DNA of 62,956 bases, filler included, from Babesia bigemina (lineage: Eukaryota), in NCBI RefSeq assembly GCF_000981445.1. It is 8 parts of 8 records of this genome, joined end to end, with 100 filler letters (N's around TTAATTAATTAA, not from the genome) between each part and the next. Parts side by side here need not be neighbours in the genome. Positions count along the whole stretch, not along the records: positions 1 to 7,602 come from NW_012236963.1; positions 7,703 to 16,005 come from NW_012236964.1; positions 16,106 to 24,558 come from NW_012236965.1; positions 24,659 to 33,249 come from NW_012236966.1; positions 33,350 to 42,112 come from NW_012236967.1; positions 42,213 to 51,089 come from NW_012236968.1; positions 51,190 to 60,124 come from NW_012236969.1; 1 more part is not named here. The stretch is one strand, 5' to 3'. The notes beneath the pieces were generated by a model that saw nothing but the letters and a program-made list of their open reading frames with translations, ran no database searches and was not told the origin of the DNA. Every line of letters starts with the position of its first letter. The first letter of the stretch is position 1. This document shows positions 1-62,956 of this stretch, piece after piece. A program made the position numbers and the translations under genes.

Positions 1-590
1 AAGGGGCGATGTGGAGGGGTTAAGGGGCGATGTAGAGTGGGTTAGGGAGCGATGTAGAGTGGGTTAGGGAGCGATGTAGAGTGGGTAAAGGGGCGATGTA
101 AGGTGGGTAAAGGAGCGATGTAGAGTGGGTTAAGGAGCGATGTAGAGTGGACTAGGGAGCGATGAGGAGTGGGTTAAGGGGCGATGTAGAGTGGATTAGG
201 GAGCGATGTAGAGTGGGTTAAGGAGCGATGTGGAGTGGGTTAAGGGGCGATGTAGAGTGGGTTAAGGGGCGATGTAGAGTGGATAAAGGGGCGATGTAGA
301 GTGGTTTAGGGAGCGATGTAGAGTGTGTTAAGGAGCGATGTAGAGTAGGTAAGGGGCGATGAAGAGTGGATAAAGGGGCGATGTGGAGTGGATAAAGGGG
401 CGATGTAGAGTGGGTTAGGGAGCGATGTAGAGTGGGTTAAGGGCGATGTGGAGTGGGTTAGGGAGCGATGTAGAGTGGGTTAGGGAGCGATGTAGAGTGG
501 GTTAGGGAGCGATGTAGAGTGGGTTAGGGAGCGATGTGGAGTGGATAAGGGAGCGATGTGGAGAGGGTTAAGGGGCGATGTAGAGTGGAT
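1..590 (-). repeat. 22-bp tandem array A (plus-sense consensus CCACTCTACATCGC(C/T)CC(T/C)T(A/T)A(C/T)), downstream of gene 1
   Basis: Degenerate GGGCGATGTAGAGTGGGTTAAG units with period 22, the reverse complement of the arrays elsewhere in the window. Confidence 0.97.
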
Positions 591-614
591 GATAATCACC
601 ACTTAGGTCACCAC

Positions 615-940
615 TGTCATCGCTGCCGTGACCATGCCATCGCTGCCGTGACCATGACATCGCTGCCGTAACCATGTCATCGCTGCCGTGATTATTTCAC
701 CGCTGCCGTAACCATGTCACCGCTGCCGTAACCATGTCACCGCTGCCGTAACCTAGACATCGCTGCCGTGACCATCTCATCGCTGCCGTTACCATGTCAT
801 CGCTGCCTTGACCATAACAATGTCATCGCTGCCTTGACCATGTCATCGCTGCCGTGACCATGTCATCGCTGCCGTGACCATGTCATCGCTGCCGTAACCT
901 TGTCATCGCTGCCGTGACCATGTCATCGCTGCCGTGACCT
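615..940 (-). repeat. 20-bp tandem array B (GGTCACGGCAGCGATGACAT, reverse orientation)
   Basis: TGTCATCGCTGCCGTGACCA repeated with period 20. Confidence 0.96.
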
Positions 941-1230
941 TAACTTGGTCACCACGTTGGTCACCACGTTGGTCACCACGTTGGTCACCACCTTGGTCAT
1001 GGCATTGGTCAGCACCTTGGTCATGGCATTGGTCAGCACGTTGGTCACCACATTGGTCACCACCTTGGTCACCACTTTGGTCAGCACATTGGTCAGCACG
1101 TTGGTCACCACGTTGGTCATGGCATTGGTCAGGTGGTTGGTCAGCATCTTGGTCACCACTTTGGTCAGCACCTTGGTCAGCACATTGGTCAGCACGTTGG
1201 TCAGCAGTTTGGTCAGCACTTTGCTCAACA
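941..1230 (-). repeat. 12-bp tandem array C (TGCTGACCAATG-like, reverse orientation)
   Basis: TTGGTCA core every 12 nt; explains the low-complexity ORFs 923..1275. Confidence 0.96.
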
Positions 1231-1356
1231 CATCAGTTAAGTACTACACAATCACATACAACGATTAGTGAGTGATGCAACAGATTAAAGCACAATTCAT
1301 AAGTTAGGTGAGTAGGTGATGCTAGGTGAGTGTAGATAGTAAACACGTGAGTACGA
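1231..1356 (-). other. conserved type-A 3' flank/3'UTR block of ves-like genes
   Basis: Near-identical to 14944-15067, 40270-40392, 49483-49605 and 59048-59169. Confidence 0.85.
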
Positions 1357-4300
1357 TTATGGTTGCAGGTACGATATCTTGCCAAGGCTGCCAACACGTG
1401 CAGCAGCGAGTAGTGATTGAGCGGCTATCCTATGACTTGAGGGTGAGTGCAAATGCGATTTGATGTGGAGCAGGTCGAGGCGGATGACCATGATGTGGAG
1501 GAGGTAGAGAAGGGAGAGGAGCCAGAGGGCGACGTTGAGCCAGAAGAATTTGCTTCTGATGTTCCATATGAATTTGGGGATACGTCGTGTACTAATTTGG
1601 CGAGTGGAGCCTCGTCATCTATTTTATCGCTCAGAACTTTCTGCAATGCGTTACATAGATCTTTGCAAGTACGTATCGTTTCTTCGCCGCTTTCTCCGCT
1701 CATGTTCGATAGGCTTTTGAAGACGAAGCCATACTTACACAAAGTGGGACGTGTGAACGGGCAGTGAGAAATAGGGTTGCAGTGCACAGTGTGGCATGGC
1801 TTGTCGGATTTTCTGCTTTTACCTTCGTCGGTATATTTAACTTTACATGGTTTTAAAGCAGACTTTACCTGAACATCTCGGGCCTGGTTTATCGCAATTG
1901 CTGCAGCAATCCTTGGTAAAATGGCTCAAACAAATTGGTATAAGGTTTCGGTAATGTATAAAATCCAAGATAGGTATTTGTCGGCGTGCTCTTGGGAGAA
2001 CACAGTCCACGTGTTGAGGCGGAATGGCTTCAAATAACGGCCACATGTTGCCGTCGACGACGACGTACTGTCGCAGCTGAAGAGACACAACATGTCTCCT
2101 TTGGTATGGAGATCGTTCTGCGTTCTCGTAAAGAATACCGTTGGCATGTCCAATTGGGGATAGGGTACGCCGAAGTTGGCCCCTGTAACGGCATCGATGA
2201 ATGCGCTTTTCTTATGCGTCTTAACATCTACTCTACCTTTGATATTGCGATTCCAATCGACAAAGAAATTGTAGTAGAATGCAAACATATCGCCGAGAGT
2301 CTGAGGGGGGCGTTGCAAAAGACAAAGCAACTGGCTACATATTCTGGTAAGCGGCGCTTCTGAATTACCACAGAGCTCATCGAGGACTTCTTTAATGTGT
2401 TCACCTTGCTTAGTATGCGACGCTACATTGCTGATATCTGAGAAACCCATAGGTGTCATACATGGAATTCCTCTGTGTTTAGCCACTGTGCATTCCAACT
2501 TACAACCTGGTTTGCCAAACTGGTGAGGGAGGAACCCCGGTAGGCCATCCTCCAAAAATGACTGTAACGGTGATTTAAGACCGCACTTAGGGTGTTGGTC
2601 ACATGTTTGGTCGGCCTTTTGATTGGCAATTTGGTTACACGTTTGGCCATTCATTTGGTTAGGACATTGTTTATCATTGCACCGCCAATCCGAGCCCCCT
2701 ACGTATCTGCCATACCAACACTCACGCCAACTGTTTGTCTTGTACGTACGTGAGCACTGGATGAATAAGAAATAGAGTTGGTCGTAGAGTCTATGCAACA
2801 TATCTACAAGCACGTCGAAGCATTTGGCAGGATCACTTGGATACGAGAATTTAAATTCATTGGTGTTGAAGTCTACAGCATATACGCCACCAGCATGACC
2901 GTGGCCTTGGATTGCTGTGAGAACTGAATGCGATTGTGCGCATACGTCCGTAAGCGCAGCAGTGAGGCTACCAGGTGTGATGTTGTGCGGATATGCTGGC
3001 AAGGACACGTCGCTGACGACGGAAATTGAAGGTTCAGTTTGTACACCTGCCTCCGCATCTCCATTAACGACAGCGATAACCGCTTTCTTATTCTCATCCG
3101 ACGCTTGTTCATCAGCCTCGTCGAATAATGTACTGAAATAGTTAAACGTTAATTCGCGATGGACCGAATTATTAGGCAGGCCTGCGAACCATATGAGCAT
3201 TTCGTAAATCGAAGATGGTTGTTTTTTAGAACCTGAAGTGCCCAAATGACAGACTTCATAGTAATGGTGGAGGTGGTAGGAGAGGTATTGAAGAATGTCT
3301 AGGACAGTGGGTGGATGAGTATTTCCCTTAGTAGCTTTTTTGAGATCGAGAAGTTCTTTAATCCACGGCGTCTGCAAGCTATCTTTAGTAAAATTCTTAA
3401 TGCGTTGGCTTAGAATCTCATCGCAAATTTTGCTGCCCATCATAGTCTCCTTGTCCTGCAACTCACCATGCTGCTTGCCCTTAACGGTGTTAACCTTGTA
3501 ACCTTGCCTCTCGAACCATCTGCCAAAAGTATCATCTTGATAAGTATTAATTTGTTTTCTCATCCACTGCTTTGAAGACTTTGTCATCAACTCTTCCAAG
3601 TCGTGACTCAGTATCTCCAGCACTGTGAGAAATACTTTACAGCAATTCTTACCATGATCGCTTAATTTACTTGTAAACGTGCCATCCCAAGCAAAATGAA
3701 TAGATGGATCTCCCTCATACCCGTTCACATACACCCGCTCCATCTGCTCGACAAACCCCCGCAGCCCCGCTCTGACCGCATCGAGCAGCTCCGGGTGCCG
3801 GGGGTTGGCGAAGGCGGAGGGGGAGAGAGCGGTGAGGGAGGAGGAGAGGCGGGAGAGGAGATTAGTGTAAGTATTGTCAAATAAGTATGTTCTGGGTGGT
3901 TTAGAGTCATTTTTAAGGTGGTTGAGCAAATCGTCGAAATTAGTGTTGACAGCGTCCAGCAGCTTGACATTGGGGTCTTCGGTCGGAGGCTGTGGTGGAC
4001 TTTCAGGAGTAATTTGTTGCTTGATATACCTATGAATATTGGCAAAATAGGCGTTGAACTCGGTGGATAATTTTTTAAATTTCTGAAGATGATCTGCGCC
4101 TGTGAGTGGTGACGTCAAGGACTGGGCAAACTCACTAATTACGTTGAACAATTCAGACCTATTAGAGTCTTCAAATGTATATGTATTTGTTGATTTTGAC
4201 ACGTACTTATTACCTCCCATAACCCTCATAAACCCCTTGAACCCGATTTGCAGATCCCTGTCAATCTCCGCCGGCAACCCCGCCAACTCCTGGCTGACCT

Positions 4301-6989
4301 TGTCCGCGAACGCGGTGAGGAGCGATTTGATGGAGGTGACGTAGTTGCGGCGGGCGGCGGTGGTGAGGAGCCGAGTAGAGTTATCTACTTGGATGTTGAC
4401 AAATTGTTCGAGATGTTTCATTATTACATCGCGAAATGCTTCAGATTCTGTCTGGAAATTTTTAGTAGCCTCTATGGTTTGTGCCACATCGGTTCGTATG
4501 AGACCTTCCATTTTCATCTTAATTCCAATTAGTTCATTGTCATTGGTACCGTTAATAGAGTTGTTTATAAAATCGTTTAAATAGTGTTGCGCTTGTTCAC
4601 CGCTTTCCCTAACGGCACCGCACAGTTGTTCGACATGGTGTATAATTAAGTGAAGCTGTGATTCCGCATAGTTATTGATTGAGTCAATAGATGTTAGAGC
4701 CTCCCTGACTTTGGCTCCAATTTTTCCAATCTCCAATGGAAGGGCGCCCTCACTATTATCAGGATTGCCCGTCAGAGGTGACACAATACTTTGGGAGACA
4801 TGCTTAGTGTAATGTGGAAAAGCATTATCGTTAACGTTTACTTTTGCAGCTCCATTAGCGAGTACAACGCTTCCCTTGTAAGGCAACTTGCCACCAAGCG
4901 TGATAGCCACCCCGTCAATCGCCTGGTCGATATTTGTCACGTAGTCCACTGTGAAGGCTTCACCAACAGACGCTTCAATATTATGAAACAGCTTTTTTGC
5001 CACACTAACCGCAGAGTCCAGGTTATCTCCCATCTTGGACATCTTCCTGGAACTTTCATGACCGATTAACAATTTGAGTTCTTCTGCCACCTGCTGGGCT
5101 GTTGCTTGGAGAGCTGCCAGCGCCGTTTTAACGGCGCGTTCAAGGGAATAATCGTAATCAAACTTGGACGGTGTGGGACTCCTAACTTCTGTTTCGATAG
5201 CTTTTACAATACTTTTAACAAGTTCGCTAGTATCACCGGACGTGAGGCCCTCCTCATCTATCTTACTACTGAGCGTCTGCTCAAATTTTTTGATACAATC
5301 ATATACAGCGACTAAATTCCCATCCGTTTCCTTTTTGCCGGACTGAATTGTTGCATTTTCAAGCGATATTCCGAGCGCAGGTCTAATTGCTTCCGCAATT
5401 TTACCGGTATGTGAATTGCTGAATTCTTCTTTACCCTTCGTTATATAACCCTCCTTAAAGTAACCGATGCTACCGCTCTTCTCTTTTATCCACTTCCCAA
5501 CCCAGCCCTTTACTCCTGAATTATTGTCCAAAATAAGTTTTATCCACCCCTGCACTGTGCTTTCGAACGTCTTTTTGAAACGCTTGGAGTAGTCGTCGAC
5601 TATGAGCTTTTTTATACCTTCGAGACCGAAGCTTCCTAGGGTGCTACCCCTAATTTTGTAGAGCTCTGACTTCACATGTTTGAAAACGTCTGCAAATTTC
5701 CGATTTTTATCTCCTGTACCAGCTGTGCCTGTTCTAATGACTTCGTTGAGTTTACCGATTGCTGTTTTAACCTCTCCGAGTTTTTTATTTATTTGCAGTT
5801 TGACCTCTCCCAAATCTTTCTTTAAATCTTCATTCATTGATGCAACCTCCTCCAGTGCCTTTTTCACCTGAGCAACCGCATCTTTTCTGGCGGATTCCCC
5901 TGCCTTATGAAGTTCTGACGCCTTATCTCTTAACTCCTTTGCGGCGTTTTCGACGTCTTTTCTCCTTTGCCCTTTTTCATCCCATTTTACGTCATCCAAT
6001 ATATTTTGCAGTCTGTATTTAGCCGCCTGAATTGTGGCATTTGCATCCTTGATCCACTGCAATATATCTTTTATACGGTTTTGCAGAATTATGCCAATAC
6101 CTTCAATTTTTACCCTAATAATTGTAACCTTCGTGTTCAATTGGTACACTAGGTCCGTAACCTGCTCAGTAAACTCTTTCGTGATCTCAGCTTTTAGGAA
6201 TTCGTGAACACTCTTAATTTCCTCCTCCATACTCTTCAAGTCCCCTCGCTCCTTCTCCGCCAGCTTATACAGCCTCTTACCCTCATACGAAACATTGTTT
6301 AATGCAACATTTACACGATCTCTACAATTAGAATTAAGGTCTAAAATGTGTTTATTATTGTCATTGAGTTTGTTGCAGAAAGCCTGACCGGCGTCAAAGA
6401 ACTGCTTGGCAAGCATCTCAGCCCTGTCCACGGTCTTGACAATTTCACCTGCATCAGAATTATTTTCATCCAATTCACTCACCTGATTATTAAGATGTTT
6501 TACATCCTCTTGTAGAATTTTTATCGGATTCATGACTCTGTTATTAGAGTCTCTGACACCATCATTATACCCCCGCACCCCTGCGACCACACTTCCAATC
6601 GCAACACTAAAACCTTTTTTACCGGCGTGTTTATTGGTCTTCAAAGCTTCAATAGCTTCATTAATTTGTGTTTTATGCTGCCCTAAATGGTTTTGGATGT
6701 TACTGAGAACACCACTCAAAAATCCCATCACCCCGTCACACAGCCTATCCAGGTCGGAGTACACTATCCCAGTGCCGTCGTAGCCTTTGGACTCAGAGTT
6801 GAAGCCGAGGAATTTTTCGAGGCCGTCACATAAATTATCTAAGAGATTTTTACAATCATCAGACTTATTTTTTTCAGTAAAAATGCTAAGCTTATTTTCA
6901 AGTTCTTTAAGTTGTTTCTCACGCTCTTCAATGTCCTCCAAAGCTTTTTTAGTAGCATCGTCACTAAGAGAATGGTCAGTATCAGCAAG
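1357..6989 (-). pseudogene. ves1: VESA1-like variant erythrocyte surface antigen, gene 1; three apparent frameshifts near the 3' end (possibly sequencing errors) and no in-frame start ATG
   Basis: ORF 1926..6941 contains LCDGLEKFLGFN...IVYSDLDRLCDGVMGFLSGVL and SPLQSFLEDGLPGFLPH. Homology continues in other frames (1843..2088, 1425..1787) and then as IPKFIWNIRSKFFWLNVALWLLSLLYLLHIMVIRLDLLHIKSHLHSPSSHRIAAQSLLAAARVGSLGKISYLQP, stop at 1357-1359. The frame is open upstream to 6989. The ves subfamily is uncertain. Confidence 0.7.
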
Positions 6990-7176
6990 TTATTATAAAG
7001 GTTTATGGAGGTCATAGCGTTAATATAACGAAGTAATTCGAGAGATTTGGAGTTAAGGCGAACATGATGGGACATGGCAGTGGCAAGAGGTGGAAGAAGG
7101 GAAGTGGAGGGTGACAAGGCACAAGTTATTGTGATGGTTAATGGAGGTCATAGCGGTATTATGGCGAGGTAATTCG

Positions 7177-7602
7177 AGCGATGTAGAGTGGGTAAAGGGG
7201 CGATGTAGAGTGGATAAAGGGGCGATGTGGAGTGGGTTAGGGAGCGATGTAGAGTGGGTAAAGGGGCGATGTAGAGTGGGTTAAGGGGCGATGTGGAGTG
7301 GGTTAAGGAGCGATGTAGAGTGGATAAAAGGGCGATGTAGAGTGGATAAAGGAGCGATGTGGAGTGGATAAAGGGGCGATGTGGAGTGGGTTAGGGAGCG
7401 ATGTAGGGTGGGTTAAGGAGCGATGTAGAGTGGATAAAGGGGCGATGTAGGGTGGCTTAAGGGGCGATGTAGGGTGGGTAAAGGGGCGATGAAGGGTGGG
7501 TTAAGGGGCGGTGTAGAGTGGGTAAAGGGGCGATGTAGAGGCGATGTAGAGTGGATAAAGGGGCGATGTGGAGTGGGTTAAGGGGCGATGGAGAGTGGGT
7601 TA
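7177..7602 (-). repeat. 22-bp array A upstream of gene 1
   Basis: GGGCGATGTAGAGTGG units with period 22. Confidence 0.97.
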
Positions 7603-7702
7603 NNNNNNNNNNNNNNNNNNNNNNNNNNNNNNNNNNNNNNNNNNNNTTAATTAATTAANNNNNNNNNNNNNNNNNNNNNNNNNNNNNNNNNNNNNNNNNN
7701 NN
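7603..7702. other. artificial contig spacer N44-TTAATTAATTAA-N44 (also at 16006-16105, 24559-24658, 33250-33349, 42113-42212, 51090-51189, 60125-60224)
   Basis: Identical 100-nt structure seven times; the palindromic linker has stop codons in all six frames. Confidence 0.98.
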
Positions 7703-8670
7703 CATCGCCCCTTAACCCACTCTACATCGCCCCTTAACCCACTCCACATCGCTCCCTTATCCACTCCTCATCGCCCCTTAATCCACTCTACATCGCCCCT
7801 TTACCCACTCTACATCGCTCCCTAATCCACTCTACATCGCCCCTTATGCACTCTACATCGCTCCCTAACATACTCTACATCGCCCCTTTATCCACTCCAC
7901 ATCGCCCCTTTATCCACTCCACATCGCTCCCTAACCCACTCCACATCGCTCCCTAACCCACTCCACATCGCCCCTTTACCCACTCCACATCGCCCCTTAA
8001 CCCACTCTACATCGCTCCTTCATCCACTCCACATCGCTCCCTAACCCACTCCACATCGCCCCTTTACCCACTCCACATAGCTTTTAATCCACTCTACATC
8101 GCTCCTCTATCCACTCTACATCGCCCCTTTACCCACTCTACATCGCCCCTTAACCCACTCTACATCGCTCCTTTATCTACTCCACATCGCCCCTTTATCC
8201 ACTCTACATCGCCCCTTAACCTCCTCTAATCGCTCCCTAATCCACTCTACATCGCCCCTTTATCCACTCCACATCGCTCCCTTACCCACTCTGCATCGCT
8301 CCTTTATCCACTCTACATCGCCCCTTATCCACTCTACATCGCCCCTTTACCCACTCCACATCGCCCCTTTATCCACTCTACATCGCCCCTTTATCCACTC
8401 TACATCGCTCCTTTACCCACTCTACATCGCTCCCTAACCACTCTACATCGCTCCCTAACCCACTCCACATCGCCCCTTAACCCACTCTACATCGCCCCTT
8501 TACCCACCCTACATCGCTCCCTAACCCACTCTACATCGCCCCTTTATCCACTCCACATCGCCCCTCTATCCACTCTACATCGCTCCCTTACACACTCTAC
8601 ATCGCTCCTTAACCCACTCTACATCGCTCCTTAACCCACTCTACATCGCTCCTTACCCACTCTACATCCC
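7703..8670 (+). repeat. 22-bp array A upstream of gene 2
   Basis: CCACTCTACATCGC core with period 22. Confidence 0.97.
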
Positions 8671-8760
8671 CCGAATTACCTCGCCATAATACCGCTATGA
8701 CCTCTTTAGACCACAATAATAACTTGTGCTATGTCATCCTTCACCTCCCTTCTGACTGTG
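8671..8760 (+). other. conserved array-to-gene linker (GAATTACCTCGCCATAATACCGCTATGACCTC...AATAACTTG)
   Basis: Also starts at 16822, 25092 (variant), 34719 and 53366, and occurs twice on the minus strand within 6990-7176. Confidence 0.85.
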
Positions 8761-11700
8761 TCCATCGACTGGTTGATCCAGGTTAGGTATGCGAATGGTG
8801 GCAATGGTGATGGTCTTACCAAGTTGTCTCAAGCTTTGAAAAAGTTGATTGAGGAGGCTATAGGTAACGCTACTAAGTCCCTCCAATCCGAAAAAAAGAA
8901 GCTTTCTTGCCCCTTCAAATACTCTGATACTGAGACTTATTGTCAGTACTACGAGAAGCAGATTAAGCACTGTGAGGAAGAGCTTAATAAACTTCAATCT
9001 CAACAACCTAAGAAACCTAATAATGAATACGAAAAAAATCTCTTAACTTCCACAAAACAACGTTGCGATGATGCTAAAAAAGCCTGTATAAAGGCTCACC
9101 AAAAACATCCTCCATCTGCTGCCTTGAAGTCTGTTGACTCCAAGATTGTCCAGCTTGGTGAATTGGCTGGGCAGCTTGGCGCTTTTGTTGGTGAAAGTGA
9201 TGTTGTTAAGAAAGCCGTTGAGAATGCTATTATCGCTGTAATTAACAGTAATGAAGAGCTTAAAAAGCTTTACTCTCCTTATGTTACTAAGCTTTCTGAG
9301 TCTGTCAACTCTGGTGGCAAGGCTGATGACACCGGTGAAATTGGTCAACTTCAAGTTGAAGTGTCTCGTAAAATTACTGAAATTACTAACCAAATTAAGC
9401 AACTTAAACAGCAAAATAAGCTTAATAATAACTCTCTTCCTTCCCCCTCTCCCTCTGCTGAGCTAGCCAAATTGCAGTCCAAGTTGGACGCTTTGAAGAA
9501 AGTGGAGGAGCTTTGTGAAAATTATGAGAAACTTAAAACTATGCCAAATGAGCCTAAAAACCTTTTAGAGAATCTTTGTGACGGCCTTCAGACTTTCCTC
9601 GGCTTCAACAAAGACTCCAAAGGCTACGACGGCACTGGGATAGTGTACTCTGACTTGGATAGGCTGTGTGACGGGGTGATGGGATTTTTGAGTGGTGTTC
9701 TCAGTGCGGTGAAAGATGATGAAGCAGTTAAAACGTACGATAATATGATGAGTAATAAGCTTGAAAAGGTACTAGAAGAGGTAAATAAAAAAATTGGCAC
9801 CGGGCGTGATGGGCTTGCGGCGTCTGTCGGCGCATTGAAGGGGTGGTTGGGGAAATATCTCCTTGAATTAGGTAAGCGAACTAGTACAGTCACAGGGCAT
9901 TTAGGTACACTTTGTGATGAGATCGAGAGGACGCATATCAAATCGGTGTCAATGAAGAAGGATCGTAAACTGGAAGAACAGTTGCAAGATTGGAAGAACA
10001 TCATCCAAATAATTGAACAGCACATAAATAACATAAATACAGAACACGTTAATAAATTGGATAACACATTAAAAAACAACGTAATGCGTGAAATTGAACC
10101 AATAATCAACGTCGTAAAACATCTAAAAGATGTGAGTGCCGACGACGTGCTCAGATGTCAAGCCGTGAAAGTGGACAATGAATTGCTGAAACAAAAAAAT
10201 ATATTAGAAGCTGCGATTCATATGAACAGTGACGATGTGCAGAAAACGTTAAGAAATGGAATTGATGAAGTTGTGAATCATATAAATACATTGAACGATA
10301 AGAGGAAACAGCAGATTCAATATCTGGACGGCGTTATCGCAACAGCAGATCAGCAAGCCCAAATACTTCTTGACGAATATCGAAACAAATATACAAATGG
10401 GATTGATGGGATGTTTGCAGATCTTCACGGTAGTATAAAAGATATTGAAGCAAATAAGGCGGGTGTAGAAAACGATGATAATAGTAGATGCCCACTTGAA
10501 AAGCAAATTGAGGTAGTAAAAAAAGCAGTTGAGAGCATTGAAGAAGCATATAAAAGCCGGTTGAAAAAGGTAAAAACGGCGGTAGATAGTGCGGTAGGCA
10601 CGACTAGAGGAACAATCAGGGGGCTCGGCTTGGGACTCATTAGGGATTTGAGAAGTTTGAAAAAAAAGGTGGAACAATATATTAAGGCGTATGTTAAAGG
10701 GTTGAAGGAAGCAGGTATGGAAAAATTGGAATGGAAGGTGAAAAATGATTTGAGAATCTTGAATTCGTGTATCTATACTAAGGTCACGGAGTATATTGAG
10801 GCGGATATGGGACTAGACATTAAGAATGCGCTGAAAGCGATGACCGATAAGATATCGGGTGGCGATACTGAGAATGGTCCTTTAGATTTGATTGAAGTCG
10901 GCGTTGCGAAGTACGTTGATAAATTCACTCAGAAGAATTTTGGAAATCAAATTTTGGAACAGTGGTTAAAACAGATATTGCAAAGTAAACAAGTCAAGAC
11001 TTCGCTGTGGTATTATGCCAGTGATGACTGGCATCAGCAGTCAGATCCTTACAAAAATAACGGAACCAGCGAGCAGGCTATTGCACAGGCAATCGTAAAA
11101 CAGCTTACTGAAGAAATGCAAGCTGCCACCAGATTGGTCACAGATAGGGAGGTAAGTGTCACTCAGAATTTGAATAATATTAGATCCTGTCTAACAACAT
11201 TTGCTCAGAAGATTCAAAATCGAATCATGCGAAACGACCTGGGAGAAATTGCCTCAAATATATTAGGTGCGGTTGACTCGAATGTTAAAAAGACCAGTAG
11301 TAAAGAAGCCTCTCATCTCATACCAGCAGTGGACATCATTTTCCAACAGCTTCATGGAATGGCAAAACAAGTTTCGGATGCTGTGGAAATGCTTCTGAGG
11401 GACTGCACATTTAATAACGTAGACGGTGCAATATTAGCGGTGGAAGGACTTCCGGAAGATCTGAAAAACGAGGTTGCCAACAAAGGTAATGTCAAACCTA
11501 ACACACTGGGTGATACAATTAAAAAGACGTTAGAAACAAAGGTGAAGGTGGCTATCGGTATGGGCGGCTGGGATTCAGATATAAAACTTGGTGAGAATAG
11601 GCTCATGGATGAATTCATCAGCGCGTACGAGAAACTCTTGAAAGCCTTCGAGACCAAAGATCTCGATAGCAAAATTGAAGTATTGTTTAAAGGGCTTCGG

Positions 11701-14700
11701 TTGGGAGAGGATGAAAAATTCAAAGACTTGATGACAACATATGCCGGCGAAAATGGTATTTCGAAGGTATGCAGCCAAATCGATGCAATGGAGCAGGCGG
11801 TGAGCACTGAGGGTTTCCAACTAGCCAAAAATGGCGCAGCGGATTTTAATCCCGATGATATGTCAGGTTACAACGATGTTGGCACTGGTGCCAAGCGGAC
11901 GTATCTAGCTGCCGTCGAAACCGTAAAGACCACCATCGACAACCTCGAAAACATTCCCGGTTTTGTAGAAGATAAGAGAAAAGCGGCCTGCAGTAAGATG
12001 GAGGAATTGAGACAGAAAATCGAAGGAATTCAAGGCAGAATATACGGTGTTAAATTGGCAGTCTCACATGCTAACGACGCATTGTCGGCAGCCATAAATG
12101 CTGTTAGTGAAGCATTGATTATAGCCTCGAAGAACGCCATGAATGCGATTGAATCGCTACGTGTCTCACTAATCGGAAAGGTCACGGAAGCGTTGGACGA
12201 CGTGACTGAACAAGTACAGAAGTTGTTTGCAGAGCAACATGTGGTGGAATTGGCAACTCTGCAAAAATTAGCGGAGGAACAAAAATCGAGAATTGTAACA
12301 ATAATAAAAAAGGACGAAACCACTGTAATTAAAGGTCTGATTAAGACGATGGTAGACCAACATGCAACGCTGGATAAAATGATCACGGATGTAGCCTCGT
12401 ACAGTCCTGAGAATTTCAATGCCGCTGTCTCAAAAACCAAAGATTATTTGAATAGAGTATTAGTCTACATTTGGAAGGACATACAAAAGGGACTCGCATC
12501 TCACGCTCCACAAAGAGAGCGGTATAGAACTTATGTTGAGCATATCAAACAAGCTATCAACGACATGCTTGACCGTATTTATACTTCAAAGCATTTCGAC
12601 GATGAGTTTGTCCAATTACGTGGTAAACTAGACGGCTTTCTTCAGAATTTGTCGCCTCGAGATTACGGCGCCATGGCATATGCTGTCATGGATGCCCTCA
12701 AGCATGGCCTCATCGGCTTGACTCATGAACTTGACAAGGCCTACGTCAACACCTACTCCGGCAAACAGTACGCGGACGCCGACAACGCCAAGTACGCCAA
12801 AGTATGCTTCACGGCGTTATCCATTCTGAAGAAGATTCTAAGTGAGTTGAGAAAGCGGTCAGGCAAGAAATCAGAACATGACGGTTTCAAGGATCAACAG
12901 ATACGCAAATACACTGCGCTAGGAACGCTGCTAGGTGACGAGGGTTTCGTCGTCTCCGATCCCGACGAGCAGAACGGAGAATTGCAAGATAAACGCACCA
13001 TGACTGGTGAACAAATTAAGGGTCTCATTATTGGCACCGCTGATGAACACGTCTATACAAGCCTGGATGACGTTCGAGATGGTGGTTCACTTAAAGCGCT
13101 TTACGAGTGCCTCGAAACGTATTTCCGTGTCACGCACATCAATCCACCTCAGAAGCCTAAAGCGCCGTGCAGCGTGTATGAGACACTTTGCTGGTTCAGC
13201 AGTTTCCCTTACACTCCCGTATATCTCGATTTGACGTCTGACGGATTTGGTGAGCTAATCGGCAAGACTGACAAGGCGGGTTCCAAGGACACTGGTGATG
13301 ACTTCATCACCTTCGAAGACTTCGGCAGTCAATCTAAGGATGCATATCCGGAAGCTATCACTGTCGGTCACTTATCTGACTGCCTCACAGAAGTATGCCA
13401 TTATTCGCACGATTTGCTTACCACTATCCAAGGCCACGGTCACGCGGGAGGCATCTACGCTTGCGACTTCAACGTTAACCCGCACGGTTTAGTATACCCG
13501 TCTGACATGAATTCGCTGCTCTGTCTGCTGTTCGAGTTACTGAAACGCCTGCACTACCAGCTCTACGTACTATACCAACAGTGCTCATATGAGTCCGATC
13601 TTGGAGGCTGGCGTGACTGCTGGTATGGCCAGGGAATATATGGATCGGCGTGGAAGTGCAATGCTCTCCAATGCCCCAACCAAGACTGCGACCAAAGCTG
13701 CAACCAAACAGCTAACCAAAAGTGTAGGCAAATACCTAAGTGCGGTGTAAAATCACCACTACAATCGTTCCTAGAGGACGGGTTGCAAGGGTACCTGCCT
13801 CACTCTCTGAAATCCGAAAGAGGTCAAATTAAGTGCTCACTTAGCGGCCACTCTGGCATCCCATGTGCGACACCGATGGGATTTGCTGACATCGAAACGG
13901 TGGCGTCACGTCGGCTGACCGGTGACAGTCTAACAAACGTGCTTGCCGAAATGTGCGGAGACGAATCATCTCCACTCAGCAAACTATGTGCGCATATGAA
14001 CTGTCTGCTGGCAAGTGCCCCCAAAGCATTGGGTGAGATGTTCGGATTTTACCTTAATTTCCTCGGTGGCTGGAACGATATCAATGATAACAAGGGCCAG
14101 GTTCATAAGAGAAATGCCTTCGAAACAGCCGTAAGAGCGGCCAATTTCGAAAATGAAGCAACTGATTTGGATATTACACCAATATTCCGTCACCGTGGCC
14201 ATGGCTCCGGCAAAAATGTGAAACATCTTACTGGTGACCTATACTCCCTTGTGCATTGCAACGGTAATCCATCGTCCGTCGCATCCCACCCCTGCGGACC
14301 GTACCTGCGACCCATCTGTCAAGATACCTGCAACACTTATACAGAGAAAGACGCCGACAAGTATCTTTCGTGGATAGTGTATCTGACAGAAACGTTCTAT
14401 GACCTACTTAAAAAGTTGTATGAGGAGTGCTCCGCGAACTGCGACTCGAAAGGTTCGAGGTGCCGCACTAGTAAATGCAAACCAAATTGCACAGCGAGTA
14501 GTCGTCCAGCAGGTGACGGATCCGCTCACACGGAAGATTGCAATTCCATTGTGCAATGTAAGAAGATGCGTCCGACATTGCTCAAATATGGATTCGTACA
14601 TGGAGACTGCACAACCCTGTCCACCACGCCGACCAAGCGAACGTGCAAAGACATGTGTATGGTACTGAAATCAGTAGTTATCGGTGAGTGCAAACTGGGC

Positions 14701-14943
14701 GATCTAGTTTACGTAACAATTCCAGAATTTTTATTCACCATCCGCGCACCATTCATCTGGCTCAACGTCGCACTCTGGCTCCTCTCCTTCCTCTACCTGC
14801 TCCACATCATGGTCATCCGCCTAGACCTCCTCCACATCAAATCGCATCTACATAGTCCCTCGAGTCATCGCATCGCTGCTCAATCACTACTCGCTGCTGC
14901 ACGTGTTAACAAGCTTAACAGAGTGTTTTACCTGCAACCATAA
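8731..14943 (+). CDS. ves1: VESA1-like variant erythrocyte surface antigen, gene 2 (2070 aa, tail type A)
   Basis: Intact ATG-started ORF with SIDWLIQV, the YSDLDRLCDGVMGFLSGVL motif, a Cys-rich distal domain, TM FIWLNVALWLLSFLYLLHIMVI and tail NKLNRVFYLQP. Confidence 0.85.
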   Translation: MSSFTSLLTVSIDWLIQVRYANGGNGDGLTKLSQALKKLIEEAIGNATKSLQSEKKKLSCPFKYSDTETYCQYYEKQIKHCEEELNKLQSQQPKKPNNEYEKNLLTSTKQRCDDAKKACIKAHQKHPPSAALKSVDSKIVQLGELAGQLGAFVGESDVVKKAVENAIIAVINSNEELKKLYSPYVTKLSESVNSGGKADDTGEIGQLQVEVSRKITEITNQIKQLKQQNKLNNNSLPSPSPSAELAKLQSKLDALKKVEELCENYEKLKTMPNEPKNLLENLCDGLQTFLGFNKDSKGYDGTGIVYSDLDRLCDGVMGFLSGVLSAVKDDEAVKTYDNMMSNKLEKVLEEVNKKIGTGRDGLAASVGALKGWLGKYLLELGKRTSTVTGHLGTLCDEIERTHIKSVSMKKDRKLEEQLQDWKNIIQIIEQHINNINTEHVNKLDNTLKNNVMREIEPIINVVKHLKDVSADDVLRCQAVKVDNELLKQKNILEAAIHMNSDDVQKTLRNGIDEVVNHINTLNDKRKQQIQYLDGVIATADQQAQILLDEYRNKYTNGIDGMFADLHGSIKDIEANKAGVENDDNSRCPLEKQIEVVKKAVESIEEAYKSRLKKVKTAVDSAVGTTRGTIRGLGLGLIRDLRSLKKKVEQYIKAYVKGLKEAGMEKLEWKVKNDLRILNSCIYTKVTEYIEADMGLDIKNALKAMTDKISGGDTENGPLDLIEVGVAKYVDKFTQKNFGNQILEQWLKQILQSKQVKTSLWYYASDDWHQQSDPYKNNGTSEQAIAQAIVKQLTEEMQAATRLVTDREVSVTQNLNNIRSCLTTFAQKIQNRIMRNDLGEIASNILGAVDSNVKKTSSKEASHLIPAVDIIFQQLHGMAKQVSDAVEMLLRDCTFNNVDGAILAVEGLPEDLKNEVANKGNVKPNTLGDTIKKTLETKVKVAIGMGGWDSDIKLGENRLMDEFISAYEKLLKAFETKDLDSKIEVLFKGLRLGEDEKFKDLMTTYAGENGISKVCSQIDAMEQAVSTEGFQLAKNGAADFNPDDMSGYNDVGTGAKRTYLAAVETVKTTIDNLENIPGFVEDKRKAACSKMEELRQKIEGIQGRIYGVKLAVSHANDALSAAINAVSEALIIASKNAMNAIESLRVSLIGKVTEALDDVTEQVQKLFAEQHVVELATLQKLAEEQKSRIVTIIKKDETTVIKGLIKTMVDQHATLDKMITDVASYSPENFNAAVSKTKDYLNRVLVYIWKDIQKGLASHAPQRERYRTYVEHIKQAINDMLDRIYTSKHFDDEFVQLRGKLDGFLQNLSPRDYGAMAYAVMDALKHGLIGLTHELDKAYVNTYSGKQYADADNAKYAKVCFTALSILKKILSELRKRSGKKSEHDGFKDQQIRKYTALGTLLGDEGFVVSDPDEQNGELQDKRTMTGEQIKGLIIGTADEHVYTSLDDVRDGGSLKALYECLETYFRVTHINPPQKPKAPCSVYETLCWFSSFPYTPVYLDLTSDGFGELIGKTDKAGSKDTGDDFITFEDFGSQSKDAYPEAITVGHLSDCLTEVCHYSHDLLTTIQGHGHAGGIYACDFNVNPHGLVYPSDMNSLLCLLFELLKRLHYQLYVLYQQCSYESDLGGWRDCWYGQGIYGSAWKCNALQCPNQDCDQSCNQTANQKCRQIPKCGVKSPLQSFLEDGLQGYLPHSLKSERGQIKCSLSGHSGIPCATPMGFADIETVASRRLTGDSLTNVLAEMCGDESSPLSKLCAHMNCLLASAPKALGEMFGFYLNFLGGWNDINDNKGQVHKRNAFETAVRAANFENEATDLDITPIFRHRGHGSGKNVKHLTGDLYSLVHCNGNPSSVASHPCGPYLRPICQDTCNTYTEKDADKYLSWIVYLTETFYDLLKKLYEECSANCDSKGSRCRTSKCKPNCTASSRPAGDGSAHTEDCNSIVQCKKMRPTLLKYGFVHGDCTTLSTTPTKRTCKDMCMVLKSVVIGECKLGDLVYVTIPEFLFTIRAPFIWLNVALWLLSFLYLLHIMVIRLDLLHIKSHLHSPSSHRIAAQSLLAAARVNKLNRVFYLQP

Positions 14944-15067
14944 TCGTACTCATGTGTTCACTGTCTACACTCACATAGCATATCACCTACTCACCTAACT
15001 TATGAATTGTGCTTTAATCTGTTGTATCACTCATTAATCGTTGTATGTGATTGTGTAGTAGTTAACT

Positions 15068-15646
15068 AAAGTGGTGACCAAAGTGCTGACCAAAGTGTTG
15101 ACCAATGTGCTGACCAATGCCGTGACCAAAGTGGTGACCAATGTCATGACCAACGTGGTGACCAATGTGCTGACCAATGCCATGACCAAAGTGCTGACCA
15201 ATGTGCTGACCAATGTGCTGACCAATGCCATGACCAATGTGCTGACCAAGCACCTGACCAATGCGATGACCAATGTGCTGACCAATGCCATGACCAGAGT
15301 GATGACCAAGGTGCTGACCAACGTGCTGACCAATGCCATGACCAAAGTGCTGACCAATGTGCTGACCAGTGTGCTGACCAACGTGCTGACCAAGGTGCTG
15401 ACCTAAGTGCTGACCAACCACCTGACCAAGGTGGTGACCAACGTGTTGACCAACGTGTTGACCAACGTGTTGACCAATGTGCTGACCAGAGTGGTGACCT
15501 ACCACCTGACCAACGTGTTGACCAATGTGCTGACCAATGTGCTGACCAAGATGCTGACCAATGCCATGACCAACGTGTTGACCAATGTGCTGACCAATGT
15601 GCTGACCAATGCCGTGACCAATGCCATGACCAAGGTGGTGACCAAG
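15068..15646 (+). repeat. 12-bp array C
   Basis: TGACCAA core every 12 nt. Confidence 0.96.
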
Positions 15647-15653
15647 TTAAGAA

Positions 15654-15898
15654 TCACGGCAGCGATGACATGGTCACGGCAGCGATGACATGGTCACGGC
15701 AGCGATGACATGGTCACGGCAGCGATGACATGGTTACGGCAGCGATGACATGGACACGGCAGCGATGACATGGTCACGGCAGCGATGACATGGTTACGGC
15801 AGCGATGACATGGTCACGGCAGCGATGACATGGTTACGGCAGCGGTGACAAGTTAGTGGTCACGGCAGCGATGACATGGACACGGCAGCGATGTCATG
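15654..15898 (+). repeat. 20-bp array B
   Basis: TGGTCACGGCAGCGATGACA repeats. Confidence 0.96.
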
Positions 15899-15917
15899 GT
15901 GACCAGAGTACTGATTT

Positions 15918-16005
15918 TTAACCCACTCTACATCGCCCCTTAACCCACTCTACATCGCTCCCTTATCCACTCTACATCGCCCCTTAACCCACTCTACATC
16001 GCTCC
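15918..16005 (+). repeat. 22-bp array A downstream of gene 2, truncated by contig end
   Basis: About 4 units before the gap. Confidence 0.93.
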
Positions 16006-16105
16006 NNNNNNNNNNNNNNNNNNNNNNNNNNNNNNNNNNNNNNNNNNNNTTAATTAATTAANNNNNNNNNNNNNNNNNNNNNNNNNNNNNNNNNNNNNNN
16101 NNNNN

Positions 16106-16820
16106 TCTACATCGCTCCTTAATCCACTCTACATCGCTCCCTAACCCACTCCACATCGCCCCTTTATCCACTCTACATCGCTCCTTAATCCACTCTACAT
16201 CGCCTTATAATCCACTCTACACCGCCCCTTTACCCACTCTTCATCGCCCTCTTATCCACTCTACACCGCTCCCTAATCCACTCTACATCGCTCCCTAACC
16301 CACTCTACATCGCTCCTTTGTCCACTCCACATCGCTCCCTAACCCACTCTACACCGCCCCTTAACCCACTCTACATCGCCCCTTAACCCACTCTACATCG
16401 CCCCTTTATCTACTCTACATCGCCCCTTAACCCACTCCACATCGCCCCTTTACCCACCTTACATCGCCCCTTAACCCACTCTACATCGCTCCCTAACCCA
16501 CTCTACATCGCTCCTTTACCCACTCTACATCGCTCCCTAACCCACTCTACATCGCCTATTATCCACTCTACATGGCCCCTTTATCCACTCTACATCGCCC
16601 CTTTATCCACTCCACATCGCTCCCTAACCCACTCCACATCGCCCCTTAACCCACTCTACATCGCTCCCTAATCCACTCTACATCGCCCCTTTATCCACTC
16701 TACATCGCCCCTTACTCCACTCCACATCGCTCCCTTAACTCACTCTACATCGCTCCCTAACCCACTCTACATCGCTCCCTAACCCACTCTACATCGCTCC
16801 TTTACCCACTCTACATCCTT
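16106..16820 (+). repeat. 22-bp array A upstream of gene 3
   Basis: Period-22 units. Confidence 0.97.
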
Positions 16821-16879
16821 CGAATTACCTCGCCATAATACCGCTATGACCTCTTTAAACCATAGCAATAACTTGTGCC

Positions 16880-19800
16880 TTGTCACCCTTCACCTCCCTT
16901 CTGACTGAGTCCATCGACTGGTTGATCCAGGTTAGGTATGGGAATGGTGGTAACAATGGCCTTGGTGAGTTGTCTCAAGCTTTGAAGACGTTGATTGAGG
17001 AGGCTATAAGTAACGCTACTAACTCCCTCCAATCCGAAAAGTCTAAACTTGAATGCCCTGTTAAGTATAAGGGAGATGAGTCCACTTGCCAGGCTATGGA
17101 TAGGCAAATTAAGGAAGCCAAGGACGCTAAAAATTCTGTTCATCCTAAAACTCAAATTCCAATAACTGAACTTGAAAAACAAAAACAACGCTGCCAAAAT
17201 AACCACACTTATTACCGTGACGGTTCCAAGCAGAAAGCGTATGAGGACATTGAAGAGCGTCAGAAACAACTTGAAGATCTTAAAAGTAAGCTTACTAAAT
17301 TCACTGAAGAACTCAATAAAGACGGTAATAATAATATTTTAACGCATTTATGTGACGGCCTTCAGACTTTCCTAGGCTTCGACTCTGACACTAAAGGCTA
17401 CACTGGCCAGGGGATTGTGTACTCAGACCTGGATAGGCTGTGTGACGCGGTGATGGGATTTTTGAGTGGCGTGCTTAAGGATGTCAGCGAGAAACAGCCT
17501 TACAAAGTAGGCAAAGATATACTTGAAAACATTGTTACTGACTTTGAATCCAAATTATCCACCGGGCGTAAGGGTTTTGAGGTCATTGAGACGGTGGCGC
17601 AGAGGGTGCGGGAGTATAATGATACAGTAAGTGAAAGAAGCAGTGAGGTCAGAAAAAAGATAACAGATTTAGATGATGAAATGACAACAATACAAGATCA
17701 AATTAAGAAAACATATCCTACCAAAGAGGAAAAAGATGCTGAACCTCTTGCAGACAAAATTGAGAAATCTAAAATTGAAGTGACTGAGATGGTAGAAAAA
17801 TGTAAAAAGCTTGCCAAAACATTTAAAGCAGACTTATTTAATCTGAAAGATAAAATCAAAGATTTAGGCCATGAAGCAAACGAACAAATTAATAAAGCCA
17901 GAGACAATGTGGAGCGTGAAGGTCAGCGTCTTGGCAGAGTGCAGAAGAATGAGAAAGAACAGTACGAGGAGATGGAGACGAAAATTACAAGTGTTCTGTT
18001 AGTCGTAAAAGATAAGTTGAATCAGGAGATTAGGAGCCAGGTGAATGGACTTATCAGTCTACTAAATGAGAAGGTCAAAAACATTTTGAAGGAGTGTAGG
18101 CATATTTGTCGTACGCTTGAAAATTATCTTCTGGATCTGGATAAGTGGATGGAGACGGCCAAAACGTTCATTGATAATGTAATCGAAAAACAGGTGGGAG
18201 CAATAAAAAAAGAAGTTGATGAAGCCGCAAAAGATAGAAAGCCGAACCACAAGAAAAATCTGGACACATCAATCAGCGAACTGGAAGCTGGATTGAAGCA
18301 GAGAGTCACAGAGTTGGATACATGGAATAAGGCTGCAGGGAGCGCTGTTAGCGCGGCGAAGGAGAAGTGTAAGACAATTGGTGATATGGTGGAGACTAAA
18401 AGTGCAGGTAGTGACAAAATTCATGGGCTAGCGAAAACGATGCAGGAAAAGGCTGATAAGCTCAGGGAGGCGGCGAAGGAAGTTAAGAAGGAGATTGGTC
18501 AGTGGGTTAAAGCAGCGCTTACGCAGGTGAAAGAGATGGATGGAAAACTTAAGCATGATCTGGGTAAATTAAAAGAACAAATTAATCAAAAGATTGGGGA
18601 TTATGTTAGGGGTTATATTAAAGAAGTTAGAAGTAAAGTTAAGAGTATCGAGGGGGATACACGAAATCCGAAATCAGGTCTTTGGGGCGTTAAACAAAAA
18701 GTTAAAGATTATGCAGAAACTTATAAGAAATTTTACCAAAAGAATACAGGAATGGTGTATCAGTGGATTGAACAGATTTTGGAAAGCGGGGCGGTTGATT
18801 CGTATCTAACACATTATGGTACTACGGAGCGACAAAATGCAAAAAACAAGGTGAAGGAAAAGATTGCGGAGGTTGCTGAGACAGAGGTTGATACACAGCC
18901 CAAAGCAGAGGGAAACGTGAAAGCTACTCTGAATAACATTAAAGATTTTCTTACTAATTTCGCTGAGCGAGTCAAGATTAAACTAGCAGGTGGTGAGTTC
19001 ACTAAATTTGTTGATTCCGTGAGGAAGGATACTGGCATTGTTATGTCCGAAAAATCGCATCTCGAAGCTGCGGTCAAAATTATACTGCGGCTAGTCGCCA
19101 CTGCTGCTTCGAAGCTTGCCAATGAAATTAATGAATTGGCGTTGAAGCAGGATAAGGATAGCCTTGGTCAATACTTGGATGACGCTCTTGATGTTGCGGG
19201 GACGCTTGAGCAGAATCTAGGTGATGCATTTCAGTCGACAAACGATCATGTCGGAAATGTCACCTCACCTGCTTTAAACGATAATATTCCGAAGCTGATC
19301 ATTGCGATATTGAATGGAGAGTTACCTGCCGCTAAAGGTGACAAGGTAGGAGAACAGGTTACGCTGAAAAATGTTAAGGGGTTTTCACAATATAACGCCT
19401 ACATCAATCAACAAAATTTAAACCTCACCGATCCTAGAGCCGCTCTAACCGGTGTGGACGATGACACCGAGGGCACCCTCCCCGCGGCGATCGGTGATAT
19501 TGAGAGGCAGGTGACGAGTAAGCTTACTGCTGGTGACCTCGCATCAGAAATAGATAAATCGACCACTTTCCAATCCCCCTTCGACCAAATCACCACGAAA
19601 CTAAAAGAAATCGCCGGGCTGGTTGACAGCGCTACAAAAACAACCACGAAAGTGCAAGGCGGTCAAGATTCAAACGACGGCATCCAACAATACTTAGGTG
19701 CGCTTGATGAAATGCGTACCGGTGGAGGTACTGTCAACCTCACCGCAAAGGGCTTGGAAAGTCACGCCCCCGTCAAAGGCCTCGAGACGATCAAAAATGA

Positions 19801-22800
19801 TATTGGCCTGCTGCAAACCAAGAACATTGAGAATGTGAAACACAACCTCAATGAGCTCTGCGCAGCGGTGAGATGGGCAGCCAACGAGGTCAACTGGTTT
19901 ATGAGGGAGATGAAAAAAGGGCAGATTGATGAGAAACTGGCTGGGATCAGGAAACAAATCGACGACCTACGTGTCAAGGAGATACAGGGTACTATCACCC
20001 TATGCACTGACTTTCTTCAAAAAGCCACTGAATCAGGACAAGTTACAATCAAGGCACTTGAAAAATATGTCGATGAACAAGTTGCCGACGCCATTAAAAC
20101 ACTCACCACCCAGGCCAAAAAGCACTACGTCTCCACCCTCAAGACTGAGCTGCAAAACTTCACCGCCAGAGTTCAGGGCCACTTGACGGGACTGACGACG
20201 CTGATCGACAAGGATCTGACCATTGGTTACAAGGGGCTGATGAAGACTGTGCAGGGGGTTAAGTTTATTGTTGAACACAAAAAGGAAGCTGAGTTCTACA
20301 CGTCGGGAGGTACTAAGCTGTTTGATGCAATTAAGAACGCTGTACCTCCGCCACCCGAGCAAGAGAGGCCAACCAAGGAACATTTCAAGGCCTTAGTAGA
20401 TGCCTTCGAGCATTACTTCAACAATATCCACGGCTACGTCAAGGAAGAGATTTCGAGGCTGGACAAGCAGTACAAACAAACGCTTAATTACCAGCTAACA
20501 CACACTGAATCGAAATACCTTGAGAAGCTCTACACCTCCAGGCTCAACGCTGCACATACCGCGATCAACAACCTACTTGATCACATTAATACAAGCCACC
20601 GCTATAACCACGAACTCCCCGCCTTGCTTGACAGTCTCTCCTCCGCAACTGCCACCCTCGCTCCCGAATCCTTTGCCAGGACCACGACCCCCCTGCTTGA
20701 CGGTATCGGCAAGGGTGTTGAAGGATTTGTTAGTGAACTTGAAAAGGCCTACAATAATAGATATGATGGAGGCTCCGATGGCATAATATTAGTCGACGCA
20801 AGAACTACGAAAGTTACGGATGATGGCAAAAAGTGCGCTAAAGTGTGCCTCAACGTACTATCCATCTTGTATACGGAGTTAAACACATTGGTGAAGCATT
20901 GCCAGTCGTCATCCAGAAGTGAACAAATTAATAAATTGACCAATGTAGGCAAGTTCTTCCTTGACCAAGGCTACGATGTTTCCGACGATGGCGAGCAGAA
21001 TGGTGAATTGCAAGACGACAAGAGGATGACAGTGTTCTTCATCTACAAACGTCTTTTCGGATATGATGACAATCACATCTACAAAAAAGATAGATTCAAC
21101 CAAGAAATCGGCCCGCTTAAAACTTTACACGACTGCCTCCAAACATATTACCAAGTCGGCCACGTTGCCACTTCATCCTCCAAAAAAACACCATGTAGCA
21201 TATTCGAGATGCTATGTTGGCTATCTGGCCTGCCGTGCAATACGGTTTACACGGAGTTGTGGCGTGATGCTGTGAGTGACCTGTTTGTCGATCCAAAGAA
21301 GCAGACGACGGAAGATGATATAAGCATGTCGTTTGTCAGCGACGAACCCCTGCCGGCGTATCCCACCTCAATCGAATGTGATGCTGCACAGCGAGCAGTG
21401 AAGCGCCTATGCTCAAGGTCGTACGACGTTCTGATCAAAATAGTAGGTTACGGCAACGAACACACGACATACGCCGTCGACTACTGCGACAACAGTCTGC
21501 GTCTATCTTACCCATCCGATCCGTCACAGTGCCTTGAACTATTGCTGGACATCCTACGCAGATTGTTACCGGTGTTCAGATTCTTGCATAGCCAGTGCAA
21601 GCTGGAAACTAAACACTACGGTTGGTCGAATTGCCTGTACGGCAAGGATATCTTGACCGGTAAATCGCATTGTGATAAGCATCCAGATGACAAGCAAACC
21701 GACTGCCTGCCCAGATCACCGCTTCAATCGTACCTTAGTGATACGTTACCCGGCCACTTACCTCACAACCTAACTACCATGGGATGCAAATCCGTATGCA
21801 GCAACTGCCCCAAGGGCCTGCCTGGACAGCCGTGTCTGACACCACTTGGCTTCAGAGGTTTCTCTGGAAGTACGAAGCAAGGCAAAGAGCTATGCAAAGT
21901 GCTGACCAAATTCTTAGACAATTCGAATATTAACACGCTGTTCGGTCTGTTGCCTAAGCCGCCATCTACGTTGCCCGAACACTTCCAATTTGCGTTGTCG
22001 TTGGCCAATATGCTAAAGAATGACGGCTCTCGTACAAATGACGTCAAAACAGCCTTCGACAAATCAATCAACGAGGTGTCCATCGACCTGCATAAAAACT
22101 CAAGCAAATTAACAAGTGCGCTACGTAATGTGTATCTGAATGACCACAGCCATGAAGGCAATGCGCATCACAAAGCTAACGAAGCCGATCTGTACACGCT
22201 CTCAAAAACAACGTCGTGTATTCAACCAAACGATATGAATATTCACTGCGGTCCCTATCTCTCGTCTACATGTTTCGATACATACAACTATCTCGCAGAA
22301 AAACATTCCGATCTGTATCTCTCGTGGGCTGTGTATCTACCGTGGACTTTCTATAACTACCTGAAATCATTACTTGACGCCTTCCAACAAATTGATTGTG
22401 TTAACTTTGGATGTACCAGATGTCATTGTAAACCAGGTGGCCACGGTAAAGAATACAACTGTAAGTGCAACGCCTTAGTAACTTGTCGCGGCGTTATTAG
22501 TACATTCTACAGTTACGGATTCACATTTGGTAGCGCTAGCCAATTGATGCACACTGACAGCAGACGCTACTGCCGAAACTTCTACAACCAAATCTGTAAC
22601 GTACTGAAATCGCAACACTTCACCAAATTATTTGAGGAATGTGACAACTTCATTTGGACCATCAGAGAACCGTTCACCTACCTAGTGCTGGCTCTCTGGT
22701 CACTCTCCCTCTTCTACCTCATCTGCGTGATGATTGGCAGACTGGATGTGCTCCACATCAGGTCACACCTGAGGATACCGTCATCGCACAAGATAACAGC

Positions 22801-22864
22801 GCAGTCACTGTTGGCTGCAGCGCAAGTCGGAAGGCTTGCCAAGATATCGTATCTACAACCGTGA
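16880..22864 (+). CDS. ves1: VESA1-like antigen, gene 3 (about 1994 aa, tail type B); true start uncertain because the ORF opens at TTG
   Basis: ESIDWLIQVR, YSDLDRLCDAVMGFLSGVL, SPLQSYLSDTLPGHLPH, TM FTYLVLALWSLSLFYLICVMIG, tail GRLAKISYLQP. Confidence 0.8.
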   Translation: MSPFTSLLTESIDWLIQVRYGNGGNNGLGELSQALKTLIEEAISNATNSLQSEKSKLECPVKYKGDESTCQAMDRQIKEAKDAKNSVHPKTQIPITELEKQKQRCQNNHTYYRDGSKQKAYEDIEERQKQLEDLKSKLTKFTEELNKDGNNNILTHLCDGLQTFLGFDSDTKGYTGQGIVYSDLDRLCDAVMGFLSGVLKDVSEKQPYKVGKDILENIVTDFESKLSTGRKGFEVIETVAQRVREYNDTVSERSSEVRKKITDLDDEMTTIQDQIKKTYPTKEEKDAEPLADKIEKSKIEVTEMVEKCKKLAKTFKADLFNLKDKIKDLGHEANEQINKARDNVEREGQRLGRVQKNEKEQYEEMETKITSVLLVVKDKLNQEIRSQVNGLISLLNEKVKNILKECRHICRTLENYLLDLDKWMETAKTFIDNVIEKQVGAIKKEVDEAAKDRKPNHKKNLDTSISELEAGLKQRVTELDTWNKAAGSAVSAAKEKCKTIGDMVETKSAGSDKIHGLAKTMQEKADKLREAAKEVKKEIGQWVKAALTQVKEMDGKLKHDLGKLKEQINQKIGDYVRGYIKEVRSKVKSIEGDTRNPKSGLWGVKQKVKDYAETYKKFYQKNTGMVYQWIEQILESGAVDSYLTHYGTTERQNAKNKVKEKIAEVAETEVDTQPKAEGNVKATLNNIKDFLTNFAERVKIKLAGGEFTKFVDSVRKDTGIVMSEKSHLEAAVKIILRLVATAASKLANEINELALKQDKDSLGQYLDDALDVAGTLEQNLGDAFQSTNDHVGNVTSPALNDNIPKLIIAILNGELPAAKGDKVGEQVTLKNVKGFSQYNAYINQQNLNLTDPRAALTGVDDDTEGTLPAAIGDIERQVTSKLTAGDLASEIDKSTTFQSPFDQITTKLKEIAGLVDSATKTTTKVQGGQDSNDGIQQYLGALDEMRTGGGTVNLTAKGLESHAPVKGLETIKNDIGLLQTKNIENVKHNLNELCAAVRWAANEVNWFMREMKKGQIDEKLAGIRKQIDDLRVKEIQGTITLCTDFLQKATESGQVTIKALEKYVDEQVADAIKTLTTQAKKHYVSTLKTELQNFTARVQGHLTGLTTLIDKDLTIGYKGLMKTVQGVKFIVEHKKEAEFYTSGGTKLFDAIKNAVPPPPEQERPTKEHFKALVDAFEHYFNNIHGYVKEEISRLDKQYKQTLNYQLTHTESKYLEKLYTSRLNAAHTAINNLLDHINTSHRYNHELPALLDSLSSATATLAPESFARTTTPLLDGIGKGVEGFVSELEKAYNNRYDGGSDGIILVDARTTKVTDDGKKCAKVCLNVLSILYTELNTLVKHCQSSSRSEQINKLTNVGKFFLDQGYDVSDDGEQNGELQDDKRMTVFFIYKRLFGYDDNHIYKKDRFNQEIGPLKTLHDCLQTYYQVGHVATSSSKKTPCSIFEMLCWLSGLPCNTVYTELWRDAVSDLFVDPKKQTTEDDISMSFVSDEPLPAYPTSIECDAAQRAVKRLCSRSYDVLIKIVGYGNEHTTYAVDYCDNSLRLSYPSDPSQCLELLLDILRRLLPVFRFLHSQCKLETKHYGWSNCLYGKDILTGKSHCDKHPDDKQTDCLPRSPLQSYLSDTLPGHLPHNLTTMGCKSVCSNCPKGLPGQPCLTPLGFRGFSGSTKQGKELCKVLTKFLDNSNINTLFGLLPKPPSTLPEHFQFALSLANMLKNDGSRTNDVKTAFDKSINEVSIDLHKNSSKLTSALRNVYLNDHSHEGNAHHKANEADLYTLSKTTSCIQPNDMNIHCGPYLSSTCFDTYNYLAEKHSDLYLSWAVYLPWTFYNYLKSLLDAFQQIDCVNFGCTRCHCKPGGHGKEYNCKCNALVTCRGVISTFYSYGFTFGSASQLMHTDSRRYCRNFYNQICNVLKSQHFTKLFEECDNFIWTIREPFTYLVLALWSLSLFYLICVMIGRLDVLHIRSHLRIPSSHKITAQSLLAAAQVGRLAKISYLQP

Positions 22865-23027
22865 TCATCGTCACATTTGTAATTCACAGCAACTCACTTA
22901 GCGAATCACCTACTCACCTAACCGACAAACGTAGTCTAATGTCTCGAATTACTCTAGCGGCAAACTGTGAACTAAATAGCGTTGAAATTAGGTGATGACT
23001 GAACGACCATGCAACGTGCTAACCTAG

Positions 23028-23475
23028 CACTCAGGCAAAGTGCTAACCTAGCACCCAGGCAAAGTGCTGAGCTAGCACCCAGGCAACGTGGTAAGGTAGC
23101 ATCCAGGCAAAGTGGTAAGCTAGCAACCAGGCAAAGTGCTAAGCTAGCAACCAGGCAAAGTGCTAAGCTAGCACACAGGCTAAGTGGTAAGCTAGCAACC
23201 AGGCAGAGTGGTAAGCTAGCAACCAGGCAACGTGCTAAGCTAGCACACAGGCGAAGTGATAAGCTAGCACACAGGCTAAGTGGTAAGCTAGCAACCAGGC
23301 AGAGTGGTAAGCTAGCAACCAGGCAACGTGCTAAGCTAGCACACAGGCGAAGTGATAAGCTAGCACCCAGGCTAAGTGATAACCTAGCACACAGGCAACG
23401 TGGTAAGCTAGGAACCAGGCAAAGTGGTAAGCTAGCACCCGGGCTAAGTGCTAACCTAGCACCCAGGCTAAGTGT
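23028..23475 (+). repeat. 24-bp tandem array D (CAGGCAAAGTGCTAAGCTAGCACC)
   Basis: Period 24; found only after tail-B genes. Confidence 0.95.
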
Positions 23476-23735
23476 TGACCAAGCACCTGACCAAAGTGGT
23501 GACCAAGTTGGTGACCAACGTGTTGACCAAGGTGCTGACCAATGTGCTGACCAGAGTGGTGACCAATGTCATGACCAGAGTGGTGACCAATGTGCTGACC
23601 AACGTGTTGACCAATGCCATGACCAACGTGTTGACCAACATGGTGACCAAGCACCTGACCAAAGTGCTGACCAATGTGCTGACCAAGGTGCTGACCAATG
23701 TGCTGACCAAAGTGCTGACCAAGCACCTGGCCAAG
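23471..23735 (+). repeat. 12-bp array C
   Basis: TGACCAA every 12 nt, in phase with array D. Confidence 0.95.
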
Positions 23736-23740
23736 TTGAT

Positions 23741-23897
23741 GTTACGGCAGCGATGACATGGTTACGGCAGCGATGACATGGTCACGGCGGCGATGACATG
23801 GACACGGCAGCGATGACATGGACACGGCAGCGATGACATGGTTACGGCAGCGATGACATGGACTCGGCAGCGATGACATGGACTCGGCAGCGATGAC
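23741..23897 (+). repeat. 20-bp array B
   Basis: CGGCAGCGATGACATGG units. Confidence 0.95.
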
Positions 23898-23920
23898 AGT
23901 GGTGACCTAAGTGGTGATTA

Positions 23921-24558
23921 TTATCCACTCTACATCGCTCCTTATCCACTCCACATCGCTCCCTAACCCACTCTACATCGCCCCTTAACCCACTCTACAT
24001 CGCCCATTTATCCACTCTACATCGCCCCTTATCCACTCTACATCGCCCCTTTATCCACTCTACATCGCTCCCTTACGCACTCCACATCGCTCCCTTACCC
24101 ACTCTACATCGCCCCTTAACCCACTCCACATCGCTCCTTAACCCACTCTACATCGCTCCTTTATCTACTCTACATCGCTCCCTAATCCACTCTACAACGC
24201 TCCCTAACCCACTCTACATCGCTCCCTAACCCACTCTACATCGCCCCTTAACCCACTCTACATCGCCCCTTAACCCACTCTACATCGCTCCTTAACCCAC
24301 TCTACATCGCCCCTTAACCCACTCTACATCGCCCCTAATCCACTCTCCATCGCTCCCTTATCCACTCTTCATCGCTCCCTAATCCACTCTACATCGCCCC
24401 TTTACCCACTCTACATCGCTCCCTAACCCACTCTACATCGCCCCTTTACCCACTCTACATCGCTCCTTTATCCACTCCACATCGCCCCTTACCCACTCTA
24501 CATCGCCCCCTAACCCACCCTACATCGCCCCTTAACCCACTCTACATCGCCCCTAAAC
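23921..24558 (+). repeat. 22-bp array A downstream of gene 3
   Basis: Period-22 units following the junction GTGGTGACCTAAGTGGTGATTATT. Confidence 0.97.
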
Positions 24559-24658
24559 NNNNNNNNNNNNNNNNNNNNNNNNNNNNNNNNNNNNNNNNNN
24601 NNTTAATTAATTAANNNNNNNNNNNNNNNNNNNNNNNNNNNNNNNNNNNNNNNNNNNN

Positions 24659-25090
24659 CCACTCTACATCGCCCCTTACCCACTCTACATCGCCCCTTTA
24701 TCCACTCTACATCGCCCCTTAACCCACTCTACATCGCCCCTTAACCCACTCTACATCGCTCCTTTATCCACTCTACATCGCCCCTTTACCCATGCTACAT
24801 CGCTCCTTAATCCACTCTACATCGCTCCCTTACCCACTCAACATCGCTCCCTAATCCACTGTACATCGCTCCCTAACCCACTCCACATCGCCCCTTTATC
24901 CACTCTACATCGCCCCTTTACCCACTCCACATCGCCCCTTTACCCACTCTACATCGCTCCTTTACCCACTCTACATCGCTCCCTAACCCACGCTACATCG
25001 CTCCCTTATCCACTCTACATCGCCCCTTAACCCACTCTACATCGCTCCTTAACCCACTCTACATCGCCCCTTTACCCACTCCACATCCCT
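24659..25090 (+). repeat. 22-bp array A upstream of gene 4
   Basis: Period-22 units. Confidence 0.97.
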
Positions 25091-25141
25091 CGAATTACCT
25101 TGTCTTATTAACGCTATGACCTCTTTAAACCATCCTAATAA

Positions 25142-28100
25142 CTTGTTGATAGTGACCATTTTCTCACTGACGATGCTACTATAAGAGCCTTGAATGACAT
25201 TGACTCCAAGCTCATTAGCCTTGGTCACCTGGCTGGCCAACTTGGAGGATTTGTTGGTCAAAGTGACAGTGTTAAGAAAGCCGTTAAGAATGCTATTATC
25301 GCTAAAATTAACAGTACTGAAGAGCTTAAAAATGTTTACTCTTCTCTTGTTACTACCCTTTCTGAGTCTGTCAAGTCTGGTGTCCAGGCTGGTGACACCA
25401 AGAAAATTAGTGAGCTTAATAAGTTAGTTACTGCAGAAATTCAGCGTCTTAATGATCAACTTAGTAAGCCTAATAACCTTAATAATAACTCTCCTTCTTC
25501 CCCCTCTCCCTCTGCTGACCCAGCCAAATTGCAGTCCAAGTTGGAGGCATTGGAGAAAGTGAAGGAGCTTTGTGAATTTTATGAGAATTTCAAGAATCAT
25601 CCAAATGAGCCTAAAAATATCCTTGTTAATTTATGTTCCGGCCTCGAAACCTTCCTCGGCTTCAATCCATCTTCCAAAGGCTACGACGGCTCTGGGATTG
25701 TGTACTCCGACCTTGACAGGCTGTGTGACGGGGTGATGGGATTTTTGAGTGGTGTGCTTGGTGCGGTGAAAAATGATCCAAGCGTTAAGACATACACTTT
25801 AATAACCGAACTTGACTTTAATAAACTTTTAGATAATATGCATAATGGTGTTTTTGGTTTTGGTGTTTGCATAGACCATGTGATGCGTGTACTTCATGAC
25901 TATGTTGCCGAGTTGCATAAGCGTACTGAGGCAGTTATGAAGCCTGTTAATGGCATCAATAGATCGATAGAAGAACACAAACTTTTAATTCAGCAGGAAA
26001 AAGATGTTGAGCTTTTCGACCAGATTGCCGGGTGGACTCAACGCGCTGCGCAGTACATCGACCAAGCCAGGCAATCCAGAAAAGCGTTAAATAATCTCGA
26101 TTCCGATTTATACGGTAAGTTGAAATGTAATGTATCATTGGTGTTGCAGGCGACGGAGACCTTTATGGAAAATTGTTCAAACAGCGACCTCCATGAGATC
26201 CATGTGGCATCATTCAATACAATGTTGAAGGTATCAGGTAAAATTGGCGAGAGGTTTCAAGCAAGCATCAACAGAGTACAATATTATTTAAATGCTAAGA
26301 TTAACGAATTACATAAAAATCTATCTGGTTTTCGTGATACGCAATTCAAAGAATTGTACGACGCTGTAACAGGAGTCTACGTGGCTTTCAAGGATGTGTA
26401 CGGAGACATGGAATCGCTTCTACCGAAGTATGCACGAGAAGTTGTTGGTAAGGTGGAAAGTATCTCCCATTCCTCGGAGCAGTTTAAGCTGTCATTTGAA
26501 AAAACGCAACGTGCGCTGTTGTCGGCGACGCAACAAGTGGCGACGCAACTCGGAAATTTTGAAAATCTGCAACGTGTGGATGGAATAGACGGCAGCCTTA
26601 GAGGCAGAGTGAAATTTTTAAAACACATCGGCGAAAGTGAAAATGCTTTTACTGTCGTTAATGGTTACTTGACGAAGCTGAACGAGGATGTCATGACGCC
26701 TCTGTCGATTGCTATGTATGGGATAGGTGAGGGATTTGGACAGAATGTTCTGTCGAAAACCAATAGTGATGTAGACGACGCCATAAAACACGCTATAGGG
26801 GAGATAAAATTGCTTAAAAGTATTGACAGCAAATTTCCAAATTTTGGCGAGCTTCGAAGTAAATTACAAGAACTTGGTATTGATATGGGTAGTGTTGGCG
26901 ACGACCTTAAGGGCAAATTCACGGATGTCGATGAACTCAATGCAGTGATTCAGAAGCTGGAAGAATCCTCTAAAATGGACAAAGGTGACGCGACAGTAAT
27001 TTTCACAGAAATGGCCACTGTAACTGAGGCCATATCTTCGCATTCTACGGATGTTTTTGTAAAAGTGCTGAATGAAATTAAAAAGCAAGTAACTGAAGAA
27101 ATTAGAGATGTAGCCGGCGCTATTAAGAGCATGGTTACGACTATTCATACCGGTGTAAAATATGATCAAAATGACAAGGAGTATGATTACGGTGGTGGCG
27201 CCATCGGCATAGGCAATTCGGCATCTGGAGTTCTGAAACTGATTAGTGAGTTTATATCCAATATTTACAATCAGGTTACAATGCTTCATAAAAGTGTTGG
27301 AAAAGAGGGTGAAGATGCAGGGAGCAGTAGCGTTTACAGGGATATAAAAAAACTTCACGCGAGCATTGGTATTCTAAGTACAGAAATTGAGAAAGTTGGC
27401 AAACAAGTCACAGAAGTTGAGAAAAAACTGGAAGACTGCATGAAGTCGACGTTTGAATTTATTAACGAGGCTCCTAAATGGGCTGAAAAAATCATGGATG
27501 ATTTACGCCAAGACGTGAATGGAGAAATTGCCAATGGTTTCGAAAACGTTCAGAAAAAGGCTAAGGAGATATATGTAAAGAGGAAGCAATTGGAGCTGAA
27601 CTCCTTGCACTCCATTGTAAACGAACAACATAAACGGATTGAGGAAATACTCGATGAAGATAAACGTAATGGCGTTAAAGGATTAATGAAGCGGATGAAT
27701 GATTACAAGTTGCTCAATGATTTTAAAATTGTCCTCACCCCGTCCTCTAAACATGACCCTACTAAATTCTCCCAACTCGGCGCAAAGTTCCAAGACTACG
27801 TCGACAAAATTCTAGAGTACCTAAAGTACCAAGTCATGACCAAAAGTAAGCCTCCTCAGCCTACCGACCACTCCAGACACGTCGAAGGCATCAGGGAGTC
27901 GTTTGACGTATTGCTCCGATATCTCATGTATACGGGTCATAGTAAATATTTCAATTTTACTCACGAATCCGATGAATTACTGTCCAATCTGATCGATTCC
28001 GTCCATTCCCTAACTCCCCTCACCTCCACCCTCGACCCCCAAGCGCTGCCGGACGCAGGACGGCCCGTGCTCAGGGCGCTGAAGGATGGGATGCTGGGAT

Positions 28101-30403
28101 TCGTGGGAGAGTTGGGGAAGGGGTATGTGAACAGGTATGATGGGCATAAGGATGTTATTGATATGAGTAAATTGGTTGATACAAAAGGTAATTTGACGAA
28201 TAATGGCAGAAATTTGTCGAAGGTGTTTTTGACGATTTTGGAGATGATATTCTACAGACTCGAAAAATTAAGGAGGAGTTGTGTAACAGGTGGTGAATGC
28301 ATAAATAATAAGACGTGTTTAACTGAGTTAGTAAACGGTAATAAAAAGGAGAGTGTCCTCGGCAAATGGCTGCAGTACCATGGTTATAGGGTCTCCTACG
28401 ATGAGGAGACGCAGAACGGTGAGTTGAAGAGAGACATGACGGGGAGAGATATTCATGCCATTCTCGTCAAAAGCGGGAAAGATCGGAAACATCTCTTTGC
28501 ATCTGATAATTCTAGGTTGGACAGCGGTGCTCTTAGGCAGCTTATCGGCCACCTTGGCACGTACTACGATGTATGCCATATTCGTTATATCGAGAAGCCA
28601 AAACAACCGACCACTGTTAAACAGATGCTTCACTGGCTATGTGGATTCTGGCATAATCCGATGCGTGATAAGGTTAGGTTCTCGCTCAAGGAATACTTCC
28701 CCAAACCTAAGGGACGCGAGGAGGAAGATTATTCCACTATTAAGAGCAGCGACATTAGCCTAGATGCAACTACAACGATTACGCCTCACTCACTAGACGA
28801 CAATATCAAACGCCTTTGTGCGTATTCCCATGACACGTTAATCGCAATCCTGGGTCACGGTCAAGAGGAGGGCCGATACGCAGTTGACTTTCGCACAAAC
28901 CCCGACGGTTTGTGGTATCCAATTAACAAATATCAATGTTTCGATATGTTTGTAGATATGTCGTATAAGTTGTATGACCAACTGTACTTCGTATTGGTTC
29001 AGTGCCAGCGCAATTCAGAGGCCAATAGCTGGCGTGACTGCTATTACGGCAGGTACGTGGGCGGTTCGTCATGGACTTGTAATGAGAAGCAATGTGTCAA
29101 CCAAAACTGTCCCCAAATAGCTGACCAAAAGGCTAACCAAAATGCCAACCAAAAGGCTGACCAAACGTGTGGCCAGCACCCTGTATGCGGTGTCAAATCA
29201 CCTTTGCAATCCTTCTTAGAGGACGGACTGCAGGGCTTCCTTCCTCACCATTTTACGAAGGTGGGATGTGGAGTTCAGTGTTCAGTGAGCAATCACAGAG
29301 GAATTCCATGTAAGACACCAATGGGCTTTGGTGATATTGGTAATGCCGCATCGCATACCCAGAAGGGTGAGTATATCATGAAATCGCTTGATGAATTCTG
29401 CGGGAAACCGAGTAGTCCGCTGAGAAACCTCTGCAGCTACTTCATATGCCTTTTACAGAGGACCCCGCAAACGCTGGATGATATGTTCGCATTCTTCAGC
29501 AATTACCTGCGAAACTGGAATGATATAGACCAGCAACGTAGGAAGCATATACAAGGGGCACTGGATAACGCAACCGCCAAGGCGTACTTCGGCGTCAATT
29601 ATGGTGAGCTCAATGTTAATTCCATATTCTATAGCAGTGCTAGCAATAAAAATCATAGCAATGGAGATTTGCTGTGCCTCCTCAATTGCGATAATTATTC
29701 AACGATGACCTGCGGCCGTTTTATGCAGCCTTTCGGGTTCAACACATGGAATATTTTCGCAGCGAAGAACTCAGGCAGATACCTATCGTGGATTGTTTAT
29801 CTCACGGAAACATTCTACAACCTGTTGCAACAACTATACGAAGAATGTTGCAACAATTGCACCAAACCAGGAACCAGGTGCCACGGTAAAGTATGCCCGG
29901 ATGAATGTAAAGTGAAGTCGGCATACAAATCTGAGGACACGAAAACCGCACTAAGCAATCAAAAGCACACTGATGGTTGCAAATCAATAGCGTTATGTCC
30001 ACTCACGCGTCCTACGTTAGCAAGATACGGTTTTGTACTGCAGAGTATATCTAACCTCAGTGGCGAAAATGGCCCCGAAACGAAACGCACGTGTCAGGAT
30101 TTGTGCAACTCCTTACAGATTGTACTTAACAACAAAGAAGCGGACAAACATGTTCTCGCCGAATTTGTATACCGAACTATTCCGAACTTCCTCTGGGCTA
30201 TCAGAAGTAAATTCTTCTGGACCACCGTAGCCCTCTGGTCACTATCACTCTTCTACCTCATCTGCGTGATGGTTGGCAGACTGGATGTGCTCCACATACG
30301 CTCACACCTGAGGATACCGTCGTCGCACAAGATTACAGCGCAGTCATTGCTGGCGGCGACGCAAGTCGGAAGGCTTGCCAAGATATCGTATCTACAACCA
30401 TAA
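25142..30403 (+). CDS. ves1: VESA1-like antigen, gene 4 (about 1750 codons open, tail type B); lacks the SIDWLIQV head and a start ATG
   Basis: Frame opens after TAATAA at 25136-25141 (ORF track start 25190 is TTG); conserved YSDLDRLCDGVMGFLSGVL, SPLQSFLEDGLQGFLPH, TM and GRLAKISYLQP. Confidence 0.75.
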   Translation, partial: LVDSDHFLTDDATIRALNDIDSKLISLGHLAGQLGGFVGQSDSVKKAVKNAIIAKINSTEELKNVYSSLVTTLSESVKSGVQAGDTKKISELNKLVTAEIQRLNDQLSKPNNLNNNSPSSPSPSADPAKLQSKLEALEKVKELCEFYENFKNHPNEPKNILVNLCSGLETFLGFNPSSKGYDGSGIVYSDLDRLCDGVMGFLSGVLGAVKNDPSVKTYTLITELDFNKLLDNMHNGVFGFGVCIDHVMRVLHDYVAELHKRTEAVMKPVNGINRSIEEHKLLIQQEKDVELFDQIAGWTQRAAQYIDQARQSRKALNNLDSDLYGKLKCNVSLVLQATETFMENCSNSDLHEIHVASFNTMLKVSGKIGERFQASINRVQYYLNAKINELHKNLSGFRDTQFKELYDAVTGVYVAFKDVYGDMESLLPKYAREVVGKVESISHSSEQFKLSFEKTQRALLSATQQVATQLGNFENLQRVDGIDGSLRGRVKFLKHIGESENAFTVVNGYLTKLNEDVMTPLSIAMYGIGEGFGQNVLSKTNSDVDDAIKHAIGEIKLLKSIDSKFPNFGELRSKLQELGIDMGSVGDDLKGKFTDVDELNAVIQKLEESSKMDKGDATVIFTEMATVTEAISSHSTDVFVKVLNEIKKQVTEEIRDVAGAIKSMVTTIHTGVKYDQNDKEYDYGGGAIGIGNSASGVLKLISEFISNIYNQVTMLHKSVGKEGEDAGSSSVYRDIKKLHASIGILSTEIEKVGKQVTEVEKKLEDCMKSTFEFINEAPKWAEKIMDDLRQDVNGEIANGFENVQKKAKEIYVKRKQLELNSLHSIVNEQHKRIEEILDEDKRNGVKGLMKRMNDYKLLNDFKIVLTPSSKHDPTKFSQLGAKFQDYVDKILEYLKYQVMTKSKPPQPTDHSRHVEGIRESFDVLLRYLMYTGHSKYFNFTHESDELLSNLIDSVHSLTPLTSTLDPQALPDAGRPVLRALKDGMLGFVGELGKGYVNRYDGHKDVIDMSKLVDTKGNLTNNGRNLSKVFLTILEMIFYRLEKLRRSCVTGGECINNKTCLTELVNGNKKESVLGKWLQYHGYRVSYDEETQNGELKRDMTGRDIHAILVKSGKDRKHLFASDNSRLDSGALRQLIGHLGTYYDVCHIRYIEKPKQPTTVKQMLHWLCGFWHNPMRDKVRFSLKEYFPKPKGREEEDYSTIKSSDISLDATTTITPHSLDDNIKRLCAYSHDTLIAILGHGQEEGRYAVDFRTNPDGLWYPINKYQCFDMFVDMSYKLYDQLYFVLVQCQRNSEANSWRDCYYGRYVGGSSWTCNEKQCVNQNCPQIADQKANQNANQKADQTCGQHPVCGVKSPLQSFLEDGLQGFLPHHFTKVGCGVQCSVSNHRGIPCKTPMGFGDIGNAASHTQKGEYIMKSLDEFCGKPSSPLRNLCSYFICLLQRTPQTLDDMFAFFSNYLRNWNDIDQQRRKHIQGALDNATAKAYFGVNYGELNVNSIFYSSASNKNHSNGDLLCLLNCDNYSTMTCGRFMQPFGFNTWNIFAAKNSGRYLSWIVYLTETFYNLLQQLYEECCNNCTKPGTRCHGKVCPDECKVKSAYKSEDTKTALSNQKHTDGCKSIALCPLTRPTLARYGFVLQSISNLSGENGPETKRTCQDLCNSLQIVLNNKEADKHVLAEFVYRTIPNFLWAIRSKFFWTTVALWSLSLFYLICVMVGRLDVLHIRSHLRIPSSHKITAQSLLAATQVGRLAKISYLQP

Positions 30404-30547
30404 TCGTATTCACATTTGTCATTCACAACTACTCACTTAGCGAATCACCTACTCACCTAACAAACAAACGTAGTCTAATGTCTCGAATTACTCTAGCGGT
30501 AACCTGTGAACTGGATAGCGTTGAAATTAAGTGATGAGTGAAAGACA

Positions 30548-30950
30548 AAGCAACGTGTTAACCTAGCACCCAGGCAAAGTGCTAAGCTGGCACCCAGGCT
30601 AAGTGCTCAGCAAGCACATAGGCAACGTGTTAACCTAGCACTCAGGCAAAGTGGTAACCTAGCACTCAGGCAAAGTGCTAAGCTGGCACCCAGGCAAAGT
30701 GGTGACCTAGCAACCAGGCAAAGTGTTGACCTAGCACACAGGCAAAGTGCTAAGCTAGCACCCAGGCAAAGTGCTAAGCTTGCAACCAGGCAAAGTGCTG
30801 ACCTAGCACTCGGGCAAAGTGCTAAGCTGGCAACCAGGCTAAGTGGTAAGCTAGCAACCAGGCAAAGTGGTAAGCTAGCAACCAGGCAAAGTGGTAAGCT
30901 AGCAACCAGGCAACGTGCTAAGCTGGCACACAGGCAAAGTGCTGAGCTGG
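30548..30950 (+). repeat. 24-bp array D
   Basis: CAGGCAAAGTGCTAAGCT(A/G)GCAC units. Confidence 0.95.
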
Positions 30951-31464
30951 CGGATGAACCGTAATTTGGTGGGTGTTGTAGCACGTTGATTGCCCGGTGC
31001 TTTGAGTTGTGCGTTGACTGTGAGAGGCGTCCGCGTTGCCCATTGAGTCAGTGTCACGTGAGGCTGGGTGATTGGTCGCTAACGTAGGCGGCCGTGAGGG
31101 CCGCGGCGGGTGACCTAAGTCGTGTGTTGCGAGTCACTGGCAGGGTGGCGTAATCCGCGTTGGCCCGGTTAAGTAGTATATATAGGCGTCAATGTAGCGA
31201 TTGTTAATATCACATTTAGGCACGTAGCCGACACGCTCCGCCAGCATGGCGCCGATACCGCGGCTCGTAGCACGGTGCTGCTGCACTGTGGGAGTTGAGC
31301 GCACGGGGTTCGCTGCAATTTTCATGGCGTTGCCAATGGTATATAATTTAGAGTGAGAGTTGGTGCTGATCACATGCGTCGCGTCAGGACAACCGTGGTA
31401 TCCCGGGCAGCGTGGGTGTCAGTGGCCTGGGCTGGGGGGATACAGGGGTGAGGGTGAGTGTTGA

Positions 31465-31846
31465 TGAGGGGACTGGGAGCGGCAGTGGTAGTGTTGCAGT
31501 TGGTGAGTGCGTTGCTAGGTGATTGATATGTTAGCAGGTTGAGGGGAGTGGGAGCGGCAGTGGTAGTGTTGCAGTTGGTGAGTGCGTTGCTTAAGTGATT
31601 GATATGTTCGCAGGCTGAGGGGACTGGTAGCGGCAGTGTTCGTGTTGCAGTTGGTGAGTGCTGCTTGGGTGATTGATATGTTCGCAGGTTGAGGGGACTG
31701 GGCGCGGCAGTGGTACGTGTCGCAGTTGGTGAGTGCTGCTTGAGTGATTGATATGTTTGCAGGCTGAGGGGACTGGGAGCGGCAGTGGTAGTGTTGCAGT
31801 TGGTGAGTGCGTTGCTAGGTGATTGATATGTTTGCAGGCTGAGGGG
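31465..31846 (+). repeat. five tandem 74-76-bp units, each containing a GTGAGT...GCAG 34-36-nt intron-like segment
   Basis: TGAGGGG unit starts at 31465, 31540, 31616, 31690 and 31765, with a partial sixth at 31840. Confidence 0.92.
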
Positions 31847-31860
31847 ATAGGGAGGAGAAG

Positions 31861-32328
31861 ATGTCGTGGGAGAAGTGTAAGTGTAACAAAAACTGTACGA
31901 AGAGTGACTGTTATTGCTGTTACGTGTGTTGTACAGGATGTACTAGAACAAGGTGTTTTTATTGTATGGAATTCTATAGTGAGCGCAGTCGTGGAATGAA
32001 ACAATGCCATACTAATGGATGTAAAGAGTGCAACACCGCCGAATGTCCATGTAAGTGTTGTGATGAGAAACGCTTTGAAGCTTCCCGTCGACAACGTGCC
32101 GCCGGTCAACAGCAATCCCTTACTTCCTCCCATGTCTCCTCTTCTACCACCGTACAACGTTCCACCGGCGGACCCGGTACTGCTCACACCACGAATCCCT
32201 CCAAGTCTTCAGATCTCACAGTTGCCATGATCATCGTCCCCGTCGCCCTCATCATCGTCGTCATCTGCGTCATGGTCTACTTCCGCATCCGGCCGTTCCA
32301 CAGGGTGCGGTATCTACTGCGCAGCTGA
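31861..32328 (+). CDS. small Cys-rich, Ser/Thr-stalk, C-terminally anchored membrane protein (155 aa)
   Basis: ATG-started ORF with an N-terminal Cys/Lys-rich region (CKCNKNC..CYCCYVCC), an S/T-rich linker, hydrophobic VAMIIVPVALIIVVICVMVYF and basic tail RIRPFHRVRYLLRS; no signal peptide. Confidence 0.7.
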   Translation: MSWEKCKCNKNCTKSDCYCCYVCCTGCTRTRCFYCMEFYSERSRGMKQCHTNGCKECNTAECPCKCCDEKRFEASRRQRAAGQQQSLTSSHVSSSTTVQRSTGGPGTAHTTNPSKSSDLTVAMIIVPVALIIVVICVMVYFRIRPFHRVRYLLRS

Positions 32329-32411
32329 TCGCAATCACGTAACTGGCAACTGACATCTAATGTTCTAGACAGAGTAATGATCGCGTTGATGACCAGTCAC
32401 ATGAGCAGTGA

Positions 32412-32573
32412 GGTGACCAAGCACCTTCCCCCTCCGCCATCGCCGCCGTCATCGTCGCCATCATCGTCGCCATCATCCTGCTCGACCTGTGCATCTTCCG
32501 CTTCCCGGTGGGCCGCAACATCCGCGATTTCCTCGTACGCAAGATACCCTTCTGCATCGCGTTCTACAGCTAA
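32412..32573 (+). pseudogene. orphan TM+tail coding fragment (…SAIAAVIVAIIVAIILLDLCIFRFPVGRNIRDFLVRKIPFCIAFYS*)
   Basis: Manual translation: 53 codons between an in-frame TGA (32409-32411) and TAA; no ATG. Confidence 0.65.
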
Positions 32574-32693
32574 TATCCGCAATGTGTTAGCGCAAACATC
32601 GTAATCCAAGTTCCACCGATCACCTAACTGGCAACTGACATCTAATGTTCTATACAGTAATGATTGCTTGATGACCAATCACATGAGCAGTGA

Positions 32694-32855
32694 GGTGACC
32701 ATAACCCCGCCCCTTACATCATCGCCGCCGTCATCGTTGCCATCATCGTCGCCATCATCCTGCTCGACCTGTGCATCTTCCGCTTCCCGGTGGGCCACAG
32801 AATCCGCGATTTCCTCGTCCGCAAGATACCCTTCTGCATCGCGTTTTACAGCTGA
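32694..32855 (+). pseudogene. second orphan TM+tail fragment (…PYIIAAVIVAIIVAIILLDLCIFRFPVGHRIRDFLVRKIPFCIAFYS*)
   Basis: Manual translation; paralog of 32412-32573. Confidence 0.65.
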
Positions 32856-32955
32856 TCTAAGCAATTTAGTAGCGCAAAGATCTTAATCAAAATCCCGCTG
32901 ATCACCTAACTGGCAACTGACATCTAATGTTCTAGACAATGTATTGATCGCGTTG

Positions 32956-33102
32956 ATGACCAATCACATCAGCGGTGAGGTGACTACTTCCCCCGCCCCT
33001 TACATCATCGCCGCCGTCGCCCTCATCATCATCGTCATCTGCGTCATGATCTACTTCCGCATCCGGCCGTTCCACAGGGTGCGGTATCTACTGCGCAGCT
33101 GA
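32956..33102 (+). pseudogene. duplicate of the small gene's TM+tail as a 48-aa ORF (MTNHISGEVTTSPAPYIIAAVALIIIVICVMIYFRIRPFHRVRYLLRS*)
   Basis: Manual translation; 33030-33200 is nearly identical to 32255-32425. Confidence 0.55.
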
Positions 33103-33184
33103 TCGCAATCACGTAACTGGCAACTGACATCTAATGTTCTAGACAGAGTAATGATCGCGTTGATGACCAGTCACATGAGCAGTG

Positions 33185-33249
33185 AGGTGACCAAGCACCT
33201 GACCAATGCCACGACCAAAGTGGTGACCAAGACGCTGCCCAAAGTGCTG
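33185..33249 (+). repeat. 12-bp array C, truncated by contig end
   Basis: GACCAA every 12 nt. Confidence 0.85.
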
Positions 33250-33349
33250 NNNNNNNNNNNNNNNNNNNNNNNNNNNNNNNNNNNNNNNNNNNNTTAATTA
33301 ATTAANNNNNNNNNNNNNNNNNNNNNNNNNNNNNNNNNNNNNNNNNNNN

Positions 33350-34717
33350 TACATCGCTCCCTTATCCACTCTACATCGCCCCTTAACCTCCTCTAATCGC
33401 TCCCTAATCCACTCTACATCGCCCCTTTACCCACTCTACATCGCCCCTTTGTCCACTCTACATCCCTCCTTATCCACTCCACATCGCCCCTTTACCCACT
33501 CTACATCGCTCCTTAACCCACTCTACATCGCTCCCTAATCCACTCTACATCGCCCCTTATCCACTCTACATCGCCCCTTAACCCACTCTACATCGCTCCC
33601 TAACCCACTCTACATCGCCCCTTTATCCACTCTACATCGCCCCTTAACCCACTCTACATCGCCCCTTTATCCACTCTACATCGCCCCTTAACCCACTCTA
33701 CATCGCTCCCTAACCCACTCTTCATCGCTCCCTAACCCACTCTAGATCGCTCCTTAACCCACTCTACATCGCCCCTTAACCCACTCTACATCGCTCCTTT
33801 GTCCACTCTACATCGCCCCTTTACCCACTCTACATCGCTCCTTTACCCACTCTACATCGCTCCTCTATCCACCTTACATCGCCCCTTTATCCACTCTACA
33901 TCGCCCCTTTACCCACTCCACATCGCCCCTTAACCCACTCTACATCGCTCCTTAACCCACTCCACATCGCCCCTTAACCACTCTACATCGCTCCCTAATC
34001 CACTCTACATCGCCCCTTTATCTACTCCACATCGCTCCCTAACCCACTCTACATCGCTCCTCTATCCACTCTACATCGCCCCTTATCCACTCTACATCGC
34101 TCCCTAACCCACTCCACATCACCCCTTAACCCACTCTACATCGCCCCTTTACCCACTCTACATCGCTCCCTAACCCACTCTACATCGCTCCTTTACCCAC
34201 TCTACATCGCTCCTTTATCCACTCTACATCGCTCCTTTACCCACTCTACATCGCCGCTTTACCCACTCCACATCGCCCCTTTACCCACTCCACATCGCCC
34301 CTTTACCCACTCCAGATCGCTCCTTAACCCACTCTACATCGCTCCCTTACCCACTCTACATCGCCCCTTTACCCACTCTACATCGCTCTCTAACCCACTC
34401 TACATCGCCCCTTTACCCACTCTACATCGCTCCCTAATCCACTCTACATCGCTCCTTAACCCACTCCACATCGCTCCCTAATCCACTCTACATCGCTCCT
34501 TTATCCACCTTACATCGCTCCTCTATTCACTCTACATCGCTCCCTAACCCACTCTACATCGCCCCTTAACCCACTCCACATCGCCCCTTTATCCACTCTA
34601 CATCGCCCCTTTACCCACTCTACATCGCCCCTTAACCCACTCTACATCGCCCCTTTATCCACTCCACATCGCCCCTTAACACACTCTACATCGCTCCCTT
34701 ATCCACTCCACATCGCT
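33350..34717 (+). repeat. 22-bp array A upstream of gene 5
   Basis: Period-22 units. Confidence 0.97.
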
Positions 34718-34776
34718 CGAATTACCTCGCCATATTACCGCTATGACTTCTATAAACCATAGCAATAACTTGTGCC

Positions 34777-37700
34777 TTGTCACCCTTCACTTCCCTCCTG
34801 ACTGAGTCCATCGACTGGTTGATCCAGGTGAGGCATGGGAATGGTGACGGTGACAAGGGTCTTACCAAGTTGTCTCAAGCTTTGAAAAAGTTGATTGAGG
34901 AGGCTATTGAGAAGGCTACTAACTCCCTTAATGCCGAAAAATCTAAACTTGAATGCCCTGTTAAGTATGCTGGACATCCCTCTAACTGTGCCTATATTGA
35001 TAAGCTGATGAAACATGCTAAAGATTCTGACAATGTCGATCAGCCTAAAAATGTTTTTACTAAGCAGCAAATAACTGATATGAAAAATAAATGCATTGCT
35101 TCCCACTCCCGTCGTTATGATGATGCTACTAAGAAAGCCTTGGATGGCATTAAAGAGCGTCAGAAACAACTTGATGAACTTAAAAAGAAACTCGAAGCTT
35201 TTATCGGCAAAGATAACAGTGCTGAAGAATGTAAAAACCTTTTAGAGAATCTTTGTGACGGCCTCGAGACTTTCCTCGGCTTCAATCCATCTTCCAAAGG
35301 CTACACTGGCAATGGCATTGTCTACTCTGACTTGGATAGGCTGTGTGACGCGGTGATGGGATTTTTGAGTGGTGTGCTTGAAGCAGTGAAAGATGAAAAT
35401 GAAGTGACAACTTATGATCAATACATTAGTGGAGAGGATAAAAAGCTTAAAAGTGTACTTGACACCTTAAATAATAATATTGGCTCCGGGCGTCATGGGC
35501 TTGTGGCGTCTGTCGCGGAGGTGAAGGGGTGGTTGGAGGGGTATGAAACACAAATTAAGGCATACAATGCTGGTGTAACAAGCACGTTAGATAGGTTGAA
35601 ATATAATATTAATGACGACCTTAGCTCTATTAATGAACGTAAATCGCTCGCTGATCAGCATGACAGTTGGAAGAGCAGTGTTACAAAATATGCAAGTAAT
35701 ATCAAACAGGCGAAAATAGCCTCCACAAATCTCGACAACAAATTGAAAAACGACTTAGAGGTACCGCTCCGAAATATTAGTAGCGTTTTGGTGTTTATGA
35801 AGAAATCAGCAGAAAGCACGGATTTGAGGTCTCAGGCTGCAACATTGGACGATGATGTCGTAAAAATTGAAAACGAAATAATTACCCAGATAGAAATTAG
35901 ATCACAGGGAATTCGGGATAAGCTACATGATGAGTTCTGTGAAATGGAAGCAAAAATTAGGACTTTGAACGATACAAGGAAGGAGCGGATTAAGGTTATG
36001 AAGCAGGCCATACGAGAATTTCGGAGGTTAATTGACGTGCATTTTGGGGATTACCGCGACAGTTATAAGAAAAAGATCATGAAAACATTTATTGATATTA
36101 AGACATTGTTAAGCAATGTAAATAAGACCGAGGCATTAACGGGTGCGAAAGATGGAAACTCTTGGCTTAAGCAAAAAGTTGTGAAGATAAGGGAGGAATT
36201 GGAGGCAACTGGCGCCGAACTGGCGCGTTATCTGAAGAATGCCACTAATTTGATTCAGGCGGCAGAGAGACTGCGTTTGGAAGCTGAGACGAAGGCGACG
36301 GATGCGTATGATAAATTAAAACTACACTCAACACTGGACAAGAAAATCGGAGAAATTGTACTAGCGAAAGGTAATATTACAGCAGCTCCAGGAGCAGCGA
36401 AAACTAAACTCAAATCGTTGGTGGAGCATATTACGAAGGCGGTTGGAAAGTTGGATGAGAAGATTAAAGATGACCTTGCCGATTTAAAACTTGAAGTCCG
36501 CTCAGGTATTGCATCATATGTAACAGGGCTGGTTGATAAAATTGTTGAAGCCGCCGGAAAGGCCAGTCTCGGAAGTATTTCTGCTAGCAACTCCGGTGTC
36601 GAATTTTTGAAGAGTGCTGAAGGCATAAAGGATAAAGGAAGCTTGGGGAAAGCACTTAATTATATCGTTAATAACGGCAACACAAATAGGGAGCAGACAT
36701 ATTTGGAGGCAGGTCTATATTATCTGAAAAGAACCAAGGACGAATGGAACAAAATCGTAAACAGGAAAATAAATATCACCTCCGACTTGTCAAAGGATTT
36801 GAAAGATGCAGCTAGTCAGGCATTCCTTGAGGCTGATACGGATGCTACCAACGTTAAGAAGCTAATGCACGCCTATAATATTCACGTAACAGATCATCAA
36901 AATAATACGCTGGCAACTGCGATCGCTGACTTAGAAAAATATGCGCTAACTGAAATGACGTCCATCGTAACCAGCAAAACCACCGAAATTGGTAAAGCCA
37001 TTGGCGAGGTTAGAACTGAGGTGAATGCTATCAAGGATATTCTGCGAAGTGACAAAAATCATGACGTCATTCATACATTGAAACAATTGCACGACACAAT
37101 TGGTCAGCACGATACGAAAGCAGGTGACGACAGCCTCGGAAAACTTATGATAAAAATGGATAAATTGCAGCAAGCTGATTTGTCTGAAAGCTTGGCCGGC
37201 AGAATCCAAAAGGCCATTTTGGGGGTGATTGATAATGTAAATATGTTGGAACTAGTGCCCGAAGATATTGAGGAAAAGAGGAAGGAAGTAGGAAACTTAG
37301 TGGACGATTTGAAAGCTGGATTAAGTCACAACATCAGTAATGTTATCAAAGTAATAATTGACACAGACACAGCCCTGGATGCTGCCACTGAAGAACTACA
37401 TAAACGTGTACTTTCAGCGCGTCAAACACTGCAGGGTTATATTACACGTGTACAAGTCGACATCTCTGATGAATTGAAGCATATCTTCAAAAGTTTGACT
37501 GCCGAGGTGAGAAGATTATATGCCAAAAGACATGAAGCCTATCTGAAAGAATTGCAGAAAATAGTGCAGGCCGCACTAGCCGACGCCGCAGTGATAATTG
37601 ACGCGAATCTAAAGTCAGGTGTTAAAGGTCTCATGAGATGGATGAAAGGCGAGATAGACTATTACGGTATTGAACGTTCTCCAAATAAGCTTGAATACTT

Positions 37701-40269
37701 AGACAGATCGATAAGGTCATCCAGCAATGGTAGAGAAAAACTAAAAAATCTATCGGATGCATTTAAAACATACTTGAATACTTTCTACGAATACATTAAA
37801 TTCGAAGTCACAGACGCAACCAAAACAGTAACCAACCCCCCTCCCACCGTGCCACCCACCGACCCAGCCAACAAGCTAACCAAAATCAAAACTAACTTCG
37901 ACAAATTACTTACTCATTCAAGTAACTCAAATGACTCTAAAAAGTATAATTATGACAATGATTTCGTTAAATTACGTGAGTCCCTCTCCACCTCCCTCCA
38001 CCATTTATCCCCCTCCGCCTTCGCCAACCCCCGGCACCCGGAGCTGCTCGATGCGGTTAGAGCGGGGCTGCAGGGGTTTGTCAAGGAGATGGAGCGGGTG
38101 TATGTGAACGGGTATGATGGAGGGGAGGATATCATAATAGTAGATGCAAGAAATCAAAAAGTAACCGATGACGGCAAAAAATGCGCAAAAGTATGTCTGA
38201 CATTGTTCTCCACACTTCATCACGTATTAAGTGTATTAAGGAAATATTGTTATCGCACATGTAAATATATGCAAATTAACAAATCAACTGAACTTGGCAG
38301 CTTTTTCAGCAAGCAAGGATACTGTATATCCGACCGAGGTGAACAAAACGGTGAATTGCAGGACAAAATTAGTATGCAAGGAACAAAAGTACATAGTTTA
38401 CTTGCCGGGCAATTAAATACTGTTTACAACTCCAACAAGGGATTCAAAAATGCTCTTGAAAAGCTTAACGACTACCTTACCGATTATTACCAAGTCAGGC
38501 ACATCTCCACTTTCACTGCCAAGAGACGACCATGCAACGTATTCGAAATGCTCTGTTGGCTCTCTGGGTTACCGTGCAATGCAGTGTATGAAGATATGCT
38601 GAGTGGAGCTGTGAGTGACCTATTCGAAGATCCAAGTAAGCAGGTCGCGGTTGAAGATGAAGGCCATGAAATCACAGTTTCAGACATGAGACAAGACTCC
38701 ATACCGGCGCACCCGTACAACATGTCATATGATGACACGCAAAAAGCAATAACACGTCTTTGCTCGAAATCATACGATGTTCTGGCAAGAATCCTCGGCA
38801 CCGGAGACGCGTACTCCATGTACGCCGTCGACTACTGCAGCAATGCACTAAATCTTCATTACCCGCCTAAAGGTGAAGATTGCCTTCATCTGCTGCTTGA
38901 CGTCCTTCACAGATTATTACCGTCGCTTAGATTCTTGTATAGGCAATGCGGCGTACGTGCTGCGTACTACGGATGGGCTGATTGCCATTACGGTAAACAG
39001 GTCGGATGTGCCAACTGGCCATGCAAGGATCATCCAACTAACAAAGCAGCGTGCGAACCAAACGGTCAAGCAACGTGCCAGGCAAATAGTCAACCAAATT
39101 GCCGGCCAACTTCTCCTTTAATGTCTTACCTCAATGACTGTTTACCCGGTCACTTGCCTCATCAGCTGCGTACCATAGGCTGCAAAACGGAATGCGCAAC
39201 CTGTCCGAAGTCCAAGCCTGGCATGTCATGTTTGGTACCGCTTGGGTTTAGGCGTTTCTCCGGCCAGTCACGTACAGGCAAGGAACTGTGTGATACACTG
39301 GAGAATTTCTTCTCCAATTCATATATCACAACACTATTTTGCCTTATGCCAAAACCGCCATCTACACTTGCTGAACACATGAGCTTCGCAATGAACTATT
39401 TTGGAAAGTGGCAGACGGACACATCAAGAAATATAAACGGTCTTCAAGTAGCATTCGAGAAATCAATGAAGAAGCTATCAATACATCAAGTCGAGGATGC
39501 GAGCAACTTGAGAAGTGCGCTCAGAGATATCTATGGAACAAAGCACAACAATGAGCCCAGCAAGCTGTCATCTCATCAGGACTCGAAACATGCCGATTTG
39601 TGGAGTGTCTGCCTACCTAACGAAACAAAGCCATGCTCCGATTTGAAGCACCAATGCGCTCCTTATATCTCCTCAACTTCTTCCGATGCGTACAATTACC
39701 TTGCTGAGAAGCATTCAGATCTATACCTCTCATGGGCTATATATCTACCGTGGACATTCTACAGCTGCCTGAAATCCTTGCTGGATGCTTTCCAACAAAT
39801 AGATTGCGGAAGCTCTGGTTGCACTAAATGTTCATGCAAGCCGGGAACACATGGCGTAGAATTAAACTGCACGTGCAACGCATTGATAAGCTGCCGTGGC
39901 GTGACGCCTACATTCTACCAATATGGTTTCACATTTGGATACACTAAAAGCATATACGGTACAGACAGAAAATACTGCCGCAATTTCAACACGCAATTAA
40001 GCAACGTGCTTAAATCCGACTACTTCACCAAATTATTTGAGGAATGTGACAACTTCTTATGGATCATCAGAGCACCATTCTCCTACCTTGTGCTCACCCT
40101 CTGGCTCCTCTCTTTCCTCTACCTCATCCACATCATGGTCATCCGCCTTGACCTGCTCCACATCAAATCGCATCTGCATAGTCCCTCATCACATCGCATA
40201 GCTGCTCAATCTTTACTTGCTGCTGGACGCGTTAACAAGCTTAACAGGGTGTTTTACCTGCAACCATAA
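34777..40269 (+). CDS. ves1: VESA1-like antigen, gene 5 (about 1830 aa, tail type A); ORF opens at TTG
   Basis: ESIDWLIQVRHGNG, YSDLDRLCDAVMGFLSGVL, SPLMSYLNDCLPGHLPH, TM and NKLNRVFYLQP. Confidence 0.8.
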   Translation: MSPFTSLLTESIDWLIQVRHGNGDGDKGLTKLSQALKKLIEEAIEKATNSLNAEKSKLECPVKYAGHPSNCAYIDKLMKHAKDSDNVDQPKNVFTKQQITDMKNKCIASHSRRYDDATKKALDGIKERQKQLDELKKKLEAFIGKDNSAEECKNLLENLCDGLETFLGFNPSSKGYTGNGIVYSDLDRLCDAVMGFLSGVLEAVKDENEVTTYDQYISGEDKKLKSVLDTLNNNIGSGRHGLVASVAEVKGWLEGYETQIKAYNAGVTSTLDRLKYNINDDLSSINERKSLADQHDSWKSSVTKYASNIKQAKIASTNLDNKLKNDLEVPLRNISSVLVFMKKSAESTDLRSQAATLDDDVVKIENEIITQIEIRSQGIRDKLHDEFCEMEAKIRTLNDTRKERIKVMKQAIREFRRLIDVHFGDYRDSYKKKIMKTFIDIKTLLSNVNKTEALTGAKDGNSWLKQKVVKIREELEATGAELARYLKNATNLIQAAERLRLEAETKATDAYDKLKLHSTLDKKIGEIVLAKGNITAAPGAAKTKLKSLVEHITKAVGKLDEKIKDDLADLKLEVRSGIASYVTGLVDKIVEAAGKASLGSISASNSGVEFLKSAEGIKDKGSLGKALNYIVNNGNTNREQTYLEAGLYYLKRTKDEWNKIVNRKINITSDLSKDLKDAASQAFLEADTDATNVKKLMHAYNIHVTDHQNNTLATAIADLEKYALTEMTSIVTSKTTEIGKAIGEVRTEVNAIKDILRSDKNHDVIHTLKQLHDTIGQHDTKAGDDSLGKLMIKMDKLQQADLSESLAGRIQKAILGVIDNVNMLELVPEDIEEKRKEVGNLVDDLKAGLSHNISNVIKVIIDTDTALDAATEELHKRVLSARQTLQGYITRVQVDISDELKHIFKSLTAEVRRLYAKRHEAYLKELQKIVQAALADAAVIIDANLKSGVKGLMRWMKGEIDYYGIERSPNKLEYLDRSIRSSSNGREKLKNLSDAFKTYLNTFYEYIKFEVTDATKTVTNPPPTVPPTDPANKLTKIKTNFDKLLTHSSNSNDSKKYNYDNDFVKLRESLSTSLHHLSPSAFANPRHPELLDAVRAGLQGFVKEMERVYVNGYDGGEDIIIVDARNQKVTDDGKKCAKVCLTLFSTLHHVLSVLRKYCYRTCKYMQINKSTELGSFFSKQGYCISDRGEQNGELQDKISMQGTKVHSLLAGQLNTVYNSNKGFKNALEKLNDYLTDYYQVRHISTFTAKRRPCNVFEMLCWLSGLPCNAVYEDMLSGAVSDLFEDPSKQVAVEDEGHEITVSDMRQDSIPAHPYNMSYDDTQKAITRLCSKSYDVLARILGTGDAYSMYAVDYCSNALNLHYPPKGEDCLHLLLDVLHRLLPSLRFLYRQCGVRAAYYGWADCHYGKQVGCANWPCKDHPTNKAACEPNGQATCQANSQPNCRPTSPLMSYLNDCLPGHLPHQLRTIGCKTECATCPKSKPGMSCLVPLGFRRFSGQSRTGKELCDTLENFFSNSYITTLFCLMPKPPSTLAEHMSFAMNYFGKWQTDTSRNINGLQVAFEKSMKKLSIHQVEDASNLRSALRDIYGTKHNNEPSKLSSHQDSKHADLWSVCLPNETKPCSDLKHQCAPYISSTSSDAYNYLAEKHSDLYLSWAIYLPWTFYSCLKSLLDAFQQIDCGSSGCTKCSCKPGTHGVELNCTCNALISCRGVTPTFYQYGFTFGYTKSIYGTDRKYCRNFNTQLSNVLKSDYFTKLFEECDNFLWIIRAPFSYLVLTLWLLSFLYLIHIMVIRLDLLHIKSHLHSPSSHRIAAQSLLAAGRVNKLNRVFYLQP

Positions 40270-40392
40270 TCGTACTCACGTGTTTACTATCTACACTCAC
40301 CTAACATCACCTACTCACCTATCTAACGGATTGTCATCTAATGTTTTGTATCACTCATTAATTGTTGTATGTGATTGTGTAATAGTTAAATA

Positions 40393-40460
40393 AAGTGCTA
40401 ACCAAAGTGCTGACCAAGGTGCTGACCAAGGTGCTGACCAAGGTGCTGACCAAAGTGGTA
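40393..40460 (+). repeat. short 12-bp array C with no array B following
   Basis: About 5 GTGCTGACCAAG units, then directly AAGTGGTAATTATTATCCAC. Confidence 0.9.
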
Positions 40461-40464
40461 ATTA

Positions 40465-42112
40465 TTATCCACCTTACATCGCCCCTTTATCCACTCTACA
40501 TCGCCCCTTAACCCACTCTACATCGCTCCTTTACCCACTCCACATCGCCCCTTTATCCACTCTACATCGCTCCTTTATCCACTCTACATCGCTCCTTAAC
40601 CCACCCTACATCGCCCCTTTATCCACTCTACATCGCCCCTTAACCCACTCTACATCGCCCCTTTATCCACTCTACATCGCCCCTTTACCCACTCTACATC
40701 GCTCCCTAAACCACTCTACATCGCTCCTTAACCCACTCTACATCGCCCCTTATCCACTCCACATCGCCCCTTAACCCACTCTACATCGCTCCCTAACCCA
40801 CACTACATCGCCCCTTAACCCACTCCACATCGCTCCTTATCCACTCTACATCGCCCCTTAACCCACTCTACATCGCTCCTTTATCCACTCTACATCGCTC
40901 CTTTATCCACTCTACATCGCTCCTTAACCTCCTCTAATCGCCCCTTTACCCACACTACATCGCCCCTTTATCCACTCCACATCGCTCCTTTACCCACTCC
41001 ACATCGCCCCTTTATCCACTCTACATCGCCCCTTTATCCACTCTACATCGCCCTTTATCCACTCTACATCGCTCCTTTATCCACTCTACGTCGCCCTTTA
41101 TCCACTCTACATCGCCCCTTTACCCACTCCACATCGCCCCTTGATCCACTCCACATCGCCCCTTAACCCACTCTACATCGCTCCCTTATCCACTCTACAT
41201 CGCTCCCTTATCCACTCCACATCGCTCCCTAACCCACTCTACATCGCTCCTTTACCCACTCCACATCGCCCCTTTATCCACTCTACATCGCTCCTTTATC
41301 CACTCTACATCGCTCCTTAACCCACCCTACATCGCCCCTTTATCCACTCTACATCGCCCCTTAACCCACTCTACATCGCCCCTTTATCCACTCTACATCG
41401 CCCCTTTACCCACTCTACATCGCTCCCTTAACCCACTCTACATCGCCCCTTTACCACCTTACATCGCTCCTTAACCCACTCCACATCGCTCCCTAACCCA
41501 CTCTACATCGCCCCTTTATCCACTCTACATCGCTCCCTAGCCCACTCCACATCGCCCCTTAACCCACTCTACATCGCCCTTTATCCACTCTACATCGCCC
41601 CTTTACCCACTCCACATCGCCCCTTGATCCACTGCACATCGCCCCTTAACCCACTCTACATCGCTCCCTTATCCACTCTACATCGCTCCCTTATCCACTC
41701 CACATCGCTCCCTAACCCACTCTACATCGCTCCTTTACCCACTACACATCGCCCCTTTATCCACTCTACATCGCTCCTTTATCCACTCTACATCGCTCCT
41801 TAACCCACCCTACATCGCCCCTTTATCCACTCTACATCGCCCCTTAACCCACTCTACATCGCCCTTTATCCACTCTACATCGCTCCTTTATCCACTATAC
41901 GTCGCCCTTTATCCACTCTACATCGCCCCTTTACCCACTCTACATCGCTTCCTAACCCACTCCACATCGCTCCTTTACCCACTCCACATCGCCCCTTAAC
42001 CCACCTTACATCGCTCCTTATCCACTCTACATCGCCCCTTTATCCATCTTACATCGCTCCTTTACCCACTGTACATCGCTCCCTAACCCACTGTACATCG
42101 CTCCTTTACCCA
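40465..42112 (+). repeat. 22-bp array A downstream of gene 5
   Basis: Period-22 units with internal block duplications. Confidence 0.97.
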
Positions 42113-42212
42113 NNNNNNNNNNNNNNNNNNNNNNNNNNNNNNNNNNNNNNNNNNNNTTAATTAATTAANNNNNNNNNNNNNNNNNNNNNNNNNNNNNNNN
42201 NNNNNNNNNNNN

Positions 42213-43544
42213 TAACCCACTCTACATCGCCGCTTATCCACTCTACATCGCCCCTTTGTACACTCCTCATCGCCCTTAACCCACCTTACATCGCTCCTTT
42301 ATCCACTCTACATCGCTCCTTTATCCACTCTACATCGCTCCCTAATCCACTCTACATCGCCCCTTAACCCACTCCACATCGCCCCTTTAACCACTCTACA
42401 TCGCTCCTTTAACCACTCTACATCGCTCCTTATCCACCTGACATCGCTCCTTTATCCACTCCACATCGCTCCCTAACCCACTCTACATCGCTCCTTTATC
42501 CACTCTACATCGTTCCCTAACCCACTCTACATCGCCCCTTAACCACTCTACATCGCTCCTTATCCACTCTACATCGCCCCTTTACCCACTCCACATCGCC
42601 CCTTAACCCACTCTTCATCGCTCCTTAACCCACTCTACATCGCTCCCTAACCCACTCTACATCGCCCCTTTATCCACTCTACATCGCCCCTTAACCCACT
42701 CTACATCGCTCCTTTATCCACTCTACATCGCTCCTTTATCCACACTACATCGCCCCTTTATCCACTCTACATCGCCCCTTTATCCAATCTACATCGCTCC
42801 CTAACCCACTCTACATCGCCCCTTTACCCACTCTACATCGCTCCTTAACCCACTCTACATCGCTCCCTAACCCACTCTACATCGCTCCCTAACCCACTCT
42901 ACATCGCTCCCTAACCCACTCTACATCGCTCCCTAACCCACTCCACATCGCTCCTTTATCCACCTTACATCGCCCCTTAACCCACTCCACATCGCTCCTC
43001 TGACCACTCTACATCGCCCCTTTACCCACTCCACATCGCCCCTTTATCCACTCTACATCGCCCCTTTATCCACTCTACATCGCCCCTTAACCCACTCTAC
43101 ATCGCTCCCTTATCCACGCTACATCGCTCCTTTATCGACTATACATCGCCCTTTACCCACTCTACATCGCTCCTTTATCGACTATACATCGCCCTTTACC
43201 CACTCTACATCGCTCCTTAACCCACTCCACATCGCTCCCTAACCCACTCTACATCGCCCCTTTATCCACTCCACATCGCCCCTTTATCCACTCCACATCG
43301 CCCCTTTATCCACTCTACATCGCCATTTAACCCACTCTACATCGCTCCTTAACCCACTCTACATCGCTCCCTAACCCACTCTACATCGCCCCTTTATCCA
43401 CTCCACATCGCCCCTTTATCCACTCCACATCGCTCCTTAACCCACTCCACATCGCCCCTTTAACCACTCTACATCGCTCCCTAACCCACTCTACATCGCC
43501 CCTTAACCCACTCTACATCGCCCCTTTACCCACTCTACATCGCC
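42213..43544 (+). repeat. 22-bp array A upstream of gene 6, fused directly to coding sequence
   Basis: ...CTACATCGCC is immediately followed by AATTAAGTCCCTTAATGCC. Confidence 0.97.
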
Positions 43545-43548
43545 AATT

Positions 43549-46500
43549 AAGTCCCTTAATGCCGAAAAATCTAAGCTTTCTTGCCCCTTCAAATACTCTG
43601 ATAAGGAGACTAATTGTCAGTACTACGAGAAGCAGATTGATGACACTACTAAGAAGCTTAAAGACGCTGGAAAATCCGAAAAAGAAATCAAGGAGAATTA
43701 CAATATTAAGTTTAATACAAAATGTATAAATGACTGTATAAATGCTCACAAAAAACATCCTCCATCTGCTGCCTTGAAGTCTGTTGAAGAGAAGATTGTC
43801 CAGCTTGGTACCCTTGCTGGACAGCTTGGAGGATTTGTTGGTGAGAGTGAGAGTGTTAAGAAAGCCGTTAAGAATGCTATTAAAGCTTGTTTCGACACTA
43901 ATAAAGACCTTAAAAATGACCTAAATGATGTTTACTCTCCTTATGTTACTAGCCTTTCTGTGTCTGACAAGCCTGCTGGCCAGGCTGATGACACCCAGAA
44001 AATTAGTGAGCTTAGTAAGCGAGTTACTCAGCAAATTATGCTTCTTGAAGAACAACTTAAACAGCATAATAACCTTAATAATCTTCTCTCTTCCCCCTCT
44101 CCCTCTGCTGACTCAGCCAAATTGTCCTCCAAGTTGGAGGCTTTGAGGAAAGTGAAGGAGCTTTGTGATTTTTTCACTAATTCTGAAAAGCATCCAAATG
44201 ATCCTAAAAACCTCTTAGATAACCTCTGCACTGGCCTCGAAACCTTCCTCGGCTTCAACCCTTCTTCCAAAGGCTACGACGGCTCTGGTATTGTGTACTC
44301 TGACTTGGACAGGCTGTGTGACGCGGTGATGGGATTTTTGAGTGGTGTGCTTGGTGCGGTGAAAAACACTCAGACATACAATGTCGGTAAAAATACATTA
44401 AATTCGGTAAGTAATGAAATTAAGCAATATCTTTGCTCAGGGCACGAGGGTTTTAAAACGCTTTTCACCAAGTTGCCTGATCGCATCGCGGAGTATAACA
44501 GGGAAGTGCAGCGGTCTAACAATAGAGTTAGAAGCATTGTAACTACAATGCAGAGCAATATGAAGAACCTGGAAACGGAGGTGAGTGCAATAACTATAGT
44601 TAATGCTGTTGCAGGAAAATCAATACAAATTGGGCAAGCGGAATGGTTAGTCAAGCAGAAGTTGGCGGACTGTTGGAAATATGTTGAGACTTTTACCAGT
44701 AGTTTAGATATTAACACAAATTCCATTGATGATAGAAACGCGATTAATGACCTTAATAGTAGCTTACGTGAAAAAATCGAAAATGTACGTGTGACGATAG
44801 AGCATGAGAATAAGCGTCTCACTGAGCTGTCTAAAAAGGAAAGGGAGGAGTTAACGGCGACGAAAGATTTCCTTAATGAAGAGGTCGAGAAACTTAAGAA
44901 GCGTTTACATACGACAATTGATAAGCATATGAATGAACTGGTCGAGCATTTGAAGAAATTAGTGAGAGATATTCTCGTTCTGCTGGAGAGCCTTGGCAAA
45001 AAGTTTCGGGACTATGTAGAAGCACTACGGCAATGGATTGAAAAAACAGAGAGAGTCATGAATGACGCTGAGAAGCAGATTGATATAGTGTTGGGACACG
45101 CGAATGGAACTGAGAGCATATATGCGCAGCTAGTCAAATCAACAGCTGAGCAAATTGAGAAGGAAGCCGGATTGCTACACTTGGAGTTTGAGAATTTGAA
45201 AGACAAGTATATTGACGTATATGAGAAAGTGCATGGAGCAGAAGGAGCGGCGAAAAAACTCGCAACGTTTCATGAGACCGTTAAGCAGAGCGTTCAGAAC
45301 AAAAAGTGGAGTGATTTTCAAAAAGGTGCAAATAGTGGGTGGGATTTACAAGAAATAGATAAGTATAAGCAGAATCTTGAAGAGGCAATTGAGGGATGTG
45401 TTAAAATAGAATTGCCAAATAAAATCCGTGATGCGCTTTTTAATTTGACCAATCCAATTACCACGCAGAGTGGCAAACCGTGTTCACTCGCTGACATAGT
45501 TAAGCAAATAGGGACGTATGCTTCAGGGTTTGAAAACAGATTTAGAATCGCCATTGAGAACATGGTTGGAGAAATTGTTGAGAGTGAAGGTATTAAGAAG
45601 TGGGTCGCATTGTATGTTAAATCAAATGTGGCTAGAGGGCAGTTGAGAGCAAATGGGCCTCACTCTGATGCGCAAAATCTGAATACTGCCATAGCGATTG
45701 TGAAAGATAAAATAACGAGTGAGATGAAGAGTGTTGTTCAGCGTGTGGTAGTAAGCGAACAAGATGTTAAAAGTAATATGGAAGCTGTACAACAGTGCCT
45801 TGTCACTTTGGCTACCACTGACGTGGCAGCTATGGGTCCAAGAATCATACAGCAAATAGATCAGGAAGTTAAACAGAAAATCAGGATAGATCCGTCTCAC
45901 ACCAAAACCTATCTTACATGGGCTGTCTCAACGGTCTTAGACCTACTTACAAAAGCTACCAATAAAGCAGCTACGGAACTTGGTCAGTTTACACGGACGT
46001 CGCAAATTGAGAAGTTGAGTGATAGTATAAGCGGTATTCACGGACTGGCCCAGAATCTTTCTATGCAGATTGCCCCGGGAAACGGTACGCTCGGCAGTCT
46101 TGGTCACCATATTTATAATTTGTTAAAAGAGAAAGTCAACGACAATTCAATAAAAAACTTTTTACGCGATCTTATCAAAGAGGCTGTAAGAAAAGGTGTG
46201 GATAAATTACAACATGAAATCCAGACGAACGTTATTACCGGAATTCTTAGTAAGATCGACAACAATCTCGAATCGCTTGAAAAACAAGCGCAAGCGGCAA
46301 GAGCAGGCATTGAAAGCCAAGCCAACATCGTAATCCGAAACCTCAATGAGCTCTGCGGCGCCATTAAACAAGCTGCTGAATACAGCAAGCAGAATTTGAA
46401 GAAATTAAAAGACGAACGCTTCAAACAATACACTAATGGAGCTGGGAATGCAAACGACAGCATCAAAAAAATCTTCACTGAACTTGGCGATCTGCACAGC

Positions 46501-49482
46501 GAACTTGTAGCTAAGCCCATACACAAGGTCAAGGAATTCCTCCAAAAAGGAGCCAAACAAGCCGAAGATTACTACGCTAGATATTTAAAACGAGAGTCGG
46601 ATAAAGAAGTCGAAAAATTCAAAAACCTTATATACCTTCACGCCCAGATGCAGTACGGTGCCGCAGTGAAGAGCTTTTTGCAGGCGTTTCATAAAAAGGC
46701 AACGGAACAGCTACAACCTTTGCCGGACGAAATCGATAGGGACAGGTACAGAGGTTATAAAGGTTTCATGAGATACTTCCAGGAGGGAATTGTGAATAAT
46801 CTTAAGAGTTACGAAAAAGTCGAAGTGCTGTCATCTAACTTCCTTAGCTGCTTCAGCACCGTCACCACCTACGTCAACGACGAAATTCAAAGAGAACATA
46901 AGGAGAATAACAAAAAGAAAAATCCTGCACCTTCGGGCTCTGAAACCGTAAATACTGATAAACTCAAAATGTTATTCGATTCACTGAGCGATCTTCTCAA
47001 TCACATTACCGAGAGGAAGCGGTACGATTACAAGGTGCCACAAAAACTCGACGCACTTGAATCAGCGACATTAAAGCTGAAACCAGACGGCTATGATAAT
47101 CCGAATACTGCAGTTTTAGATAGCATTGGTTCCGGACTTTTGCCGTTCATTAGAGAACTGAAAAAGGTCTACATATCGGCCTATGATAGTGAGAAGTTTA
47201 CCGGCGATCTTCTTGACGCTAGGCACGAAATCAGTCCCGATAGAGATGACTGGATTGTTAATCTAACTAGCTACGGTAAGCAGTGCTCGAAGGTTTTCCT
47301 AAGCGCACTAGAGATTCTGAACTACGATTTACATCACTTGAAACAAGAATGTAACAGTACAGATGGCGCGTGTAGAGACACTCTTATTTACGAAGGGGTT
47401 GGAGATGAAATCAACGAACTCGGTCGCCTCTTGAAGAATTGCGGTTTTACCATTCCTAGTAACGACGGTCGGAAGCAAGATGGCGAATTGAGATGGTCTT
47501 CAAAAATGATCGGTGAAGATATATTTAAGAAGCTCATAACAGTAGTTCCCTCCGCAAAAGCAAATTCGCATCTTAATTCTTGTATATCCGAAAAACCGAA
47601 CAATAATGTCCTAGTTGTTATTCAATGTCTAATGACTCACCTCAAAGAGTATTACGCTGTCTGCCACTACGGTACTACCTTCTCCAAAAAACATCCATCA
47701 TCCGTTTATGATATGCTACTTTGGCTTAGCGGTCTTCCTCATAGTTCGGTGTATCACGACCTTTCGTTCAACGGTTTTGGCGGCTTATTTGCAAAGCCGG
47801 AGAAAGAGGAAGCCGATGCTGACGAAAGCGGTCCGATCCTTAAATTGGAAGACGATGAGAAGTTGGCGGCGTACCCGGATTCCATCACCGCTGTCCAATT
47901 GCGAGATACTCTGGCAGATGTCTGCGCACAATCGCACTCCGTTCTCACTGCCGTGCTAGGTCACGGCCACGCCGGCGGTATTTACGCTGTTGATTTCAAC
48001 ACCAATACGGCAGGCCTCGTATATCCCGGTGACGCCGGTAAATGTTTAGATTTACTGGTGGACTCATTGCATAAATTGCATCATCAAATGTGCTTCCTCT
48101 ATGTACAGTGCGCACGTTCATACAAGTCCACTAGTTGGCGTGATTGCTACTACGGCAGGGACGTCGGCGGATCAAGTTGGATGTGCAACACAAAGCAATG
48201 TCCTAACCAAACATGTGACCAAAAGCGTAACCAAATGGCTACCCAAAACACTAAGCAAACGTGTGAACAACATCCTAGTTGCGGACTCAAATCGCCACTT
48301 CAGTCATTTTTGGAAGATGGTCTTCCAGGTTTTATGCCGCATTCATTCGACAAGGTTGGCTGTGGAACGAAGTGTTCTGTTAGTAACCACAGAGGAATGC
48401 CGTGCAAGACCCCTATGGGTTTTGGCGATATCAGCGTTAAGGCCTCTCATACGCAGAAAGGTGAACATCTCGGAGATGTATTGAGAGATTTCTGCGTTAA
48501 TAAATCCTCTCCCCTCAGCAGGCTCTGTTCTTACTTCATATGCATAATGCAGCGTACTCCGCAGACGCTTGACGATATGTTCTCGTTCTACTACAACTTC
48601 TTAAATGGATGGGAGGGTAGAAACTACAAACGTAGAGAGCACAGAGAGAACGCCTATGCAAGCGCAGTTAAAGCAGCTAGATTTGGGGATGAGCAAGCGG
48701 AGTTAATCGTGACGTCAATATTCAAAAGCAGTAATCACTCGAAAGGTAATCATCTCAAAGGTGATTTGTTCAGTCTGACAAACTGCGATGATGAGTCACA
48801 TACAACAACCACCTGCGGTCGTTATATGCAGCCTATTGGCCAGAACACATGGGTGGTGTTCTCCGAGAAGAACGCCGACAAATATCTTTCGTGGATAGTG
48901 TATATCACCGAGACGTTCTATCAGCTACTCAAAGCATTGTACGATGAATGTTGCAAAAACTGTACGTCGCCCGGTTCCAAATGCAACGGTAAGGTATGTC
49001 CCAAAACATGTCCTACATTGCAGAAAGGTAAACAACCTGTCACTCATAAAGACGAATGTAAATCCATAGCCGATTGCCCGTTCACTCGTCCCACATTGGC
49101 GAGGTATGGATTCGTATTTCAGAGTGCGTACAACCTAAGCGGTGCGAACGACGTACAAGGAAAGCGCACATGTGCAGATTTATGCAACGCACTGAAACGT
49201 GTAGTCAGTGACGTGAAAGACGAGAATGATGTGCTTGCCAAGTTAGTCTATGAAACAATTCCAGAATTCATATGGAAAATCCGTGAACCCTTCTCCTACC
49301 TTGTCCTAGCCCTCTGGCTCCTCTCTCTGTTGTACCTCCTCCACATCATGGTCATCCGCCTAGACCTGCTCCACATCAAATCGCATCTACATAGTCCATC
49401 ATCGCATCGTATCGCTGCTCAATCACTACTTGCTGCTGGACGTGTTAACAAACTGGGCAGGGTGTTTTATCTGCAACCTTAG
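43549..49482 (+). CDS. ves1: VESA1-like antigen, gene 6 (about 1975 codons of homology, tail type A), 5'-truncated by array A
   Basis: The frame of ORF 43774..49482 is open upstream as KSLNAEKSKLSCPFKYSDKETNCQYYEKQI...HPPSAAL, matching gene 2 from about residue 49; no start ATG. Confidence 0.75.
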   Translation, partial: KSLNAEKSKLSCPFKYSDKETNCQYYEKQIDDTTKKLKDAGKSEKEIKENYNIKFNTKCINDCINAHKKHPPSAALKSVEEKIVQLGTLAGQLGGFVGESESVKKAVKNAIKACFDTNKDLKNDLNDVYSPYVTSLSVSDKPAGQADDTQKISELSKRVTQQIMLLEEQLKQHNNLNNLLSSPSPSADSAKLSSKLEALRKVKELCDFFTNSEKHPNDPKNLLDNLCTGLETFLGFNPSSKGYDGSGIVYSDLDRLCDAVMGFLSGVLGAVKNTQTYNVGKNTLNSVSNEIKQYLCSGHEGFKTLFTKLPDRIAEYNREVQRSNNRVRSIVTTMQSNMKNLETEVSAITIVNAVAGKSIQIGQAEWLVKQKLADCWKYVETFTSSLDINTNSIDDRNAINDLNSSLREKIENVRVTIEHENKRLTELSKKEREELTATKDFLNEEVEKLKKRLHTTIDKHMNELVEHLKKLVRDILVLLESLGKKFRDYVEALRQWIEKTERVMNDAEKQIDIVLGHANGTESIYAQLVKSTAEQIEKEAGLLHLEFENLKDKYIDVYEKVHGAEGAAKKLATFHETVKQSVQNKKWSDFQKGANSGWDLQEIDKYKQNLEEAIEGCVKIELPNKIRDALFNLTNPITTQSGKPCSLADIVKQIGTYASGFENRFRIAIENMVGEIVESEGIKKWVALYVKSNVARGQLRANGPHSDAQNLNTAIAIVKDKITSEMKSVVQRVVVSEQDVKSNMEAVQQCLVTLATTDVAAMGPRIIQQIDQEVKQKIRIDPSHTKTYLTWAVSTVLDLLTKATNKAATELGQFTRTSQIEKLSDSISGIHGLAQNLSMQIAPGNGTLGSLGHHIYNLLKEKVNDNSIKNFLRDLIKEAVRKGVDKLQHEIQTNVITGILSKIDNNLESLEKQAQAARAGIESQANIVIRNLNELCGAIKQAAEYSKQNLKKLKDERFKQYTNGAGNANDSIKKIFTELGDLHSELVAKPIHKVKEFLQKGAKQAEDYYARYLKRESDKEVEKFKNLIYLHAQMQYGAAVKSFLQAFHKKATEQLQPLPDEIDRDRYRGYKGFMRYFQEGIVNNLKSYEKVEVLSSNFLSCFSTVTTYVNDEIQREHKENNKKKNPAPSGSETVNTDKLKMLFDSLSDLLNHITERKRYDYKVPQKLDALESATLKLKPDGYDNPNTAVLDSIGSGLLPFIRELKKVYISAYDSEKFTGDLLDARHEISPDRDDWIVNLTSYGKQCSKVFLSALEILNYDLHHLKQECNSTDGACRDTLIYEGVGDEINELGRLLKNCGFTIPSNDGRKQDGELRWSSKMIGEDIFKKLITVVPSAKANSHLNSCISEKPNNNVLVVIQCLMTHLKEYYAVCHYGTTFSKKHPSSVYDMLLWLSGLPHSSVYHDLSFNGFGGLFAKPEKEEADADESGPILKLEDDEKLAAYPDSITAVQLRDTLADVCAQSHSVLTAVLGHGHAGGIYAVDFNTNTAGLVYPGDAGKCLDLLVDSLHKLHHQMCFLYVQCARSYKSTSWRDCYYGRDVGGSSWMCNTKQCPNQTCDQKRNQMATQNTKQTCEQHPSCGLKSPLQSFLEDGLPGFMPHSFDKVGCGTKCSVSNHRGMPCKTPMGFGDISVKASHTQKGEHLGDVLRDFCVNKSSPLSRLCSYFICIMQRTPQTLDDMFSFYYNFLNGWEGRNYKRREHRENAYASAVKAARFGDEQAELIVTSIFKSSNHSKGNHLKGDLFSLTNCDDESHTTTTCGRYMQPIGQNTWVVFSEKNADKYLSWIVYITETFYQLLKALYDECCKNCTSPGSKCNGKVCPKTCPTLQKGKQPVTHKDECKSIADCPFTRPTLARYGFVFQSAYNLSGANDVQGKRTCADLCNALKRVVSDVKDENDVLAKLVYETIPEFIWKIREPFSYLVLALWLLSLLYLLHIMVIRLDLLHIKSHLHSPSSHRIAAQSLLAAGRVNKLGRVFYLQP

Positions 49483-49604
49483 TCGTACTCACGTGTTTAC
49501 TGTCTACACTCACCTAGCATCACCTACTCACCTAACATATGAATTGTGTTTTAATCTGCTGTATCACTCATTAATCGTTGTATGTGATTGTGTAATTGCT
49601 AACT

Positions 49605-49764
49605 AAAGTGTTGACCAATGCCACGACCAACGTGGTGACCAAGGTGCTGACCAATGCCACGACCAACGTGCTGACCAACGTGCTGACCAAAGTGCTGACC
49701 AATGCCACGACCAACGTGGTGACCAAAGTGGTGACCAAGGTGCTGACCAAGCACCTGACCAAGT
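49605..49764 (+). repeat. 12-bp array C
   Basis: GACCAA every 12 nt. Confidence 0.95.
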
Positions 49765-49768
49765 TAAG

Positions 49769-49985
49769 GTTACGGCAGCGATGTCTTGGTCACGGCAGCG
49801 ATGTCTTGGTCACGGCAGCGATGACATGGTCACGGCAGCGATGACATGGTCACGGCAGCGATGACATGGTTACGGCAGCGATGACATGGTCTCGGCAGCG
49901 GTGACATGGTCACGGCAGCGATGACATGGTTACGGCAGCGGTGACATGGTCACGGCAGCGATGACATGGTCACGGCAGCGGAGAC
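49769..49985 (+). repeat. 20-bp array B
   Basis: GGTCACGGCAGCGATGACAT units. Confidence 0.95.
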
Positions 49986-50010
49986 AGTGGTGACCTAAGT
50001 GGTGATTTAC

Positions 50011-51089
50011 TATCCACTCTACATCGCTCCTTAACCCACTCTGCATCGCCCCTTATCCACCTTACATCGCCCTTAACCCACTCTACATCGCCCCTTTGTC
50101 CACTCCACATCGCCCCTTAACCCACTCCACATCGCTCCTTAACCCACTCTACATCGCCCCTTAACCACTCCACATCGCTCCCTAACCAACTCTACATCGC
50201 CCCTTTAACCACTCTACATCGCCCCTTACTCCACTCTACATCGCTCCCTAACCCACTCCACATCGCCCCTTTACCCACTCTACATCGCTCCCTAATCCAC
50301 TCCACATCGCCCCTTTACCCACTCTACATCGCCCCTTTACCCACTCCACATCGCTCCCTAACCCACTCTTCATCGCTCCCTTACCCACTCCACATCGCTC
50401 CTTTATCCACTCTACATCGCCCCTTAACCCACTCCACATCGCTCCTTTATCCACTCCACATCGCTGCCTTATCCACTCTACATCGCTCCCTAATCCACTC
50501 TACATCGCCCCTTTATCCACTCTACATCGCCCCTTACTCCACTCTACATCGCCCCTTATCCACCTTACATCGCCCTTAACCCACTCTACATCGCCCCTTT
50601 ATCCACTCTACATCGCCCCTTTATCCACTCTACATCGCCCCTTAACCTCCTCTAATCGCTCCTTAACCCACTCTACATCGCCCCTTTATCCACTCTACAT
50701 CGCCCCTTTATCCACTCTACATCGCCCCTTAACCTCCTCTAATCGCTCCCTTATCCACCCTTCATCGCCCCTTTATCCACTCTACATCGCTCCTTATCCA
50801 CTCTACATCGCCCCTTATCCACTCTACATCGCTCCCTAATCCACTCTACATCGCCCCTTTATGGGCTCTACATCGCCCCTTTATCCACTCTACATCGCCC
50901 CTTTATCCACTCTACATCGCCCCTTTACCCACTCTACATCGCCCCTTTACCCACTCTCCATCGCTCCCTAACCCACTCTACATCGCTCCCTAACCCACTC
51001 TACATCGCTCCTTTAACCACTCTACATCGCCCCTTTATCCACTCCACATCGCCCCTTAACCCACTCTACATCGCCCCTTTATCCACTCT
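50011..51089 (+). repeat. 22-bp array A downstream of gene 6
   Basis: Period-22 units. Confidence 0.97.
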
Positions 51090-51189
51090 NNNNNNNNNNN
51101 NNNNNNNNNNNNNNNNNNNNNNNNNNNNNNNNNTTAATTAATTAANNNNNNNNNNNNNNNNNNNNNNNNNNNNNNNNNNNNNNNNNNNN

Positions 51190-53363
51190 ACATCGCCCCT
51201 TACCTCCTCTACATCGCTCCCTAACCCACTCCACATCGCCCCTTTATCCACTCTACATCGCCCCTTTATCCACTCTACATCGCCCCTTTACCCACTCTAC
51301 ATCGCCCTTTTATCCACTCCACATCGCCCCTTAACCCACTCTACATCGCTCCTTTATCCACTCCACATCGCCCCTTACCCACTCTACATCGCCCCTTAAC
51401 CCACTCTGCATCGCTCCCTAACCCACTCTACATCGCCCCTTAACCCACTCTACATCGCCCCTAACCCACTCTACATCGCCCCTTAACCCACTCTACATCG
51501 CCCCTTACCCACTCTACATCGCTCCCTAACCCACTCTACATCGCTCCCTAATCCACTCTACATCGCCCCTTTATCCACTCTACATCGCCCCTTTACCCAC
51601 TCTACATCGCCTATTTATCCACCCTTCATCGCTCCTTTATCCACTCTACATCGCTCCTTAACCCACTCTACATCGCTCCCTAACCCACTCTACATCGCTC
51701 CCTAACCCACTCTACATCGCCCCTTAACCCACTCTACATCGCTCCCTAACCTCCTCTAATCGCTCCTTAACCCACTCCACATCGCCCCTAACCCACTCTA
51801 CATCGCCCCTTTATCCACTCTACATCGCTTCTTAACCCACTCTACATCGCCCTTTAACCCACTCTACATCGCTCCTCAATCCACTCCACATCGCCCCTTT
51901 ATCCACTCTACATCGCCCCTTTACCCACTCTACATCGCTCTTCTACCCACTCTACATCGCCCCTTTATCCACTCTACATCGCCCCTTAACCCACTCTACA
52001 TCGCCCCTTAACCCACTCCACATCGCCCCTTAACCCACTCTACATCGCCCCTTTATCCACTCTACATCGCCCCTTAACCCACTCCACATCGGTCCTTATC
52101 CACTCTACATCGCCCCTTATCAACTCTACATCGCCCCTTTATCCACTCTACATCGCTCCCTAACCCACCCTACATCGCCCCTTTATCCACTCTACATCGC
52201 TCCCTAACCCACTCTCCATCGCTCCCTAACCCACTCCACATCGCCCCTTAATCCACTCTACATCGCTCCCTAACCAACTCTACATCGCCCCTTTACCCAC
52301 TCTACATCGCTCCCTTACCCACTCTACATCGCTCCCTTACCCACTCTACATCGCTCCCTAATCCACCCTACATCGCCCCTTTATCCACTCTTCGTCGCCC
52401 CTTAATCCACTCTACATCGCCCCTTTACCCACTCTACATCGCCCCTTTATCCACTCCACATCGCCCCTAACTCCACTCTACATCGCCCCTTAATCCACTC
52501 CACATCGCTCCCTAACCCACTCTTCATCGCCCCTTAACCCACTCTTCATCGCTCTCTGATCCACTCTACATCGCTCCTTTATCCACTCTACATCGCCCCT
52601 TAACCCACTCTACATCGCTCCCTAATCCACTCTACATCGCCCCTTAACCCACTCTACATCGCCCCTTCATCCACTCTACATCGCCCCTTTACCCACTTTA
52701 CATCGCCCCTTTATCCACTCTACATCGCTCCTTTACCCACCCTACATCGCCCCTTAACCCACCTTACATCGCTCCTTAACCCACTCTACATCGCCCCTTT
52801 ACCCACACTACATCGCTCCTTAATCCACTCTACATCGCTCCTTTAACCACTCTACATCGCTCCCTTATCCACTCTACATCGCTCCTTAACCCACTCTACA
52901 TCGCCCCTTTACCCACACTACATCGCCCCTTTACCCACACTACATCGCCCCTTAACCTACTCTACATCGCTCCCTTATCCACTCTACATCGCTCCCTAAC
53001 CCACTCTCCATCGCCCCTTTATCCACTCTACATCGCCCCTTACCTCCTCTACATCGCTCCCTAACCCACTCCACATCGCCCCTTTATCCACTCTACATCG
53101 CCCCTTTATCCACTCTACATCGCCCCTTTACCCACTCTACATCGCCCTTTTATCCACTCCACATCGCCCCTTAACCCACTCTACATCGCTCCTTTATCCA
53201 CTCCACATCGCCCCTTACCCACTCTACATCGCCCCTTAACCCACCCTTCATCGCCCCTTATCCACTCTACATCGCCCCTTTACCCACTCTACATCGCCCC
53301 TTAACCCACTCTACATCGCTCCCTAACCCACTCTACATCGCTTTTTTACCCACTCCACATCCC
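51190..53363 (+). repeat. 22-bp array A upstream of gene 7 (at least 2.1 kb)
   Basis: Period-22 units. Confidence 0.97.
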
Positions 53364-53389
53364 TTGAATTACCTCGCCATAATACCTCT

Positions 53390-56300
53390 ATGACCTCTTT
53401 AAACCATAACAATAACTTGTGCCTTGTCACCCTTCCCTTCCCTTCTTCCACCTCCTGCCACTGCCCTGACCATGTGCCGCCTAGGGAGCTTGACAAGAAA
53501 TTTGGTAAAATTTTGAAACTTAAAAATACCCTAAATAACAACCCTACTAATATCCTTAACAACCTCTGCTCTGGCCTCGAGAAATTCTTAGGCTTCAACT
53601 CTGAGTCCAAAGGCTACGACGGCACTGGAATTGTCTACTCTGACTTGGACTGGCTGTGTGACGGGGTGATGGGATTTTTGAGTGGTGTTCTCAGTAACAT
53701 CAAAGATCATTTAGGGCAGCATAATAATGAAATTAGCAATGCAATTAAGTCACTTGAGACCTGTAAACATGGTGGTAAATTAGGTTTTAATGATGCGATT
53801 GGAAGGGTGGTCGAAGGGGTGCGGGGGTATAATGAGAGAGTTAAGAACTCTAATGATTCTGTCAAGAGCAAGATAACAGACTTGGACAGTCAAATGAAGA
53901 AACTCAAACAATCGGTGAGTGAAGATTTAAAAAATAATTTTGCTGCAGGTGCTGGAAGAATTGTGCAGGGATCCGTGGACTCTGCTGACCAATTGGTGAA
54001 GACATGCCTTAACAACGCAGACAAATTTAATGAATCTTTAGACACTGCAAAATATGAAAACGTGAAAAACGCAATTAATGATCTTAACTCTATTGTGCGT
54101 GATGATGTGAATAAAGCGCGTGCCTGTGTTAAGCTTGAGACGGAGCAGTTCGCTGCTCTGTCGAGTAAGCAGCAGGAAGATCGAAAGGTGATGAGGGAGA
54201 AAATAGAGCGTTGTTTGACAGACCTGGGAACTTGCGTGAATGATAGTATCAAGAAAAAGGTGAAAAATCTTGTTGACGATTTAAGCAAGAAGGTGAATGA
54301 AATTAAGAGGCAGCTGGAGGAAATAAAGAAACAGCTTATGGAGTATATAGGAGAGTTGACGACGTGGATTGGTCAAGCAGAGCCTTTGATTAATTCGGCG
54401 TTTGGGAAGGTGGAAGAGATATTAAAGGAAGTTAATGAAGGTGATTCGGAAAAGAAACCTTTCCTCATCGCATCGGCTGTTAGAGAGATTACAGCATCCG
54501 TATTGATACTACACGGCGCCGGTGAAGAGGCTAAAAAGCATGTCAAAGAGAAAGTGACTGCAGCACTTAAGCAGGTTAAGGAGATGAACGACGAGCTGAA
54601 GAAGGATTTGTATAAGGTCAAAGGAGCGATTAAGAAAGCGATTTGGGATCACGTTAATGAAAATATTGTGACGACGCATTTCAATAATTTGGAAAAAAAT
54701 GTGAGAGAAGGATTGTGGAAGATCGAAAGTGCGATCAAGACTCCGCTCGAAAGCACAGTAGAAAAATCGTCTTTTTTTTTTGAAAAATTCGAAGACACGA
54801 AGAATGCAATTGAGGAGGCAGTTAAGAATGTAGAAGGAAATTTGCAAAATCTCGAGGCATTCAAGAATATTGAGAGCATTGGCAGCGGCGTCGAAGGCAA
54901 TGTTCAGCTCTTAAGCTCTTTGACGAGGGCACCATTCACACAACTTAAAACATATTTCACTCATCTCAATCAAGACATTATGATACCTCTAAAAAACATA
55001 ATGCAGAATAGGGGATGGCAAGAAATTATTCGATATGCTGACGCAAGATATGTAAATCATAACATTAAAGATGTTAAGGATGAACTTTCTAAGCATCTAA
55101 CGACACTTCAGAGTGCTGTCAAGGGCAGCAACCCAGGTCTTAAATTTCAAGAAGTTGAAGCACAGCTGAAGAGCACAGTTGGCGACATGTTTAACGTAAA
55201 AAATAACATCCAAGAAAAACTCGGTAGTGTTATTGAACTGCAAGGGATGATAAACAAACTTCAGCAGTCACCGCCAACATTAGAACAGGGAGATGCTGCA
55301 AAGATTTTCACTGCCTTAGGTCAAATAGCCGAAGGTGTTGCCGAACATTACAAAGAGGTTGTTGAGGCTACCATAGATGCCATAACAAAGAAATTGGAAA
55401 GCGAAGTGAAGGGTGTGACCGCAGCTATCAGAAAAAAGGTGTCAGCAATATATAGTGGCATAAAAGATGCCAATGATGAAGAAAAAAAAATAGAGTACAG
55501 TGCGGGAAGTCTACATGAAAAGGCTCGAGGATTACTGACTCTGGTGAACAGTTATAAGATGAATGTTAAAGCTGAGCTTGAGAAGCTCAAAACGGAAACT
55601 ATACCGCAAGCGTTCAAGAAGAAGTCGCTGAGCGGTCCAGATTCGAAAGATTATAACTTTGGTAGTGGTATCATGGACGATTTCATACGCACTCACGCGG
55701 AACTAAACACTGAGCTTCAGGCGAGCAAATTTCAGGCAGCTGTCGCTGAAAAACTTAATACAGAGATCGGAAGGGATGCATTGATACAGGGAGGTGGTGT
55801 AGGTGGTAAAATAGCGGAATTTTTGAAAGATAAATACCCGAATTACACAGGGCAAATCAACCAAGATACTCTTGAGCTCTTGAAGACTAAGCCTGATGAG
55901 CTAAAAGGTGACCTGCCTGAAAAGATAATAGACATTAAGACCCAGGTAGAAAATGCTTTGATAAAAATCGACAGTGAAAAGGAATACGCAGTAAAGGAAT
56001 TGGAAAAAATCACTGCCACCCTTCATGAGCTTTGCCAGGCTGTAAGAGCCGCCGGTGACCACGCTCAGGGGAGTCTGAAACAATTGCAGGACACGTACTT
56101 CAATACATCTGAATACGCTAAAAACGGCATTAGAATAATTCAGTATCAGCTTACCAATCTGCAAGAAGATGACCTGGCAAAAGCCATCAAGGAAGCCACC
56201 AAATTCTTACATGAAGCTGAAAAAATACGCGACGATACCACTCGATCCCTAAAAATCGATGTCGACGGTCAAGTCAAAGAAGTCAAAAGGCAACTCACCT

Positions 56301-59047
56301 CCGAGCTCGACAAGCAGTACATCACCACCATGGCGCTGCAGCTCGACCACTTCGCCGACAGGGTCACCGCGCACCTCAAGGGACTGCCCGAGGCGATCGA
56401 ACAAGACAAGAACACTGGCTTCAAAGGCTTCATGGAGGCGTTCGAGGGGAAGCCGGAAGTTAAGCCGAGGGAGAAGTATGCTTTCGAAGCGCCTACAGTT
56501 GAACTGAGTAAACTTGAAGAGTTTAAAGGAGCTGTTACTAAGCCACATAATTCCAAGAAAGATGAATTTAAAACGCTGTCGGAGGAGTTCAAGAAATTGT
56601 ACATCAACCTCCACCTATATGTCAACAAAGAGACCGTAAGGGTGAACGATGAAGAGAACAGCAAGAAGCACCCCGCTGGAACGGACATTCATGACTACCA
56701 ACGCAGGCTCTTAGCAATGTATGACCGCTTCAATGAGTTGATGTTGCACATTGCTAACGCAAACAGGTATGATCATCAGATACCAGGCCTGCTCGATGGG
56801 CTGTTGGAGGCGCTCCATGACCTCAAACCGGACGGCTTCGCTAAACCCAGTACGCCGGTTATAGATTGTGTCTCCAGCGGTTTAACGAACTTCATCGGTG
56901 AGCTGAGTAGAGTTTACATATCCGCGTATGACAGGCAGAAGTTTGGTGAGTTGGTGAAAAATCCTAACACCGAATATTCTGTGTTGACTAAAGAAGGACG
57001 TGACTGCGCCAAAACGTTCCTGACTTTACTGGCGATTCTAAATGACGACCTGAGCTATTTTAGAGATCAATGCAATTCAGAATGGTCGAAGCGTAAACTG
57101 TATTCCGGTAGCAGTCTTGGTTCATTTTTGCGAAGGTGCGGTTACCGTGTTGCCATCAAAGAGACAGATCAGAACGGTGAGCTGCAGAACAAAACTGGTT
57201 TCACCGGGTCATCAATTTATGGAAAGTTAGTCGGAGAAAATTATGATCACGTCTACCGCAATGATAAGGACACCAAATTTGCACTTGAAAATATGTATGC
57301 GTACCTCACCCTTTATTACGATGTCTGCCACATCGCCGCTTCCTTGTCGACTCGGCGACCGTGTTCCATATACGAAATGCTCGGTTGGTTCACCAGTCTG
57401 GTCCATCACCCAGTCTACTTCGAGCTCACAACGAACGATTTTGCTGATCTTTTCGATAAGCCCAAGAAGAAAGCGGGGGGCAACGCTGCGGTGGACGGCA
57501 TCACCTTCGAAGAACCAAGCAGCCTGCTGTTGAATGCTTACCCACAGAACCTCACGCCTAGTGATCTACATGACGCAGTTATGCACGTCACGTCCCTTGC
57601 TCCAGTCATCCTGACTACCATCGTCGGTTACGGTGATGAGTTCACCACCTACGCCGTTGACTACCACAGTAACGCCGCTGGATTTGCGATCCCCTCATCG
57701 CCTTCGTCATGTCTCAACATGTTGCTCGAATTGATGCGTCGACTGTTTCCTGTGTTCAGATTCCTGCACAGCCGCTGTAGCAACCTGGCATCGGAGTACG
57801 GTTGGTATCACTGCGCCTATGGCAGCGATGTAGAGTCCGCCGGTTGGCAGTGTAAGGACCACTCGAAAACTGATGTCGAGTGCCGTCCCAGATCACCGCT
57901 CATGTCGTACCTCCGTGACTCCCTTCCCGGCCACTTGCCTCACCAACTGACCAGCGTTGACTGTAAATCGGAATGTAAGACGTGTCCCAAATTAACACCC
58001 GGGATGCCATGTATCACGCCACTCGGCTTCAAGGGTTTCTCGGGAAGCAAAAGGACGGGTAAAGACATAAGCAACGTGCTGATCAAATTCTTCGACAAAG
58101 GCGTCGCTTCATGCCTGCTGTCCCTGTCGCCCAGACCCCCGAGCAGCTTGCCAGAACACTATGCTTTTGCGTTGTCCTTCGTGAAAGGATGGTCATTTGG
58201 TAGTAGTAACGGGCTGAAACAGAAGATTGAATCTACAATGAAAACAGCATCTATCGATTTGTATTCCGATGCATCTCCTCTTACCAATGCGCTGACGCAA
58301 GCCTATGGTGATGCACGAAGCAGCCATGGCACCAACCATCCCAAATCATCCGAAGATGCTGTATCAAGCCTGTCAATCAGTACTAGATGCAACGGTGCGA
58401 ATCACTGCGGGCCTTATTTGTCTACCCTTTACTCGGACACTTATCCTTACTTCGGCAACAAACACTGCGACGCATACATGTCCTGGTCGGTTTATTTGCC
58501 GTGGACGTTTTGGCAGCAACTCAACAGTTTGTATAACGCATTCTTACAGATATTCTGCCAAGACTGGGGATGCACTGGCTGCTTGAGAGGGGACACCTGC
58601 AAAAAAGGGACGCACGGTATGCTCAACCCGGACGTCCCTGGCGACGGATGCAAATGCCCATCGATTGTTGGATGCAAGGGAGTGGGTCCTACATTATACC
58701 AATATGGTTTCACATTCCAAGATGTACATTGTCTGATATCCAACCAAACGAAATGCTTCAACCTGCGCAATCAGTTATTTAGTGTGCTGCATTCGCAATA
58801 TTTCAAGGACCTCTTCGAAAAGTGTGATGAGTTCCTCTGGATCATCAGGCAACCCTTCTCCTACCTTGTCCTTGCCCTCTGGCTCCTCTCTTTGTTGTAC
58901 CTCATCCACATCATGGTCATCCGCCTCGACCTCCTCCACATCAAATCGCATCTACATAGTCCCTCGAGTCATCGCATCGCCGCGCAATCGCTGTTGGCTG
59001 CTGCACGTGTTAACAAGCTTAACAGGGTGTTTTACCTGCAACCGTAA
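53390..59047 (+). CDS. ves1: VESA1-like antigen, gene 7 (1885 aa, short head, tail type A)
   Basis: The linker ATG is in frame (MTSLNHNNNLC...); LCSGLEKFLGFN, SPLMSYLRDSLPGHLPH, TM and NKLNRVFYLQP. Confidence 0.83.
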   Translation: MTSLNHNNNLCLVTLPFPSSTSCHCPDHVPPRELDKKFGKILKLKNTLNNNPTNILNNLCSGLEKFLGFNSESKGYDGTGIVYSDLDWLCDGVMGFLSGVLSNIKDHLGQHNNEISNAIKSLETCKHGGKLGFNDAIGRVVEGVRGYNERVKNSNDSVKSKITDLDSQMKKLKQSVSEDLKNNFAAGAGRIVQGSVDSADQLVKTCLNNADKFNESLDTAKYENVKNAINDLNSIVRDDVNKARACVKLETEQFAALSSKQQEDRKVMREKIERCLTDLGTCVNDSIKKKVKNLVDDLSKKVNEIKRQLEEIKKQLMEYIGELTTWIGQAEPLINSAFGKVEEILKEVNEGDSEKKPFLIASAVREITASVLILHGAGEEAKKHVKEKVTAALKQVKEMNDELKKDLYKVKGAIKKAIWDHVNENIVTTHFNNLEKNVREGLWKIESAIKTPLESTVEKSSFFFEKFEDTKNAIEEAVKNVEGNLQNLEAFKNIESIGSGVEGNVQLLSSLTRAPFTQLKTYFTHLNQDIMIPLKNIMQNRGWQEIIRYADARYVNHNIKDVKDELSKHLTTLQSAVKGSNPGLKFQEVEAQLKSTVGDMFNVKNNIQEKLGSVIELQGMINKLQQSPPTLEQGDAAKIFTALGQIAEGVAEHYKEVVEATIDAITKKLESEVKGVTAAIRKKVSAIYSGIKDANDEEKKIEYSAGSLHEKARGLLTLVNSYKMNVKAELEKLKTETIPQAFKKKSLSGPDSKDYNFGSGIMDDFIRTHAELNTELQASKFQAAVAEKLNTEIGRDALIQGGGVGGKIAEFLKDKYPNYTGQINQDTLELLKTKPDELKGDLPEKIIDIKTQVENALIKIDSEKEYAVKELEKITATLHELCQAVRAAGDHAQGSLKQLQDTYFNTSEYAKNGIRIIQYQLTNLQEDDLAKAIKEATKFLHEAEKIRDDTTRSLKIDVDGQVKEVKRQLTSELDKQYITTMALQLDHFADRVTAHLKGLPEAIEQDKNTGFKGFMEAFEGKPEVKPREKYAFEAPTVELSKLEEFKGAVTKPHNSKKDEFKTLSEEFKKLYINLHLYVNKETVRVNDEENSKKHPAGTDIHDYQRRLLAMYDRFNELMLHIANANRYDHQIPGLLDGLLEALHDLKPDGFAKPSTPVIDCVSSGLTNFIGELSRVYISAYDRQKFGELVKNPNTEYSVLTKEGRDCAKTFLTLLAILNDDLSYFRDQCNSEWSKRKLYSGSSLGSFLRRCGYRVAIKETDQNGELQNKTGFTGSSIYGKLVGENYDHVYRNDKDTKFALENMYAYLTLYYDVCHIAASLSTRRPCSIYEMLGWFTSLVHHPVYFELTTNDFADLFDKPKKKAGGNAAVDGITFEEPSSLLLNAYPQNLTPSDLHDAVMHVTSLAPVILTTIVGYGDEFTTYAVDYHSNAAGFAIPSSPSSCLNMLLELMRRLFPVFRFLHSRCSNLASEYGWYHCAYGSDVESAGWQCKDHSKTDVECRPRSPLMSYLRDSLPGHLPHQLTSVDCKSECKTCPKLTPGMPCITPLGFKGFSGSKRTGKDISNVLIKFFDKGVASCLLSLSPRPPSSLPEHYAFALSFVKGWSFGSSNGLKQKIESTMKTASIDLYSDASPLTNALTQAYGDARSSHGTNHPKSSEDAVSSLSISTRCNGANHCGPYLSTLYSDTYPYFGNKHCDAYMSWSVYLPWTFWQQLNSLYNAFLQIFCQDWGCTGCLRGDTCKKGTHGMLNPDVPGDGCKCPSIVGCKGVGPTLYQYGFTFQDVHCLISNQTKCFNLRNQLFSVLHSQYFKDLFEKCDEFLWIIRQPFSYLVLALWLLSLLYLIHIMVIRLDLLHIKSHLHSPSSHRIAAQSLLAAARVNKLNRVFYLQP

Positions 59048-59169
59048 TCGTACTCACGTGTTTACTATCTACACTCACCTAGCATCACCTACTCACCTAA
59101 CTTATGAATTGTGGTTTAATCTGTTGCATCACTCATTAATCGTTGTATGCGATTGTGTAGTAGTTAACT

Positions 59170-59376
59170 AAAGTGCTGACCAAGGTGCTGACCAATGTGC
59201 TGACCAATGTGCTGACCAAAGTGTTGACCAACGTGGTGACCAATGTGTTGACCAATGCCATGACCAAAGTGTTGACCAAGGTGCTGACCAATGTGCTGAC
59301 CAATGCCATGACCAATGTGCTGATCAAAGTGGTGACCAATGCCATGACCAAAATGCTGAATTACCATTTGACCAAG
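59170..59376 (+). repeat. 12-bp array C
   Basis: TGACCAA every 12 nt. Confidence 0.95.
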
Positions 59377-59379
59377 TTG

Positions 59380-59627
59380 ATGGTCACGGCAGCGATGACA
59401 TGGCCACGGCAGCGATGAGACGGTCACTGCAGCGATGACATGGTTACGGCAGCGATGACATGGTCACGGCAGCGATGACATGGTTACGGCAGCGATGACA
59501 TGGTCACGGCAGCGATGGCATGGACACGGCAGCGATGACATGGACACGGCAGCGATGACATGGTTACGGCAGCGATGACATGGTCACGGCAGCGATGACA
59601 TGGTTACGGCAGCGATGACATGGTCAC
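59380..59627 (+). repeat. 20-bp array B
   Basis: TGGTCACGGCAGCGATGACA units. Confidence 0.95.
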
Positions 59628-59641
59628 AAGTGGTGATTATC

Positions 59642-60124
59642 ATCCACTCTACATCGCTCCCTATCCCACTCCACATCGCTCCCTAATCCACTCCACATCG
59701 CTCCTTATACACTCAACATCGCTACCTAACCCACTCTACACCGCTCCTTAACCCACTCTACATCGCTACCTAACCCACTCTACATCGCTCCTTTATCCAC
59801 TGTACATCGCCCCTTTATCCACTCTACGTCGCCCCTTTGTCCACTGTACATCGCCCCTTTATCCACTCTACGTCGCCCCTTTGTCCACTCTACATCGCCC
59901 CTTTATCCACTCCACATCGCTCCTTAACCCACTCTTCACCGCCCCTTTATCCACTCTACATCGCTCCCTTATCCACTCTACATCGCCCCTTTATCCACTC
60001 TACATCGCCCCTTTACCCACTCTACATCGCCCCTTTACCCACTCTACATCGCCCCTTTATCCACTCTACATCGCTCCCTAACCCACTCTACATCGCTCCT
60101 TAACCCACTCTACATCGCTCCTTT
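59642..60124 (+). repeat. 22-bp array A downstream of gene 7
   Basis: Period-22 units. Confidence 0.97.
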
Positions 60125-60225
60125 NNNNNNNNNNNNNNNNNNNNNNNNNNNNNNNNNNNNNNNNNNNNTTAATTAATTAANNNNNNNNNNNNNNNNNNNN
60201 NNNNNNNNNNNNNNNNNNNNNNNNG

Positions 60226-62956
60226 TTTAAGAAAAGCGATGGATGGAGTGTGGAGCAGTATGTCGAGCAATTTAAGGTTACGATTAAAGATAAGATATCC
60301 GAGTATGTTACGGATGAATTATGTGATAAGATAACTGCTGCTCTTAAGAAATTCACTGATCCTATTGCAAATGACGAAGGAGATGTAGAGGGCTCTCTTG
60401 ATGTGATTCAGAAGGCAGTTGTTACCTGTGCGGGAAAGTACAAAAATTTTGAAAACATAGTGAAAGTTTGGTTAAAAACTATATTATTGACAAATGGCGA
60501 AATTAAAGGATCATTCGAAAAGTATTTAACAGGAAATGAAGGAAATTTGCAACTTCAATATAAAGGTGTGGCCAACAGTAGAATCAGGAATGACAACATT
60601 GGGAATATCACAGACGTAATTATAAAAAGACTCTCACAAGAAAGCCAACAAGCTCAGTCTGCGGTATCCGCACATGGGCATTATAAAGACGGCGTAGAGA
60701 GCGATTTAAAGTCTATCCAGAAGTGTCTCCAAACGTTTGCGGAACAAATCGGGAATAAAGTTACTGGCGGTACATTCGAAGCATTATTGAACGGCATTGT
60801 CGCTGATATGCATAGCGCAGTACAAATGACGGACAAAATAACTACCAATAATTACATAGATCTTAATCGCGCGCTACGTTACACCTTCTATCAGCTACTT
60901 GGTATTGCGCAAGGTGCAGCGGAGAAAATCGATGAGCTGCTTGCGCAATGTAAACTTGCCAAAGTAGATGAGGCCATACAGCGTGTTGCGGGTCTTCCAG
61001 AAAAAATGTCGACTGAACTAACTCCGGTCCCCGGCATGAAAAAATTGGGCAATAACATTGAGGAAGACCTAAAAGGAAAAGTTGATGATAAGAATGTAGA
61101 CGCTGCGCTAGCCACTCTTCTTCGCGAAGCGGCCACTAATGGTATCGGGAAACTGCAGGTGGCGGTGACTGCAATGGTTGATGGCCCACCTAAAATGATT
61201 AATACCACGCTTAAGGAAATCAGAGAAGAGCTGGAAAAGCTGCAAACAAGACTGCATGATGAAGGTGTAACTCATGGTGCAGACAACGGAGACTCTCCAT
61301 TGGAAAAAGATGCCAATGAGCTTCACAAAAAAATTGAAGAATTTGTCACAACTACGGTGGGTAAGGATTCAACTCAGAAAGGCAGCATCTACGCAGAATT
61401 GAATGGACTTAAAAAAATAATAAAGACGCTTGGAGACAAAGTTGAGGAGGTTTCAAGTAATGTGGATGAAGTTCAAACCCAGCTTACGCTTCGTATCAAG
61501 CAAACCAATGAGTTGCTGGCAGGTGCCACCGATAAGGCGAACAGGCTGATGAGTGAATTGCATGTCGTAATTGATGCCAAAACTACAAAAATATCGCAGG
61601 AAATCCAGAAACATGCCAAACATATCTACACCAAACGAAAAACTCAAGAAGTTACCGCCCTGCAAGAAATCGTTAACAAGCAGTTCAATGAAATTGATGA
61701 CATCATCAAGGCTGACATCACATTGGGCCTCAAAAGCTATTTATCAAAATTGCAAAACCAATTCATGCCACCGCTTAGTTCTTTCACTCAACCTGCACCC
61801 CGTGCCCAGCTACCCGAAAAGAAGCTCTCCGACCTGGCGCCAAAAGTCAAAGACAGTTTCAAGAATCTCTTCGATGCACTCTATATCCAACCCGACCTGC
61901 TGCCACTAACAGGCCGTATCCACGCAATTTCCAAAGCTCTCGACACCCTGCTCGCTCCCCTCACCCGCTACGACAACACTTTTACCAAAAATCTGGCGAA
62001 GGTAAAAAGCGAGATTGACGACTTCGCCCAGCAGACGTATGCCAACACCGCGCAGAAAGTGTCCAGGAGTCTCGTCCCAGGGTTGAGTGCGTTCGTGAGG
62101 GAATTGGAAAAGGCGTACGTGAGGGTGTATGATAACGGTAGAATATTTAAATGGGAATCAATTGATGAAAGTGAAAACCAAATGATGTCTAAAATCTGTT
62201 TCACTGTGGTCTCCATACTTCACAACGCCTTGAAAGTTATTAAGAAATATGGAGGAGTAAGATGGAAATTCGAGCAAATAAAACAATCTAGCGAACTCGG
62301 TAAATTCTTTGTAAATCAAGGATACAGAGTTTCCGAGAACGATAAAAAACACTGGGAGCTTCAGGAGAAGATTAGTATGACAGGCCAAACAATCCACAAA
62401 CGCCTCGTTGGGGATGACGACAACCATGTTTACAAAACAGATAATATGAAGAACAGCGCACTGGAAACTCTACACGAACATCTTGAGACGTATTACCAAG
62501 TCAGCCACGTTGCCACATTCAACTCCAAAAAACGACCGTGTAACGTATTTGAAATGCTATGTTGGCTATCTGGCCTGCCGTGCAATGACGTTTATGGCGA
62601 ATTGTTACAAACTGGGCTTAGTGGACCATTTGAAGATCCCAAGAAACAAAAAACAGAAGAAGGCGAAGACTTTGAATTCACCGTCACTACACCGGATGCG
62701 TTGCAGATGGAAGCGTACCCTAAGGACATTACGTACGAGGGTGTCGCCGAAGTTCCTCGCTATCTGTGCTCCAAATCCTACGATATCCTGACTACGATTT
62801 GTGGAAATGGTGACGCGTACACCCAGTACGCGGTGGATTTCTGTACCAACTCATTGAACTTGCATTACCCATCAAAGGGAGAGGAGTGTCTTGACATGCT
62901 GCTGGACATACTTCGCCGGCTGTTTCCTGTATTGCAGTTCCTACAAACTCAATGCA
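60226..62956 (+). CDS. ves1: VESA1-like antigen, gene 8, internal fragment (5' end lost in the gap, 3' end runs off the window); absent from the ORF track
   Basis: Frame starting FKKSDGWSVEQYVEQF is the same frame that later gives KKRPCNVFEMLCWLSGLPCN and YAVDFCTNSLNLHYPSKGEECLDMLLDILRRLFP, close to genes 3 and 5. Confidence 0.85.

What the first reader, a model, noticed from the sequence alone, without database searches (positions are those of the whole stretch)
1..60124. Stereotyped repeat-bracketed cassette around the ves-like antigen genes: candidate gene-conversion library
Seen: independent contigs share the order array A(22) > linker > antigen ORF > conserved 3' block > [D(24)] > C(12) > B(20) > fixed junction > array A, always co-oriented with the gene, including the minus-strand contig 1. 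Exceptions are contig 4 (insert, truncated in C), contig 5 (no B) and contig 6 (no linker). Known: B. bovis ves1 varies by segmental gene conversion into a locus of active transcription, and T. brucei VSG cassettes are delimited by upstream 70-bp repeats and a conserved 3' end. Inference: these arrays may be homology or initiation tracts for whole-cassette or segmental exchange, or silencing elements. I do not know of a described multi-repeat cassette grammar like this in Babesia.
Basis: partly seen in the sequence, partly recalled or inferred. Interest (0 to 1): 0.85.

Follow-up and report, generated by a model that had tools for sequence, protein, structure and literature searches.

The report
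Repeat-framed Babesia ves1b-like gene units
Seven small Babesia contigs each carry one very divergent ves1b-like surface-antigen gene framed by the same ordered short tandem repeats and the same leader and tail blocks, a layout that likely keeps the gene copies recombining and under common control, although that role is untested.

Summary
The window is 8 contigs joined by N spacers. All 7 contigs that lie wholly inside it share one co-oriented order: 22-bp array A, 55-nt leader, large gene, conserved tail and 3' block, (24-bp D), 12-bp C, 20-bp B, fixed junction, array A.

The genes are Babesia bigemina/ovata ves1b-like. Refinements:
- Array A ends in the same phase 26 nt before a conserved ATG. 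The leader is likely 5'UTR, a 10-codon exon 1 and a splice donor.
- D occurs only with a second type of tail and 3' block.
- B is nested in C-like units.
- Contig 6 is a leader deletion. Contig 1 is frameshifted.
- Contig 4's "insert" carries a small Cys-rich membrane-protein ORF. Its junction with D recurs in other samples.

Non-coding flanks are 82-91% identical, while gene bodies are 16-22% identical. Contigs from four other public runs hold the flanks but not the gene body.

The visible recombination lies at internal islands (GFLSGVL, transmembrane start), not in the arrays. The cassette idea is therefore partly supported, and the arrays' own role (homology, promoter or silencer, break site) remains inferred. 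I found no description of these arrays in the papers searched. I rate it a new variant of a known kind, interest about 0.55.

The parts
1..588 (-). c1: array A (22 bp), downstream side of the gene, runs to the contig end
589..609 (-). c1: fixed B-to-A junction (C-like units ..GTGGTGACCTAAGTGGTGATTAT..)
610..939 (-). c1: array B (20 bp)
945..1231 (-). c1: array C (12 bp)
1232..1356 (-). c1: 3' block type I
1357..6986 (-). c1: ves1b-like coding region. Longest ORF is 1926-6728. Homology runs on to the family stop at 1357-1359 through at least 3 frame changes, so this is a pseudogene or sequence errors.
6987..7041 (-). c1: second leader copy (subtype b); splice-donor position mutated
7123..7177 (-). 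c1: first leader copy (subtype a)
7178..7602 (-). c1: array A, upstream side, runs to the contig end
7703..8670 (+). c2: array A, upstream
8671..8725 (+). c2: leader (26 nt + ATG + 26 nt ending AACTT|GT). A putative 61-nt intron follows at 8726-8786.
8731..14943 (+). c2: ves1b-like ORF, 2070 aa, C-terminal domain class alpha, tail type I
14944..15070 (+). c2: 3' block type I
15071..15645 (+). c2: array C
15654..15900 (+). c2: array B
15901..16005 (+). c2: junction (15901-15917), then array A to the contig end
16106..16817 (+). c3: array A, upstream
16820..16874 (+). c3: leader. A putative 61-nt intron follows at 16875-16935.
16859..22864 (+). c3: ves1b-like open frame (first ATG at 17096, 1922 aa), domain class beta, tail type II
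22865..23005 (+). c3: 3' block type II
23006..23474 (+). c3: array D (24 bp; carries a GTGCTA..TAGCAC palindrome)
23487..23722 (+). c3: array C
23744..23903 (+). c3: array B
23904..24558 (+). c3: junction (23904-23920), then array A to the contig end
24659..25087 (+). c4: array A, upstream
25090..25144 (+). c4: leader subtype b. A putative 41-nt intron follows at 25145-25185.
25142..30403 (+). c4: ves1b-like open frame (first ATG at 25736, 1555 aa), domain class alpha, tail type II
30404..30549 (+). c4: 3' block type II
30550..30948 (+). c4: array D
30949..33199 (+). c4: module between D and C. It holds 75-bp repeats (31465-31854), a small Cys-rich membrane-protein ORF (31861-32328) and 282-bp repeats (32334-33036).
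33200..33249 (+). c4: C-like units at the contig end
33350..34716 (+). c5: array A, upstream
34717..34771 (+). c5: leader. A putative 61-nt intron follows at 34772-34832.
34756..40269 (+). c5: ves1b-like open frame (first ATG at 35008, 1753 aa), domain class beta, tail type I
40270..40391 (+). c5: 3' block type I
40392..40457 (+). c5: short array C; no B follows
40458..42112 (+). c5: junction (40458-40474), then array A to the contig end
42213..43544 (+). c6: array A, upstream. It abuts the coding sequence after 'AATTA', so the leader and about 49 codons are deleted.
43549..49482 (+). c6: 5'-truncated ves1b-like frame (first ATG at 44038, 1814 aa), domain class alpha, tail type I
49483..49596 (+). 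c6: 3' block type I
49597..49763 (+). c6: array C
49768..49980 (+). c6: array B
49981..51089 (+). c6: junction (49981-50013), then array A to the contig end
51190..53361 (+). c7: array A, upstream (2.2 kb or more)
53364..53418 (+). c7: leader; its ATG (53390) opens the long ORF directly
53390..59047 (+). c7: ves1b-like ORF, 1885 aa, domain class beta, tail type I
59048..59172 (+). c7: 3' block type I
59173..59359 (+). c7: array C
59380..59627 (+). c7: array B
59628..60124 (+). c7: junction (59628-59641), then array A to the contig end

Best explanation
Each contig is one copy of a duplicated gene unit of a ves1b-like family: a 22-bp satellite (A) ends, always in the same phase, 26 bases before a conserved start codon, and the gene is followed by a conserved tail, a 3' block and the minisatellites (D), C, B and then A again. 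This shared spacer is likely kept alike by recombination between copies, and it would serve both as the family's common upstream region and as homology for duplicating or moving whole genes.

Shown by the sequence:
- The order, orientation and fixed junctions.
- Two linked 3' types (tail + 3' block, with or without D).
- B nested between C-like units.
- Flanks 82-91% identical around gene bodies that are 16-22% identical.
- Mosaic combinations of modules.
- The same flanks and junctions in contigs of other public runs.

Inferred:
- The units lie head to tail or clustered, and the assembly broke in A, so 'A on both sides' is one intergenic array.
- The leader is 5'UTR plus exon 1 plus a splice donor, with a 61- or 41-nt intron. 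This leaves array A in the promoter position.
- Unequal or ectopic recombination in the long arrays homogenises the flanks and turns over whole genes.
- Antigenic mosaics are made by short conversion tracts bounded by internal islands (the GFLSGVL island at the 5' side, the start of the transmembrane segment at the 3' side).
For: Order and orientation hold in 7 of 7 complete contigs.

Junctions:
- The A-to-leader junction is at the same unit phase in 7 of 7 contigs. c6 keeps only 'AATTA' of the leader.
- The B/C-to-A junction is conserved in 6 of 6 contigs that reach it, including c5, which has no B.

Conservation:
- Leader: mean 82% identity over 7 copies. 3' block type I: 91% over 5 copies. 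Type II: 89% over 2 copies.
- Proteins: 16-22% identity over about 1000 central residues, with peaks of 70% at the island and 75% in the last 75 residues (c8 left out).

Mosaicism:
- C-terminal domain classes {c1, c2, c4, c6} and {c3, c5, c7} against tail types {c2, c5, c6, c7} and {c3, c4} give all four combinations (c1 left out of the tail matrices because of its frameshifts).
- D occurs only with type II.
- c7 and homologue P0013 are about 92% identical over the first ~103 residues, about 30% in the body and about 97% over the last 55.
- c1 and c5 share a 140-bp patch at 91% identity inside otherwise unalignable bodies.

Array A: the same pool of unit variants occurs in all 13 arrays.

Gene starts:
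- In-frame GT..AG introns directly after the leader exist in c2, c3, c5 (61 nt) and c4 (41 nt). c7 is directly in frame.
- The annotated homologues P0082 and P0085 start with the leader peptide joined at exactly these points.
- 11 of the 119 listed homologues start with the leader peptide or a near variant.

Other samples: Logan contigs of 4 runs (3 coded organisms) hold array A, leader, first ~450 bp, last ~280 bp of the CDS, 3' blocks, D, C and B, but almost nothing of the c7 gene body. Loose ends reproduce the A-to-leader, block I-to-C and D-to-insert junctions.

Clustering: 14 of the 119 listed homologues lie on contigs of 5.9-9.6 kb, and six pairs share a contig length of 15-44 kb, which suggests clustered genes (inference from equal contig lengths).
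Against: - No contig shows two family genes with an array between them, so the head-to-tail layout is not shown.
- No genome is held, so arrays elsewhere in the genome (centromeres, other genes) cannot be excluded.
- No RNA data were available (one search listed no RNA holder), so the leader exon, the intron and the promoter position are predictions.
- No exchange boundary was seen inside an array, so 'arrays as homology' rests on analogy and on their identity between loci.
- Purifying selection on a protein-binding function would explain the flank conservation equally well.
- The summed contig depths are not copy numbers.
- c1's frameshifts could be sequencing errors in a low-coverage contig.
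Confidence: 0.5

Rival explanations
1. The arrays are sequence-specific protein-binding arrays, each unit a site for a DNA-binding protein such as an ApiAP2 factor. They would nucleate silencing or heterochromatin, or act as the switchable promoter or insulator of each gene, as the SPE2 arrays bound by PfSIP2 do upstream of upsB var genes. Recombination would then be a side effect.
For: - Array A ends 26 nt before the start codon in the same phase in all copies that have a leader, which is the promoter position.
- Unit lengths of 12, 20, 22 and 24 bp are near one or two helical turns.
- D carries a 6-bp-arm palindrome and folds better than shuffles (z = -2.3), as dimeric binding sites do.
- Unit sequences, order and junctions are conserved in contigs of other runs.
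- A B. ovata homologue (P0083) has an N-terminus that reads like a translated A-like C-rich array followed by the same 5' coding join as c4. This is a hint that an upstream array predates the species split.
- PfSIP2/SPE2 precedent: passages of PMC2829057.
Against: - No binding protein, chromatin or expression data are available.
- The SPE2 consensus has 0 matches in the window (the pattern was partly recalled).
- Unit variants are numerous, with only 3-12 identical units per array, which is looser than expected for a strict binding site.
- The B. ovata hint rests on one annotated protein, and most of its score comes from the coding part.
Confidence: 0.28
2. The arrays are programmed recombination elements, like the 70-bp repeats of Trypanosoma brucei VSG cassettes. 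Breaks or pairing would start in array A (its G-rich strand may form G-quadruplexes) and end in the conserved 3' end, copying a whole silent cassette into an expression locus.
For: - There is an upstream array plus a conserved 3' end at every copy.
- Strong strand asymmetry (GC skew down to -0.8).
- 54 of 59 G4 motifs with loops up to 12 nt lie in the arrays, on the strand antisense to the gene.
- Gene bodies differ between samples while the flanks are shared.
- The role of the 70-bp repeats as homology for VSG conversion: search listings and abstracts of PMC4858185 and PMC8612549.
Against: - With the canonical loop limit of 7 nt, only 5 G4 motifs lie in the arrays.
- The single strands of A have no secondary structure (0 and -0.4 kcal/mol).
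- All mosaic boundaries seen lie inside the coding region.
- 5 of 7 copies look expressible in place.
- The proteomics supplement of PMC4066756 lists several homologues detected together, which does not fit one expression site fed by silent cassettes.
- No expression site is known here.
Confidence: 0.12
3. The arrays are functionless minisatellites that expanded once in the spacer of an ancestral gene unit and were carried along by segmental duplication. Their prominence in this window is an effect of the assembly breaking at long repeats.
For: - All 14 ends of the 7 complete contigs lie in array A, and the contigs are sorted small leftovers of an assembly.
- Array lengths vary widely (66-575 bp for C; B absent in c5) without visible consequence.
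- The fixed junctions fit simple common descent.
Against: - Neutral spacers should diverge faster than coding sequence. Here the spacers are 82-91% identical while the proteins are 16-22% identical, so homogenisation or selection is needed.
- The same units, order and junctions are held in contigs from four other runs of three coded organisms.
Confidence: 0.1

Closest known systems
Trypanosoma brucei VSG cassettes (upstream 70-bp repeats, conserved 3' end)
   Same: - A tandem-repeat array lies upstream of each variant-antigen gene.
- The C-terminal coding end and 3' region are conserved and shared by otherwise very divergent genes.
- Family members are mosaics.
   Different: - The repeats here are four different short units (22, 20, 12 and 24 bp) in a fixed order. 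Three of them lie downstream of the gene.
- No sequence relation to the 70-bp repeats was tested, because none was fetched.
- Array A reaches to 26 nt before the start codon.
- Most copies look expressible in place.
- No expression site is known, and the exchange boundaries seen are internal to the gene.
Plasmodium falciparum upsB var upstream SPE2 arrays and TARE repeats bound by PfSIP2 (PMC2829057, passages read)
   Same: - Arrays of short units sit in a conserved position upstream of variant-antigen genes of an apicomplexan.
- The flanks are family-specific and conserved around hypervariable genes.
   Different: - The SPE2 bipartite consensus is absent (0 matches).
- The arrays here are much longer (0.4 to 2.2 kb or more) and directly abut the leader.
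- No binding protein or heterochromatin data exist.
- A subtelomeric position is unknown.
Babesia bovis ves1 locus of active transcription and segmental gene conversion (as summarised in PMC4066756 and PMC6630957)
   Same: - Same gene superfamily (ves1).
- Family members are mosaics made of short shared tracts.
   Different: - The LAT is a divergent ves1alpha/ves1beta pair around a bidirectional promoter of a few hundred bases. Here there are single co-oriented genes with kilobase satellite spacers.
- The Pfam model of the B. bovis VESA1 N-terminus is not matched.
BbigVes1a/1b/1ba families of Babesia bigemina (Jackson et al. 2014, PMC4066756)
   Same: - The window's genes are close relatives of proteins of B. 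bigemina. One of these carries the name BbigVes1b in that paper's supplement.
- The paper's 'ves1ba' recombinants with a different 3' end match the two tail types seen here in all combinations with the domain classes.
   Different: In the passages found with the terms repeat, intergenic, satellite, tandem and flank, the paper describes no repeat arrays, leader or 3' blocks around the genes. I could not assign the window's copies to its a/b/ba lists.

Membership tests
Babesia ves1 (BbigVes1b-like) | Sequence homology to a protein named as BbigVes1b | tested here: met
   The last 621 residues of the c2 protein hit P0020 (BBBOND_0303510) at E = 2.7e-216 and 53% identity. [quoted passage not shown]
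Babesia ves1 (BbigVes1b-like) | Conserved C-terminal domain with a single hydrophobic (transmembrane) segment and a conserved tail | tested here: met
   The last 75 residues are 57-92% identical between copies and contain ..ALWLLSxLYLxHIMVIRLD... No transmembrane predictor was run; the hydrophobic stretch was read by eye.
Babesia ves1 (BbigVes1b-like) | Match to the Pfam model of the B. bovis VESA1 N-terminus | tested here: not met
   No VESA1 family was listed for 7 window ORFs or for the 2 full-length homologues, at E up to 0.01 or 1. PMC4066756 states that only the C-terminal domain aligns across species.
Babesia ves1 (BbigVes1b-like) | Exposure on the red-cell surface and clonal antigenic variation | not testable with these tools
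   No expression or serological data are available for these copies.
VSG-type repeat-delimited conversion cassette | Repeat array upstream of each gene copy | tested here: met
   Array A lies upstream in 7 of 7 contigs.
VSG-type repeat-delimited conversion cassette | Conserved 3' end shared by divergent copies | tested here: met
   Tail plus 3' block are 86-95% identical (type I) and 89% (type II).
VSG-type repeat-delimited conversion cassette | Conversion tracts that begin in the upstream repeats and end in the 3' homology, into an expression site carrying the same repeats | not testable with these tools
   No genome, no switching lines. The boundaries visible here are internal to the gene.
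SPE2/PfSIP2-type binding-site arrays | Bipartite motif of two 6-bp half sites (GTGCA type) separated by 4 bp | tested here: not met
   The pattern KGTGCRNNNNKGTGCR has 0 matches against 0.14 expected. The degenerate consensus was recalled. The 6+4+6 layout and the GTGCA half site come from passages of PMC2829057.
B. bovis-type LAT | Divergently oriented ves1 gene pair around a short bidirectional promoter | tested here: not met
   Each contig has one family gene, and all arrays are co-oriented with it.
G-quadruplex recombination initiator (pilE-type) | Canonical G4 motif (four G3+ runs, loops 1-7 nt) next to the variable gene | tested here: inconclusive
   Only 5 of 8 canonical motifs lie in arrays. 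With loops up to 12 nt, 54 of 59 do, all on the strand antisense to the gene. No biophysical test was possible.

The most novel reading that the evidence does not exclude
Babesia bigemina-type parasites frame every ves1b-like antigen gene with a dedicated four-satellite module. Array A, abutting the start codon, is the switchable promoter/silencer and a break-prone pairing tract. D, C and B behind the conserved 3' block are terminator/insulator sites. Together they make a repeat-delimited cassette system, evolved independently of the trypanosome 70-bp repeats and the malaria SPE2 arrays, that controls both which gene is on and how whole genes are exchanged.
Probability: 0.15. Interest if true: 0.8.

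Novelty: new variant of a known kind. Interest (0 to 1): 0.55.

Why it matters
How Babesia species other than B. bovis control and diversify their ves genes is largely unknown. The B. bovis model, a divergent gene pair with a bidirectional promoter, fits only a minority of B. bigemina loci according to PMC4066756.

A conserved spacer with defined units, fixed junctions and a 55-nt leader gives concrete handles:
- oligonucleotides for pull-downs and chromatin assays;
- primers in the leader and 3' block to amplify whole repertoires from field samples;
- defined islands where conversion boundaries can be looked for.

It also explains why these genes end up on small unplaced contigs, and it warns that some annotated N-termini are translated repeats.

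Tried and rejected
- **Whole-genome search for array A:** no genome is held for this window.
- **Earlier findings of this scan**, by place and by sequence: nothing.
- **Metagenome scan** with a two-unit IUPAC pattern of A: 0 loci.
- **Sequencing runs:** 4 holders with small shares (0.05-0.07) and no RNA holder listed, so expression, transcription starts and splicing could not be examined.
- **Parts without cover:** the central gene body of c7 was almost uncovered when the contigs were laid. Only the cover of the flanks is used as a finding.
- **Pfam:** no curated family reached its cut-off for 7 window ORFs, 2 homologues and the small ORF. The weak coiled-coil-type hits (Baculo_PEP_C, Apolipoprotein) were set aside.
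- **Rfam at gathering thresholds:** 0 matches.
- **Hairpin or cruciform idea:** A, B and C fold no better than shuffles (z = +1.0 to +1.8). Only D does (z = -2.3).
- **Canonical G4 motifs:** few.
- **SPE2 consensus:** 0 matches. A spaced AGTGCT pair: 1 match.
- **Shared GCGATG core** between B (sense) and A (antisense): judged no more than chance for a 6-mer, not pursued.
- **Translated open frame of array A** (94 aa) searched among longer proteins (166-2000 aa): no hit at E <= 0.001. This is weak evidence, and P0083 at 2239 aa lay outside the range.
- **ORF 23009-23776** (255 aa) across D, C and B: rejected as a gene. It is open only because the 24- and 12-bp periods lack stops in one frame, and it is not kept in c4.
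- **Reading the copies as a library of dead pseudogenes:** rejected for 5 of 7 copies once the leader exon and intron were seen.
- **Paper searches:** for the unit strings, 28 papers hold at least one string, 10 were listed and none of those concerns Babesia; 18 were not seen. For Babesia repeats, searches found no description of these arrays. One search was badly posed and returned only general satellite papers.

Full report
**What the window is**

The 62,956 bases are not one locus. They are 8 contigs joined by spacers of 44 N, TTAATTAATTAA and 44 N. Contig lengths rise from 7,602 to 8,935 bases, so these are sorted small leftovers of a eukaryotic assembly. No whole genome is held for it. 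Each of the seven complete contigs carries one long ORF of 1,555-2,070 codons. Contig 8 starts inside such an ORF and is cut by the window end.

**The observation**

Tandem Repeats Finder and mapping of the four consensus units with mismatches confirm four repeat kinds:

| Array | Unit length | Unit |
|---|---|---|
| A | 22 bp | CCACTCTACATCGCCCCTTAAC |
| B | 20 bp | ACGGCAGCGATGACATGGTC |
| C | 12 bp | GTGCTGACCAAT |
| D | 24 bp | CCAGGCAAAGTGGTAAGCTAGCAC |

- All arrays lie on the strand of the contig's gene, including minus-strand contig 1.
- The order A, leader, gene, 3' block, (D), C, B, junction, A is found in 7 of 7 complete contigs.
- Units A, B and D occur nowhere else in the window, apart from one A unit at an array edge.
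- Arrays are 15,504 of 62,340 non-N bases.
- All 14 ends of the 7 complete contigs lie in array A. A is therefore where the assembly stopped, and 'A on both sides' may be one intergenic array seen from two sides.

**The genes**

- The last 621 residues of the c2 protein find 370 relatives. The 119 listed besides the window's own protein are all from Babesia bigemina or B. ovata, at 35-59% identity.
- One of them, BBBOND_0303510, is named BbigVes1b in a proteomics supplement of Jackson et al. 2014. Several others are listed there as detected proteins.
- Pfam gives no curated hit, including none to the B. bovis VESA1 model. That paper states that only the C-terminal domain aligns across species.
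- I therefore call the genes ves1b-like. The organism is a Babesia of the bigemina/ovata clade, most likely B. bigemina, because all 13 relatives of the small ORF in c4 come from that species.

1. *The leader.* Behind array A lies a conserved 55-nt leader: 26 nt, an ATG, then 26 nt ending AACTT|GT.
   - It occurs once in c2, c3, c4, c5 and c7, twice in c1, and not in c6. Mean identity is 82%, in two subtypes.
   - The A-to-leader junction sits at the same phase of the 22-bp unit in all seven contigs. In c6 only 'AATTA' of the leader remains before the coding sequence resumes at about codon 49 of c2, which is a simple deletion.
2. *Variable join behind the leader.* The coding sequence joins at different depths: near residue 1 in c2, c3 and c5, about residue 131 in c4, about 233 in c1 and about 283 in c7.
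   - In c7 the leader ATG is directly in frame.
   - In c2, c3 and c5 a 61-nt GT..AG interval, and in c4 a 41-nt one, would join it in frame.
   - Annotated homologues begin exactly so: P0082 MTSINHHNNL|YGNGG and P0085 MTSINHYNNL|RAIKDIDSKL.
   - Eleven of the 119 listed homologues start with this leader peptide or a near variant.
   - I infer that the leader is 5'UTR plus a 10-codon exon 1 plus a splice donor. On that reading 5 of 7 copies are expressible by sequence.
   - c1 has a mutated donor at its second leader and at least three frame changes near the 3' end. c6 is 5'-truncated. Both look damaged.
   - No RNA data were available.
3. *Two 3' modules.*
   - Type I: tail ..RVNKLNRVFYLQP plus a 114-127-nt block that runs straight into C (c2, c5, c6, c7; c1 has a mixed tail). 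Mean identity 91%.
   - Type II: tail ..QVGRLAKISYLQP plus a 141-146-nt block that runs into D (c3, c4). Identity 89%.
   - D is therefore not optional. It belongs to type II.
4. *The junction.* The junction before A (..GTGGTGACCTAAGTGGTGATTAT[CT]ATCCAC..) is made of C-like units and is present even in c5, which lacks B. B is thus an expansion nested in C-like sequence.
5. *The c4 insert* holds a 75-bp repeat, a 155-codon Cys-rich ORF with a hydrophobic tail, and 282-bp repeats.
   - The ORF has 13 small uncharacterised relatives in B. bigemina.
   - Contigs of two other runs continue from D into the same sequence, so this is a recurrent alternative layout.

**Conservation contrast**

- In a seven-protein alignment the central ~1000 residues are 16-22% identical. 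Only an island (..NLCDGLxxFLGF..GIVYSDLDRLCDxVMGFLSGVL, 70%) and the last 75 residues (75%) stand out.
- At the DNA level the island is 80-89% identical over 120-150 bp in every contig pair (46 non-array matches among contig pairs, those of 80 bp or more inspected).
- Non-coding leader and 3' blocks are thus far more alike than the genes.
- Logan contigs of four public runs (three coded organisms) were laid on c7 at 85% likeness or more. They cover array A, the leader, the first ~450 bp, the last ~280 bp of the ORF, the 3' block, C, B and A, but almost nothing of the gene body.
- Laid on c3 at 90% or more, they cover the type II block, D, C, B and A. Their loose ends reproduce the A-to-leader and block I-to-C junctions.
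- The summed depths are not copy numbers.

**Recombination that the sequences show**

- C-terminal Cys-rich domains fall into classes {c1, c2, c4, c6} and {c3, c5, c7}. Tail types are {c2, c5, c6, c7} and {c3, c4}. All four combinations exist, and the switch lies at the start of the hydrophobic segment.
- c7 and homologue P0013 are about 92% identical up to GFLSGVL, about 30% in the body and about 97% at the end.
- c1 and c5 share a 140-bp patch at 91% identity in otherwise unalignable bodies.
- c1's tail is itself a type I / type II / type I mosaic.
- These boundaries are inside the genes. None was seen in an array.

**Properties of the arrays**

- A is strongly strand-asymmetric, with about one G per unit on the sense strand (GC skew down to -0.8).
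- Neither strand of A forms secondary structure (0 and -0.4 kcal/mol). B and C fold no better than shuffles. D does, because of its palindrome (z = -2.3).
- G4 motifs with loops up to 12 nt lie in arrays in 54 of 59 cases, on the strand antisense to the gene. With the canonical limit of 7 nt only 5 motifs lie in arrays.
- The same pool of A-unit variants occurs in all 13 arrays.
- Rfam finds nothing. The SPE2 consensus is absent.

**Explanation**

I read each contig as one copy of a duplicated gene unit whose intergenic spacer is made of a 3' block, (D), C, B, the junction, A and the leader.

- The spacer is likely kept alike by unequal and ectopic recombination between copies. The long arrays offer kilobases of homology.
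- Array A occupies the promoter position, 26 nt before the start codon.
- Whole genes would be duplicated, lost or moved through the flanks.
- Antigenic mosaics arise from short tracts bounded by the island and the transmembrane start.
- The layout is shown. The mechanism is inferred (confidence 0.5).

The rivals are active protein-binding or silencing arrays (0.28), programmed 70-bp-repeat-like initiators (0.12) and functionless hitch-hikers (0.10). The neutral reading is weakened because spacers are much better conserved than coding sequence and recur in other samples.

**Comparison and novelty**

- The kind is known: hypervariable antigen genes between conserved, repeat-bearing flanks. Examples are VSG with its 70-bp repeats (PMC4858185 and PMC8612549, listings and abstracts) and upsB var with SPE2 arrays (PMC2829057, passages).
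- The form is different: four distinct short satellites in fixed order, one ending at a fixed phase 26 nt before the start codon, and two linked 3' types.
- I found no description of it in Jackson et al. 2014 (PMC4066756; passages and section 22), the B. ovata genome paper (PMC5660447; passages), the B. caballi genome paper (PMC10463595; passages) or the Allred review (PMC6630957; 12 of 23 passages shown).
- The searches found nothing either.
- Supplement file 1 of PMC4066756 could not be searched, and subscription papers are not in the library.

**Verdict**

This is a new variant of a known kind, with interest 0.55.

Noticed in passing
window 31861-32328 (+), c4: A 155-codon ORF for a small Cys-rich protein with a C-terminal hydrophobic segment sits between array D and array C. 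It has 13 uncharacterised B. bigemina relatives of 94-224 aa and no exact self-hit in the protein collection. Two relatives have locus numbers next to ves1b-like genes (BBBOND_0305030 next to 0305020; 0111400 near 0111370 and 0111420). It may be a small gene family interspersed with ves genes, in the manner of SmORF in B. bovis.
   Followed up: partly
window 32334-33036 (+), c4: 2.5 copies of a 282-bp repeat. Each carries a fragment like the hydrophobic tail of the small ORF plus a conserved stretch resembling a 3' block (..ATCACCTAACTGGCAACTGACATCTAATG..). These look like duplicated 3' ends of the small gene.
   Followed up: no
window 31465-31854 (+), c4: 5.2 copies of a G-rich 75-bp repeat directly upstream of the small ORF. 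It is unrelated to arrays A-D.
   Followed up: no
window 3710-3849 (c1) and 37983-38122 (c5): A 140-bp patch at 91% identity (encoding ..SPSAFANPRHPELLDAVRAGL..) lies inside gene bodies that are otherwise unalignable. It looks like a short gene-conversion tract.
   Followed up: partly
protein P0083 (B. ovata, 2239 aa), residues ~80-260, against c4 local 43-639 (window 24701-25297): The annotated N-terminus (THSTTHPLNHSTTQPPTQ.. repeats) aligns colinearly with the translated array A, the leader and the 5' coding join of c4. This is a hint that B. ovata has an A-like C-rich array directly upstream of a family gene, and that it was annotated as coding.
   Followed up: partly
proteins P0008 (B. 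ovata) and P0092 (BBBOND_0111370): The P0008 N-terminus has an 8-residue period resembling translated array D (44% over 41 aa). P0092 begins MVTAAMT, the translation of one B unit. Some annotated starts in these genomes may lie in repeat arrays.
   Followed up: partly
window 29113-29165, 21901, 53984 (coding) against array C: The core of unit C (GCTGACCAA, reading Ala-Asp-Gln) also occurs in the Cys/Gln-rich low-complexity part of the coding regions (..ADQKANQNANQKADQ..). Array C may derive from, or offer microhomology to, that coding repeat.
   Followed up: no
array A, all copies: A common unit variant contains CCCTAACCC. This resembles a telomere-type repeat; the telomere sequence is recalled, not tested. 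The C-rich strand is always the gene's sense strand.
   Followed up: no
window 23009-23776 (+): A 255-codon ATG ORF runs through arrays D, C and part of B. It is open only because the 24- and 12-bp periods lack stops in one frame, so it is not likely a gene.
   Followed up: yes
window 1357-1500 (c1 tail): c1 has a type I transmembrane segment and a type I 3' block, but the last 12 codons (..VGSLGKISYLQP) are of the type II kind. This is a mosaic of a few tens of bases.
   Followed up: no

What the first reader, a model, noticed from the sequence alone, without database searches (positions are those of the whole stretch)
15600..15960. Array B is built from inverted cores of both neighbouring arrays
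Seen: the B unit TGGTCACGGCA-GCGATG-ACA has a first 11 nt that is the exact reverse complement of the C-array variant TGCCGTGACCA (15610-15620 vs 15671-15681). Its GCGATG is the reverse complement of the near-invariant CATCGC core of array A. So C>|<B and B>|<A form two facing motif fields. Inference: B could pair alternatively with C or A in ssDNA or RNA, or the fields are convergent arrays of protein sites (TGACCA, CATCGC), for example for ApiAP2-type factors, forming a boundary element.
Basis: partly seen in the sequence, partly recalled or inferred. Interest (0 to 1): 0.7.

Follow-up and report, generated by a model that had tools for sequence, protein, structure and literature searches.

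The report
Fold-back repeat between startless Babesia antigens
The 20-base repeat does mirror its neighbours, likely because it arose by fold-back copying of one of them, and it sits in a repeat block that separates start-less copies of a cattle parasite's surface-antigen gene, which likely serve as a silent donor archive for antigenic variation.

Summary
The matches are real. 15610-15620 is the exact reverse complement of 15671-15681, and GCGATG mirrors A's CATCGC. The B-C link beats shuffles (P 0.002-0.03); the B-A link is marginal (P 0.01-0.2). B is best read as an amplified fold-back of one common C unit (10/11 inverted plus 7/8 direct; 0 of 400 shuffles), nested in C's tail. A pairing switch is not supported: the exact C partner is 2 of 124 units, B's C-matching end is its least conserved part (25 of 56), hybrids reach 23-47% of duplex energy, and one module lacks B. 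The CATCGC core is the most conserved block of A and lies in B's conserved block, so a shared protein site stays possible. The context matters more. The window is a Babesia bigemina-like ves1b cluster. C-B-A recurs five times behind ves 3' ends, and all seven ves ORFs that follow an A array lack the family's normal start. Contigs of other public runs show the same joins. The module likely bounds silent donor cassettes, as 70-bp repeats do for trypanosome VSGs; that function is untested.

The parts
8731..14943 (+). Upstream ves1b-like ORF (2070 aa), itself lacking the family's first 14 residues
   Evidence: listed as the window's own P0031
14941..15070 (+). Conserved 130-nt 3' flank between the ves stop codon and array C
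   Evidence: 85-93% identical at four other ves 3' ends in the window, partial at two more
15071..15645 (+). Array C, 12-bp unit with invariant TGACCA core, about 48 copies
15610..15620 (+). Rare C variant exactly complementary to B columns 1-11 (second copy at 15118)
   Evidence: 2 of 124 C units
15646..15653 (+). C|B junction spacer; centre of a 6-bp inverted repeat in modules at 945 and 59370, decayed here; recurs inside B at about 15830
   Evidence: AGTTG insertions inside B in contigs of runs X1-X4
15654..15896 (+). Array B, 20-bp unit = inverted C half + direct C half, about 12 copies
15897..15917 (+). C-type tail units between B and A (B is nested in the end of C)
   Evidence: same C-to-A join with and without B
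15918..16817 (+). Array A, 22-bp unit with CATCGC core, strongly C-rich on +; interrupted by an assembly gap
   Evidence: G4Hunter mean 0.96 on the G-rich strand
16006..16105 (.). Assembly gap spacer (44 N, 12 nt with stops in all frames, 44 N); true length of A and adjacency across it unknown
   Evidence: eight identical spacers in the window; reading as a scaffolding spacer is from my own knowledge
16818..16900 (+). Conserved leader between A and the ves reading frame; its ATG is out of frame here
   Evidence: 86-95% identical behind five other A arrays; frame test; bridged by contigs of X2 and X3
16880..22864 (+). Downstream ves1b-like ORF; homology to intact relatives begins at their residue 15 (16901)

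Best explanation
Array B is a 20-bp minisatellite that likely arose by fold-back copying of a C unit, and it is an optional part of a C-B-A repeat module that separates start-less ves1b-like genes and likely acts at the DNA level as the boundary of silent donor cassettes for antigenic variation. Shown: B = inverted C half + direct C half of one common C variant; B sits inside C's tail; the module follows ves 3' ends; A precedes ORFs that lack the normal start; one module has no B. Inferred: a template switch at the end of a C unit made a short hairpin junction, which slippage or unequal exchange amplified and which spread with the whole module. The complementarity is thus a trace of origin, not a selected pairing. 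Inferred with less support: the long A arrays and the conserved 3' flank give shared homology that copies and shuffles cassettes, and the conserved CATCGC cores in A and (inverted) in B bind a protein that keeps them silent, while a few complete genes draw segments from this pool.
For: Fold-back fit 10/11 + 7/8 to one C variant (12 of 124 units), 0 of 400 shuffles as good (model chosen after seeing the data). 6-bp inverted repeats with 6-7-nt loops centred on the C|B junction in 2 of 5 modules, and the junction spacer recurring inside B in 2 of 5 modules and in contigs of 4 of 4 runs laid. The C-to-A join is alike with and without B. 7 of 7 ves ORFs behind an A array lack the canonical start; homology begins at residue 15 (3 copies) or deeper (4 copies), and residues 1-14 find no match in the window. 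The leader ATG is in frame and open in 1 of 6 copies. A-leader and leader-ves joins are bridged by contigs of X2 and X3. 53 of 77 B. bigemina-labelled homologs lack the canonical start, 21 begin with leader-like peptides, against 2 and 0 of 12 B. ovata-labelled ones. The three complete genes closest to the start-less pool share 15-24% of residues with it as exact 15-mers, from several copies; the other 21 complete genes share 1-10%. CATCGC is the least variable of 22 six-column windows in A.
Against: No expression, binding, chromatin or switching data were available. Every long A array holds or ends at an assembly gap, so a hidden first exon or promoter inside A, and the head-to-tail order across gaps, cannot be excluded. 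A short intron in the leader cannot be excluded without RNA. Homolog N-termini are gene predictions, and 46 of the 53 non-canonical ones lie on contigs under 100 kb, where contig ends may cut genes. Start-less copies form no clade in a quick tree (19 changes vs 24.7 shuffled). Shared 15-mers also fit recent common descent. In B. bovis, segmental conversion uses 2-35 bp or no homology and no specific sequence (PMC7485966, passages), so flanking repeats may not be needed. The junction hairpin is decayed in 3 of 5 modules, including this one. B's match to A is not explained by C ancestry alone (7-mer or longer in 3.2% of simulated fold-backs).
Confidence: 0.55

Rival explanations
1. Neutral satellite turnover: C, B, A and D are by-products of recombination in a decaying ves1b cluster; the start-less copies are dead pseudogenes and the module does nothing.
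For: B is absent from one module and array lengths vary widely. Start-less copies are not one clade. One ORF (1926-6941) is also broken near its 3' end. Minisatellites often show uneven column variation (own knowledge).
Against: Six of the seven ORFs stay open for 1,737-2,070 codons to the conserved C-terminus despite lacking a start. Order, leader and 3' flank are stereotyped and recur in other runs. Cores are more conserved than flanks in all three arrays.
Confidence: 0.25
2. A, B and C are one motif family kept alike by a shared DNA-binding protein (for example an ApiAP2); B is an inverted A/C intermediate that forms a facing field of CATCGC sites.
For: Reverse-complemented B aligns to A variants at 14 of 16 (P=0.012, 250 shuffles) and to a C dimer at 15 of 18. 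14 of 19 mapped B columns equal a common A letter. The GCGATG block is conserved in B. Both arrays share the same minor core variant (6 of 529, 6 of 56). 260 of 529 A units hold the Plasmodium G-box pattern (motif from PMC2965767, no null run).
Against: Consensus-only B-A alignment P=0.11; eight pair tests were run; C-A similarity is nil (P 0.58 or more). TGGTCA is kept in only 25 of 56 B units. No GTGCA/SPE2-like sites. B is dispensable in one module.
Confidence: 0.25
3. B is a structural switch that pairs alternately with C or A in single-stranded DNA or a read-through RNA.
For: Folding gain above permuted B in 18 of 19 runs; duplex P=0.00-0.05 for both partners; z=-2.74 against dinucleotide shuffles.
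Against: These gains follow from an inverted origin. Hybrids are 23-47% of perfect-duplex energy; RNA B:B equals B:C on the + strand. MFE frequency 0, centroid -109 vs MFE -160 kcal/mol. Exact partner 2 of 124; no compensation; B missing in one module; no Rfam match at E up to 1.
Confidence: 0.07
4. The copies are functional genes whose first exon or promoter lies inside the unassembled part of A or is joined by a short leader intron; the module is then a promoter or terminator spacer.
For: All long A arrays hold gaps. The leader is conserved; one copy (53390) has an open in-frame leader ATG. One non-canonical homolog (P0007) has 4 peptides, 1 used for quantitation, in the proteomics supplement of PMC4066756.
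Against: Truncation points differ among copies; one copy joins A directly to an internal codon with no leader; the leader ATG is out of frame or blocked in 5 of 6; complete relatives encode the start contiguously as predicted proteins.
Confidence: 0.15

Closest known systems
Trypanosoma brucei silent VSG cassettes with upstream 70-bp repeats (PMC1904282, passages)
   Same: Repeats lie upstream of antigen genes and a conserved block downstream; incomplete genes are plausible donors for segmental conversion.
   Different: Here three or four unrelated-length GC-rich minisatellites in fixed order; genes lack their 5' end; no expression site or conversion boundary is shown.
Babesia bigemina ves1b family (PMC4066756, section 22 and passages; supplement rows)
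   Same: Two named homologs of the window ORF (P0010, P0023) are labelled BbigVes1b; shared conserved C-terminus; ves1 genes are described as transposing and recombining.
   Different: The passages seen do not mention flanking minisatellites or start-less copies ('truncat' 0 hits; 'repeat' 3 hits, none on this). Supplement file 1 and figures could not be seen.
Babesia bovis LAT: divergent ves1 pair around a quasi-palindromic bidirectional promoter (PMC7485966, PMC4066756, passages)
   Same: Inverted symmetry in ves intergenic DNA; silent genes act as donors for segmental gene conversion.
   Different: This module lies between a 3' end and a 5' end, is built of tandem arrays, and its symmetry is unit-scale.
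Plasmodium falciparum SPE2 arrays bound by PfSIP2 upstream of upsB var genes (PMC2829057, passages)
   Same: Sense-oriented tandem motif arrays upstream of antigen genes, a model for silencing by an ApiAP2.
   Different: No SPE2 half-site in the units; arrays abut the ORF; binding untested.
Telomere-like repeats beside P. knowlesi SICAvar/pir genes (PMC4413850, passage)
   Same: G-rich repeats beside variant antigen genes, proposed to promote recombination; A holds CCCTAA 102 times.
   Different: The full Babesia telomere unit (TTTAGGG, PMC10463595) occurs 3 times in all A arrays; A is not a telomeric tract.

Membership tests
BbigVes1b genes (flanking ORFs) | Homology to labelled ves1b proteins | tested here: met
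   P0010 (E 9e-72) and P0023 labelled BbigVes1b
BbigVes1b genes (flanking ORFs) | Conserved VESA C-terminal domain | tested here: met
   6 of 7 ORFs end in the shared C-terminus; the seventh has it in a shifted frame
BbigVes1b genes (flanking ORFs) | Canonical N-terminus of complete genes | tested here: not met
   0 of 7; so these are ves1b-derived copies, not shown to be complete genes
VSG-type repeat-bounded donor cassette | Repeat array upstream and conserved block downstream of each copy | tested here: met
VSG-type repeat-bounded donor cassette | Copies are silent | not testable with these tools
   no RNA run listed
VSG-type repeat-bounded donor cassette | Sequence is copied into an expressed locus | tested here: inconclusive
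   patchy exact sharing with 3 of 24 complete genes; descent not excluded
VSG-type repeat-bounded donor cassette | Repeats shared with the expression site and used as conversion boundary | not testable with these tools
   no genome held
SPE2/PfSIP2 arrays | Bipartite motif with GTGCA half-site | tested here: not met
   GTGCA in 1 of 529 A, 0 of 56 B, 0 of 124 C units
SPE2/PfSIP2 arrays | ApiAP2 binding and heterochromatin | not testable with these tools
   needs EMSA or ChIP
Alternative-pairing RNA/ssDNA switch | Complementarity above shuffled controls | tested here: met
Alternative-pairing RNA/ssDNA switch | Paired positions conserved or compensated | tested here: not met
   C-facing B columns least conserved (mean 0.88 vs 0.98), exact partner 2 of 124
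Alternative-pairing RNA/ssDNA switch | Two defined, exclusive structures | tested here: not met
   B pairs with C and A at once in predicted folds; ensemble diffuse
Alternative-pairing RNA/ssDNA switch | Region is transcribed or single-stranded | not testable with these tools
B. bovis LAT bidirectional promoter | Lies between divergent ves genes | tested here: not met
   C-B-A follows a ves 3' end in 5 of 5 modules
Interstitial telomeric repeat | Tandem CCCTAAA units | tested here: not met
   3 occurrences in all A arrays

The most novel reading that the evidence does not exclude
B. bigemina keeps a VSG-like archive of decapitated ves1b cassettes, each bracketed by a fixed minisatellite module whose CATCGC cores (direct in A, inverted in B) recruit a silencing or pairing factor, and which feed segments into very few complete expression-site genes. 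This would be a repeat-defined cassette system for antigenic variation in an apicomplexan, unlike the paired-gene model of B. bovis.
Probability: 0.3. Interest if true: 0.75.

Novelty: new variant of a known kind. Interest (0 to 1): 0.5.

Why it matters
The B-C mirror alone is a minor record of how minisatellites are born by fold-back. The setting could matter more. How B. bigemina varies its surface antigen is modelled on B. bovis, yet only 35% of its ves1 genes are paired that way (PMC4066756). A stereotyped repeat module beside start-less ves1b copies gives a concrete, testable architecture: many donors, few complete genes, defined cis-motifs. It also explains why assemblies break at these loci and why automatic gene models there start at arbitrary points. 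The very abundant A unit might also serve as a diagnostic target. I found no description in nine library searches (bear on this), but subscription papers and theses are not covered.

Tried and rejected
Whole-genome mapping: no genome is held. Pfam: no family passes its cut-off for 7 ORFs; weak coiled-coil hits only. RNA evidence: no RNA holder listed. Rfam: 0 matches. B pattern in metagenome contigs: 0. Earlier findings: none. Motif strings in papers: 41 papers held a term; the 30 listed matched only the 11-nt C motif and none concerns Babesia by title; 11 not seen. X4 shows A but no cover of the leader; not used. Summed contig depths are not copy numbers; not used. Direct C-A, D-C, D-A and D-B similarity: not significant. 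'B minor variants drift toward A': 29 of 34 letters, but only 6 of 8 distinct variants against about 4.3 expected, so dropped (counted by hand). Tree of 82 of 96 rows (14 lacked the anchor motif; quick method): start-less copies are not one clade. The leader has no convincing match in 34 complete proteins. The folding run ended at the time limit with 19 of 20 cases. Reading A as telomeric repeat or SPE2 was rejected.

Full report
Observation. The two matches are as described: 15610-15620 is the exact reverse complement of 15671-15681, and GCGATG in B mirrors CATCGC in A. Tandem Repeats Finder gives C (12 bp, 15071-15645), B (20 bp, 15654-15900) and A (22 bp, 15918-16817, with an assembly gap at 16006-16105), and shows the same order five times in the window: 1231-1 on the minus strand, 15071, 23487, 49597 and 59173. 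A sixth module at 40392 joins C to A with no B.

Is it more than chance? I parsed 124 C, 56 B and 529 A units. The exact C partner occurs twice, only in this module. With 20,000 shuffles of the B unit, an 11-nt match to any C variant has P=0.002 in either orientation; against common C k-mers the exact match is 7 nt (P=0.11), and allowing mismatches P=0.027 (600 shuffles). The 7-nt match to A has P=0.04-0.20; both together 0.0006-0.008. Gapped whole-unit alignment gives 15 of 18 to a C dimer (P=0.004 inverted, 0.028 either way) and 14 of 16 to A variants (P=0.012; consensus only 0.11); C and A do not resemble each other. So B-C kinship is solid and B-A kinship is marginal.

Origin of B. One common C variant (12 of 124 units) explains B twice over: columns 1-11 are its reverse complement (10 of 11) and columns 12-19 its direct copy (7 of 8). 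None of 400 shuffles scored as high; the model was chosen after seeing the data. The C|B junction is the centre of a 6-bp inverted repeat with a 6-7-nt loop in 2 of 5 modules and is decayed in 3, including this one. The junction spacer recurs inside B in 2 of 5 modules and as AGTTG insertions in contigs of all four runs laid. C-type units follow B, and the C-to-A join is alike whether B is present or not. I infer a fold-back template switch at the end of a C unit, then amplification. C ancestry does not by itself give the A match: simulated fold-backs reach 7 nt in 3.2% of cases. Chance, a patch from A, or selection for a shared site all remain.

Pairing. Folding C+B+A as RNA or DNA, on either strand, gains more than with column-permuted B: in 18 of 19 completed runs none of 12 controls matched, in one run 1 of 12 did. 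Duplexes of three B units with local C or A beat 500 permutations at P 0.00-0.05, but reach only 23-47% of the perfect duplex, and RNA B:B equals B:C on the + strand. The 446-nt region has z=-2.74, MFE frequency 0 and a centroid far from the MFE. Selection on pairing should conserve the paired columns. Instead B columns 1-6, which face C's invariant TGACCA, are B's most variable (25 of 56 intact), while columns 7-17 are nearly fixed. No Rfam match. The pairing potential is what an inverted origin leaves behind.

Protein sites. Each array has a conserved core: CATCGC is the least variable of 22 windows in 397 in-register A units, TGACCA in C, and GCGATG lies within B's conserved block. This fits a site shared by A and B but not a TGACCA site in B. 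SPE2-like GTGCA is absent; the Plasmodium G-box pattern (PMC2965767, passages) is in 260 of 529 A units, with no null run. A's G-rich strand has G4Hunter means of 0.92-1.14 and 52 loose quadruplex patterns. None of this shows binding or structure.

Context. The long ORFs are relatives of proteins labelled Babesia bigemina (77 of 91 hits) and B. ovata (12), two hits being the window's own (only 7,985 candidates scored). Two hits are labelled BbigVes1b in the supplement of PMC4066756. Complete relatives (34 of 91) share a canonical start. All 7 window ORFs behind an A array lack it: three begin at residue 15 of complete relatives, four deeper, and residues 1-14 have no match in the window. Six copies have a conserved leader after A whose ATG is open and in frame once; one copy joins A straight to an internal codon. 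Contigs of X2 and X3 bridge A to leader and leader to ves, so the join is not peculiar to this assembly. Among B. bigemina-labelled hits 53 of 77 lack the canonical start and 21 begin with leader-like peptides; 46 of the 53 lie on contigs under 100 kb against 2 of 24 complete ones, which fits repeat-broken loci but also cut genes. Three complete genes share 15-24% of residues with the start-less pool as exact 15-mers from several copies, the other 21 share 1-10%.

Mechanism. Most likely the module works in double-stranded DNA as spacer and boundary of silent ves1b cassettes: A and the conserved 3' flank give shared homology for copying, and the cores may recruit a silencing factor. B is a dispensable insert. 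Shown: anatomy, B's kinship with C, missing starts, recurrence in other runs. Inferred: fold-back origin, silence, donor role, binding. Against: gaps inside every long A array, no RNA data, no clade of start-less copies, and B. bovis conversion needing only microhomology (PMC7485966).

Known systems. It works like trypanosome VSG cassettes, where 70-bp repeats often mark the upstream conversion boundary (PMC1904282), but two defining features could not be tested, so I do not file it as a member. It fails the SPE2, LAT-promoter and telomeric-repeat tests. Papers seen: PMC4066756 (section 22, passages, supplement rows; file 1 and figures unseen, and they may bear on the novelty claim); passages only of PMC10463595, PMC9531838, PMC1904282, PMC6630957, PMC2829057, PMC2965767, PMC4413850, PMC7485966, PMC5660447. 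None of these passages describes the module.

Verdict. Observation confirmed; interpretation partly supported. Interest 0.5: low for the mirror itself, higher for the cassette architecture it led to.

Noticed in passing
window 23007-23474 and 30550-30948: A fourth array, D (24 bp), follows two ves 3' ends that have a different 3' flank. It has an internal palindrome with a 3-nt spacer, like B, and holds GCTAGC 17 times, the motif given for PF11_0442 upstream of var genes (PMC2965767). No significant likeness to A, B or C.
   Followed up: partly
window 30950-33250: Unique GC-rich stretch, a 75-bp array, a 155-aa cysteine-rich ORF with a hydrophobic C-terminus (31861-32328) and 282-bp repeats encoding hydrophobic tails. 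From memory these resemble ves1a-type C-termini; not searched.
   Followed up: no
window 7178-8672: Two A arrays in opposite orientation meet at an assembly gap between divergent ves ORFs; either a real head-to-head locus or a scaffolding join.
   Followed up: no
window 1359-6941 (-): This ves copy carries the leader twice (7177-7095 and 7041-6986) and its 3' part is broken by frame shifts.
   Followed up: partly
window 53390-59047: Shares 706 residues as exact 15-mers with homolog P0058 and 316 with the complete gene P0043, a sign of recent exchange or duplication.
   Followed up: partly
window 60225-62956: A ves fragment starts mid-gene right after a gap, so scaffold adjacency across gaps is not reliable.
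   Followed up: no
A arrays, about 12 kb of the window: Extreme GC skew (to -0.82) and quadruplex-prone G strand; A units dominate the contigs laid from all four runs.
   Followed up: partly

What the first reader, a model, noticed from the sequence alone, without database searches (positions are those of the whole stretch)
16822..43780. Most antigen ORFs are intact but headless, joined to the upstream repeat at different depths
Seen: genes 3 and 5 open at TTG just before ESIDWLIQV. Genes 1 and 4 open after an equivalent TAATAA exactly 48 nt before a TTG, lack the SIDWLIQV head, and have their first Met only at VMGF. Gene 6 is fused directly to array A at about residue 49. Only gene 2 (own ATG) and gene 7 (linker ATG in frame) have a usable start. 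More than 5 kb of ORF is preserved in each. Inference: these are silent donor cassettes whose 5' end is supplied by an expression site, kept open by selection on the converted products.
Basis: partly seen in the sequence, partly recalled or inferred. Interest (0 to 1): 0.75.

Follow-up and report, generated by a model that had tools for sequence, protein, structure and literature searches.

The report
Babesia ves1b genes with replaced heads
These are separate draft contigs of the cattle blood parasite Babesia bigemina, each holding one very large ves1b-type variant antigen gene whose normal start is replaced, at four different depths, by a shared short ATG-bearing leader next to a 22-base satellite; some copies can likely still start from that leader, while the deeper-cut ones are likely untranslated reservoir copies for recombination.

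Summary
The sequence facts hold. Genes 3 and 5 open at TTG before SIDWLIQV. Genes 1 and 4 open after TAATAA, 48 nt before a TTG, with their first Met at VMGF. Gene 6 is fused to the 22-nt array. Only genes 2 and 7 have an in-frame ATG.

The "array" of genes is artificial. The window is eight separate contigs joined by N44-TTAATTAATTAA-N44 spacers.

The genes are Babesia bigemina ves1b-type antigens. Six of the seven complete genes carry a conserved 66-nt leader with its own ATG between the satellite and the gene body. The leader is joined at discrete depths that many paralogs elsewhere share. Canonical heads (KLTDCPENLRExIDWLIQV) occur in 17 of 24 chromosome-placed homologs but only 2 of 48 on small contigs.

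In genes 3 and 5, removing 28 nt (GT..AG) joins the leader ATG in frame to SIDWLIQV. Public ab initio models of two paralogs use the same join. Genes 4 and 6 have no consistent start, and gene 1 is also broken at its 3' end.

Sharp mosaics show that these copies exchange segments with other paralogs, including a canonical chromosomal gene. No RNA data could be obtained.

The "silent donor" reading is partly supported. An expression site that supplies the head is not shown, and the leader sits in a different frame in each class, which argues against it.

The parts
7603..7702 (.). Artificial spacer N44-TTAATTAATTAA-N44. Identical spacers lie at 16006-16105, 24559-24658, 33250-33349, 42113-42212, 51090-51189 and 60125-60224. 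They separate independent contigs.
   Evidence: the piece lengths 8303 and 8453 equal the contig lengths on record for P0003 and P0123
16106..16817 (+). 22-nt satellite array upstream of gene 3. The same unit lies upstream of every gene: 7178-7600 (gene 1, minus strand), 7703-8672, 24659-25087, 33350-34718, 42213-43544, 51190-53361.
16820..16885 (+). Conserved 66-nt leader of gene 3, with its ATG at 16846. That ATG opens a 20-codon frame that is out of frame with the gene body. Other leader ATGs lie at 7151 and 7015 (gene 1, minus strand), 8697, 25116, 34743 and 53390. Gene 6 has no leader.
   Evidence: (mean pairwise identity 0.82 over 21 pairs of 7 copies)
16882..16909 (+). Candidate 28-nt intron (GT..AG) in gene 3. 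Its removal would join leader ATG plus 12 codons in frame to SIDWLIQV. The same candidate lies at 34779-34806 in gene 5. It is predicted only; there is no RNA evidence.
   Evidence: public ab initio models P0132 and P0136 use this join in two paralogs
16859..22864 (+). Gene 3, class A. Open frame of 2001 codons, TTG at 16880, SIDWLIQV head, first Met at 17096. The public model P0123 starts at that Met.
25142..30403 (+). Gene 4, class B. The frame opens after TAATAA (25136-25141). The leader is joined at about residue 125 of a full-length relative. First Met at 25736 (VMGF).
34756..40269 (+). Gene 5, class A. Open frame of 1837 codons, TTG at 34777, first Met at residue 85.
43507..49482 (+). 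Gene 6, class D. The 22-nt array is fused directly to the coding body at about 43545 (about residue 50 of a full-length relative). There is no leader. First Met at 44038.
8731..14943 (+). Gene 2, class A with its own in-frame ATG (2070 aa, equal to public protein P0003). The leader ATG at 8697 lies upstream and out of frame. The AG of the 28-nt candidate is absent here.
53390..59047 (+). Gene 7, class C. The leader ATG is in frame and the leader is joined at about residue 270 (NNPTNILNNLC). Its 3' third is 82-100% identical to chromosomal BBBOND_0312140.
1357..6989 (-). Gene 1, class B with two leaders in a row. Open for 1687 codons down to a stop at 1926-1928. Three frame changes follow before the transmembrane tail, which ends at 1360. 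Residues 1057-1685 are about 100% identical to paralog P0109.
22865..24556 (+). 3' side of the gene 3 contig: a conserved flank of about 140 nt, then a 24-nt array (23006-23474), a 12-nt array (23487-23722), a 20-nt array (23744-23903) and a 22-nt array (23925-24556). The same order is seen on the contigs of genes 1, 2, 6 and 7; on gene 2's contig the record ends after the 20-nt array, so the closing 22-nt array is not seen there.

Best explanation
The stretch is a string of separate Babesia bigemina contigs, each with one ves1b-type variant antigen gene in which a conserved 66-nt ATG-bearing leader beside a 22-nt satellite replaces the canonical head at discrete depths; the leader likely serves as the gene's own first exon in classes A and C, while the deeper-cut copies (genes 4 and 6, and broken gene 1) likely cannot be translated where they lie and act as a recombination reservoir.

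Shown directly:
- The four junction classes.
- The leader and its invariant ATG.
- The intact 5-6 kb frames.
- The coding-type substitution pattern.
- The conserved blocks that bracket a hypervariable core: the LCDGL..VMGFLSGVL block, the transmembrane tail and the 3' flank.
- Mosaic tracts shared with other paralogs.

Inferred:
- Transcription starts near the leader.
- The 28-nt GT..AG in genes 3 and 5 is spliced, giving MTS..NNLCL-SIDWLIQV.
- Class B and D copies contribute only through segmental gene conversion, as described for B. bovis ves1.
- In the genome the contigs form head-to-tail satellite-separated arrays, probably near chromosome ends.
For: Family:
- Of the 119 listed non-self homologs, 72 are B. 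bigemina and 47 are B. ovata.
- Chromosomal members among them are labelled BbigVes1b in supplement file 3 of PMC4066756.
- The tails are identical over 46-58 residues.

Leader:
- It is present in 6 of 7 complete genes, as 7 copies, all with ATG. Mean identity is 0.82, while synonymous sites in the gene bodies are saturated (pS 0.67-0.87).

The classes are shared across the genome, so they are not random truncations:
- Ten of the 48 small-contig homologs, plus P0128 and gene 7, read straight on from the leader ATG through the same 45-codon junction.
- About ten models carry the class B junction.
- B. ovata proteins P0007 and P0034 have a leader-like peptide in frame with SIDWLIQV.

Class A:
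- In genes 3 and 5 a 36-nt first exon and a 28-nt GT..AG put SIDWLIQV in phase 0.
- Gene 2, which lacks that AG, has its own ATG.
- Public models P0132 and P0136 use the same join.
- B. bovis ves1-alpha genes have two small 5' exons and two short introns (PMC2034396).

Reservoir role:
- Genes 1 and 4 share no donor/acceptor solution.
- Gene 6 has no leader.
- The mosaics between gene 1 and P0109 and between gene 7 and BBBOND_0312140 have sharp boundaries.
- Canonical heads occur in 17 of 24 chromosomal against 2 of 48 small-contig homologs.
Against: - No RNA evidence of any kind was available.
- The 28-nt intron would be very short. Its donor GTCACC is weak, and the branch-like CTGAC lies only 5 nt from the AG.
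- Each gene offers 12-54 frame-restoring GT..AG pairs, so the mere existence of one is expected by chance.
- The public models are ab initio and disagree with one another. Gene 3 itself is modelled from its first Met.
- Variation inside the leader's 10 codons is mostly non-synonymous, so there is no sign that its peptide is under selection.
- The head of class A shows omega 0.49-1.15 over only 59-60 codons.
- The complementary pattern (ATG present or AG present) rests on three genes.
- All DNA comes from a draft assembly (8x capillary reads, corrected with Illumina reads).
Confidence: 0.45

Rival explanations
1. All of these copies are silent donor cassettes. They are never translated where they lie. 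Their frames are kept open because pieces, or the whole body, are copied into an active ves1b locus that supplies the promoter and head.
For: - Five of seven genes have no in-frame AUG in the unspliced frame.
- At least nine further class-A-like paralogs are modelled with improvised starts.
- Canonical heads are concentrated on chromosomal copies, 17 of 24 against 2 of 48.
- Two universally conserved DNA blocks bracket the hypervariable core: the LCDGL..VMGF block (nucleotide identity 0.69-0.72 over 21 pairs) and the tail (0.72). Most exact matches of 35 nt or more between copies lie in these blocks.
- Mosaics are shared with a canonical gene for which peptides were detected.
- There is a precedent in B. 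bovis (PMC2034396; PMC6630957, passages read).
Against: - Silence was not tested.
- Every copy but gene 6 has its own ATG leader.
- The frame offsets of the classes differ, so a head joined through the leader cannot serve them all.
- Gene 2 and class C (12 or more copies) can be translated as they stand.
- No tract longer than 53 nt is shared among the eight window genes.
- Six of seven frames are intact despite saturated synonymous divergence. That is hard to maintain through rare donor use alone.
Confidence: 0.3
2. The copies are recipients rather than donors. They are non-functional 5'-rearranged duplicates, and their frames look intact because they are repeatedly overwritten by gene conversion from selected, expressed ves1b genes.
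For: - Gene 1 carries a fresh copy (608 aa exact) of another gene's 3' third, and within it a stop and three frame changes.
- Gene 7's 3' third nearly equals that of a canonical chromosomal gene.
- dS is low in the 5' kilobase (0.13-0.37) but saturated in the core.
Against: - The hypervariable cores (about 1,300 columns of the eight-gene protein alignment) show no recent tracts among the window genes, yet they are all open.
- pN is below pS throughout.
Confidence: 0.1
3. The genes are translated where they lie by unconventional initiation. This could be the TTG of genes 3 and 5, leaky scanning or reinitiation after the leader's short frame, or the conserved internal Met of VMGF.
For: - The TTG of genes 3 and 5 sits at the codon where gene 2 and P0039 have ATG, with G at position -3.
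- Eleven of 47 B. ovata models and 2 of 72 B. bigemina models start at the VMGF Met.
Against: - Those starts are annotation defaults (the first ATG in the open frame).
- The region upstream of the first Met is kept open. Gene 1 against genes 3 and 5 gives omega 0.31-0.48 there, with bootstrap intervals below 1.
- UUG is a poor initiator in eukaryotes (general knowledge).
Confidence: 0.07
4. The odd 5' junctions are artefacts of assembling satellite-rich DNA from low-coverage capillary reads.
For: - All contigs end in satellites.
- Gene 1's three clustered frame changes lie inside an otherwise 100% identical tract, which could be consensus errors.
Against: - The same junction classes recur on many independent contigs and on chromosome III.
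- The three class A copies share one frame relation.
Confidence: 0.03

Closest known systems
BbigVes1b, the ves1b branch of the Babesia variant erythrocyte surface antigen family (Jackson et al. 2014, PMC4066756)
   Same: - Proteins of about 1,700-2,100 aa with the SIDWLIQV-type N-terminal motif, the universal GIVYSDLDRLCDGVMGFLSGVL block and a helical variable core.
- A Cys-rich C-terminal region, one hydrophobic helix and the conserved tail ..SHRIAAQSLLAA..YLQP. The tail is identical over 46-58 aa to proteins labelled BbigVes1b.
- Mosaic recombination, as that paper reports for ves1.
   Different: - The window copies and their nearest relatives are named 'hypothetical protein' in the public record.
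- They lie on unplaced small contigs flanked by 22-, 20- and 12-nt satellites.
- They carry a leader in place of the canonical M..KKLTDCPENLRE head.
- I found no description of this architecture in the passages and sections I read or in four literature searches.
Truncated non-LAT ves1 copies of Babesia bovis, proposed as 'functional pseudogenes' that feed segmental gene conversion (Brayton et al. 2007, PMC2034396; Allred 2019, PMC6630957; passages read)
   Same: - Incomplete family members outside the active locus.
- Short patches are copied into a transcribed gene.
- Conserved stretches are proposed as recombination sites.
   Different: - The B. bovis copies are often severely truncated, some under 312 aa. 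Here 5-6 kb frames are kept whole and only the head is replaced.
- No divergent gene pair with a bidirectional promoter is seen on these contigs.
- Neither the active locus nor conversion itself has been shown in B. bigemina.
Pneumocystis MSG arrays with the UCS expression site and the CRJE junction element (recalled; Keely 2005 and Stringer & Keely 2007 were seen only in a reference list)
   Same: - Probably tandem arrays of large, intact surface antigen genes that lack a conventional start of their own.
- Each gene is preceded by a short conserved element.
   Different: - The leader here holds its own ATG.
- It is joined to the body at four depths and in three frames, so a single in-frame fusion to one upstream sequence cannot work for all.
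- No unique expression site is known.
Trypanosoma brucei VSG cassettes bounded by 70-bp repeats and a conserved 3' end (recalled)
   Same: - A short-unit repeat array upstream and a conserved 3' coding end plus flank downstream of a hypervariable body.
- An archive far larger than the expressed set.
   Different: - VSG archives are mostly pseudogenes, whereas here 6 of 7 frames are intact.
- The two are unrelated proteins in different phyla.
- Whether the 22-nt array acts as a recombination boundary is untested.

Membership tests
Babesia ves1 / BbigVes1b | Conserved C-terminal domain with a single transmembrane helix and a cytoplasmic tail (the region used to define ves1 homology in PMC4066756) | tested here: met
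   Genes 2-7 end in ..ALWLLS(L/F)LYL.HIMVIRLDLLHIKSHLHSPSSHRIAAQSLLAA..YLQP, or the variant ..RIPSSHKITAQ..ISYLQP in genes 3 and 4. There are exact matches of 46-58 aa to proteins labelled BbigVes1b, such as P0016 and P0094. Gene 1 encodes the tail out of frame.
Babesia ves1 / BbigVes1b | Sequence homology to named BbigVes1b genes along the whole length | tested here: met
   Hits at E = 1e-21 to 1e-103 to 72 B. bigemina proteins. Of these, P0016, P0062, P0068, P0074, P0079, P0085, P0094, P0096 and P0104 bear locus tags that supplement file 3 of PMC4066756 labels BbigVes1b.
Babesia ves1 / BbigVes1b | Canonical N-terminus M(x)3-5 K(K)LTDCPENLRE[AS]IDWLIQV | tested here: not met
   None of the 7 complete window genes has it. 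Genes 2, 3 and 5 keep only SIDWLIQV; genes 1, 4, 6 and 7 lack the motif. They are therefore filed as a head-replaced variant of the family.
Silent donor copy for segmental gene conversion (B. bovis model) | Not transcribed at its own locus | not testable with these tools
   No RNA run was listed. The published proteome search set appears to hold chromosomal genes only: no accession of another kind was found in supplement file 3.
Silent donor copy for segmental gene conversion (B. bovis model) | Tracts of its sequence appear inside other, expressed family members | tested here: inconclusive
   Gene 7 residues 1418-1906 are 82-100% identical to BBBOND_0312140, for which 6 peptides were reported. 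The direction of transfer and the expression of that gene in this strain are unknown.
Silent donor copy for segmental gene conversion (B. bovis model) | Lacks a usable start of its own | tested here: inconclusive
   Met for genes 4 and 6. Gene 1 has no start shared with gene 4, although one GT..AG pair in it matches the join used in the public model P0029. Not met for genes 2 and 7. Genes 3 and 5 depend on an unproven 28-nt splice.
Expression-site fusion system of the Pneumocystis MSG/UCS type | A conserved junction element at the start of every archive gene that allows in-frame fusion to one upstream sequence | tested here: not met
   A conserved element exists in 6 of 7 genes, but its frame relative to the body is 0, +1 or +2 depending on class, and the join depth differs.
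Cassette bounded by repeats (VSG 70-bp type) | A repeat array upstream and a conserved 3' end downstream of a variable body | tested here: met
   A 22-nt array lies upstream on 7 of 7 contigs that include a 5' end. The tail and the 125-140 nt 3' flank are conserved in two types. 12-, 20- and 22-nt arrays follow. Any function in recombination is untested.

The most novel reading that the evidence does not exclude
B. bigemina keeps a large satellite-bounded cassette archive of ves1b bodies. The 22-nt array plus leader on one side, and the conserved tail, 3' flank and 12/20-nt arrays on the other, are recombination handles. Through them whole bodies or segments move into a few canonical-head expression loci. 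That would be a VSG- or MSG-like duplicative system in an apicomplexan, which would explain why head-replaced copies stay open over 5-6 kb.
Probability: 0.2. Interest if true: 0.75.

Novelty: new variant of a known kind. Interest (0 to 1): 0.45.

Why it matters
How B. bigemina varies its erythrocyte surface antigen is much less worked out than in B. bovis.

If the satellite-flanked, leader-capped copies form a distinct compartment of the ves1b family, dozens of "hypothetical proteins" on unplaced contigs would belong to the antigen repertoire. In that case the published count of 80 BbigVes1b genes may understate the repertoire.

The public gene models for these copies use improvised starts, which would mislead transcript and proteome mapping.

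The leader and the 28-nt candidate splice give a concrete test, with a yes-or-no answer, of whether these copies are expressed where they lie or only feed recombination.

Tried and rejected
- RNA evidence: the look-up of sequencing runs listed no RNA holder for 16750-22950, so read laying could not be used.
- Own genome: none is held for this window, so paralog DNA outside the window could not be read. All paralog comparisons rest on protein records.
- Earlier scan notes: nothing by place, words or sequence.
- Pfam: no family reaches its cut-off for the whole proteins, the head, the C-terminal third or the small ORF at 31861-32328.
- Structure: the AlphaFold2 model of gene 2 residues 1-420 is all-helical (pLDDT 84.6, pTM 0.62). 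Foldseek against the PDB gave no match at E <= 0.001. This said nothing about the heads.
- Listing frame-restoring GT..AG pairs gave 12-54 per gene, so the presence of such a pair carries no weight.
- Exact-match search among the eight window genes found nothing longer than 53 nt. A first BLAST filter for high-identity HSPs found nothing because HSPs run across the mosaic boundaries. Exact peptide matches and windowed identity then found the mosaics.
- dN/dS over the whole genes is unusable because pS is saturated. Only the conserved blocks gave estimates.
- Literature: the supplements of PMC5660447 hold none of the four locus tags I searched. File 1 of the PMC4066756 supplements was not searchable. 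A search for Babesia intron-length data gave nothing usable.
- I considered the 22-nt array as a long intron with a distant first exon. I rejected it because the arrays reach 3.3 kb and the possible acceptor AG is present in only 3 of 7 leaders.

Full report
**What the window is**

The window holds seven identical spacers (44 N, TTAATTAATTAA, 44 N) at 7603, 16006, 24559, 33250, 42113, 51090 and 60125. They cut it into pieces of 7602, 8303, 8453, 8591, 8763, 8877 and 8935 bp, plus a truncated eighth piece. The window's own proteins P0003 (gene 2) and P0123 (gene 3) are on record on contigs of 8303 and 8453 bp, exactly the lengths of pieces 2 and 3. The window is therefore a size-sorted string of independent small contigs, and the apparent tandem array of eight genes is artificial.

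**Organism and family**

The first 500 residues of gene 2 find 139 proteins at E <= 0.001. Of the 120 listed, one is the gene itself, 72 are Babesia bigemina and 47 are B. ovata. Gene 1 shares a 608-residue exact stretch with a named B. bigemina protein.

Chromosome-placed homologs such as BBBOND_0312140, _0303890 and _0300080 are labelled "variant erythrocyte surface antigen (BbigVes1b)" in supplement file 3 of Jackson et al. 2014 (PMC4066756). The window genes end in the same transmembrane helix and tail, with 46-58 identical residues. Pfam holds no model for them.

**The observation**

All sequence statements were re-read and hold.
- Genes 3 and 5 are open from 16859 and 34756, with TTG at 16880 and 34777 just before SIDWLIQV. 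Their first Met is at residue 80 (gene 3) and 85 (gene 5).
- Genes 1 and 4 open after TAATAA, with a TTG 48 nt later and their first Met in VMGF.
- Gene 6 is joined directly to the 22-nt array at about residue 50 of a full-length relative.
- Gene 2 has its own ATG (8731). Gene 7 reads on from the leader ATG (53390).
- The frames run 1687-2077 codons without a stop. The other five frames of the same DNA hold 50-220 stops each.
- Gene 1 is the exception to "intact". After its stop at 1926-1928 the homology continues through three frame changes to a perfectly preserved tail.

**Anatomy**

Every contig that includes a 5' end starts in the 22-nt satellite. In six of the seven complete genes a 66-nt leader follows. 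There are seven copies, because gene 1 has two in a row. Mean pairwise identity is 0.82 and all seven have the ATG.

Aligned to full-length relatives, the leader meets the gene body at discrete depths:
- Class A (genes 2, 3, 5): about residue 12.
- Class B (genes 1, 4): about residue 125.
- Class C (gene 7): about residue 270.
- Class D (gene 6): no leader; the array itself is joined at about residue 50.

Downstream of the stop codon lie a conserved flank of 125-140 nt in two types that match the two tail types, and then 12-, 20- and 22-nt arrays.

Along the coding region, nucleotide identity among copies is 0.69-0.86 in the head. It is 0.69-0.72 in the universal LCDGL..GIVYSDLDRLCDGVMGFLSGVL block (all 21 pairs), 0.33-0.47 over about 1,200 alignment columns of core, and 0.72 in the tail.

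**The classes are family-wide**

- On contigs of 0.8 Mb or more, 17 of 24 have the canonical head.
- On small contigs only 2 of 48 do (Fisher p = 3.4e-9).
- Among the 48 small-contig proteins, 18 start at the leader ATG, and 10 of these read straight on through the class C junction. Another 25 have improvised starts and 2 start at the VMGF Met.
- P0128 adds an eleventh database class C copy.

The search drew its words from gene 2's first 500 residues, so this sample is not unbiased. A cluster of leader-type genes lies at one end of chromosome III by locus tag (BBBOND_0313880 to _0314050). The junctions are therefore old, inherited class markers and not independent truncations.

**Are the copies decaying?**

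Overall amino-acid identity among the window genes is 22-40%, and synonymous sites in the body are saturated (pS 0.67-0.87). pN is below pS in every region and pair. Where dS can be measured, omega is 0.27-0.69 in the LCDGL block and 0.11-0.39 in the tail. Upstream of the first Met, gene 1 against genes 3 and 5 gives omega 0.31-0.48 with bootstrap intervals below 1. Genes 2, 4 and 6 give 0.73-0.87 with intervals that include 1. The 5' kilobase has much lower dS (0.13-0.37) than the core, which suggests that 5' ends have spread or been homogenised more recently.

**Exchange between copies**

Among the eight window genes no exact match exceeds 53 nt. Against database paralogs, however, the mosaics are sharp.
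- Gene 1 is 15-45% identical to P0109 up to about residue 1015, then 96-100% identical from 1057 to 1685. The near-identity continues to the end of the tail apart from gene 1's three frame changes.
- Gene 7 is 12-40% identical to BBBOND_0312140 up to about residue 1200. It is 94-100% identical at 1418-1617, 46% at 1618-1667, and 82-96% to the end.
- P0125 equals gene 5 over its first 45 residues and then follows gene 1 (94%).

BBBOND_0312140 has a canonical head, and 6 peptides were reported for it. Leader-type copies and canonical genes therefore share recent tracts. The direction of transfer is unknown.

**Can the copies start on their own?**

Relative to the body, the leader ATG is in frame 0 (gene 7), +1 (genes 1 and 4) or +2 (genes 2, 3 and 5).
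- In genes 3 and 5, a 36-nt first exon (MTS.NHSNNLCL) followed by a 28-nt GT..AG (16882-16909; 34779-34806) puts SIDWLIQV in phase 0.
- Gene 2 lacks that AG but has its own ATG.
- Two public models (P0132, P0136) make exactly this join.
- B. bovis ves1-alpha genes have two small 5' exons with short introns (PMC2034396).
- B. ovata proteins P0007 and P0034 read from an ATG through a leader-like peptide into SIDWLIQV.

Against this:
- The B. bigemina annotation is ab initio.
- Gene 3 itself is modelled from its first Met.
- Each gene has 12-54 frame-restoring GT..AG pairs.
- The 28-nt candidate has a weak donor.
- Genes 1 and 4 share no solution, and gene 6 has no leader.
- No RNA run could be found.

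**Verdict**

I favour a mixed picture (0.45). This is a satellite-associated branch of the ves1b family with its own ATG-bearing leader. Classes A and C likely start from that leader. Class B and D copies, such as genes 4 and 6 and the broken gene 1, likely cannot be translated where they lie and persist as material for segmental recombination.

The pure archive reading stands at 0.3. It gains from the head distribution and the mosaics. It loses because every class carries its own leader ATG and because the differing frames exclude one shared upstream head joined at the leader.

The idea of donor pseudogenes is already in print for B. bovis (PMC2034396 and PMC6630957, passages read). What I did not find in print is the leader, its four junction classes and the satellite-bounded layout (searches; passages). 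Supplement file 1 of PMC4066756 could not be searched and may bear on this.

Noticed in passing
window 7603-7702 and six further sites: The window is built from separate contigs in ascending order of length, joined by N44-TTAATTAATTAA-N44 spacers. Any finding that spans a spacer describes an artificial neighbourhood.
   Followed up: yes
window 1357-1928 (minus strand): The 3' end of gene 1 has an in-frame stop and three frame changes inside a tract that is otherwise about 100% identical to paralog P0109. This is either fresh decay or consensus errors in the draft.
   Followed up: partly
window 22700-23005, 30240-30550 versus 14780-15070, 40100-40400, 49320-49620, 58880-59170: There are two types of cytoplasmic tail: ..RIPSSHKITAQ..AKISYLQP in genes 3 and 4, and ..HSPSSHRIAAQ..NRVFYLQP in genes 2, 5, 6 and 7. 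Each goes with its own type of conserved 3' flank. This may relate to the recombinant 'ves1ba' forms mentioned in PMC4066756.
   Followed up: partly
window 31861-32328 (+): On the contig of gene 4, between a 75-nt and a 282-nt repeat, lies a 155-codon ORF with an ATG. It has a very Cys-rich first half, a Ser/Thr-rich linker, one hydrophobic helix and a short basic tail. No Pfam family reaches its cut-off.
   Followed up: partly
window 15070-15708 and 23003-23776 (+): The 12-nt and 24-nt arrays downstream of the genes are open in one sense frame for 212 and 257 codons. This is probably only because the units are multiples of three without stops.
   Followed up: no
window 6989-7015 (minus strand) and 25116-25181: In class B the leader ATG opens a strongly hydrophobic short frame (12-residue Kyte-Doolittle mean 3.0 in gene 1 and 2.6 in gene 4). 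It overlaps the main frame out of phase. Several public models of paralogs read this frame as an N-terminus.
   Followed up: partly
window 43540-43560: The junction in gene 6 between the last 22-nt unit (..CTACATCGCC) and the coding body coincides with a short shared CGC. The body then holds CCCTTAA, which also occurs in the satellite unit. This may be microhomology at the deletion joint.
   Followed up: no
window 40270-42112: The contig of gene 5 passes from about five 12-nt units straight into the 22-nt array without the 20-nt array. The contig of gene 4 has 75-nt and 282-nt repeats instead.
   Followed up: no
proteins P0012, P0018, P0030, P0037, P0041, P0042, P0053, P0059, P0095, P0097, P0118 (B. 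ovata): Eleven of the 47 B. ovata homologs, most of them about 3,100-3,600 aa long, are modelled from the Met of the VMGF/VMSF motif. The same lack of an upstream ATG may therefore exist in B. ovata.
   Followed up: no

What the first reader, a model, noticed from the sequence alone, without database searches (positions are those of the whole stretch)
31465..31860. Tandem repeat made of exon-intron units upstream of a small surface-protein gene
Seen: each ~75-bp unit contains G|GTGAGTGC...GTGATTGATATGTT(T/C/A)GCAG|G, a consensus donor and acceptor 34-36 nt apart, and most length variation falls inside this segment. Intervening exons are 40-41 nt with no ATG, and the last acceptor (31837) is 23 nt before the ATG at 31861. 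Known: Babesia introns are typically this short. Inference: a 5'UTR with five tandemly amplified introns, i.e. intron gain by tandem duplication. Each intron contains an ATG (GATATG), so retention would add upstream ATGs and could tune translation.
Basis: partly seen in the sequence, partly recalled or inferred. Interest (0 to 1): 0.7.

Follow-up and report, generated by a model that had tools for sequence, protein, structure and literature searches.

The report
Repeat-multiplied introns in a gene leader
In a cattle blood parasite, a 75-base repeat in front of a small membrane-protein gene carries five copies of what is likely a short intron; the same repeat, in varying copy number, precedes most members of an unnamed gene family, making this a likely new case of a known way of multiplying introns, though no RNA yet shows the splicing.

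Summary
31465-31854 is a 75-bp repeat (5.2 copies). It has five GT..AG segments of 34-36 nt with 40-41-nt spacers, and the last acceptor lies 23 nt before ATG 31861. A strict, post hoc intron pattern appears in 0.13% of shuffled units; a loose one in 9%.

The gene encodes a 155-aa Cys-rich protein with one C-terminal membrane helix. It has 30 unnamed Babesia bigemina paralogs and is neither ves1 nor ves2. In 24 of 30 public gene models the repeat's exon part is translated, with up to 7-8 unit starts against 6 here, so the repeat is family-wide and variable in number. It is non-coding: a stop sits in frame just before the ATG. Those models therefore likely start wrongly.

Corrections: the first unit carries an ATG (31464), and two further intron-like segments lie upstream.

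Splicing is not shown. No RNA run covered the stretch, and 0 of 30 paralogs pass 1 CPM in a published cross-strain dataset.

Best reading (0.6): 5'UTR introns multiplied by expansion of an intron-plus-exon cassette, as in Cryptococcus CNN00420, but free of frame constraint. Tuning of translation is untested.

The parts
31058..31087 (+). Candidate upstream 30-nt intron (GTGAGG...CTAAC...TAG), likely a diverged relative of the repeated intron
   Evidence: Loose intron pattern; similarity to repeat intron 3, p = 0.002 against shuffles and p = 0.05 with the ends fixed
31210..31216 (+). Best initiator-like site upstream of the gene (TCACATT, A at 31212); candidate transcription start
   Evidence: Top score of a B. 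bovis initiator matrix (PMC4148916 Table 2) on the + strand of 30950-31861; prediction only, and the - strand has sites as good
31338..31351 (+). AT-rich patch; alternative candidate transcription start
   Evidence: Sequence; moderate initiator score at 31343. Starting here with all seven intron-like segments removed gives a 254-nt leader without ATG (one of the seven chosen post hoc)
31353..31387 (+). Candidate 35-nt non-repeat intron that contains ATG 31374
   Evidence: Loose intron pattern; ATG accounting
31448..31466 (+). Two extra donor-like sites (31448, 31454) followed by ATG 31464 at the head of the array
   Evidence: whether these donors remove the ATG is not shown
31463..31860 (+). 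75-bp tandem array: five full exon+intron units plus a last partial exon unit and a purine-rich linker to the ATG
31503..31537 (+). Intron-like segment 1 (35 nt)
   Evidence: meets the loose but not the strict pattern
31578..31613 (+). Intron-like segment 2 (36 nt)
31654..31687 (+). Intron-like segment 3 (34 nt)
31729..31762 (+). Intron-like segment 4 (34 nt)
31803..31837 (+). Intron-like segment 5 (35 nt); acceptor 23 nt before the ATG. Its own ATG (31828) opens a 4-codon uORF ending 18 nt before the main ATG
31840..31842 (+). TGA in frame with the main ATG; bars N-terminal coding by the repeat
31861..32328 (+). 155-aa ORF: 18 Cys in residues 1-72, Ser/Thr-rich spacer, one membrane helix at about 121-143, short basic tail; member of an unnamed B. 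bigemina family
32334..33249 (+). About 282-bp array of extra membrane-helix cassettes (two of a second type, one of the gene's own type), each behind an acceptor-like stretch
   Evidence: both cassette types occur as C-termini among paralogs

Best explanation
The repeat lies in the non-coding leader of a small Cys-rich membrane-protein gene of Babesia bigemina, and each 75-bp unit is likely one 34-36-nt spliceosomal intron plus a 40-41-nt untranslated exon, multiplied by likely slippage or unequal crossing-over. A unit that holds a whole intron stays spliceable when copied, and in a 5'UTR it need not keep a reading frame. Copy number can therefore drift among the roughly 30 family members (inferred). 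Full splicing would remove the five intronic ATGs; retaining any one intron would add a 4-codon upstream ORF and probably lower output (inferred, untested). Public gene models of the paralogs translate these leader exons and likely miss the true start at the conserved ATG behind the last unit. Shown: repeat anatomy, non-coding status, family-wide presence, variable unit number. Inferred: transcription across the array, splicing, mode of expansion.
For: Anatomy and chance tests: the strict pattern occurs in 0.13% of shuffles. It is on the sense strand, and the last acceptor is 23 nt before the ATG. Splice-signal columns are invariant (p 0.035-0.10). GC is 46% in the segments against 62% in the spacers.

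Two more intron-like segments lie on the same strand in the 498-nt unique leader and none on the other strand (shuffle p about 0.06). All 7 ATGs between 31343 and 31860 lie inside GT..AG segments (one segment chosen post hoc). The best + strand initiator-like sites lie upstream of the array.

Family: 30 B. bigemina hits. 21 of 30 models share exact 5-mers with the window's exon units (332 5-mers) against 3 intron 5-mers, and 10 of 30 hold the junction peptides expected from the same donor and acceptor. Up to 7-8 unit starts occur in paralogs against 6 here. 22 of 24 models show an ATG-compatible dipeptide or Met within 9 residues of the last unit, against a 20% background.

Precedent: Cryptococcus CNN00420 (PMC2395259, passages).
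Against: No RNA evidence of splicing was obtained. 0 of 30 family members are among the 3,721 genes at 1 CPM or more in blood stages or kinetes (PMC9806345 supplement). That dataset maps one strain on another, and the paralogs are only 36-54% identical over most of their length with near-identical C-termini, so mapping loss may explain the absence.

The gene-model evidence is partly circular: ab initio predictors trained on B. bovis must cut out stop-containing segments to extend an ORF. The loose intron pattern arises in 9% of shuffles, and the strict one was defined post hoc. Substitutions are not enriched in the introns (38 against 36).

ATG 31464 remains in the leader unless a further donor is used. 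The leader is long: 254-517 nt with all seven segments removed, against a B. bovis median of 152 nt. GTGAGT clusters also occur antisense behind all 7 long ORFs of the window, so the motif may have a DNA-level role.
Confidence: 0.6

Rival explanations
1. The array is an untranscribed or unspliced G-rich minisatellite upstream of the gene. It is one of several satellites of this variant-antigen locus (a recombination tract or a protein-binding DNA motif), and its splice-like signals are incidental.
For: The window is full of 12-, 20-, 22- and 24-bp satellites around the long ORFs. The loose intron pattern occurs in 9% of shuffles. Antisense GTGAGT clusters sharing GCTAGGTGA lie behind 7 of 7 long ORFs. 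0 of 30 paralogs pass 1 CPM in one dataset. The G-rich strand has a G4Hunter maximum of 2.16.
Against: The strict pattern is rare by chance (0.13%). None of the four short satellite families shows a per-unit intron pattern (1 loose hit, in one 24-bp array). Sense orientation, the acceptor 23 nt before a conserved ATG and two further intron-like segments upstream all fit a spliced leader. No good initiator-like site lies between the array and the ATG.
Confidence: 0.25
2. The introns are real and under selection as a regulatory device: the number of units sets the chance that all ATG-bearing introns are removed, so repeat length tunes or silences each family member.
For: Every intron holds an invariant ATG that gives a 4-codon uORF on retention. 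Unit number varies among paralogs. The family sits among variant-antigen genes.
Against: The ATG lies between branch site and acceptor and may be carried along by the duplication. There are no expression or retention data. Neutral expansion explains the anatomy equally well.
Confidence: 0.1
3. The exon units are protein-coding, as the public gene models have it, and give a signal-peptide-like start and Gly/Ser linkers.
For: Public models translate them in 24 of 30 paralogs. The reading from ATG 31464 begins with a short hydrophobic stretch. The mature ORF lacks a signal peptide.
Against: Exons of 40-41 nt shift frame. A TGA precedes the ATG in its frame. 0 of 1,186 splice paths through acceptor 31837 extend the protein. 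Paralog models read the same leader in different frames and often run through the Cys-rich domain out of frame.
Confidence: 0.05

Closest known systems
Intron gain by expansion of an intron-containing repeat, Cryptococcus neoformans CNN00420 (Sharpton et al. 2008, PMC2395259; passages read)
   Same: A tandem unit holding a full intron plus exon ends (about 107 nt there, 75 nt here). The introns are near-identical, the copy number varies, and slippage or unequal crossing-over is proposed.
   Different: There the repeat includes exon sequence of one gene and is resequenced and splice-confirmed. Here it is a non-coding leader with no frame constraint, shared by most of a roughly 30-member family, and splicing is not shown.
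Arabidopsis TOUCH3 internal duplications (Knowles and McLysaght 2006, as described in PMC4974935 and PMC2395259)
   Same: Multiplication of a pre-existing intron with its flanking exon sequence.
   Different: Two duplications in one gene against 5 or more units across a family. The original paper was not read.
Rogers (1989) tandem-duplication model, in which an exonic AGGT gives a new intron (as described in PMC4974935)
   Same: Tandem duplication raises intron number.
   Different: Here donor, branch site and acceptor are all inside each unit. The AG|GT at two unit junctions (GTTGAG) is not a consensus donor, so this is not creation of a new intron.
Variable internal tandem repeats in human segmental-duplication paralogs (De Grassi and Ciccarelli 2009, PMC2812944; passages read)
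   Same: Repeat-driven changes of intron structure among recent paralogs, 8 of 27 intron changes lying in UTRs.
   Different: The passages I read describe repeats that are spliced out or activate cryptic sites, not arrays in which every unit is an intron plus an exon.
B. bovis ves1-beta genes with 2-11 introns variable in number and place (PMC2034396, PMC4066756; passages), and BbigVes2 / smORF small genes beside ves1
   Same: A Babesia multigene family at variant-antigen loci with variable intron number; small companion genes beside ves1.
   Different: This protein has a C-terminal membrane helix and no signal peptide (ves2 is the reverse) and no detectable likeness to the window's long-ORF C-termini. 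The ves1-beta intron sequences could not be read (papers not held), so whether they too arose from repeats is open.

Membership tests
Spliceosomal (U2-type) 5'UTR introns | GT donor consensus, branch site and YAG acceptor at a plausible distance | tested here: met
   5 of 5 units loose, 4 of 5 strict; 0.13% of shuffles strict, 8.9% loose
Spliceosomal (U2-type) 5'UTR introns | Lies upstream of the start codon and is not translated into the protein | tested here: met
   In-frame TGA at 31840; 0 of 1,186 paths through acceptor 31837 extend the ORF
Spliceosomal (U2-type) 5'UTR introns | Transcribed and removed from the mRNA | not testable with these tools
   No RNA holder listed; eight runs laid give no coverage of the array
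Intron multiplication by repeat expansion (CNN00420 / TOUCH3 type) | Repeat unit contains a whole intron plus flanking exon sequence; introns near-identical | tested here: met
   units 1 and 5 differ at 2 columns
Intron multiplication by repeat expansion (CNN00420 / TOUCH3 type) | Unit number differs among alleles or paralogs | tested here: met
   6 unit starts here against 7 (P0024) and 8 (P0021) in paralog models; read from predicted proteins, so lower bounds; no paralog DNA was available
Intron multiplication by repeat expansion (CNN00420 / TOUCH3 type) | Polarity (gain, not loss) shown with orthologs | not testable with these tools
   No Babesia genomes in the collections; metagenome scans were empty
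Rogers-type new intron from exonic AGGT duplication | Donor and acceptor both derive from one duplicated exonic AG|GT | tested here: not met
   Each unit has its own GTGAGT donor and GCAG acceptor
BbigVes2 | Signal peptide present, C-terminal membrane domain absent (PMC4066756) | tested here: not met
   Hydropathy peak 3.37 at residues 121-139; at most 0.61 in the first 40 residues
VESA1 (ves1) | Conserved VESA C-terminal domain | tested here: not met
   hhalign of the family against six long-ORF C-termini: probability 0.8%, 8 columns; family profile against the 7 long ORFs: best E 1.3. That these long ORFs are ves1 is recalled from their terminal motifs; Pfam gave no VESA hit
VESA1 (ves1) | Cys/Lys-rich domain (CKRD) homology with B. 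bovis VESA1 | not tested
   No B. bovis VESA1 sequence came from any call; the representative search never left the queue

The most novel reading that the evidence does not exclude
An unrecognised family of about 30 small Cys-rich membrane antigens sits among the variant-antigen genes of B. bigemina. Each is gated by a length-variable array of ATG-bearing 5'UTR introns: recombination changes the number of units, and with it the share of fully spliced, translatable mRNA. This would be a heritable, splicing-based rheostat for a variant gene family.
Probability: 0.1. Interest if true: 0.8.

Novelty: new variant of a known kind. Interest (0 to 1): 0.47.

Why it matters
If spliced, this is a family-wide, frame-free case of intron multiplication by repeat expansion in an apicomplexan. 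[quoted passage not shown] Whether or not it is spliced, the analysis points to an unnamed B. bigemina family of at least 30 small Cys-rich membrane proteins whose public gene models likely start in the wrong place. The Gly/Ser 'repeats' in those database proteins would then be translated leader. I found no description of the family or the repeat in ten literature searches. Two key ves papers were not held, and one supplement of PMC4066756 and the B. ovata gff3 file could not be read.

Tried and rejected
RNA: no RNA holder listed. Eight listed runs were laid, about 1-2% of each read. Seven gave 0 reads; one gave 3 partial reads under 90% alike on the low-complexity membrane-helix codons, and none on the array. 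This is no test.

Genomes: no whole genome is held for the window. Metagenome scans with a DNA pattern and with the protein alignment found nothing.

Protein: longer homologs, none among 7,982 candidates scored. Pfam, no hit above cut-off. ESM Atlas, best 0.82, uninformative. AlphaFold model of low confidence (pLDDT 66, pTM 0.29), with no Foldseek or PDB sequence match. The search of cluster representatives did not finish, so the range beyond B. bigemina rests on the word-indexed searches only.

RNA fold of the leader: less stable than shuffles (z = +2.0), so a structured RNA is rejected.

Coding on either strand: rejected; donor-to-donor periods are 75, 76, 75 and 74 nt.

The idea that the exon half is itself a decayed intron: p = 0.012 against shuffles but 0.20 with the ends fixed, so left open.

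Six family locus tags were not found in the searched supplements of PMC4066756, PMC5660447 or PMC9531838. PMC5660447 seems to use other ids, so that blank says nothing.

Xiao 2010 and Wang 2012 (ves1-beta introns, ves promoters) were not held.

Full report
Setting. The window is an array of seven long ORFs (1,687-2,077 aa) separated by 12-, 20-, 22- and 24-bp satellites and assembly gaps. I read the long ORFs as ves1 variant-antigen genes from recalled terminal motifs; Pfam gave no VESA hit. The small gene at 31861 has homologs only in Babesia bigemina: 13 by single sequence and 30 by profile, all named 'hypothetical protein'. The window's own protein is not in the collection.

Observation. 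TRF reports 31465-31854, period 75, 5.2 copies. Five GT..AG segments of 35, 36, 34, 34 and 35 nt are separated by 40, 40, 41 and 40 nt without ATG. The last acceptor (31837) is 23 nt before ATG 31861, and each segment holds an ATG. Two qualifications apply. Length variation is three events, two in the intron and one in an exon, and all differences split evenly, 38 against 36. The upstream-most exon unit has an ATG at 31464.

Is it more than chance? A strict intron pattern, defined after seeing the sequence, is met by 4 of 5 units. It occurs in 0.13% of 20,000 shuffles of one unit and at 3 places in 39,777 bp of long-ORF sequence read on both strands. A loose pattern is met by 5 of 5 units and by 8.9% of shuffles. 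The 15 donor, branch and acceptor columns are all invariant (p = 0.035; 0.06-0.10 if changes are counted as events). The segments are 46% GC and the spacers 62%. Outside the long ORFs and the array, the loose scan finds five sites in the window. Two of them lie on the same strand in this gene's unique leader, at 31058-31087 and 31353-31387 (2 or more in 6% of shuffles). With a start in the AT-rich patch near 31343, all seven upstream ATGs fall inside GT..AG segments, one of which I chose post hoc. A B. bovis initiator matrix (PMC4148916, Table 2 and passages read) scores best on the + strand at 31212, upstream of the array. The - strand has equally good sites, so this is weak.

Coding or leader? 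A TGA at 31840 is in frame with ATG 31861. Of 1,186 splice paths built from 7 donors and 9 acceptors, 7 extend the protein, all through a poor acceptor at 31850 and none through 31837. Unit periods of 74-76 nt rule out coding on either strand. The array is therefore non-coding. After removal of the five introns, ATG 31464 opens a 27-codon uORF unless the donors at 31448 or 31454 are used. Retaining any intron adds a 4-codon uORF; the last ends 18 nt before the main ATG.

The family. No paralog DNA could be fetched, but the predicted proteins carry it. 21 of 30 share exact 5-mers with translations of the window's exon units (332 5-mers) against 3 intron 5-mers. 10 of 30 contain the junction peptides expected from the same donor and acceptor, and 3 read through the donor. 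24 of 30 show unit-like peptides, with up to 7 (P0024) and 8 (P0021) unit starts against 6 here; these counts are lower bounds. In 22 of 24, a Met or a dipeptide compatible with an out-of-frame ATG follows within 9 residues of the last unit, against 20% elsewhere in the same proteins. This matches the purine-rich linker and ATG seen here. The models come from ab initio predictors trained on B. bovis with manual improvement (PMC4066756 methods, part 1 read). They show that Babesia-trained splice models accept these sites, but they are not RNA evidence and are partly circular. The likely true product is about 150-170 aa: Cys-rich N-terminus, Ser/Thr spacer, one membrane helix and a basic tail. 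It fails the tests for BbigVes2 and for the VESA1 C-terminus. Its fold could not be determined.

Expression. No RNA holder was listed and eight runs gave no test. In PMC9806345 (methods passages and supplementary table searched), 0 of 30 family members are among 3,721 genes at 1 CPM or more. 18 were sought by locus tag, 3 by prefix counts and 9 by accession, and neighbouring genes are listed. This counts against strong expression in blood stages and kinetes. The study mapped one strain on another, however, and this family combines divergent N-termini with near-identical C-termini, so lost or multi-mapped reads could give the same blank.

Mechanism. Most likely (0.6), an ancestral short intron with its 40-nt neighbour exon in the 5'UTR was copied repeatedly by slippage or unequal crossing-over in a repeat-rich, recombining locus. 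Each copy keeps donor, branch site and acceptor, and a UTR tolerates 40- or 41-nt exons. Shown: anatomy, non-coding status, family-wide presence, variable number. Inferred: transcription, splicing, mode of expansion. The main rival (0.25) is an unspliced minisatellite; antisense GTGAGT clusters behind all seven long ORFs warn that this motif recurs at these loci for reasons not known. A selected splicing rheostat (0.1) and the coding reading of the public models (0.05) are less likely.

Comparison. The closest case is Cryptococcus CNN00420, where a 107-nt repeat holding a full intron varies in number among strains (PMC2395259, passages). Arabidopsis TOUCH3 is similar, and Ma et al. call such cases multiplication of an existing intron, not creation of a new one (PMC4974935, introduction). 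Human paralogs with variable internal repeats include intron changes in UTRs (PMC2812944, passages). On intron size, I could read only a B. bovis mean of 60 bp and B. microti introns of 20-25 bp, and one 36-bp putative smorf intron. Thus 34-36 nt is plausible but not shown to be typical.

Verdict. The mechanism is known; what is new is a UTR array shared by a whole, unnamed and likely mis-annotated parasite gene family. Splicing awaits RNA. Novelty: new variant of a known kind. Interest 0.47.

Noticed in passing
window 32305-33249 (+): The 3' end is also a tandem array (about 282 bp) of membrane-helix cassettes of two types, each behind a branch/acceptor-like stretch. A donor-like site at 32305 and acceptors at 32368/32372 could replace the last 7 residues. 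Public models of some paralogs splice on into a second helix (P0013, P0016, P0021). These may be alternative last exons or spare copies for gene conversion.
   Followed up: partly
window, about 75 nt behind the stops at 14943, 22864, 30403, 40269, 49482, 59047 (+) and near 1354 (-): All 7 long ORFs carry 2-3 GTGAGT on the antisense strand just behind the stop, ending in GGTTG(C/T)AG over the last codons and partly sharing GCTAGGTGA with the 75-bp unit. This could be spliced antisense RNA, a 32-35-nt sense 3'UTR intron or a DNA motif.
   Followed up: partly
window 8710-14943, 16859-22864, 25142-30403, 34756-40269, 43507-49482, 53327-59047: The long ves1-like ORFs (label recalled) begin directly behind a 22-bp satellite without an obvious intact start region; they may be silent donor copies.
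   Followed up: no
P0001-P0030 (public B. bigemina proteins): At least 24 of 30 database proteins of this family begin with translated leader units, and several run through the Cys-rich domain in another frame; the family appears unnamed and mis-annotated.
   Followed up: partly
window 31763-31799 against 31803-31837: The two halves of the unit resemble each other at their ends (G-TGAG...TTGCAG), so the exon may be a decayed intron and the unit an older duplication; p = 0.012, but 0.20 with the ends fixed.
   Followed up: partly
window 33250-33349 and six other gaps: Assembly gaps with a 12-base linker between runs of N join the contigs, so order across gaps is not certain. The repeat and the gene lie within one contig.
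   Followed up: no

What the first reader, a model, noticed from the sequence alone, without database searches (positions are those of the whole stretch)
32230..33200. Tandem magazine of four alternative TM-anchor/cytoplasmic-tail cassettes, three hidden from the ORF track
Seen by manual translation: after the gene's own tail X (…ICVMVYFRIRPFHRVRYLLRS*) come tail Y at 32412-32573, tail Y' at 32694-32855 (…IILLDLCIFRFPVG(RN/HR)IRDFLVRKIPFCIAFYS*) and a second tail X at 32956-33102, giving the order X-Y-Y'-X. Each is preceded by the same spacer (AACTGGCAACTGACATCTAATGTTCTA...TGAGGTGAC). The Y/Y' differences keep the frame and several are synonymous. The last copy is a Y'/X chimera (PAPYIIAAV + ALIIIVICVM). 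Inference: swappable anchors used by recombination in the shared ATC/GTC/GCC-rich TM codons or by alternative terminal exons. This parallels the A/B tail dimorphism of the large genes.
Basis: partly seen in the sequence, partly recalled or inferred. Interest (0 to 1): 0.7.

Follow-up and report, generated by a model that had tools for sequence, protein, structure and literature searches.

The report
Stacked spare gene ends in Babesia
In the cattle parasite Babesia bigemina, a small cysteine-rich membrane-protein gene is followed by three extra copies of its family's gene end (membrane anchor, short tail and downstream flank), likely left by tandem duplication and kept intact by recombination within an apparently unnamed family of about 50 genes rather than by a programmed anchor-switching system.

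Summary
The four tails (X-Y-Y'-X) are real and sit where stated. The locus is a 155-aa, 18-cysteine, single-membrane-span gene of an apparently unnamed B. bigemina family (50 annotated models found: 17 tail X, 33 tail Y only). Two corrections. The 'spacer' trails each tail and is the family's 3' flank: its motif occurs 11 times in the window, after all 7 ves1 genes and the 4 tails (shuffles 0.025), with matching spacing. The chimera is Y', not the last X. Flank-to-orphan-tail junctions recur in at least 4 of 17 reference X models and in contigs of 5 of 8 independent runs, in other orders, so stacking is species-wide; this exact order is unconfirmed and ends 49 bases from a contig end. Best reading (0.62): tandemly duplicated 3' modules, homogenised by recombination, exchanging X and Y now and then. 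Programmed switching and alternative last exons lack support: the cassettes add almost no new sequence, two of three lack a usable splice frame, and no RNA was available.

The parts
31465..31854 (+). 5.2 copies of a 75-bp repeat upstream of the start codon; each holds a 34-36-nt GT-AG mini-intron-like piece (31503-31537, 31578-31613, 31654-31687, 31729-31762, 31803-31837) and a 40-41-nt exon-like piece; likely a spliced 5' leader
   Evidence: covered by many contigs in other runs; splicing inferred from sequence only
31861..32328 (+). Intact 155-aa gene: 18-cysteine domain, Ser/Thr-rich stalk, one membrane span (about residues 121-139), tail X; no N-terminal hydrophobic signal
32221..32328 (+). 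The gene's own membrane span and tail X (X1)
32334..32426 (+). 3' flank copy 1 ('spacer'): ves1-type end motif at 32335, running into the first units of the 12-bp array
32412..32573 (+). Orphan tail Y; from 32439 identical to the commonest Y end (16 of 33 Y-only models); no start codon in frame
32574..32699 (+). Y-type 45-nt flank plus 3' flank copy 2 (motif at 32620)
32694..32855 (+). Orphan tail Y': X-type start on a Y tail, with two amino-acid changes seen in 0 of 36 annotated Y tails; no start codon in frame
32856..32984 (+). Y-type flank plus 3' flank copy 3 (motif at 32902)
32956..33102 (+). Orphan tail X2 (48-codon frame from an ATG inside the flank); 33050-33200 identical to 32276-32426
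33108..33191 (+). 3' flank copy 4, identical to copy 1 (motif at 33109)
33164..33249 (+). 12-bp repeat array like those behind ves1 genes, running to the contig end
25142..30403 (+). Upstream neighbour on the same contig: large ves1-type open frame with the same 3' motif at 30453 (context)

Best explanation
The stretch is a stack of three extra 3' modules (membrane span, tail, stop, 3' flank) behind an intact member of a roughly 50-gene B. bigemina cysteine-rich membrane-protein family; it likely arose by tandem duplication and unequal recombination, and the spare copies are likely kept near-perfect by gene conversion with working genes, with occasional X-for-Y exchange in the shared membrane-span codons. 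Shown: the anatomy, the family, both tails on whole genes, the flank's identity with ves1 3' ends, and the recurrence of flank-to-tail junctions elsewhere. Inferred: that one old duplication at the start of the 12-bp array put a second tail behind the first (tail X looks like a shortened Y module: 7 versus 47 bases from stop to motif), that copy number and order then varied, that only the first tail is translated here, and that the protein sits at the red-cell or parasite surface like VESA1.
For: Motif TCAC[CG]TA-N14-20-TAAT[GC]T occurs 11 times in the window: behind 6 plus-strand ves1 ends, behind the minus-strand ves1 gene (1311, not used to derive it) and behind the 4 tails; 200 shuffles give mean 0.025, max 1. 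Stop-to-motif 46-50 nt for 6 ves1 ends, 47 for Y and Y', 7 for X; motif-to-array 72-77 in all 10. Family: 13 hits with the gene, 36 with tail Y, 48 with a 13-sequence profile, all B. bigemina; 18 invariant cysteines across X and Y genes, all kept here. Four of 17 X models (P0013, P0014, P0024, P0050) run through flank-derived residues into a Y span, so X-flank-Y DNA exists at other loci of a capillary-sequenced reference (PMC4066756 methods). Contigs bridging flank to tail: X2 (32415 to 32988, side 43), X3 (32998 to 32432, side 55), X4 (record 28; 32998 to 32235, side 44), X5 (33166 to 32720, side 47), X1 (record 5, depth 2.6) = 5 of 8 runs, 5 studies. The junction ahead of X2 here leads to Y in run X3. 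Chimeras: Y' and P0012.
Against: No RNA was laid, so silence of the spare tails is assumed. Orphan Y is letter-perfect at the protein level, which function would also explain. By hand from the joint tables, 4 of 6 junctions in other runs keep the flank's open frame into the tail (2 unclear), against 1 of 3 here; the 12-bp period may explain this, but it fits splicing too. The ectodomain tree is unresolved (X needs 3 changes, 135 of 500 shuffles as low; AU p 0.235), so exchange among whole genes rests on one model, P0012. No listed contig spans this array; X1 and X2 share 151 identical bases near a contig end, which an assembler could also produce. Reference gene models are ab initio.
Confidence: 0.62

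Rival explanations
1. Functional reservoir: the spare tails are kept so that the linked gene can switch anchor class by deletion or conversion through the shared membrane-span codons, changing sorting or partners of the same ectodomain.
For: Orphans are intact and consensus-like; in-frame identity with the gene's span exists (X2: runs of 25, 17 and 17 bases; Y and Y': 9-11 bases); chimeras Y' and P0012; stacks recur across isolates; ves1 genes with swapped 3' ends are known in this species (PMC4066756).
Against: About 50 genes already offer the same two tails, so local spares add nothing new; two of three spares repeat a class; homology to Y is only 9-11 bases; no recombination signal other than the ordinary 3' flank; tree test inconclusive; no switched allele of this locus seen.
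Confidence: 0.12
2. Alternative last exons: splicing from the end of tail X into the flank adds a linker and a second span with tail Y, or replaces the tail.
For: Branch-point-like CTAAT and an AG in the flank; 3 reference models are drawn this way and 2-3 more splice nearby; for X2 all 3 AG sites leave an open frame; several junctions in other runs keep frame (by hand).
Against: Those models are ab initio and use at least three different donor/acceptor pairs. Here only 2 of 8 AG sites before Y and 1 of 4 before Y' give an open frame, all weak and right at the span; the main acceptor is mutated in flank 2; the donors near the tail match 3 of 5 consensus positions and the two best donors lie inside the cysteine domain. 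The same motif sits behind ves1 genes that have no downstream tail.
Confidence: 0.12
3. This particular order is an assembly product: real junctions from several family loci were threaded into one path through the identical X-plus-flank repeat.
For: 151 identical bases between X1 and X2 modules; contig ends 49 bases after the finding; window is a string of contigs joined by N-linkers; no listed piece spans the array.
Against: X1 and X2 differ at four sites just upstream of the identical run; three distinct flank alleles; each junction type is seen independently, so at most the order and count would be wrong, not the existence of stacked tails.
Confidence: 0.1
4. Serial replacement scar: each time a new ectodomain with its own end is copied in, the old tail is pushed downstream.
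For: Orphans begin right at the juxtamembrane motif and ectodomains are hypervariable between conserved 5' repeats and conserved tails.
Against: Junctions fall into a few shared types across isolates and the reference, which fits inheritance of old junctions better than new events; first and last modules are identical.
Confidence: 0.04

Closest known systems
B. bigemina ves1 (BbigVes1a/1b and the recombinant 1ba class; PMC4066756)
   Same: Same 3' flank motif and spacing, same downstream 12-bp array, neighbour on the contig, single C-terminal span without signal peptide, two tail classes, 3'-end exchange between classes (16 ves1ba genes in the paper).
   Different: 155-200 aa rather than 1,700-2,000; 18-cysteine domain; tail homology to VESA1 only weak (hhalign probability 13%); stacked orphan tails not seen behind the 6 plus-strand ves1 ends in this window.
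B. bovis ves1 truncated genes as donors for segmental gene conversion (PMC2034396); CKRD domain of B. bovis VESA1 (PMC6630957)
   Same: Partial gene copies beside intact ones; cysteine- and lysine-rich variable domain with conserved patches.
   Different: Donors there vary the exposed domain; here the spare part is the invariant anchor. CKRD homology was not tested; the papers say B. bigemina VESA lacks CKRD.
Trypanosoma brucei VSG 3' donation (PMC3708902)
   Same: Variable N-terminal domain joined to interchangeable C-terminal ends through local homology.
   Different: No tandem store of tails behind the gene; boundaries there have a median 57 bp of homology versus 9-11 identical bases between X and Y here; that paper doubts that 3' exchange itself adds antigenic change.
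BbigVes2 and B. bovis SmORF (PMC4066756)
   Same: Short, multi-copy, ves-associated genes.
   Different: Those have signal peptides and no membrane span; this family has the reverse.

Membership tests
Unnamed B. bigemina 18-Cys single-span family (BBBOND hypothetical proteins) | 18 invariant cysteines in the N-terminal domain | tested here: met
   13 sequences chosen for whole domains
Unnamed B. bigemina 18-Cys single-span family (BBBOND hypothetical proteins) | C-terminal span with tail X or Y | tested here: met
VESA1 (BbigVes1a/1b) | Large extracellular domain | tested here: not met
   155 aa versus 1,687-2,077-codon frames in the window
VESA1 (BbigVes1a/1b) | Conserved VESA C-terminal domain | tested here: inconclusive
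   X versus one ves1 tail type: probability 13%, E 0.002 over 9 columns; Y none; X versus Y itself scored 0.8%, so the test is weak
VESA1 (BbigVes1a/1b) | No signal peptide, one C-terminal span, short tail | tested here: met
   hydropathy 3.37 at residue 121, N-terminal maximum 0.61; topology per PMC2034396 and PMC6630957 passages
VESA1 (BbigVes1a/1b) | Displayed on the infected red-cell surface | not testable with these tools
   needs localisation
BbigVes2 / SmORF | Signal peptide present, membrane span absent | tested here: not met
   definition in PMC4066756 section 22
Silent-cassette conversion systems (ves1 SGC, VSG 3' donation) | Promoterless partial copies with homology to the expressed gene | tested here: met
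   orphans lack ectodomain; Y and Y' lack an in-frame start; in-frame identity 9-25 bases
Silent-cassette conversion systems (ves1 SGC, VSG 3' donation) | Cassettes store sequence diversity | tested here: not met
   Y equals the commonest Y end; Y' differs by 2 residues, X2 by 1 conservative change
Silent-cassette conversion systems (ves1 SGC, VSG 3' donation) | Expressed gene shown to acquire a cassette | tested here: inconclusive
   chimeras Y' and P0012; tree test unresolved; no clonal or RNA data
Alternative terminal exons | Good acceptor with open frame before each tail and a matching donor | tested here: not met
   met formally for X2 only; for Y 2 of 8 and Y' 1 of 4 AG sites, all weak
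Alternative terminal exons | Spliced transcripts | not testable with these tools
   no RNA holder listed

The most novel reading that the evidence does not exclude
B. bigemina has an overlooked third ves-linked variant family, tiny 18-cysteine membrane proteins that share the ves1 3'-end module, and its genes keep in-line spare anchors so that one ectodomain can change tail class (X or Y) by local recombination or splicing, a class-switch-like device in an apicomplexan.
Probability: 0.15. Interest if true: 0.75.

Novelty: new variant of a known kind. Interest (0 to 1): 0.42.

Why it matters
The spare tails are probably recombination by-products, but they expose a family that specialists seem not to have named: about 50 short, hypervariable, cysteine-knotted membrane proteins restricted (in these searches) to B. 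bigemina, sharing the ves1 3' flank and topology. B. bigemina VESA1 is reported to lack the cysteine-rich domain of B. bovis VESA1, so a stand-alone cysteine-rich variant protein is a plausible missing part of its host interface. One member is transcribed and differs strongly between virulent and culture-attenuated strains in a published table. The stacks also explain several wrong-looking two-span gene models in the reference annotation. The shared motif behind ves1 and these genes is a testable candidate for a 3'-end or regulatory signal.

Tried and rejected
No genome is held for the window, so copy number and stack frequency could not be counted on DNA. No RNA holder listed. None of the 8 runs laid covers the gene's stalk region (32082-32205) and three (X6, X9, X10; 39, 1 and 8 records) showed no flank-to-tail junction; piece tables were cut (1102 and 78 rows unseen); one X4 joint (side 28) and one X6 joint (side 28) were dropped as under 31 letters; no GT-AG intron skip was listed in any run. 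Pfam: nothing at cut-off for the gene, tails or 13 members. ESM Atlas: best feature score 0.82 (generic single-span proteins), nothing for the cysteine domain of P0020, structure rows all TM under 0.5. AlphaFold2 model pLDDT 54.6, pTM 0.25, too weak to fold-search. The profile search over 50% representatives gave no result, so distant relatives in other species remain open. Ectodomain tree of 16 rows with whole domains (4 X, 12 Y; 35 models without a whole domain left out) was unresolved. Expression tables: family ids found 0 of 11 in PMC9806345 (control gene present), 0 of 6 in PMC9531838 (no control), 0 of 11 in the PMC4066756 proteome, 0 of 6 in PMC5660447 supplements, 1 of 6 plus 0 of 8 by prefix in PMC10975891 (one search showed only the first 5 rows per prefix, none family); strain divergence makes such blanks uninformative. 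Metallothionein likeness of the cysteine pattern was considered from memory and dropped as untested. Earlier-findings look-ups gave nothing relevant.

Full report
Setting. The window is a string of contigs joined by N-linkers; the finding lies at the end of the contig 24659-33249. Seven very long frames end in two types of ves1-like tail, and every protein hit for the small gene is labelled Babesia bigemina. The window's own protein was not listed among the hits (best BLASTP identity over most of its length 36-50%).

Observation. Behind the ves1 frame 25142-30403 come a 24-bp array, a GC-rich stretch, 5.2 copies of a 75-bp repeat with five GT-AG mini-intron-like pieces, and a 155-aa gene at 31861-32328. 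Tails Y, Y' and X2 follow at the stated places. The spacer occurs four times, each behind a tail. Y and Y' differ at 7 of 135 coding bases versus 13 of 45 flank bases (p 6.6e-5). X1 and X2 modules are identical over 151 bases.

The family. Searches with the gene, with tail Y and with a 13-sequence profile returned 13, 36 and 48 proteins, together 50 distinct models, all B. bigemina hypothetical proteins: 17 carry tail X, 33 tail Y only. In 13 sequences picked for whole domains, 18 cysteines are invariant across X and Y genes and the window gene keeps them all; 29 of 33 Y-only models show the terminal cysteine box. Contigs from other runs join the 5' repeats to an X span (X1, sides 50 and 59) or a Y span (X6, side 34) across unknown letters, as whole genes would. 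Orphan Y equals the commonest Y end (16 of 33); Y' carries two changes seen in 0 of 36 Y tails and an X-type start (PYII in 10 of 17 X, 0 of 33 Y-only); X2 matches ordinary X alleles; P0012 is the mirror chimera. Pfam, ESM Atlas and AlphaFold2 gave no family or fold.

What the spacer is. Aligned with the six plus-strand ves1 ends, the spacers are colinear with the ves1 3' flank up to the start of the downstream repeat array. A motif drawn from that alignment occurs 11 times in the window: 6 plus-strand ves1 ends, the minus-strand ves1 end at 1311 that was not in the alignment, and the 4 spacers; shuffles give 0.025 (the pattern was chosen after seeing the alignment). Distances agree: stop to motif 46-50 for ves1, 47 for Y and Y', 7 for X; motif to array 72-77 in all ten. 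The last 30 bases of the spacer already follow the 12-bp period of the array. The repeat unit is therefore tail plus 3' flank, and the orphan tails are inserted where the array would begin.

Is stacking general? Three reference models (P0013, P0014, P0024) run from tail X through flank-derived residues into a whole Y, P0050 into a Y span, and P0049 ends in Y's last residues. These are ab initio models on a capillary assembly (PMC4066756 methods passages): weak evidence for splicing, good evidence for X-flank-Y DNA, and a lower bound. In coded public runs, contigs bridge flank to tail in 5 of 8 runs from 5 studies, in orders such as Y-flank-Y, flank-X-flank and X-flank-X-type start. The junction that precedes X2 here precedes Y in run X3. 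No piece spans the window's own array.

Mechanism. Most likely an old tandem duplication of the 3' module, varied since by unequal recombination, with orphan tails kept close to the working consensus by gene conversion; X and Y exchange at the shared span codons (9-11 identical in-frame bases between X1 and Y or Y'). Duplication history, conversion and silence of the orphans are inferred. Alternative exons fit X2 formally but Y and Y' poorly. A switching reservoir is not excluded, but the cassettes store almost no new sequence, and a 16-row ectodomain tree could neither show nor reject shuffling of tails (3 changes, 135 of 500 shuffles as low, AU p 0.235). An assembler may have fixed the local order.

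Expression. BBBOND_0111400 (P0002, tail X) is in the differential table of PMC10975891 with logFC -9.16, logCPM 8.28, FDR 2.0e-7; that paper's Table 4 reads negative values as higher in the virulent strain. Many unrelated genes there show similar values, so this shows transcription of one member and little more. Other tables gave blanks (see Tried and rejected).

Comparison. PMC4066756 (passages, sections 20 and 22, supplement searches) defines BbigVes1a, 1b, 16 recombinant 1ba genes and signal-peptide-bearing, span-less Ves2, and mentions other unique predicted surface proteins without naming this family. PMC5660447 and PMC10463595 (passages) list Babesia multigene clusters, none described like this in what I saw. 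PMC6630957 and PMC2034396 (passages) give VESA1 topology, CKRD and truncated donors. PMC3708902 (passages) describes VSG 3' donation. PMC9806345 (abstract, outline, supplement search) and PMC9531838 (supplement search only) were checked for ids. Five Babesia searches listed no paper on this family or on stacked tails; subscription papers are not covered. The gene is not a VESA1, Ves2 or SmORF member by the tested features, but it shares ves1's 3' module and topology; tail homology to VESA1 is only a hint.

Verdict. Real, species-wide and probably a by-product of recombination in a ves-associated family; the family itself is the more valuable lead. Interest 0.42.

Noticed in passing
window 14943, 22864, 30403, 40269, 49482, 59047: ves1 tail type goes with its downstream array: the two genes of one tail type are followed by a 24-bp array, the four of the other type by the 12-bp array, so tail, flank and array travel as one block.
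   Followed up: partly
window 31522 and 31822 (minus strand): The TCACCTA core of the 3' motif also lies inverted in two of the five 5' mini-introns, and in two or three copies in each ves1 3' flank; a candidate DNA- or RNA-binding site.
   Followed up: no
window 31465-31854: Many reference models translate these 75-bp leader repeats as N-terminal protein, probably a recurrent annotation error; repeat number varies in other runs (75-base skip).
   Followed up: partly
window 32259-32277 versus 30256 and other ves1 span ends: The end of the X membrane span matches the equivalent codons of ves1 spans at 13-15 of 17 bases in 5 of 6 genes, a weak hint of common origin or exchange.
   Followed up: partly
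window 1311-6989 (minus strand): This ves1 frame stops at 1926, short of the conserved C-terminus, while its 3' motif lies at 1311; a break in the gene or an assembly error.
   Followed up: no
window 7703-8672, 16106-16817, 24659-25087, 33350-34718, 40475-43544, 50014-53361: Long arrays of a 22-bp C-rich repeat sit directly before the ves1 frames and at contig breaks.
   Followed up: no
window 32795-32801: The two residue changes in Y' create six bases identical to the aligned place in tail X, possibly a micro-conversion tract.
   Followed up: no
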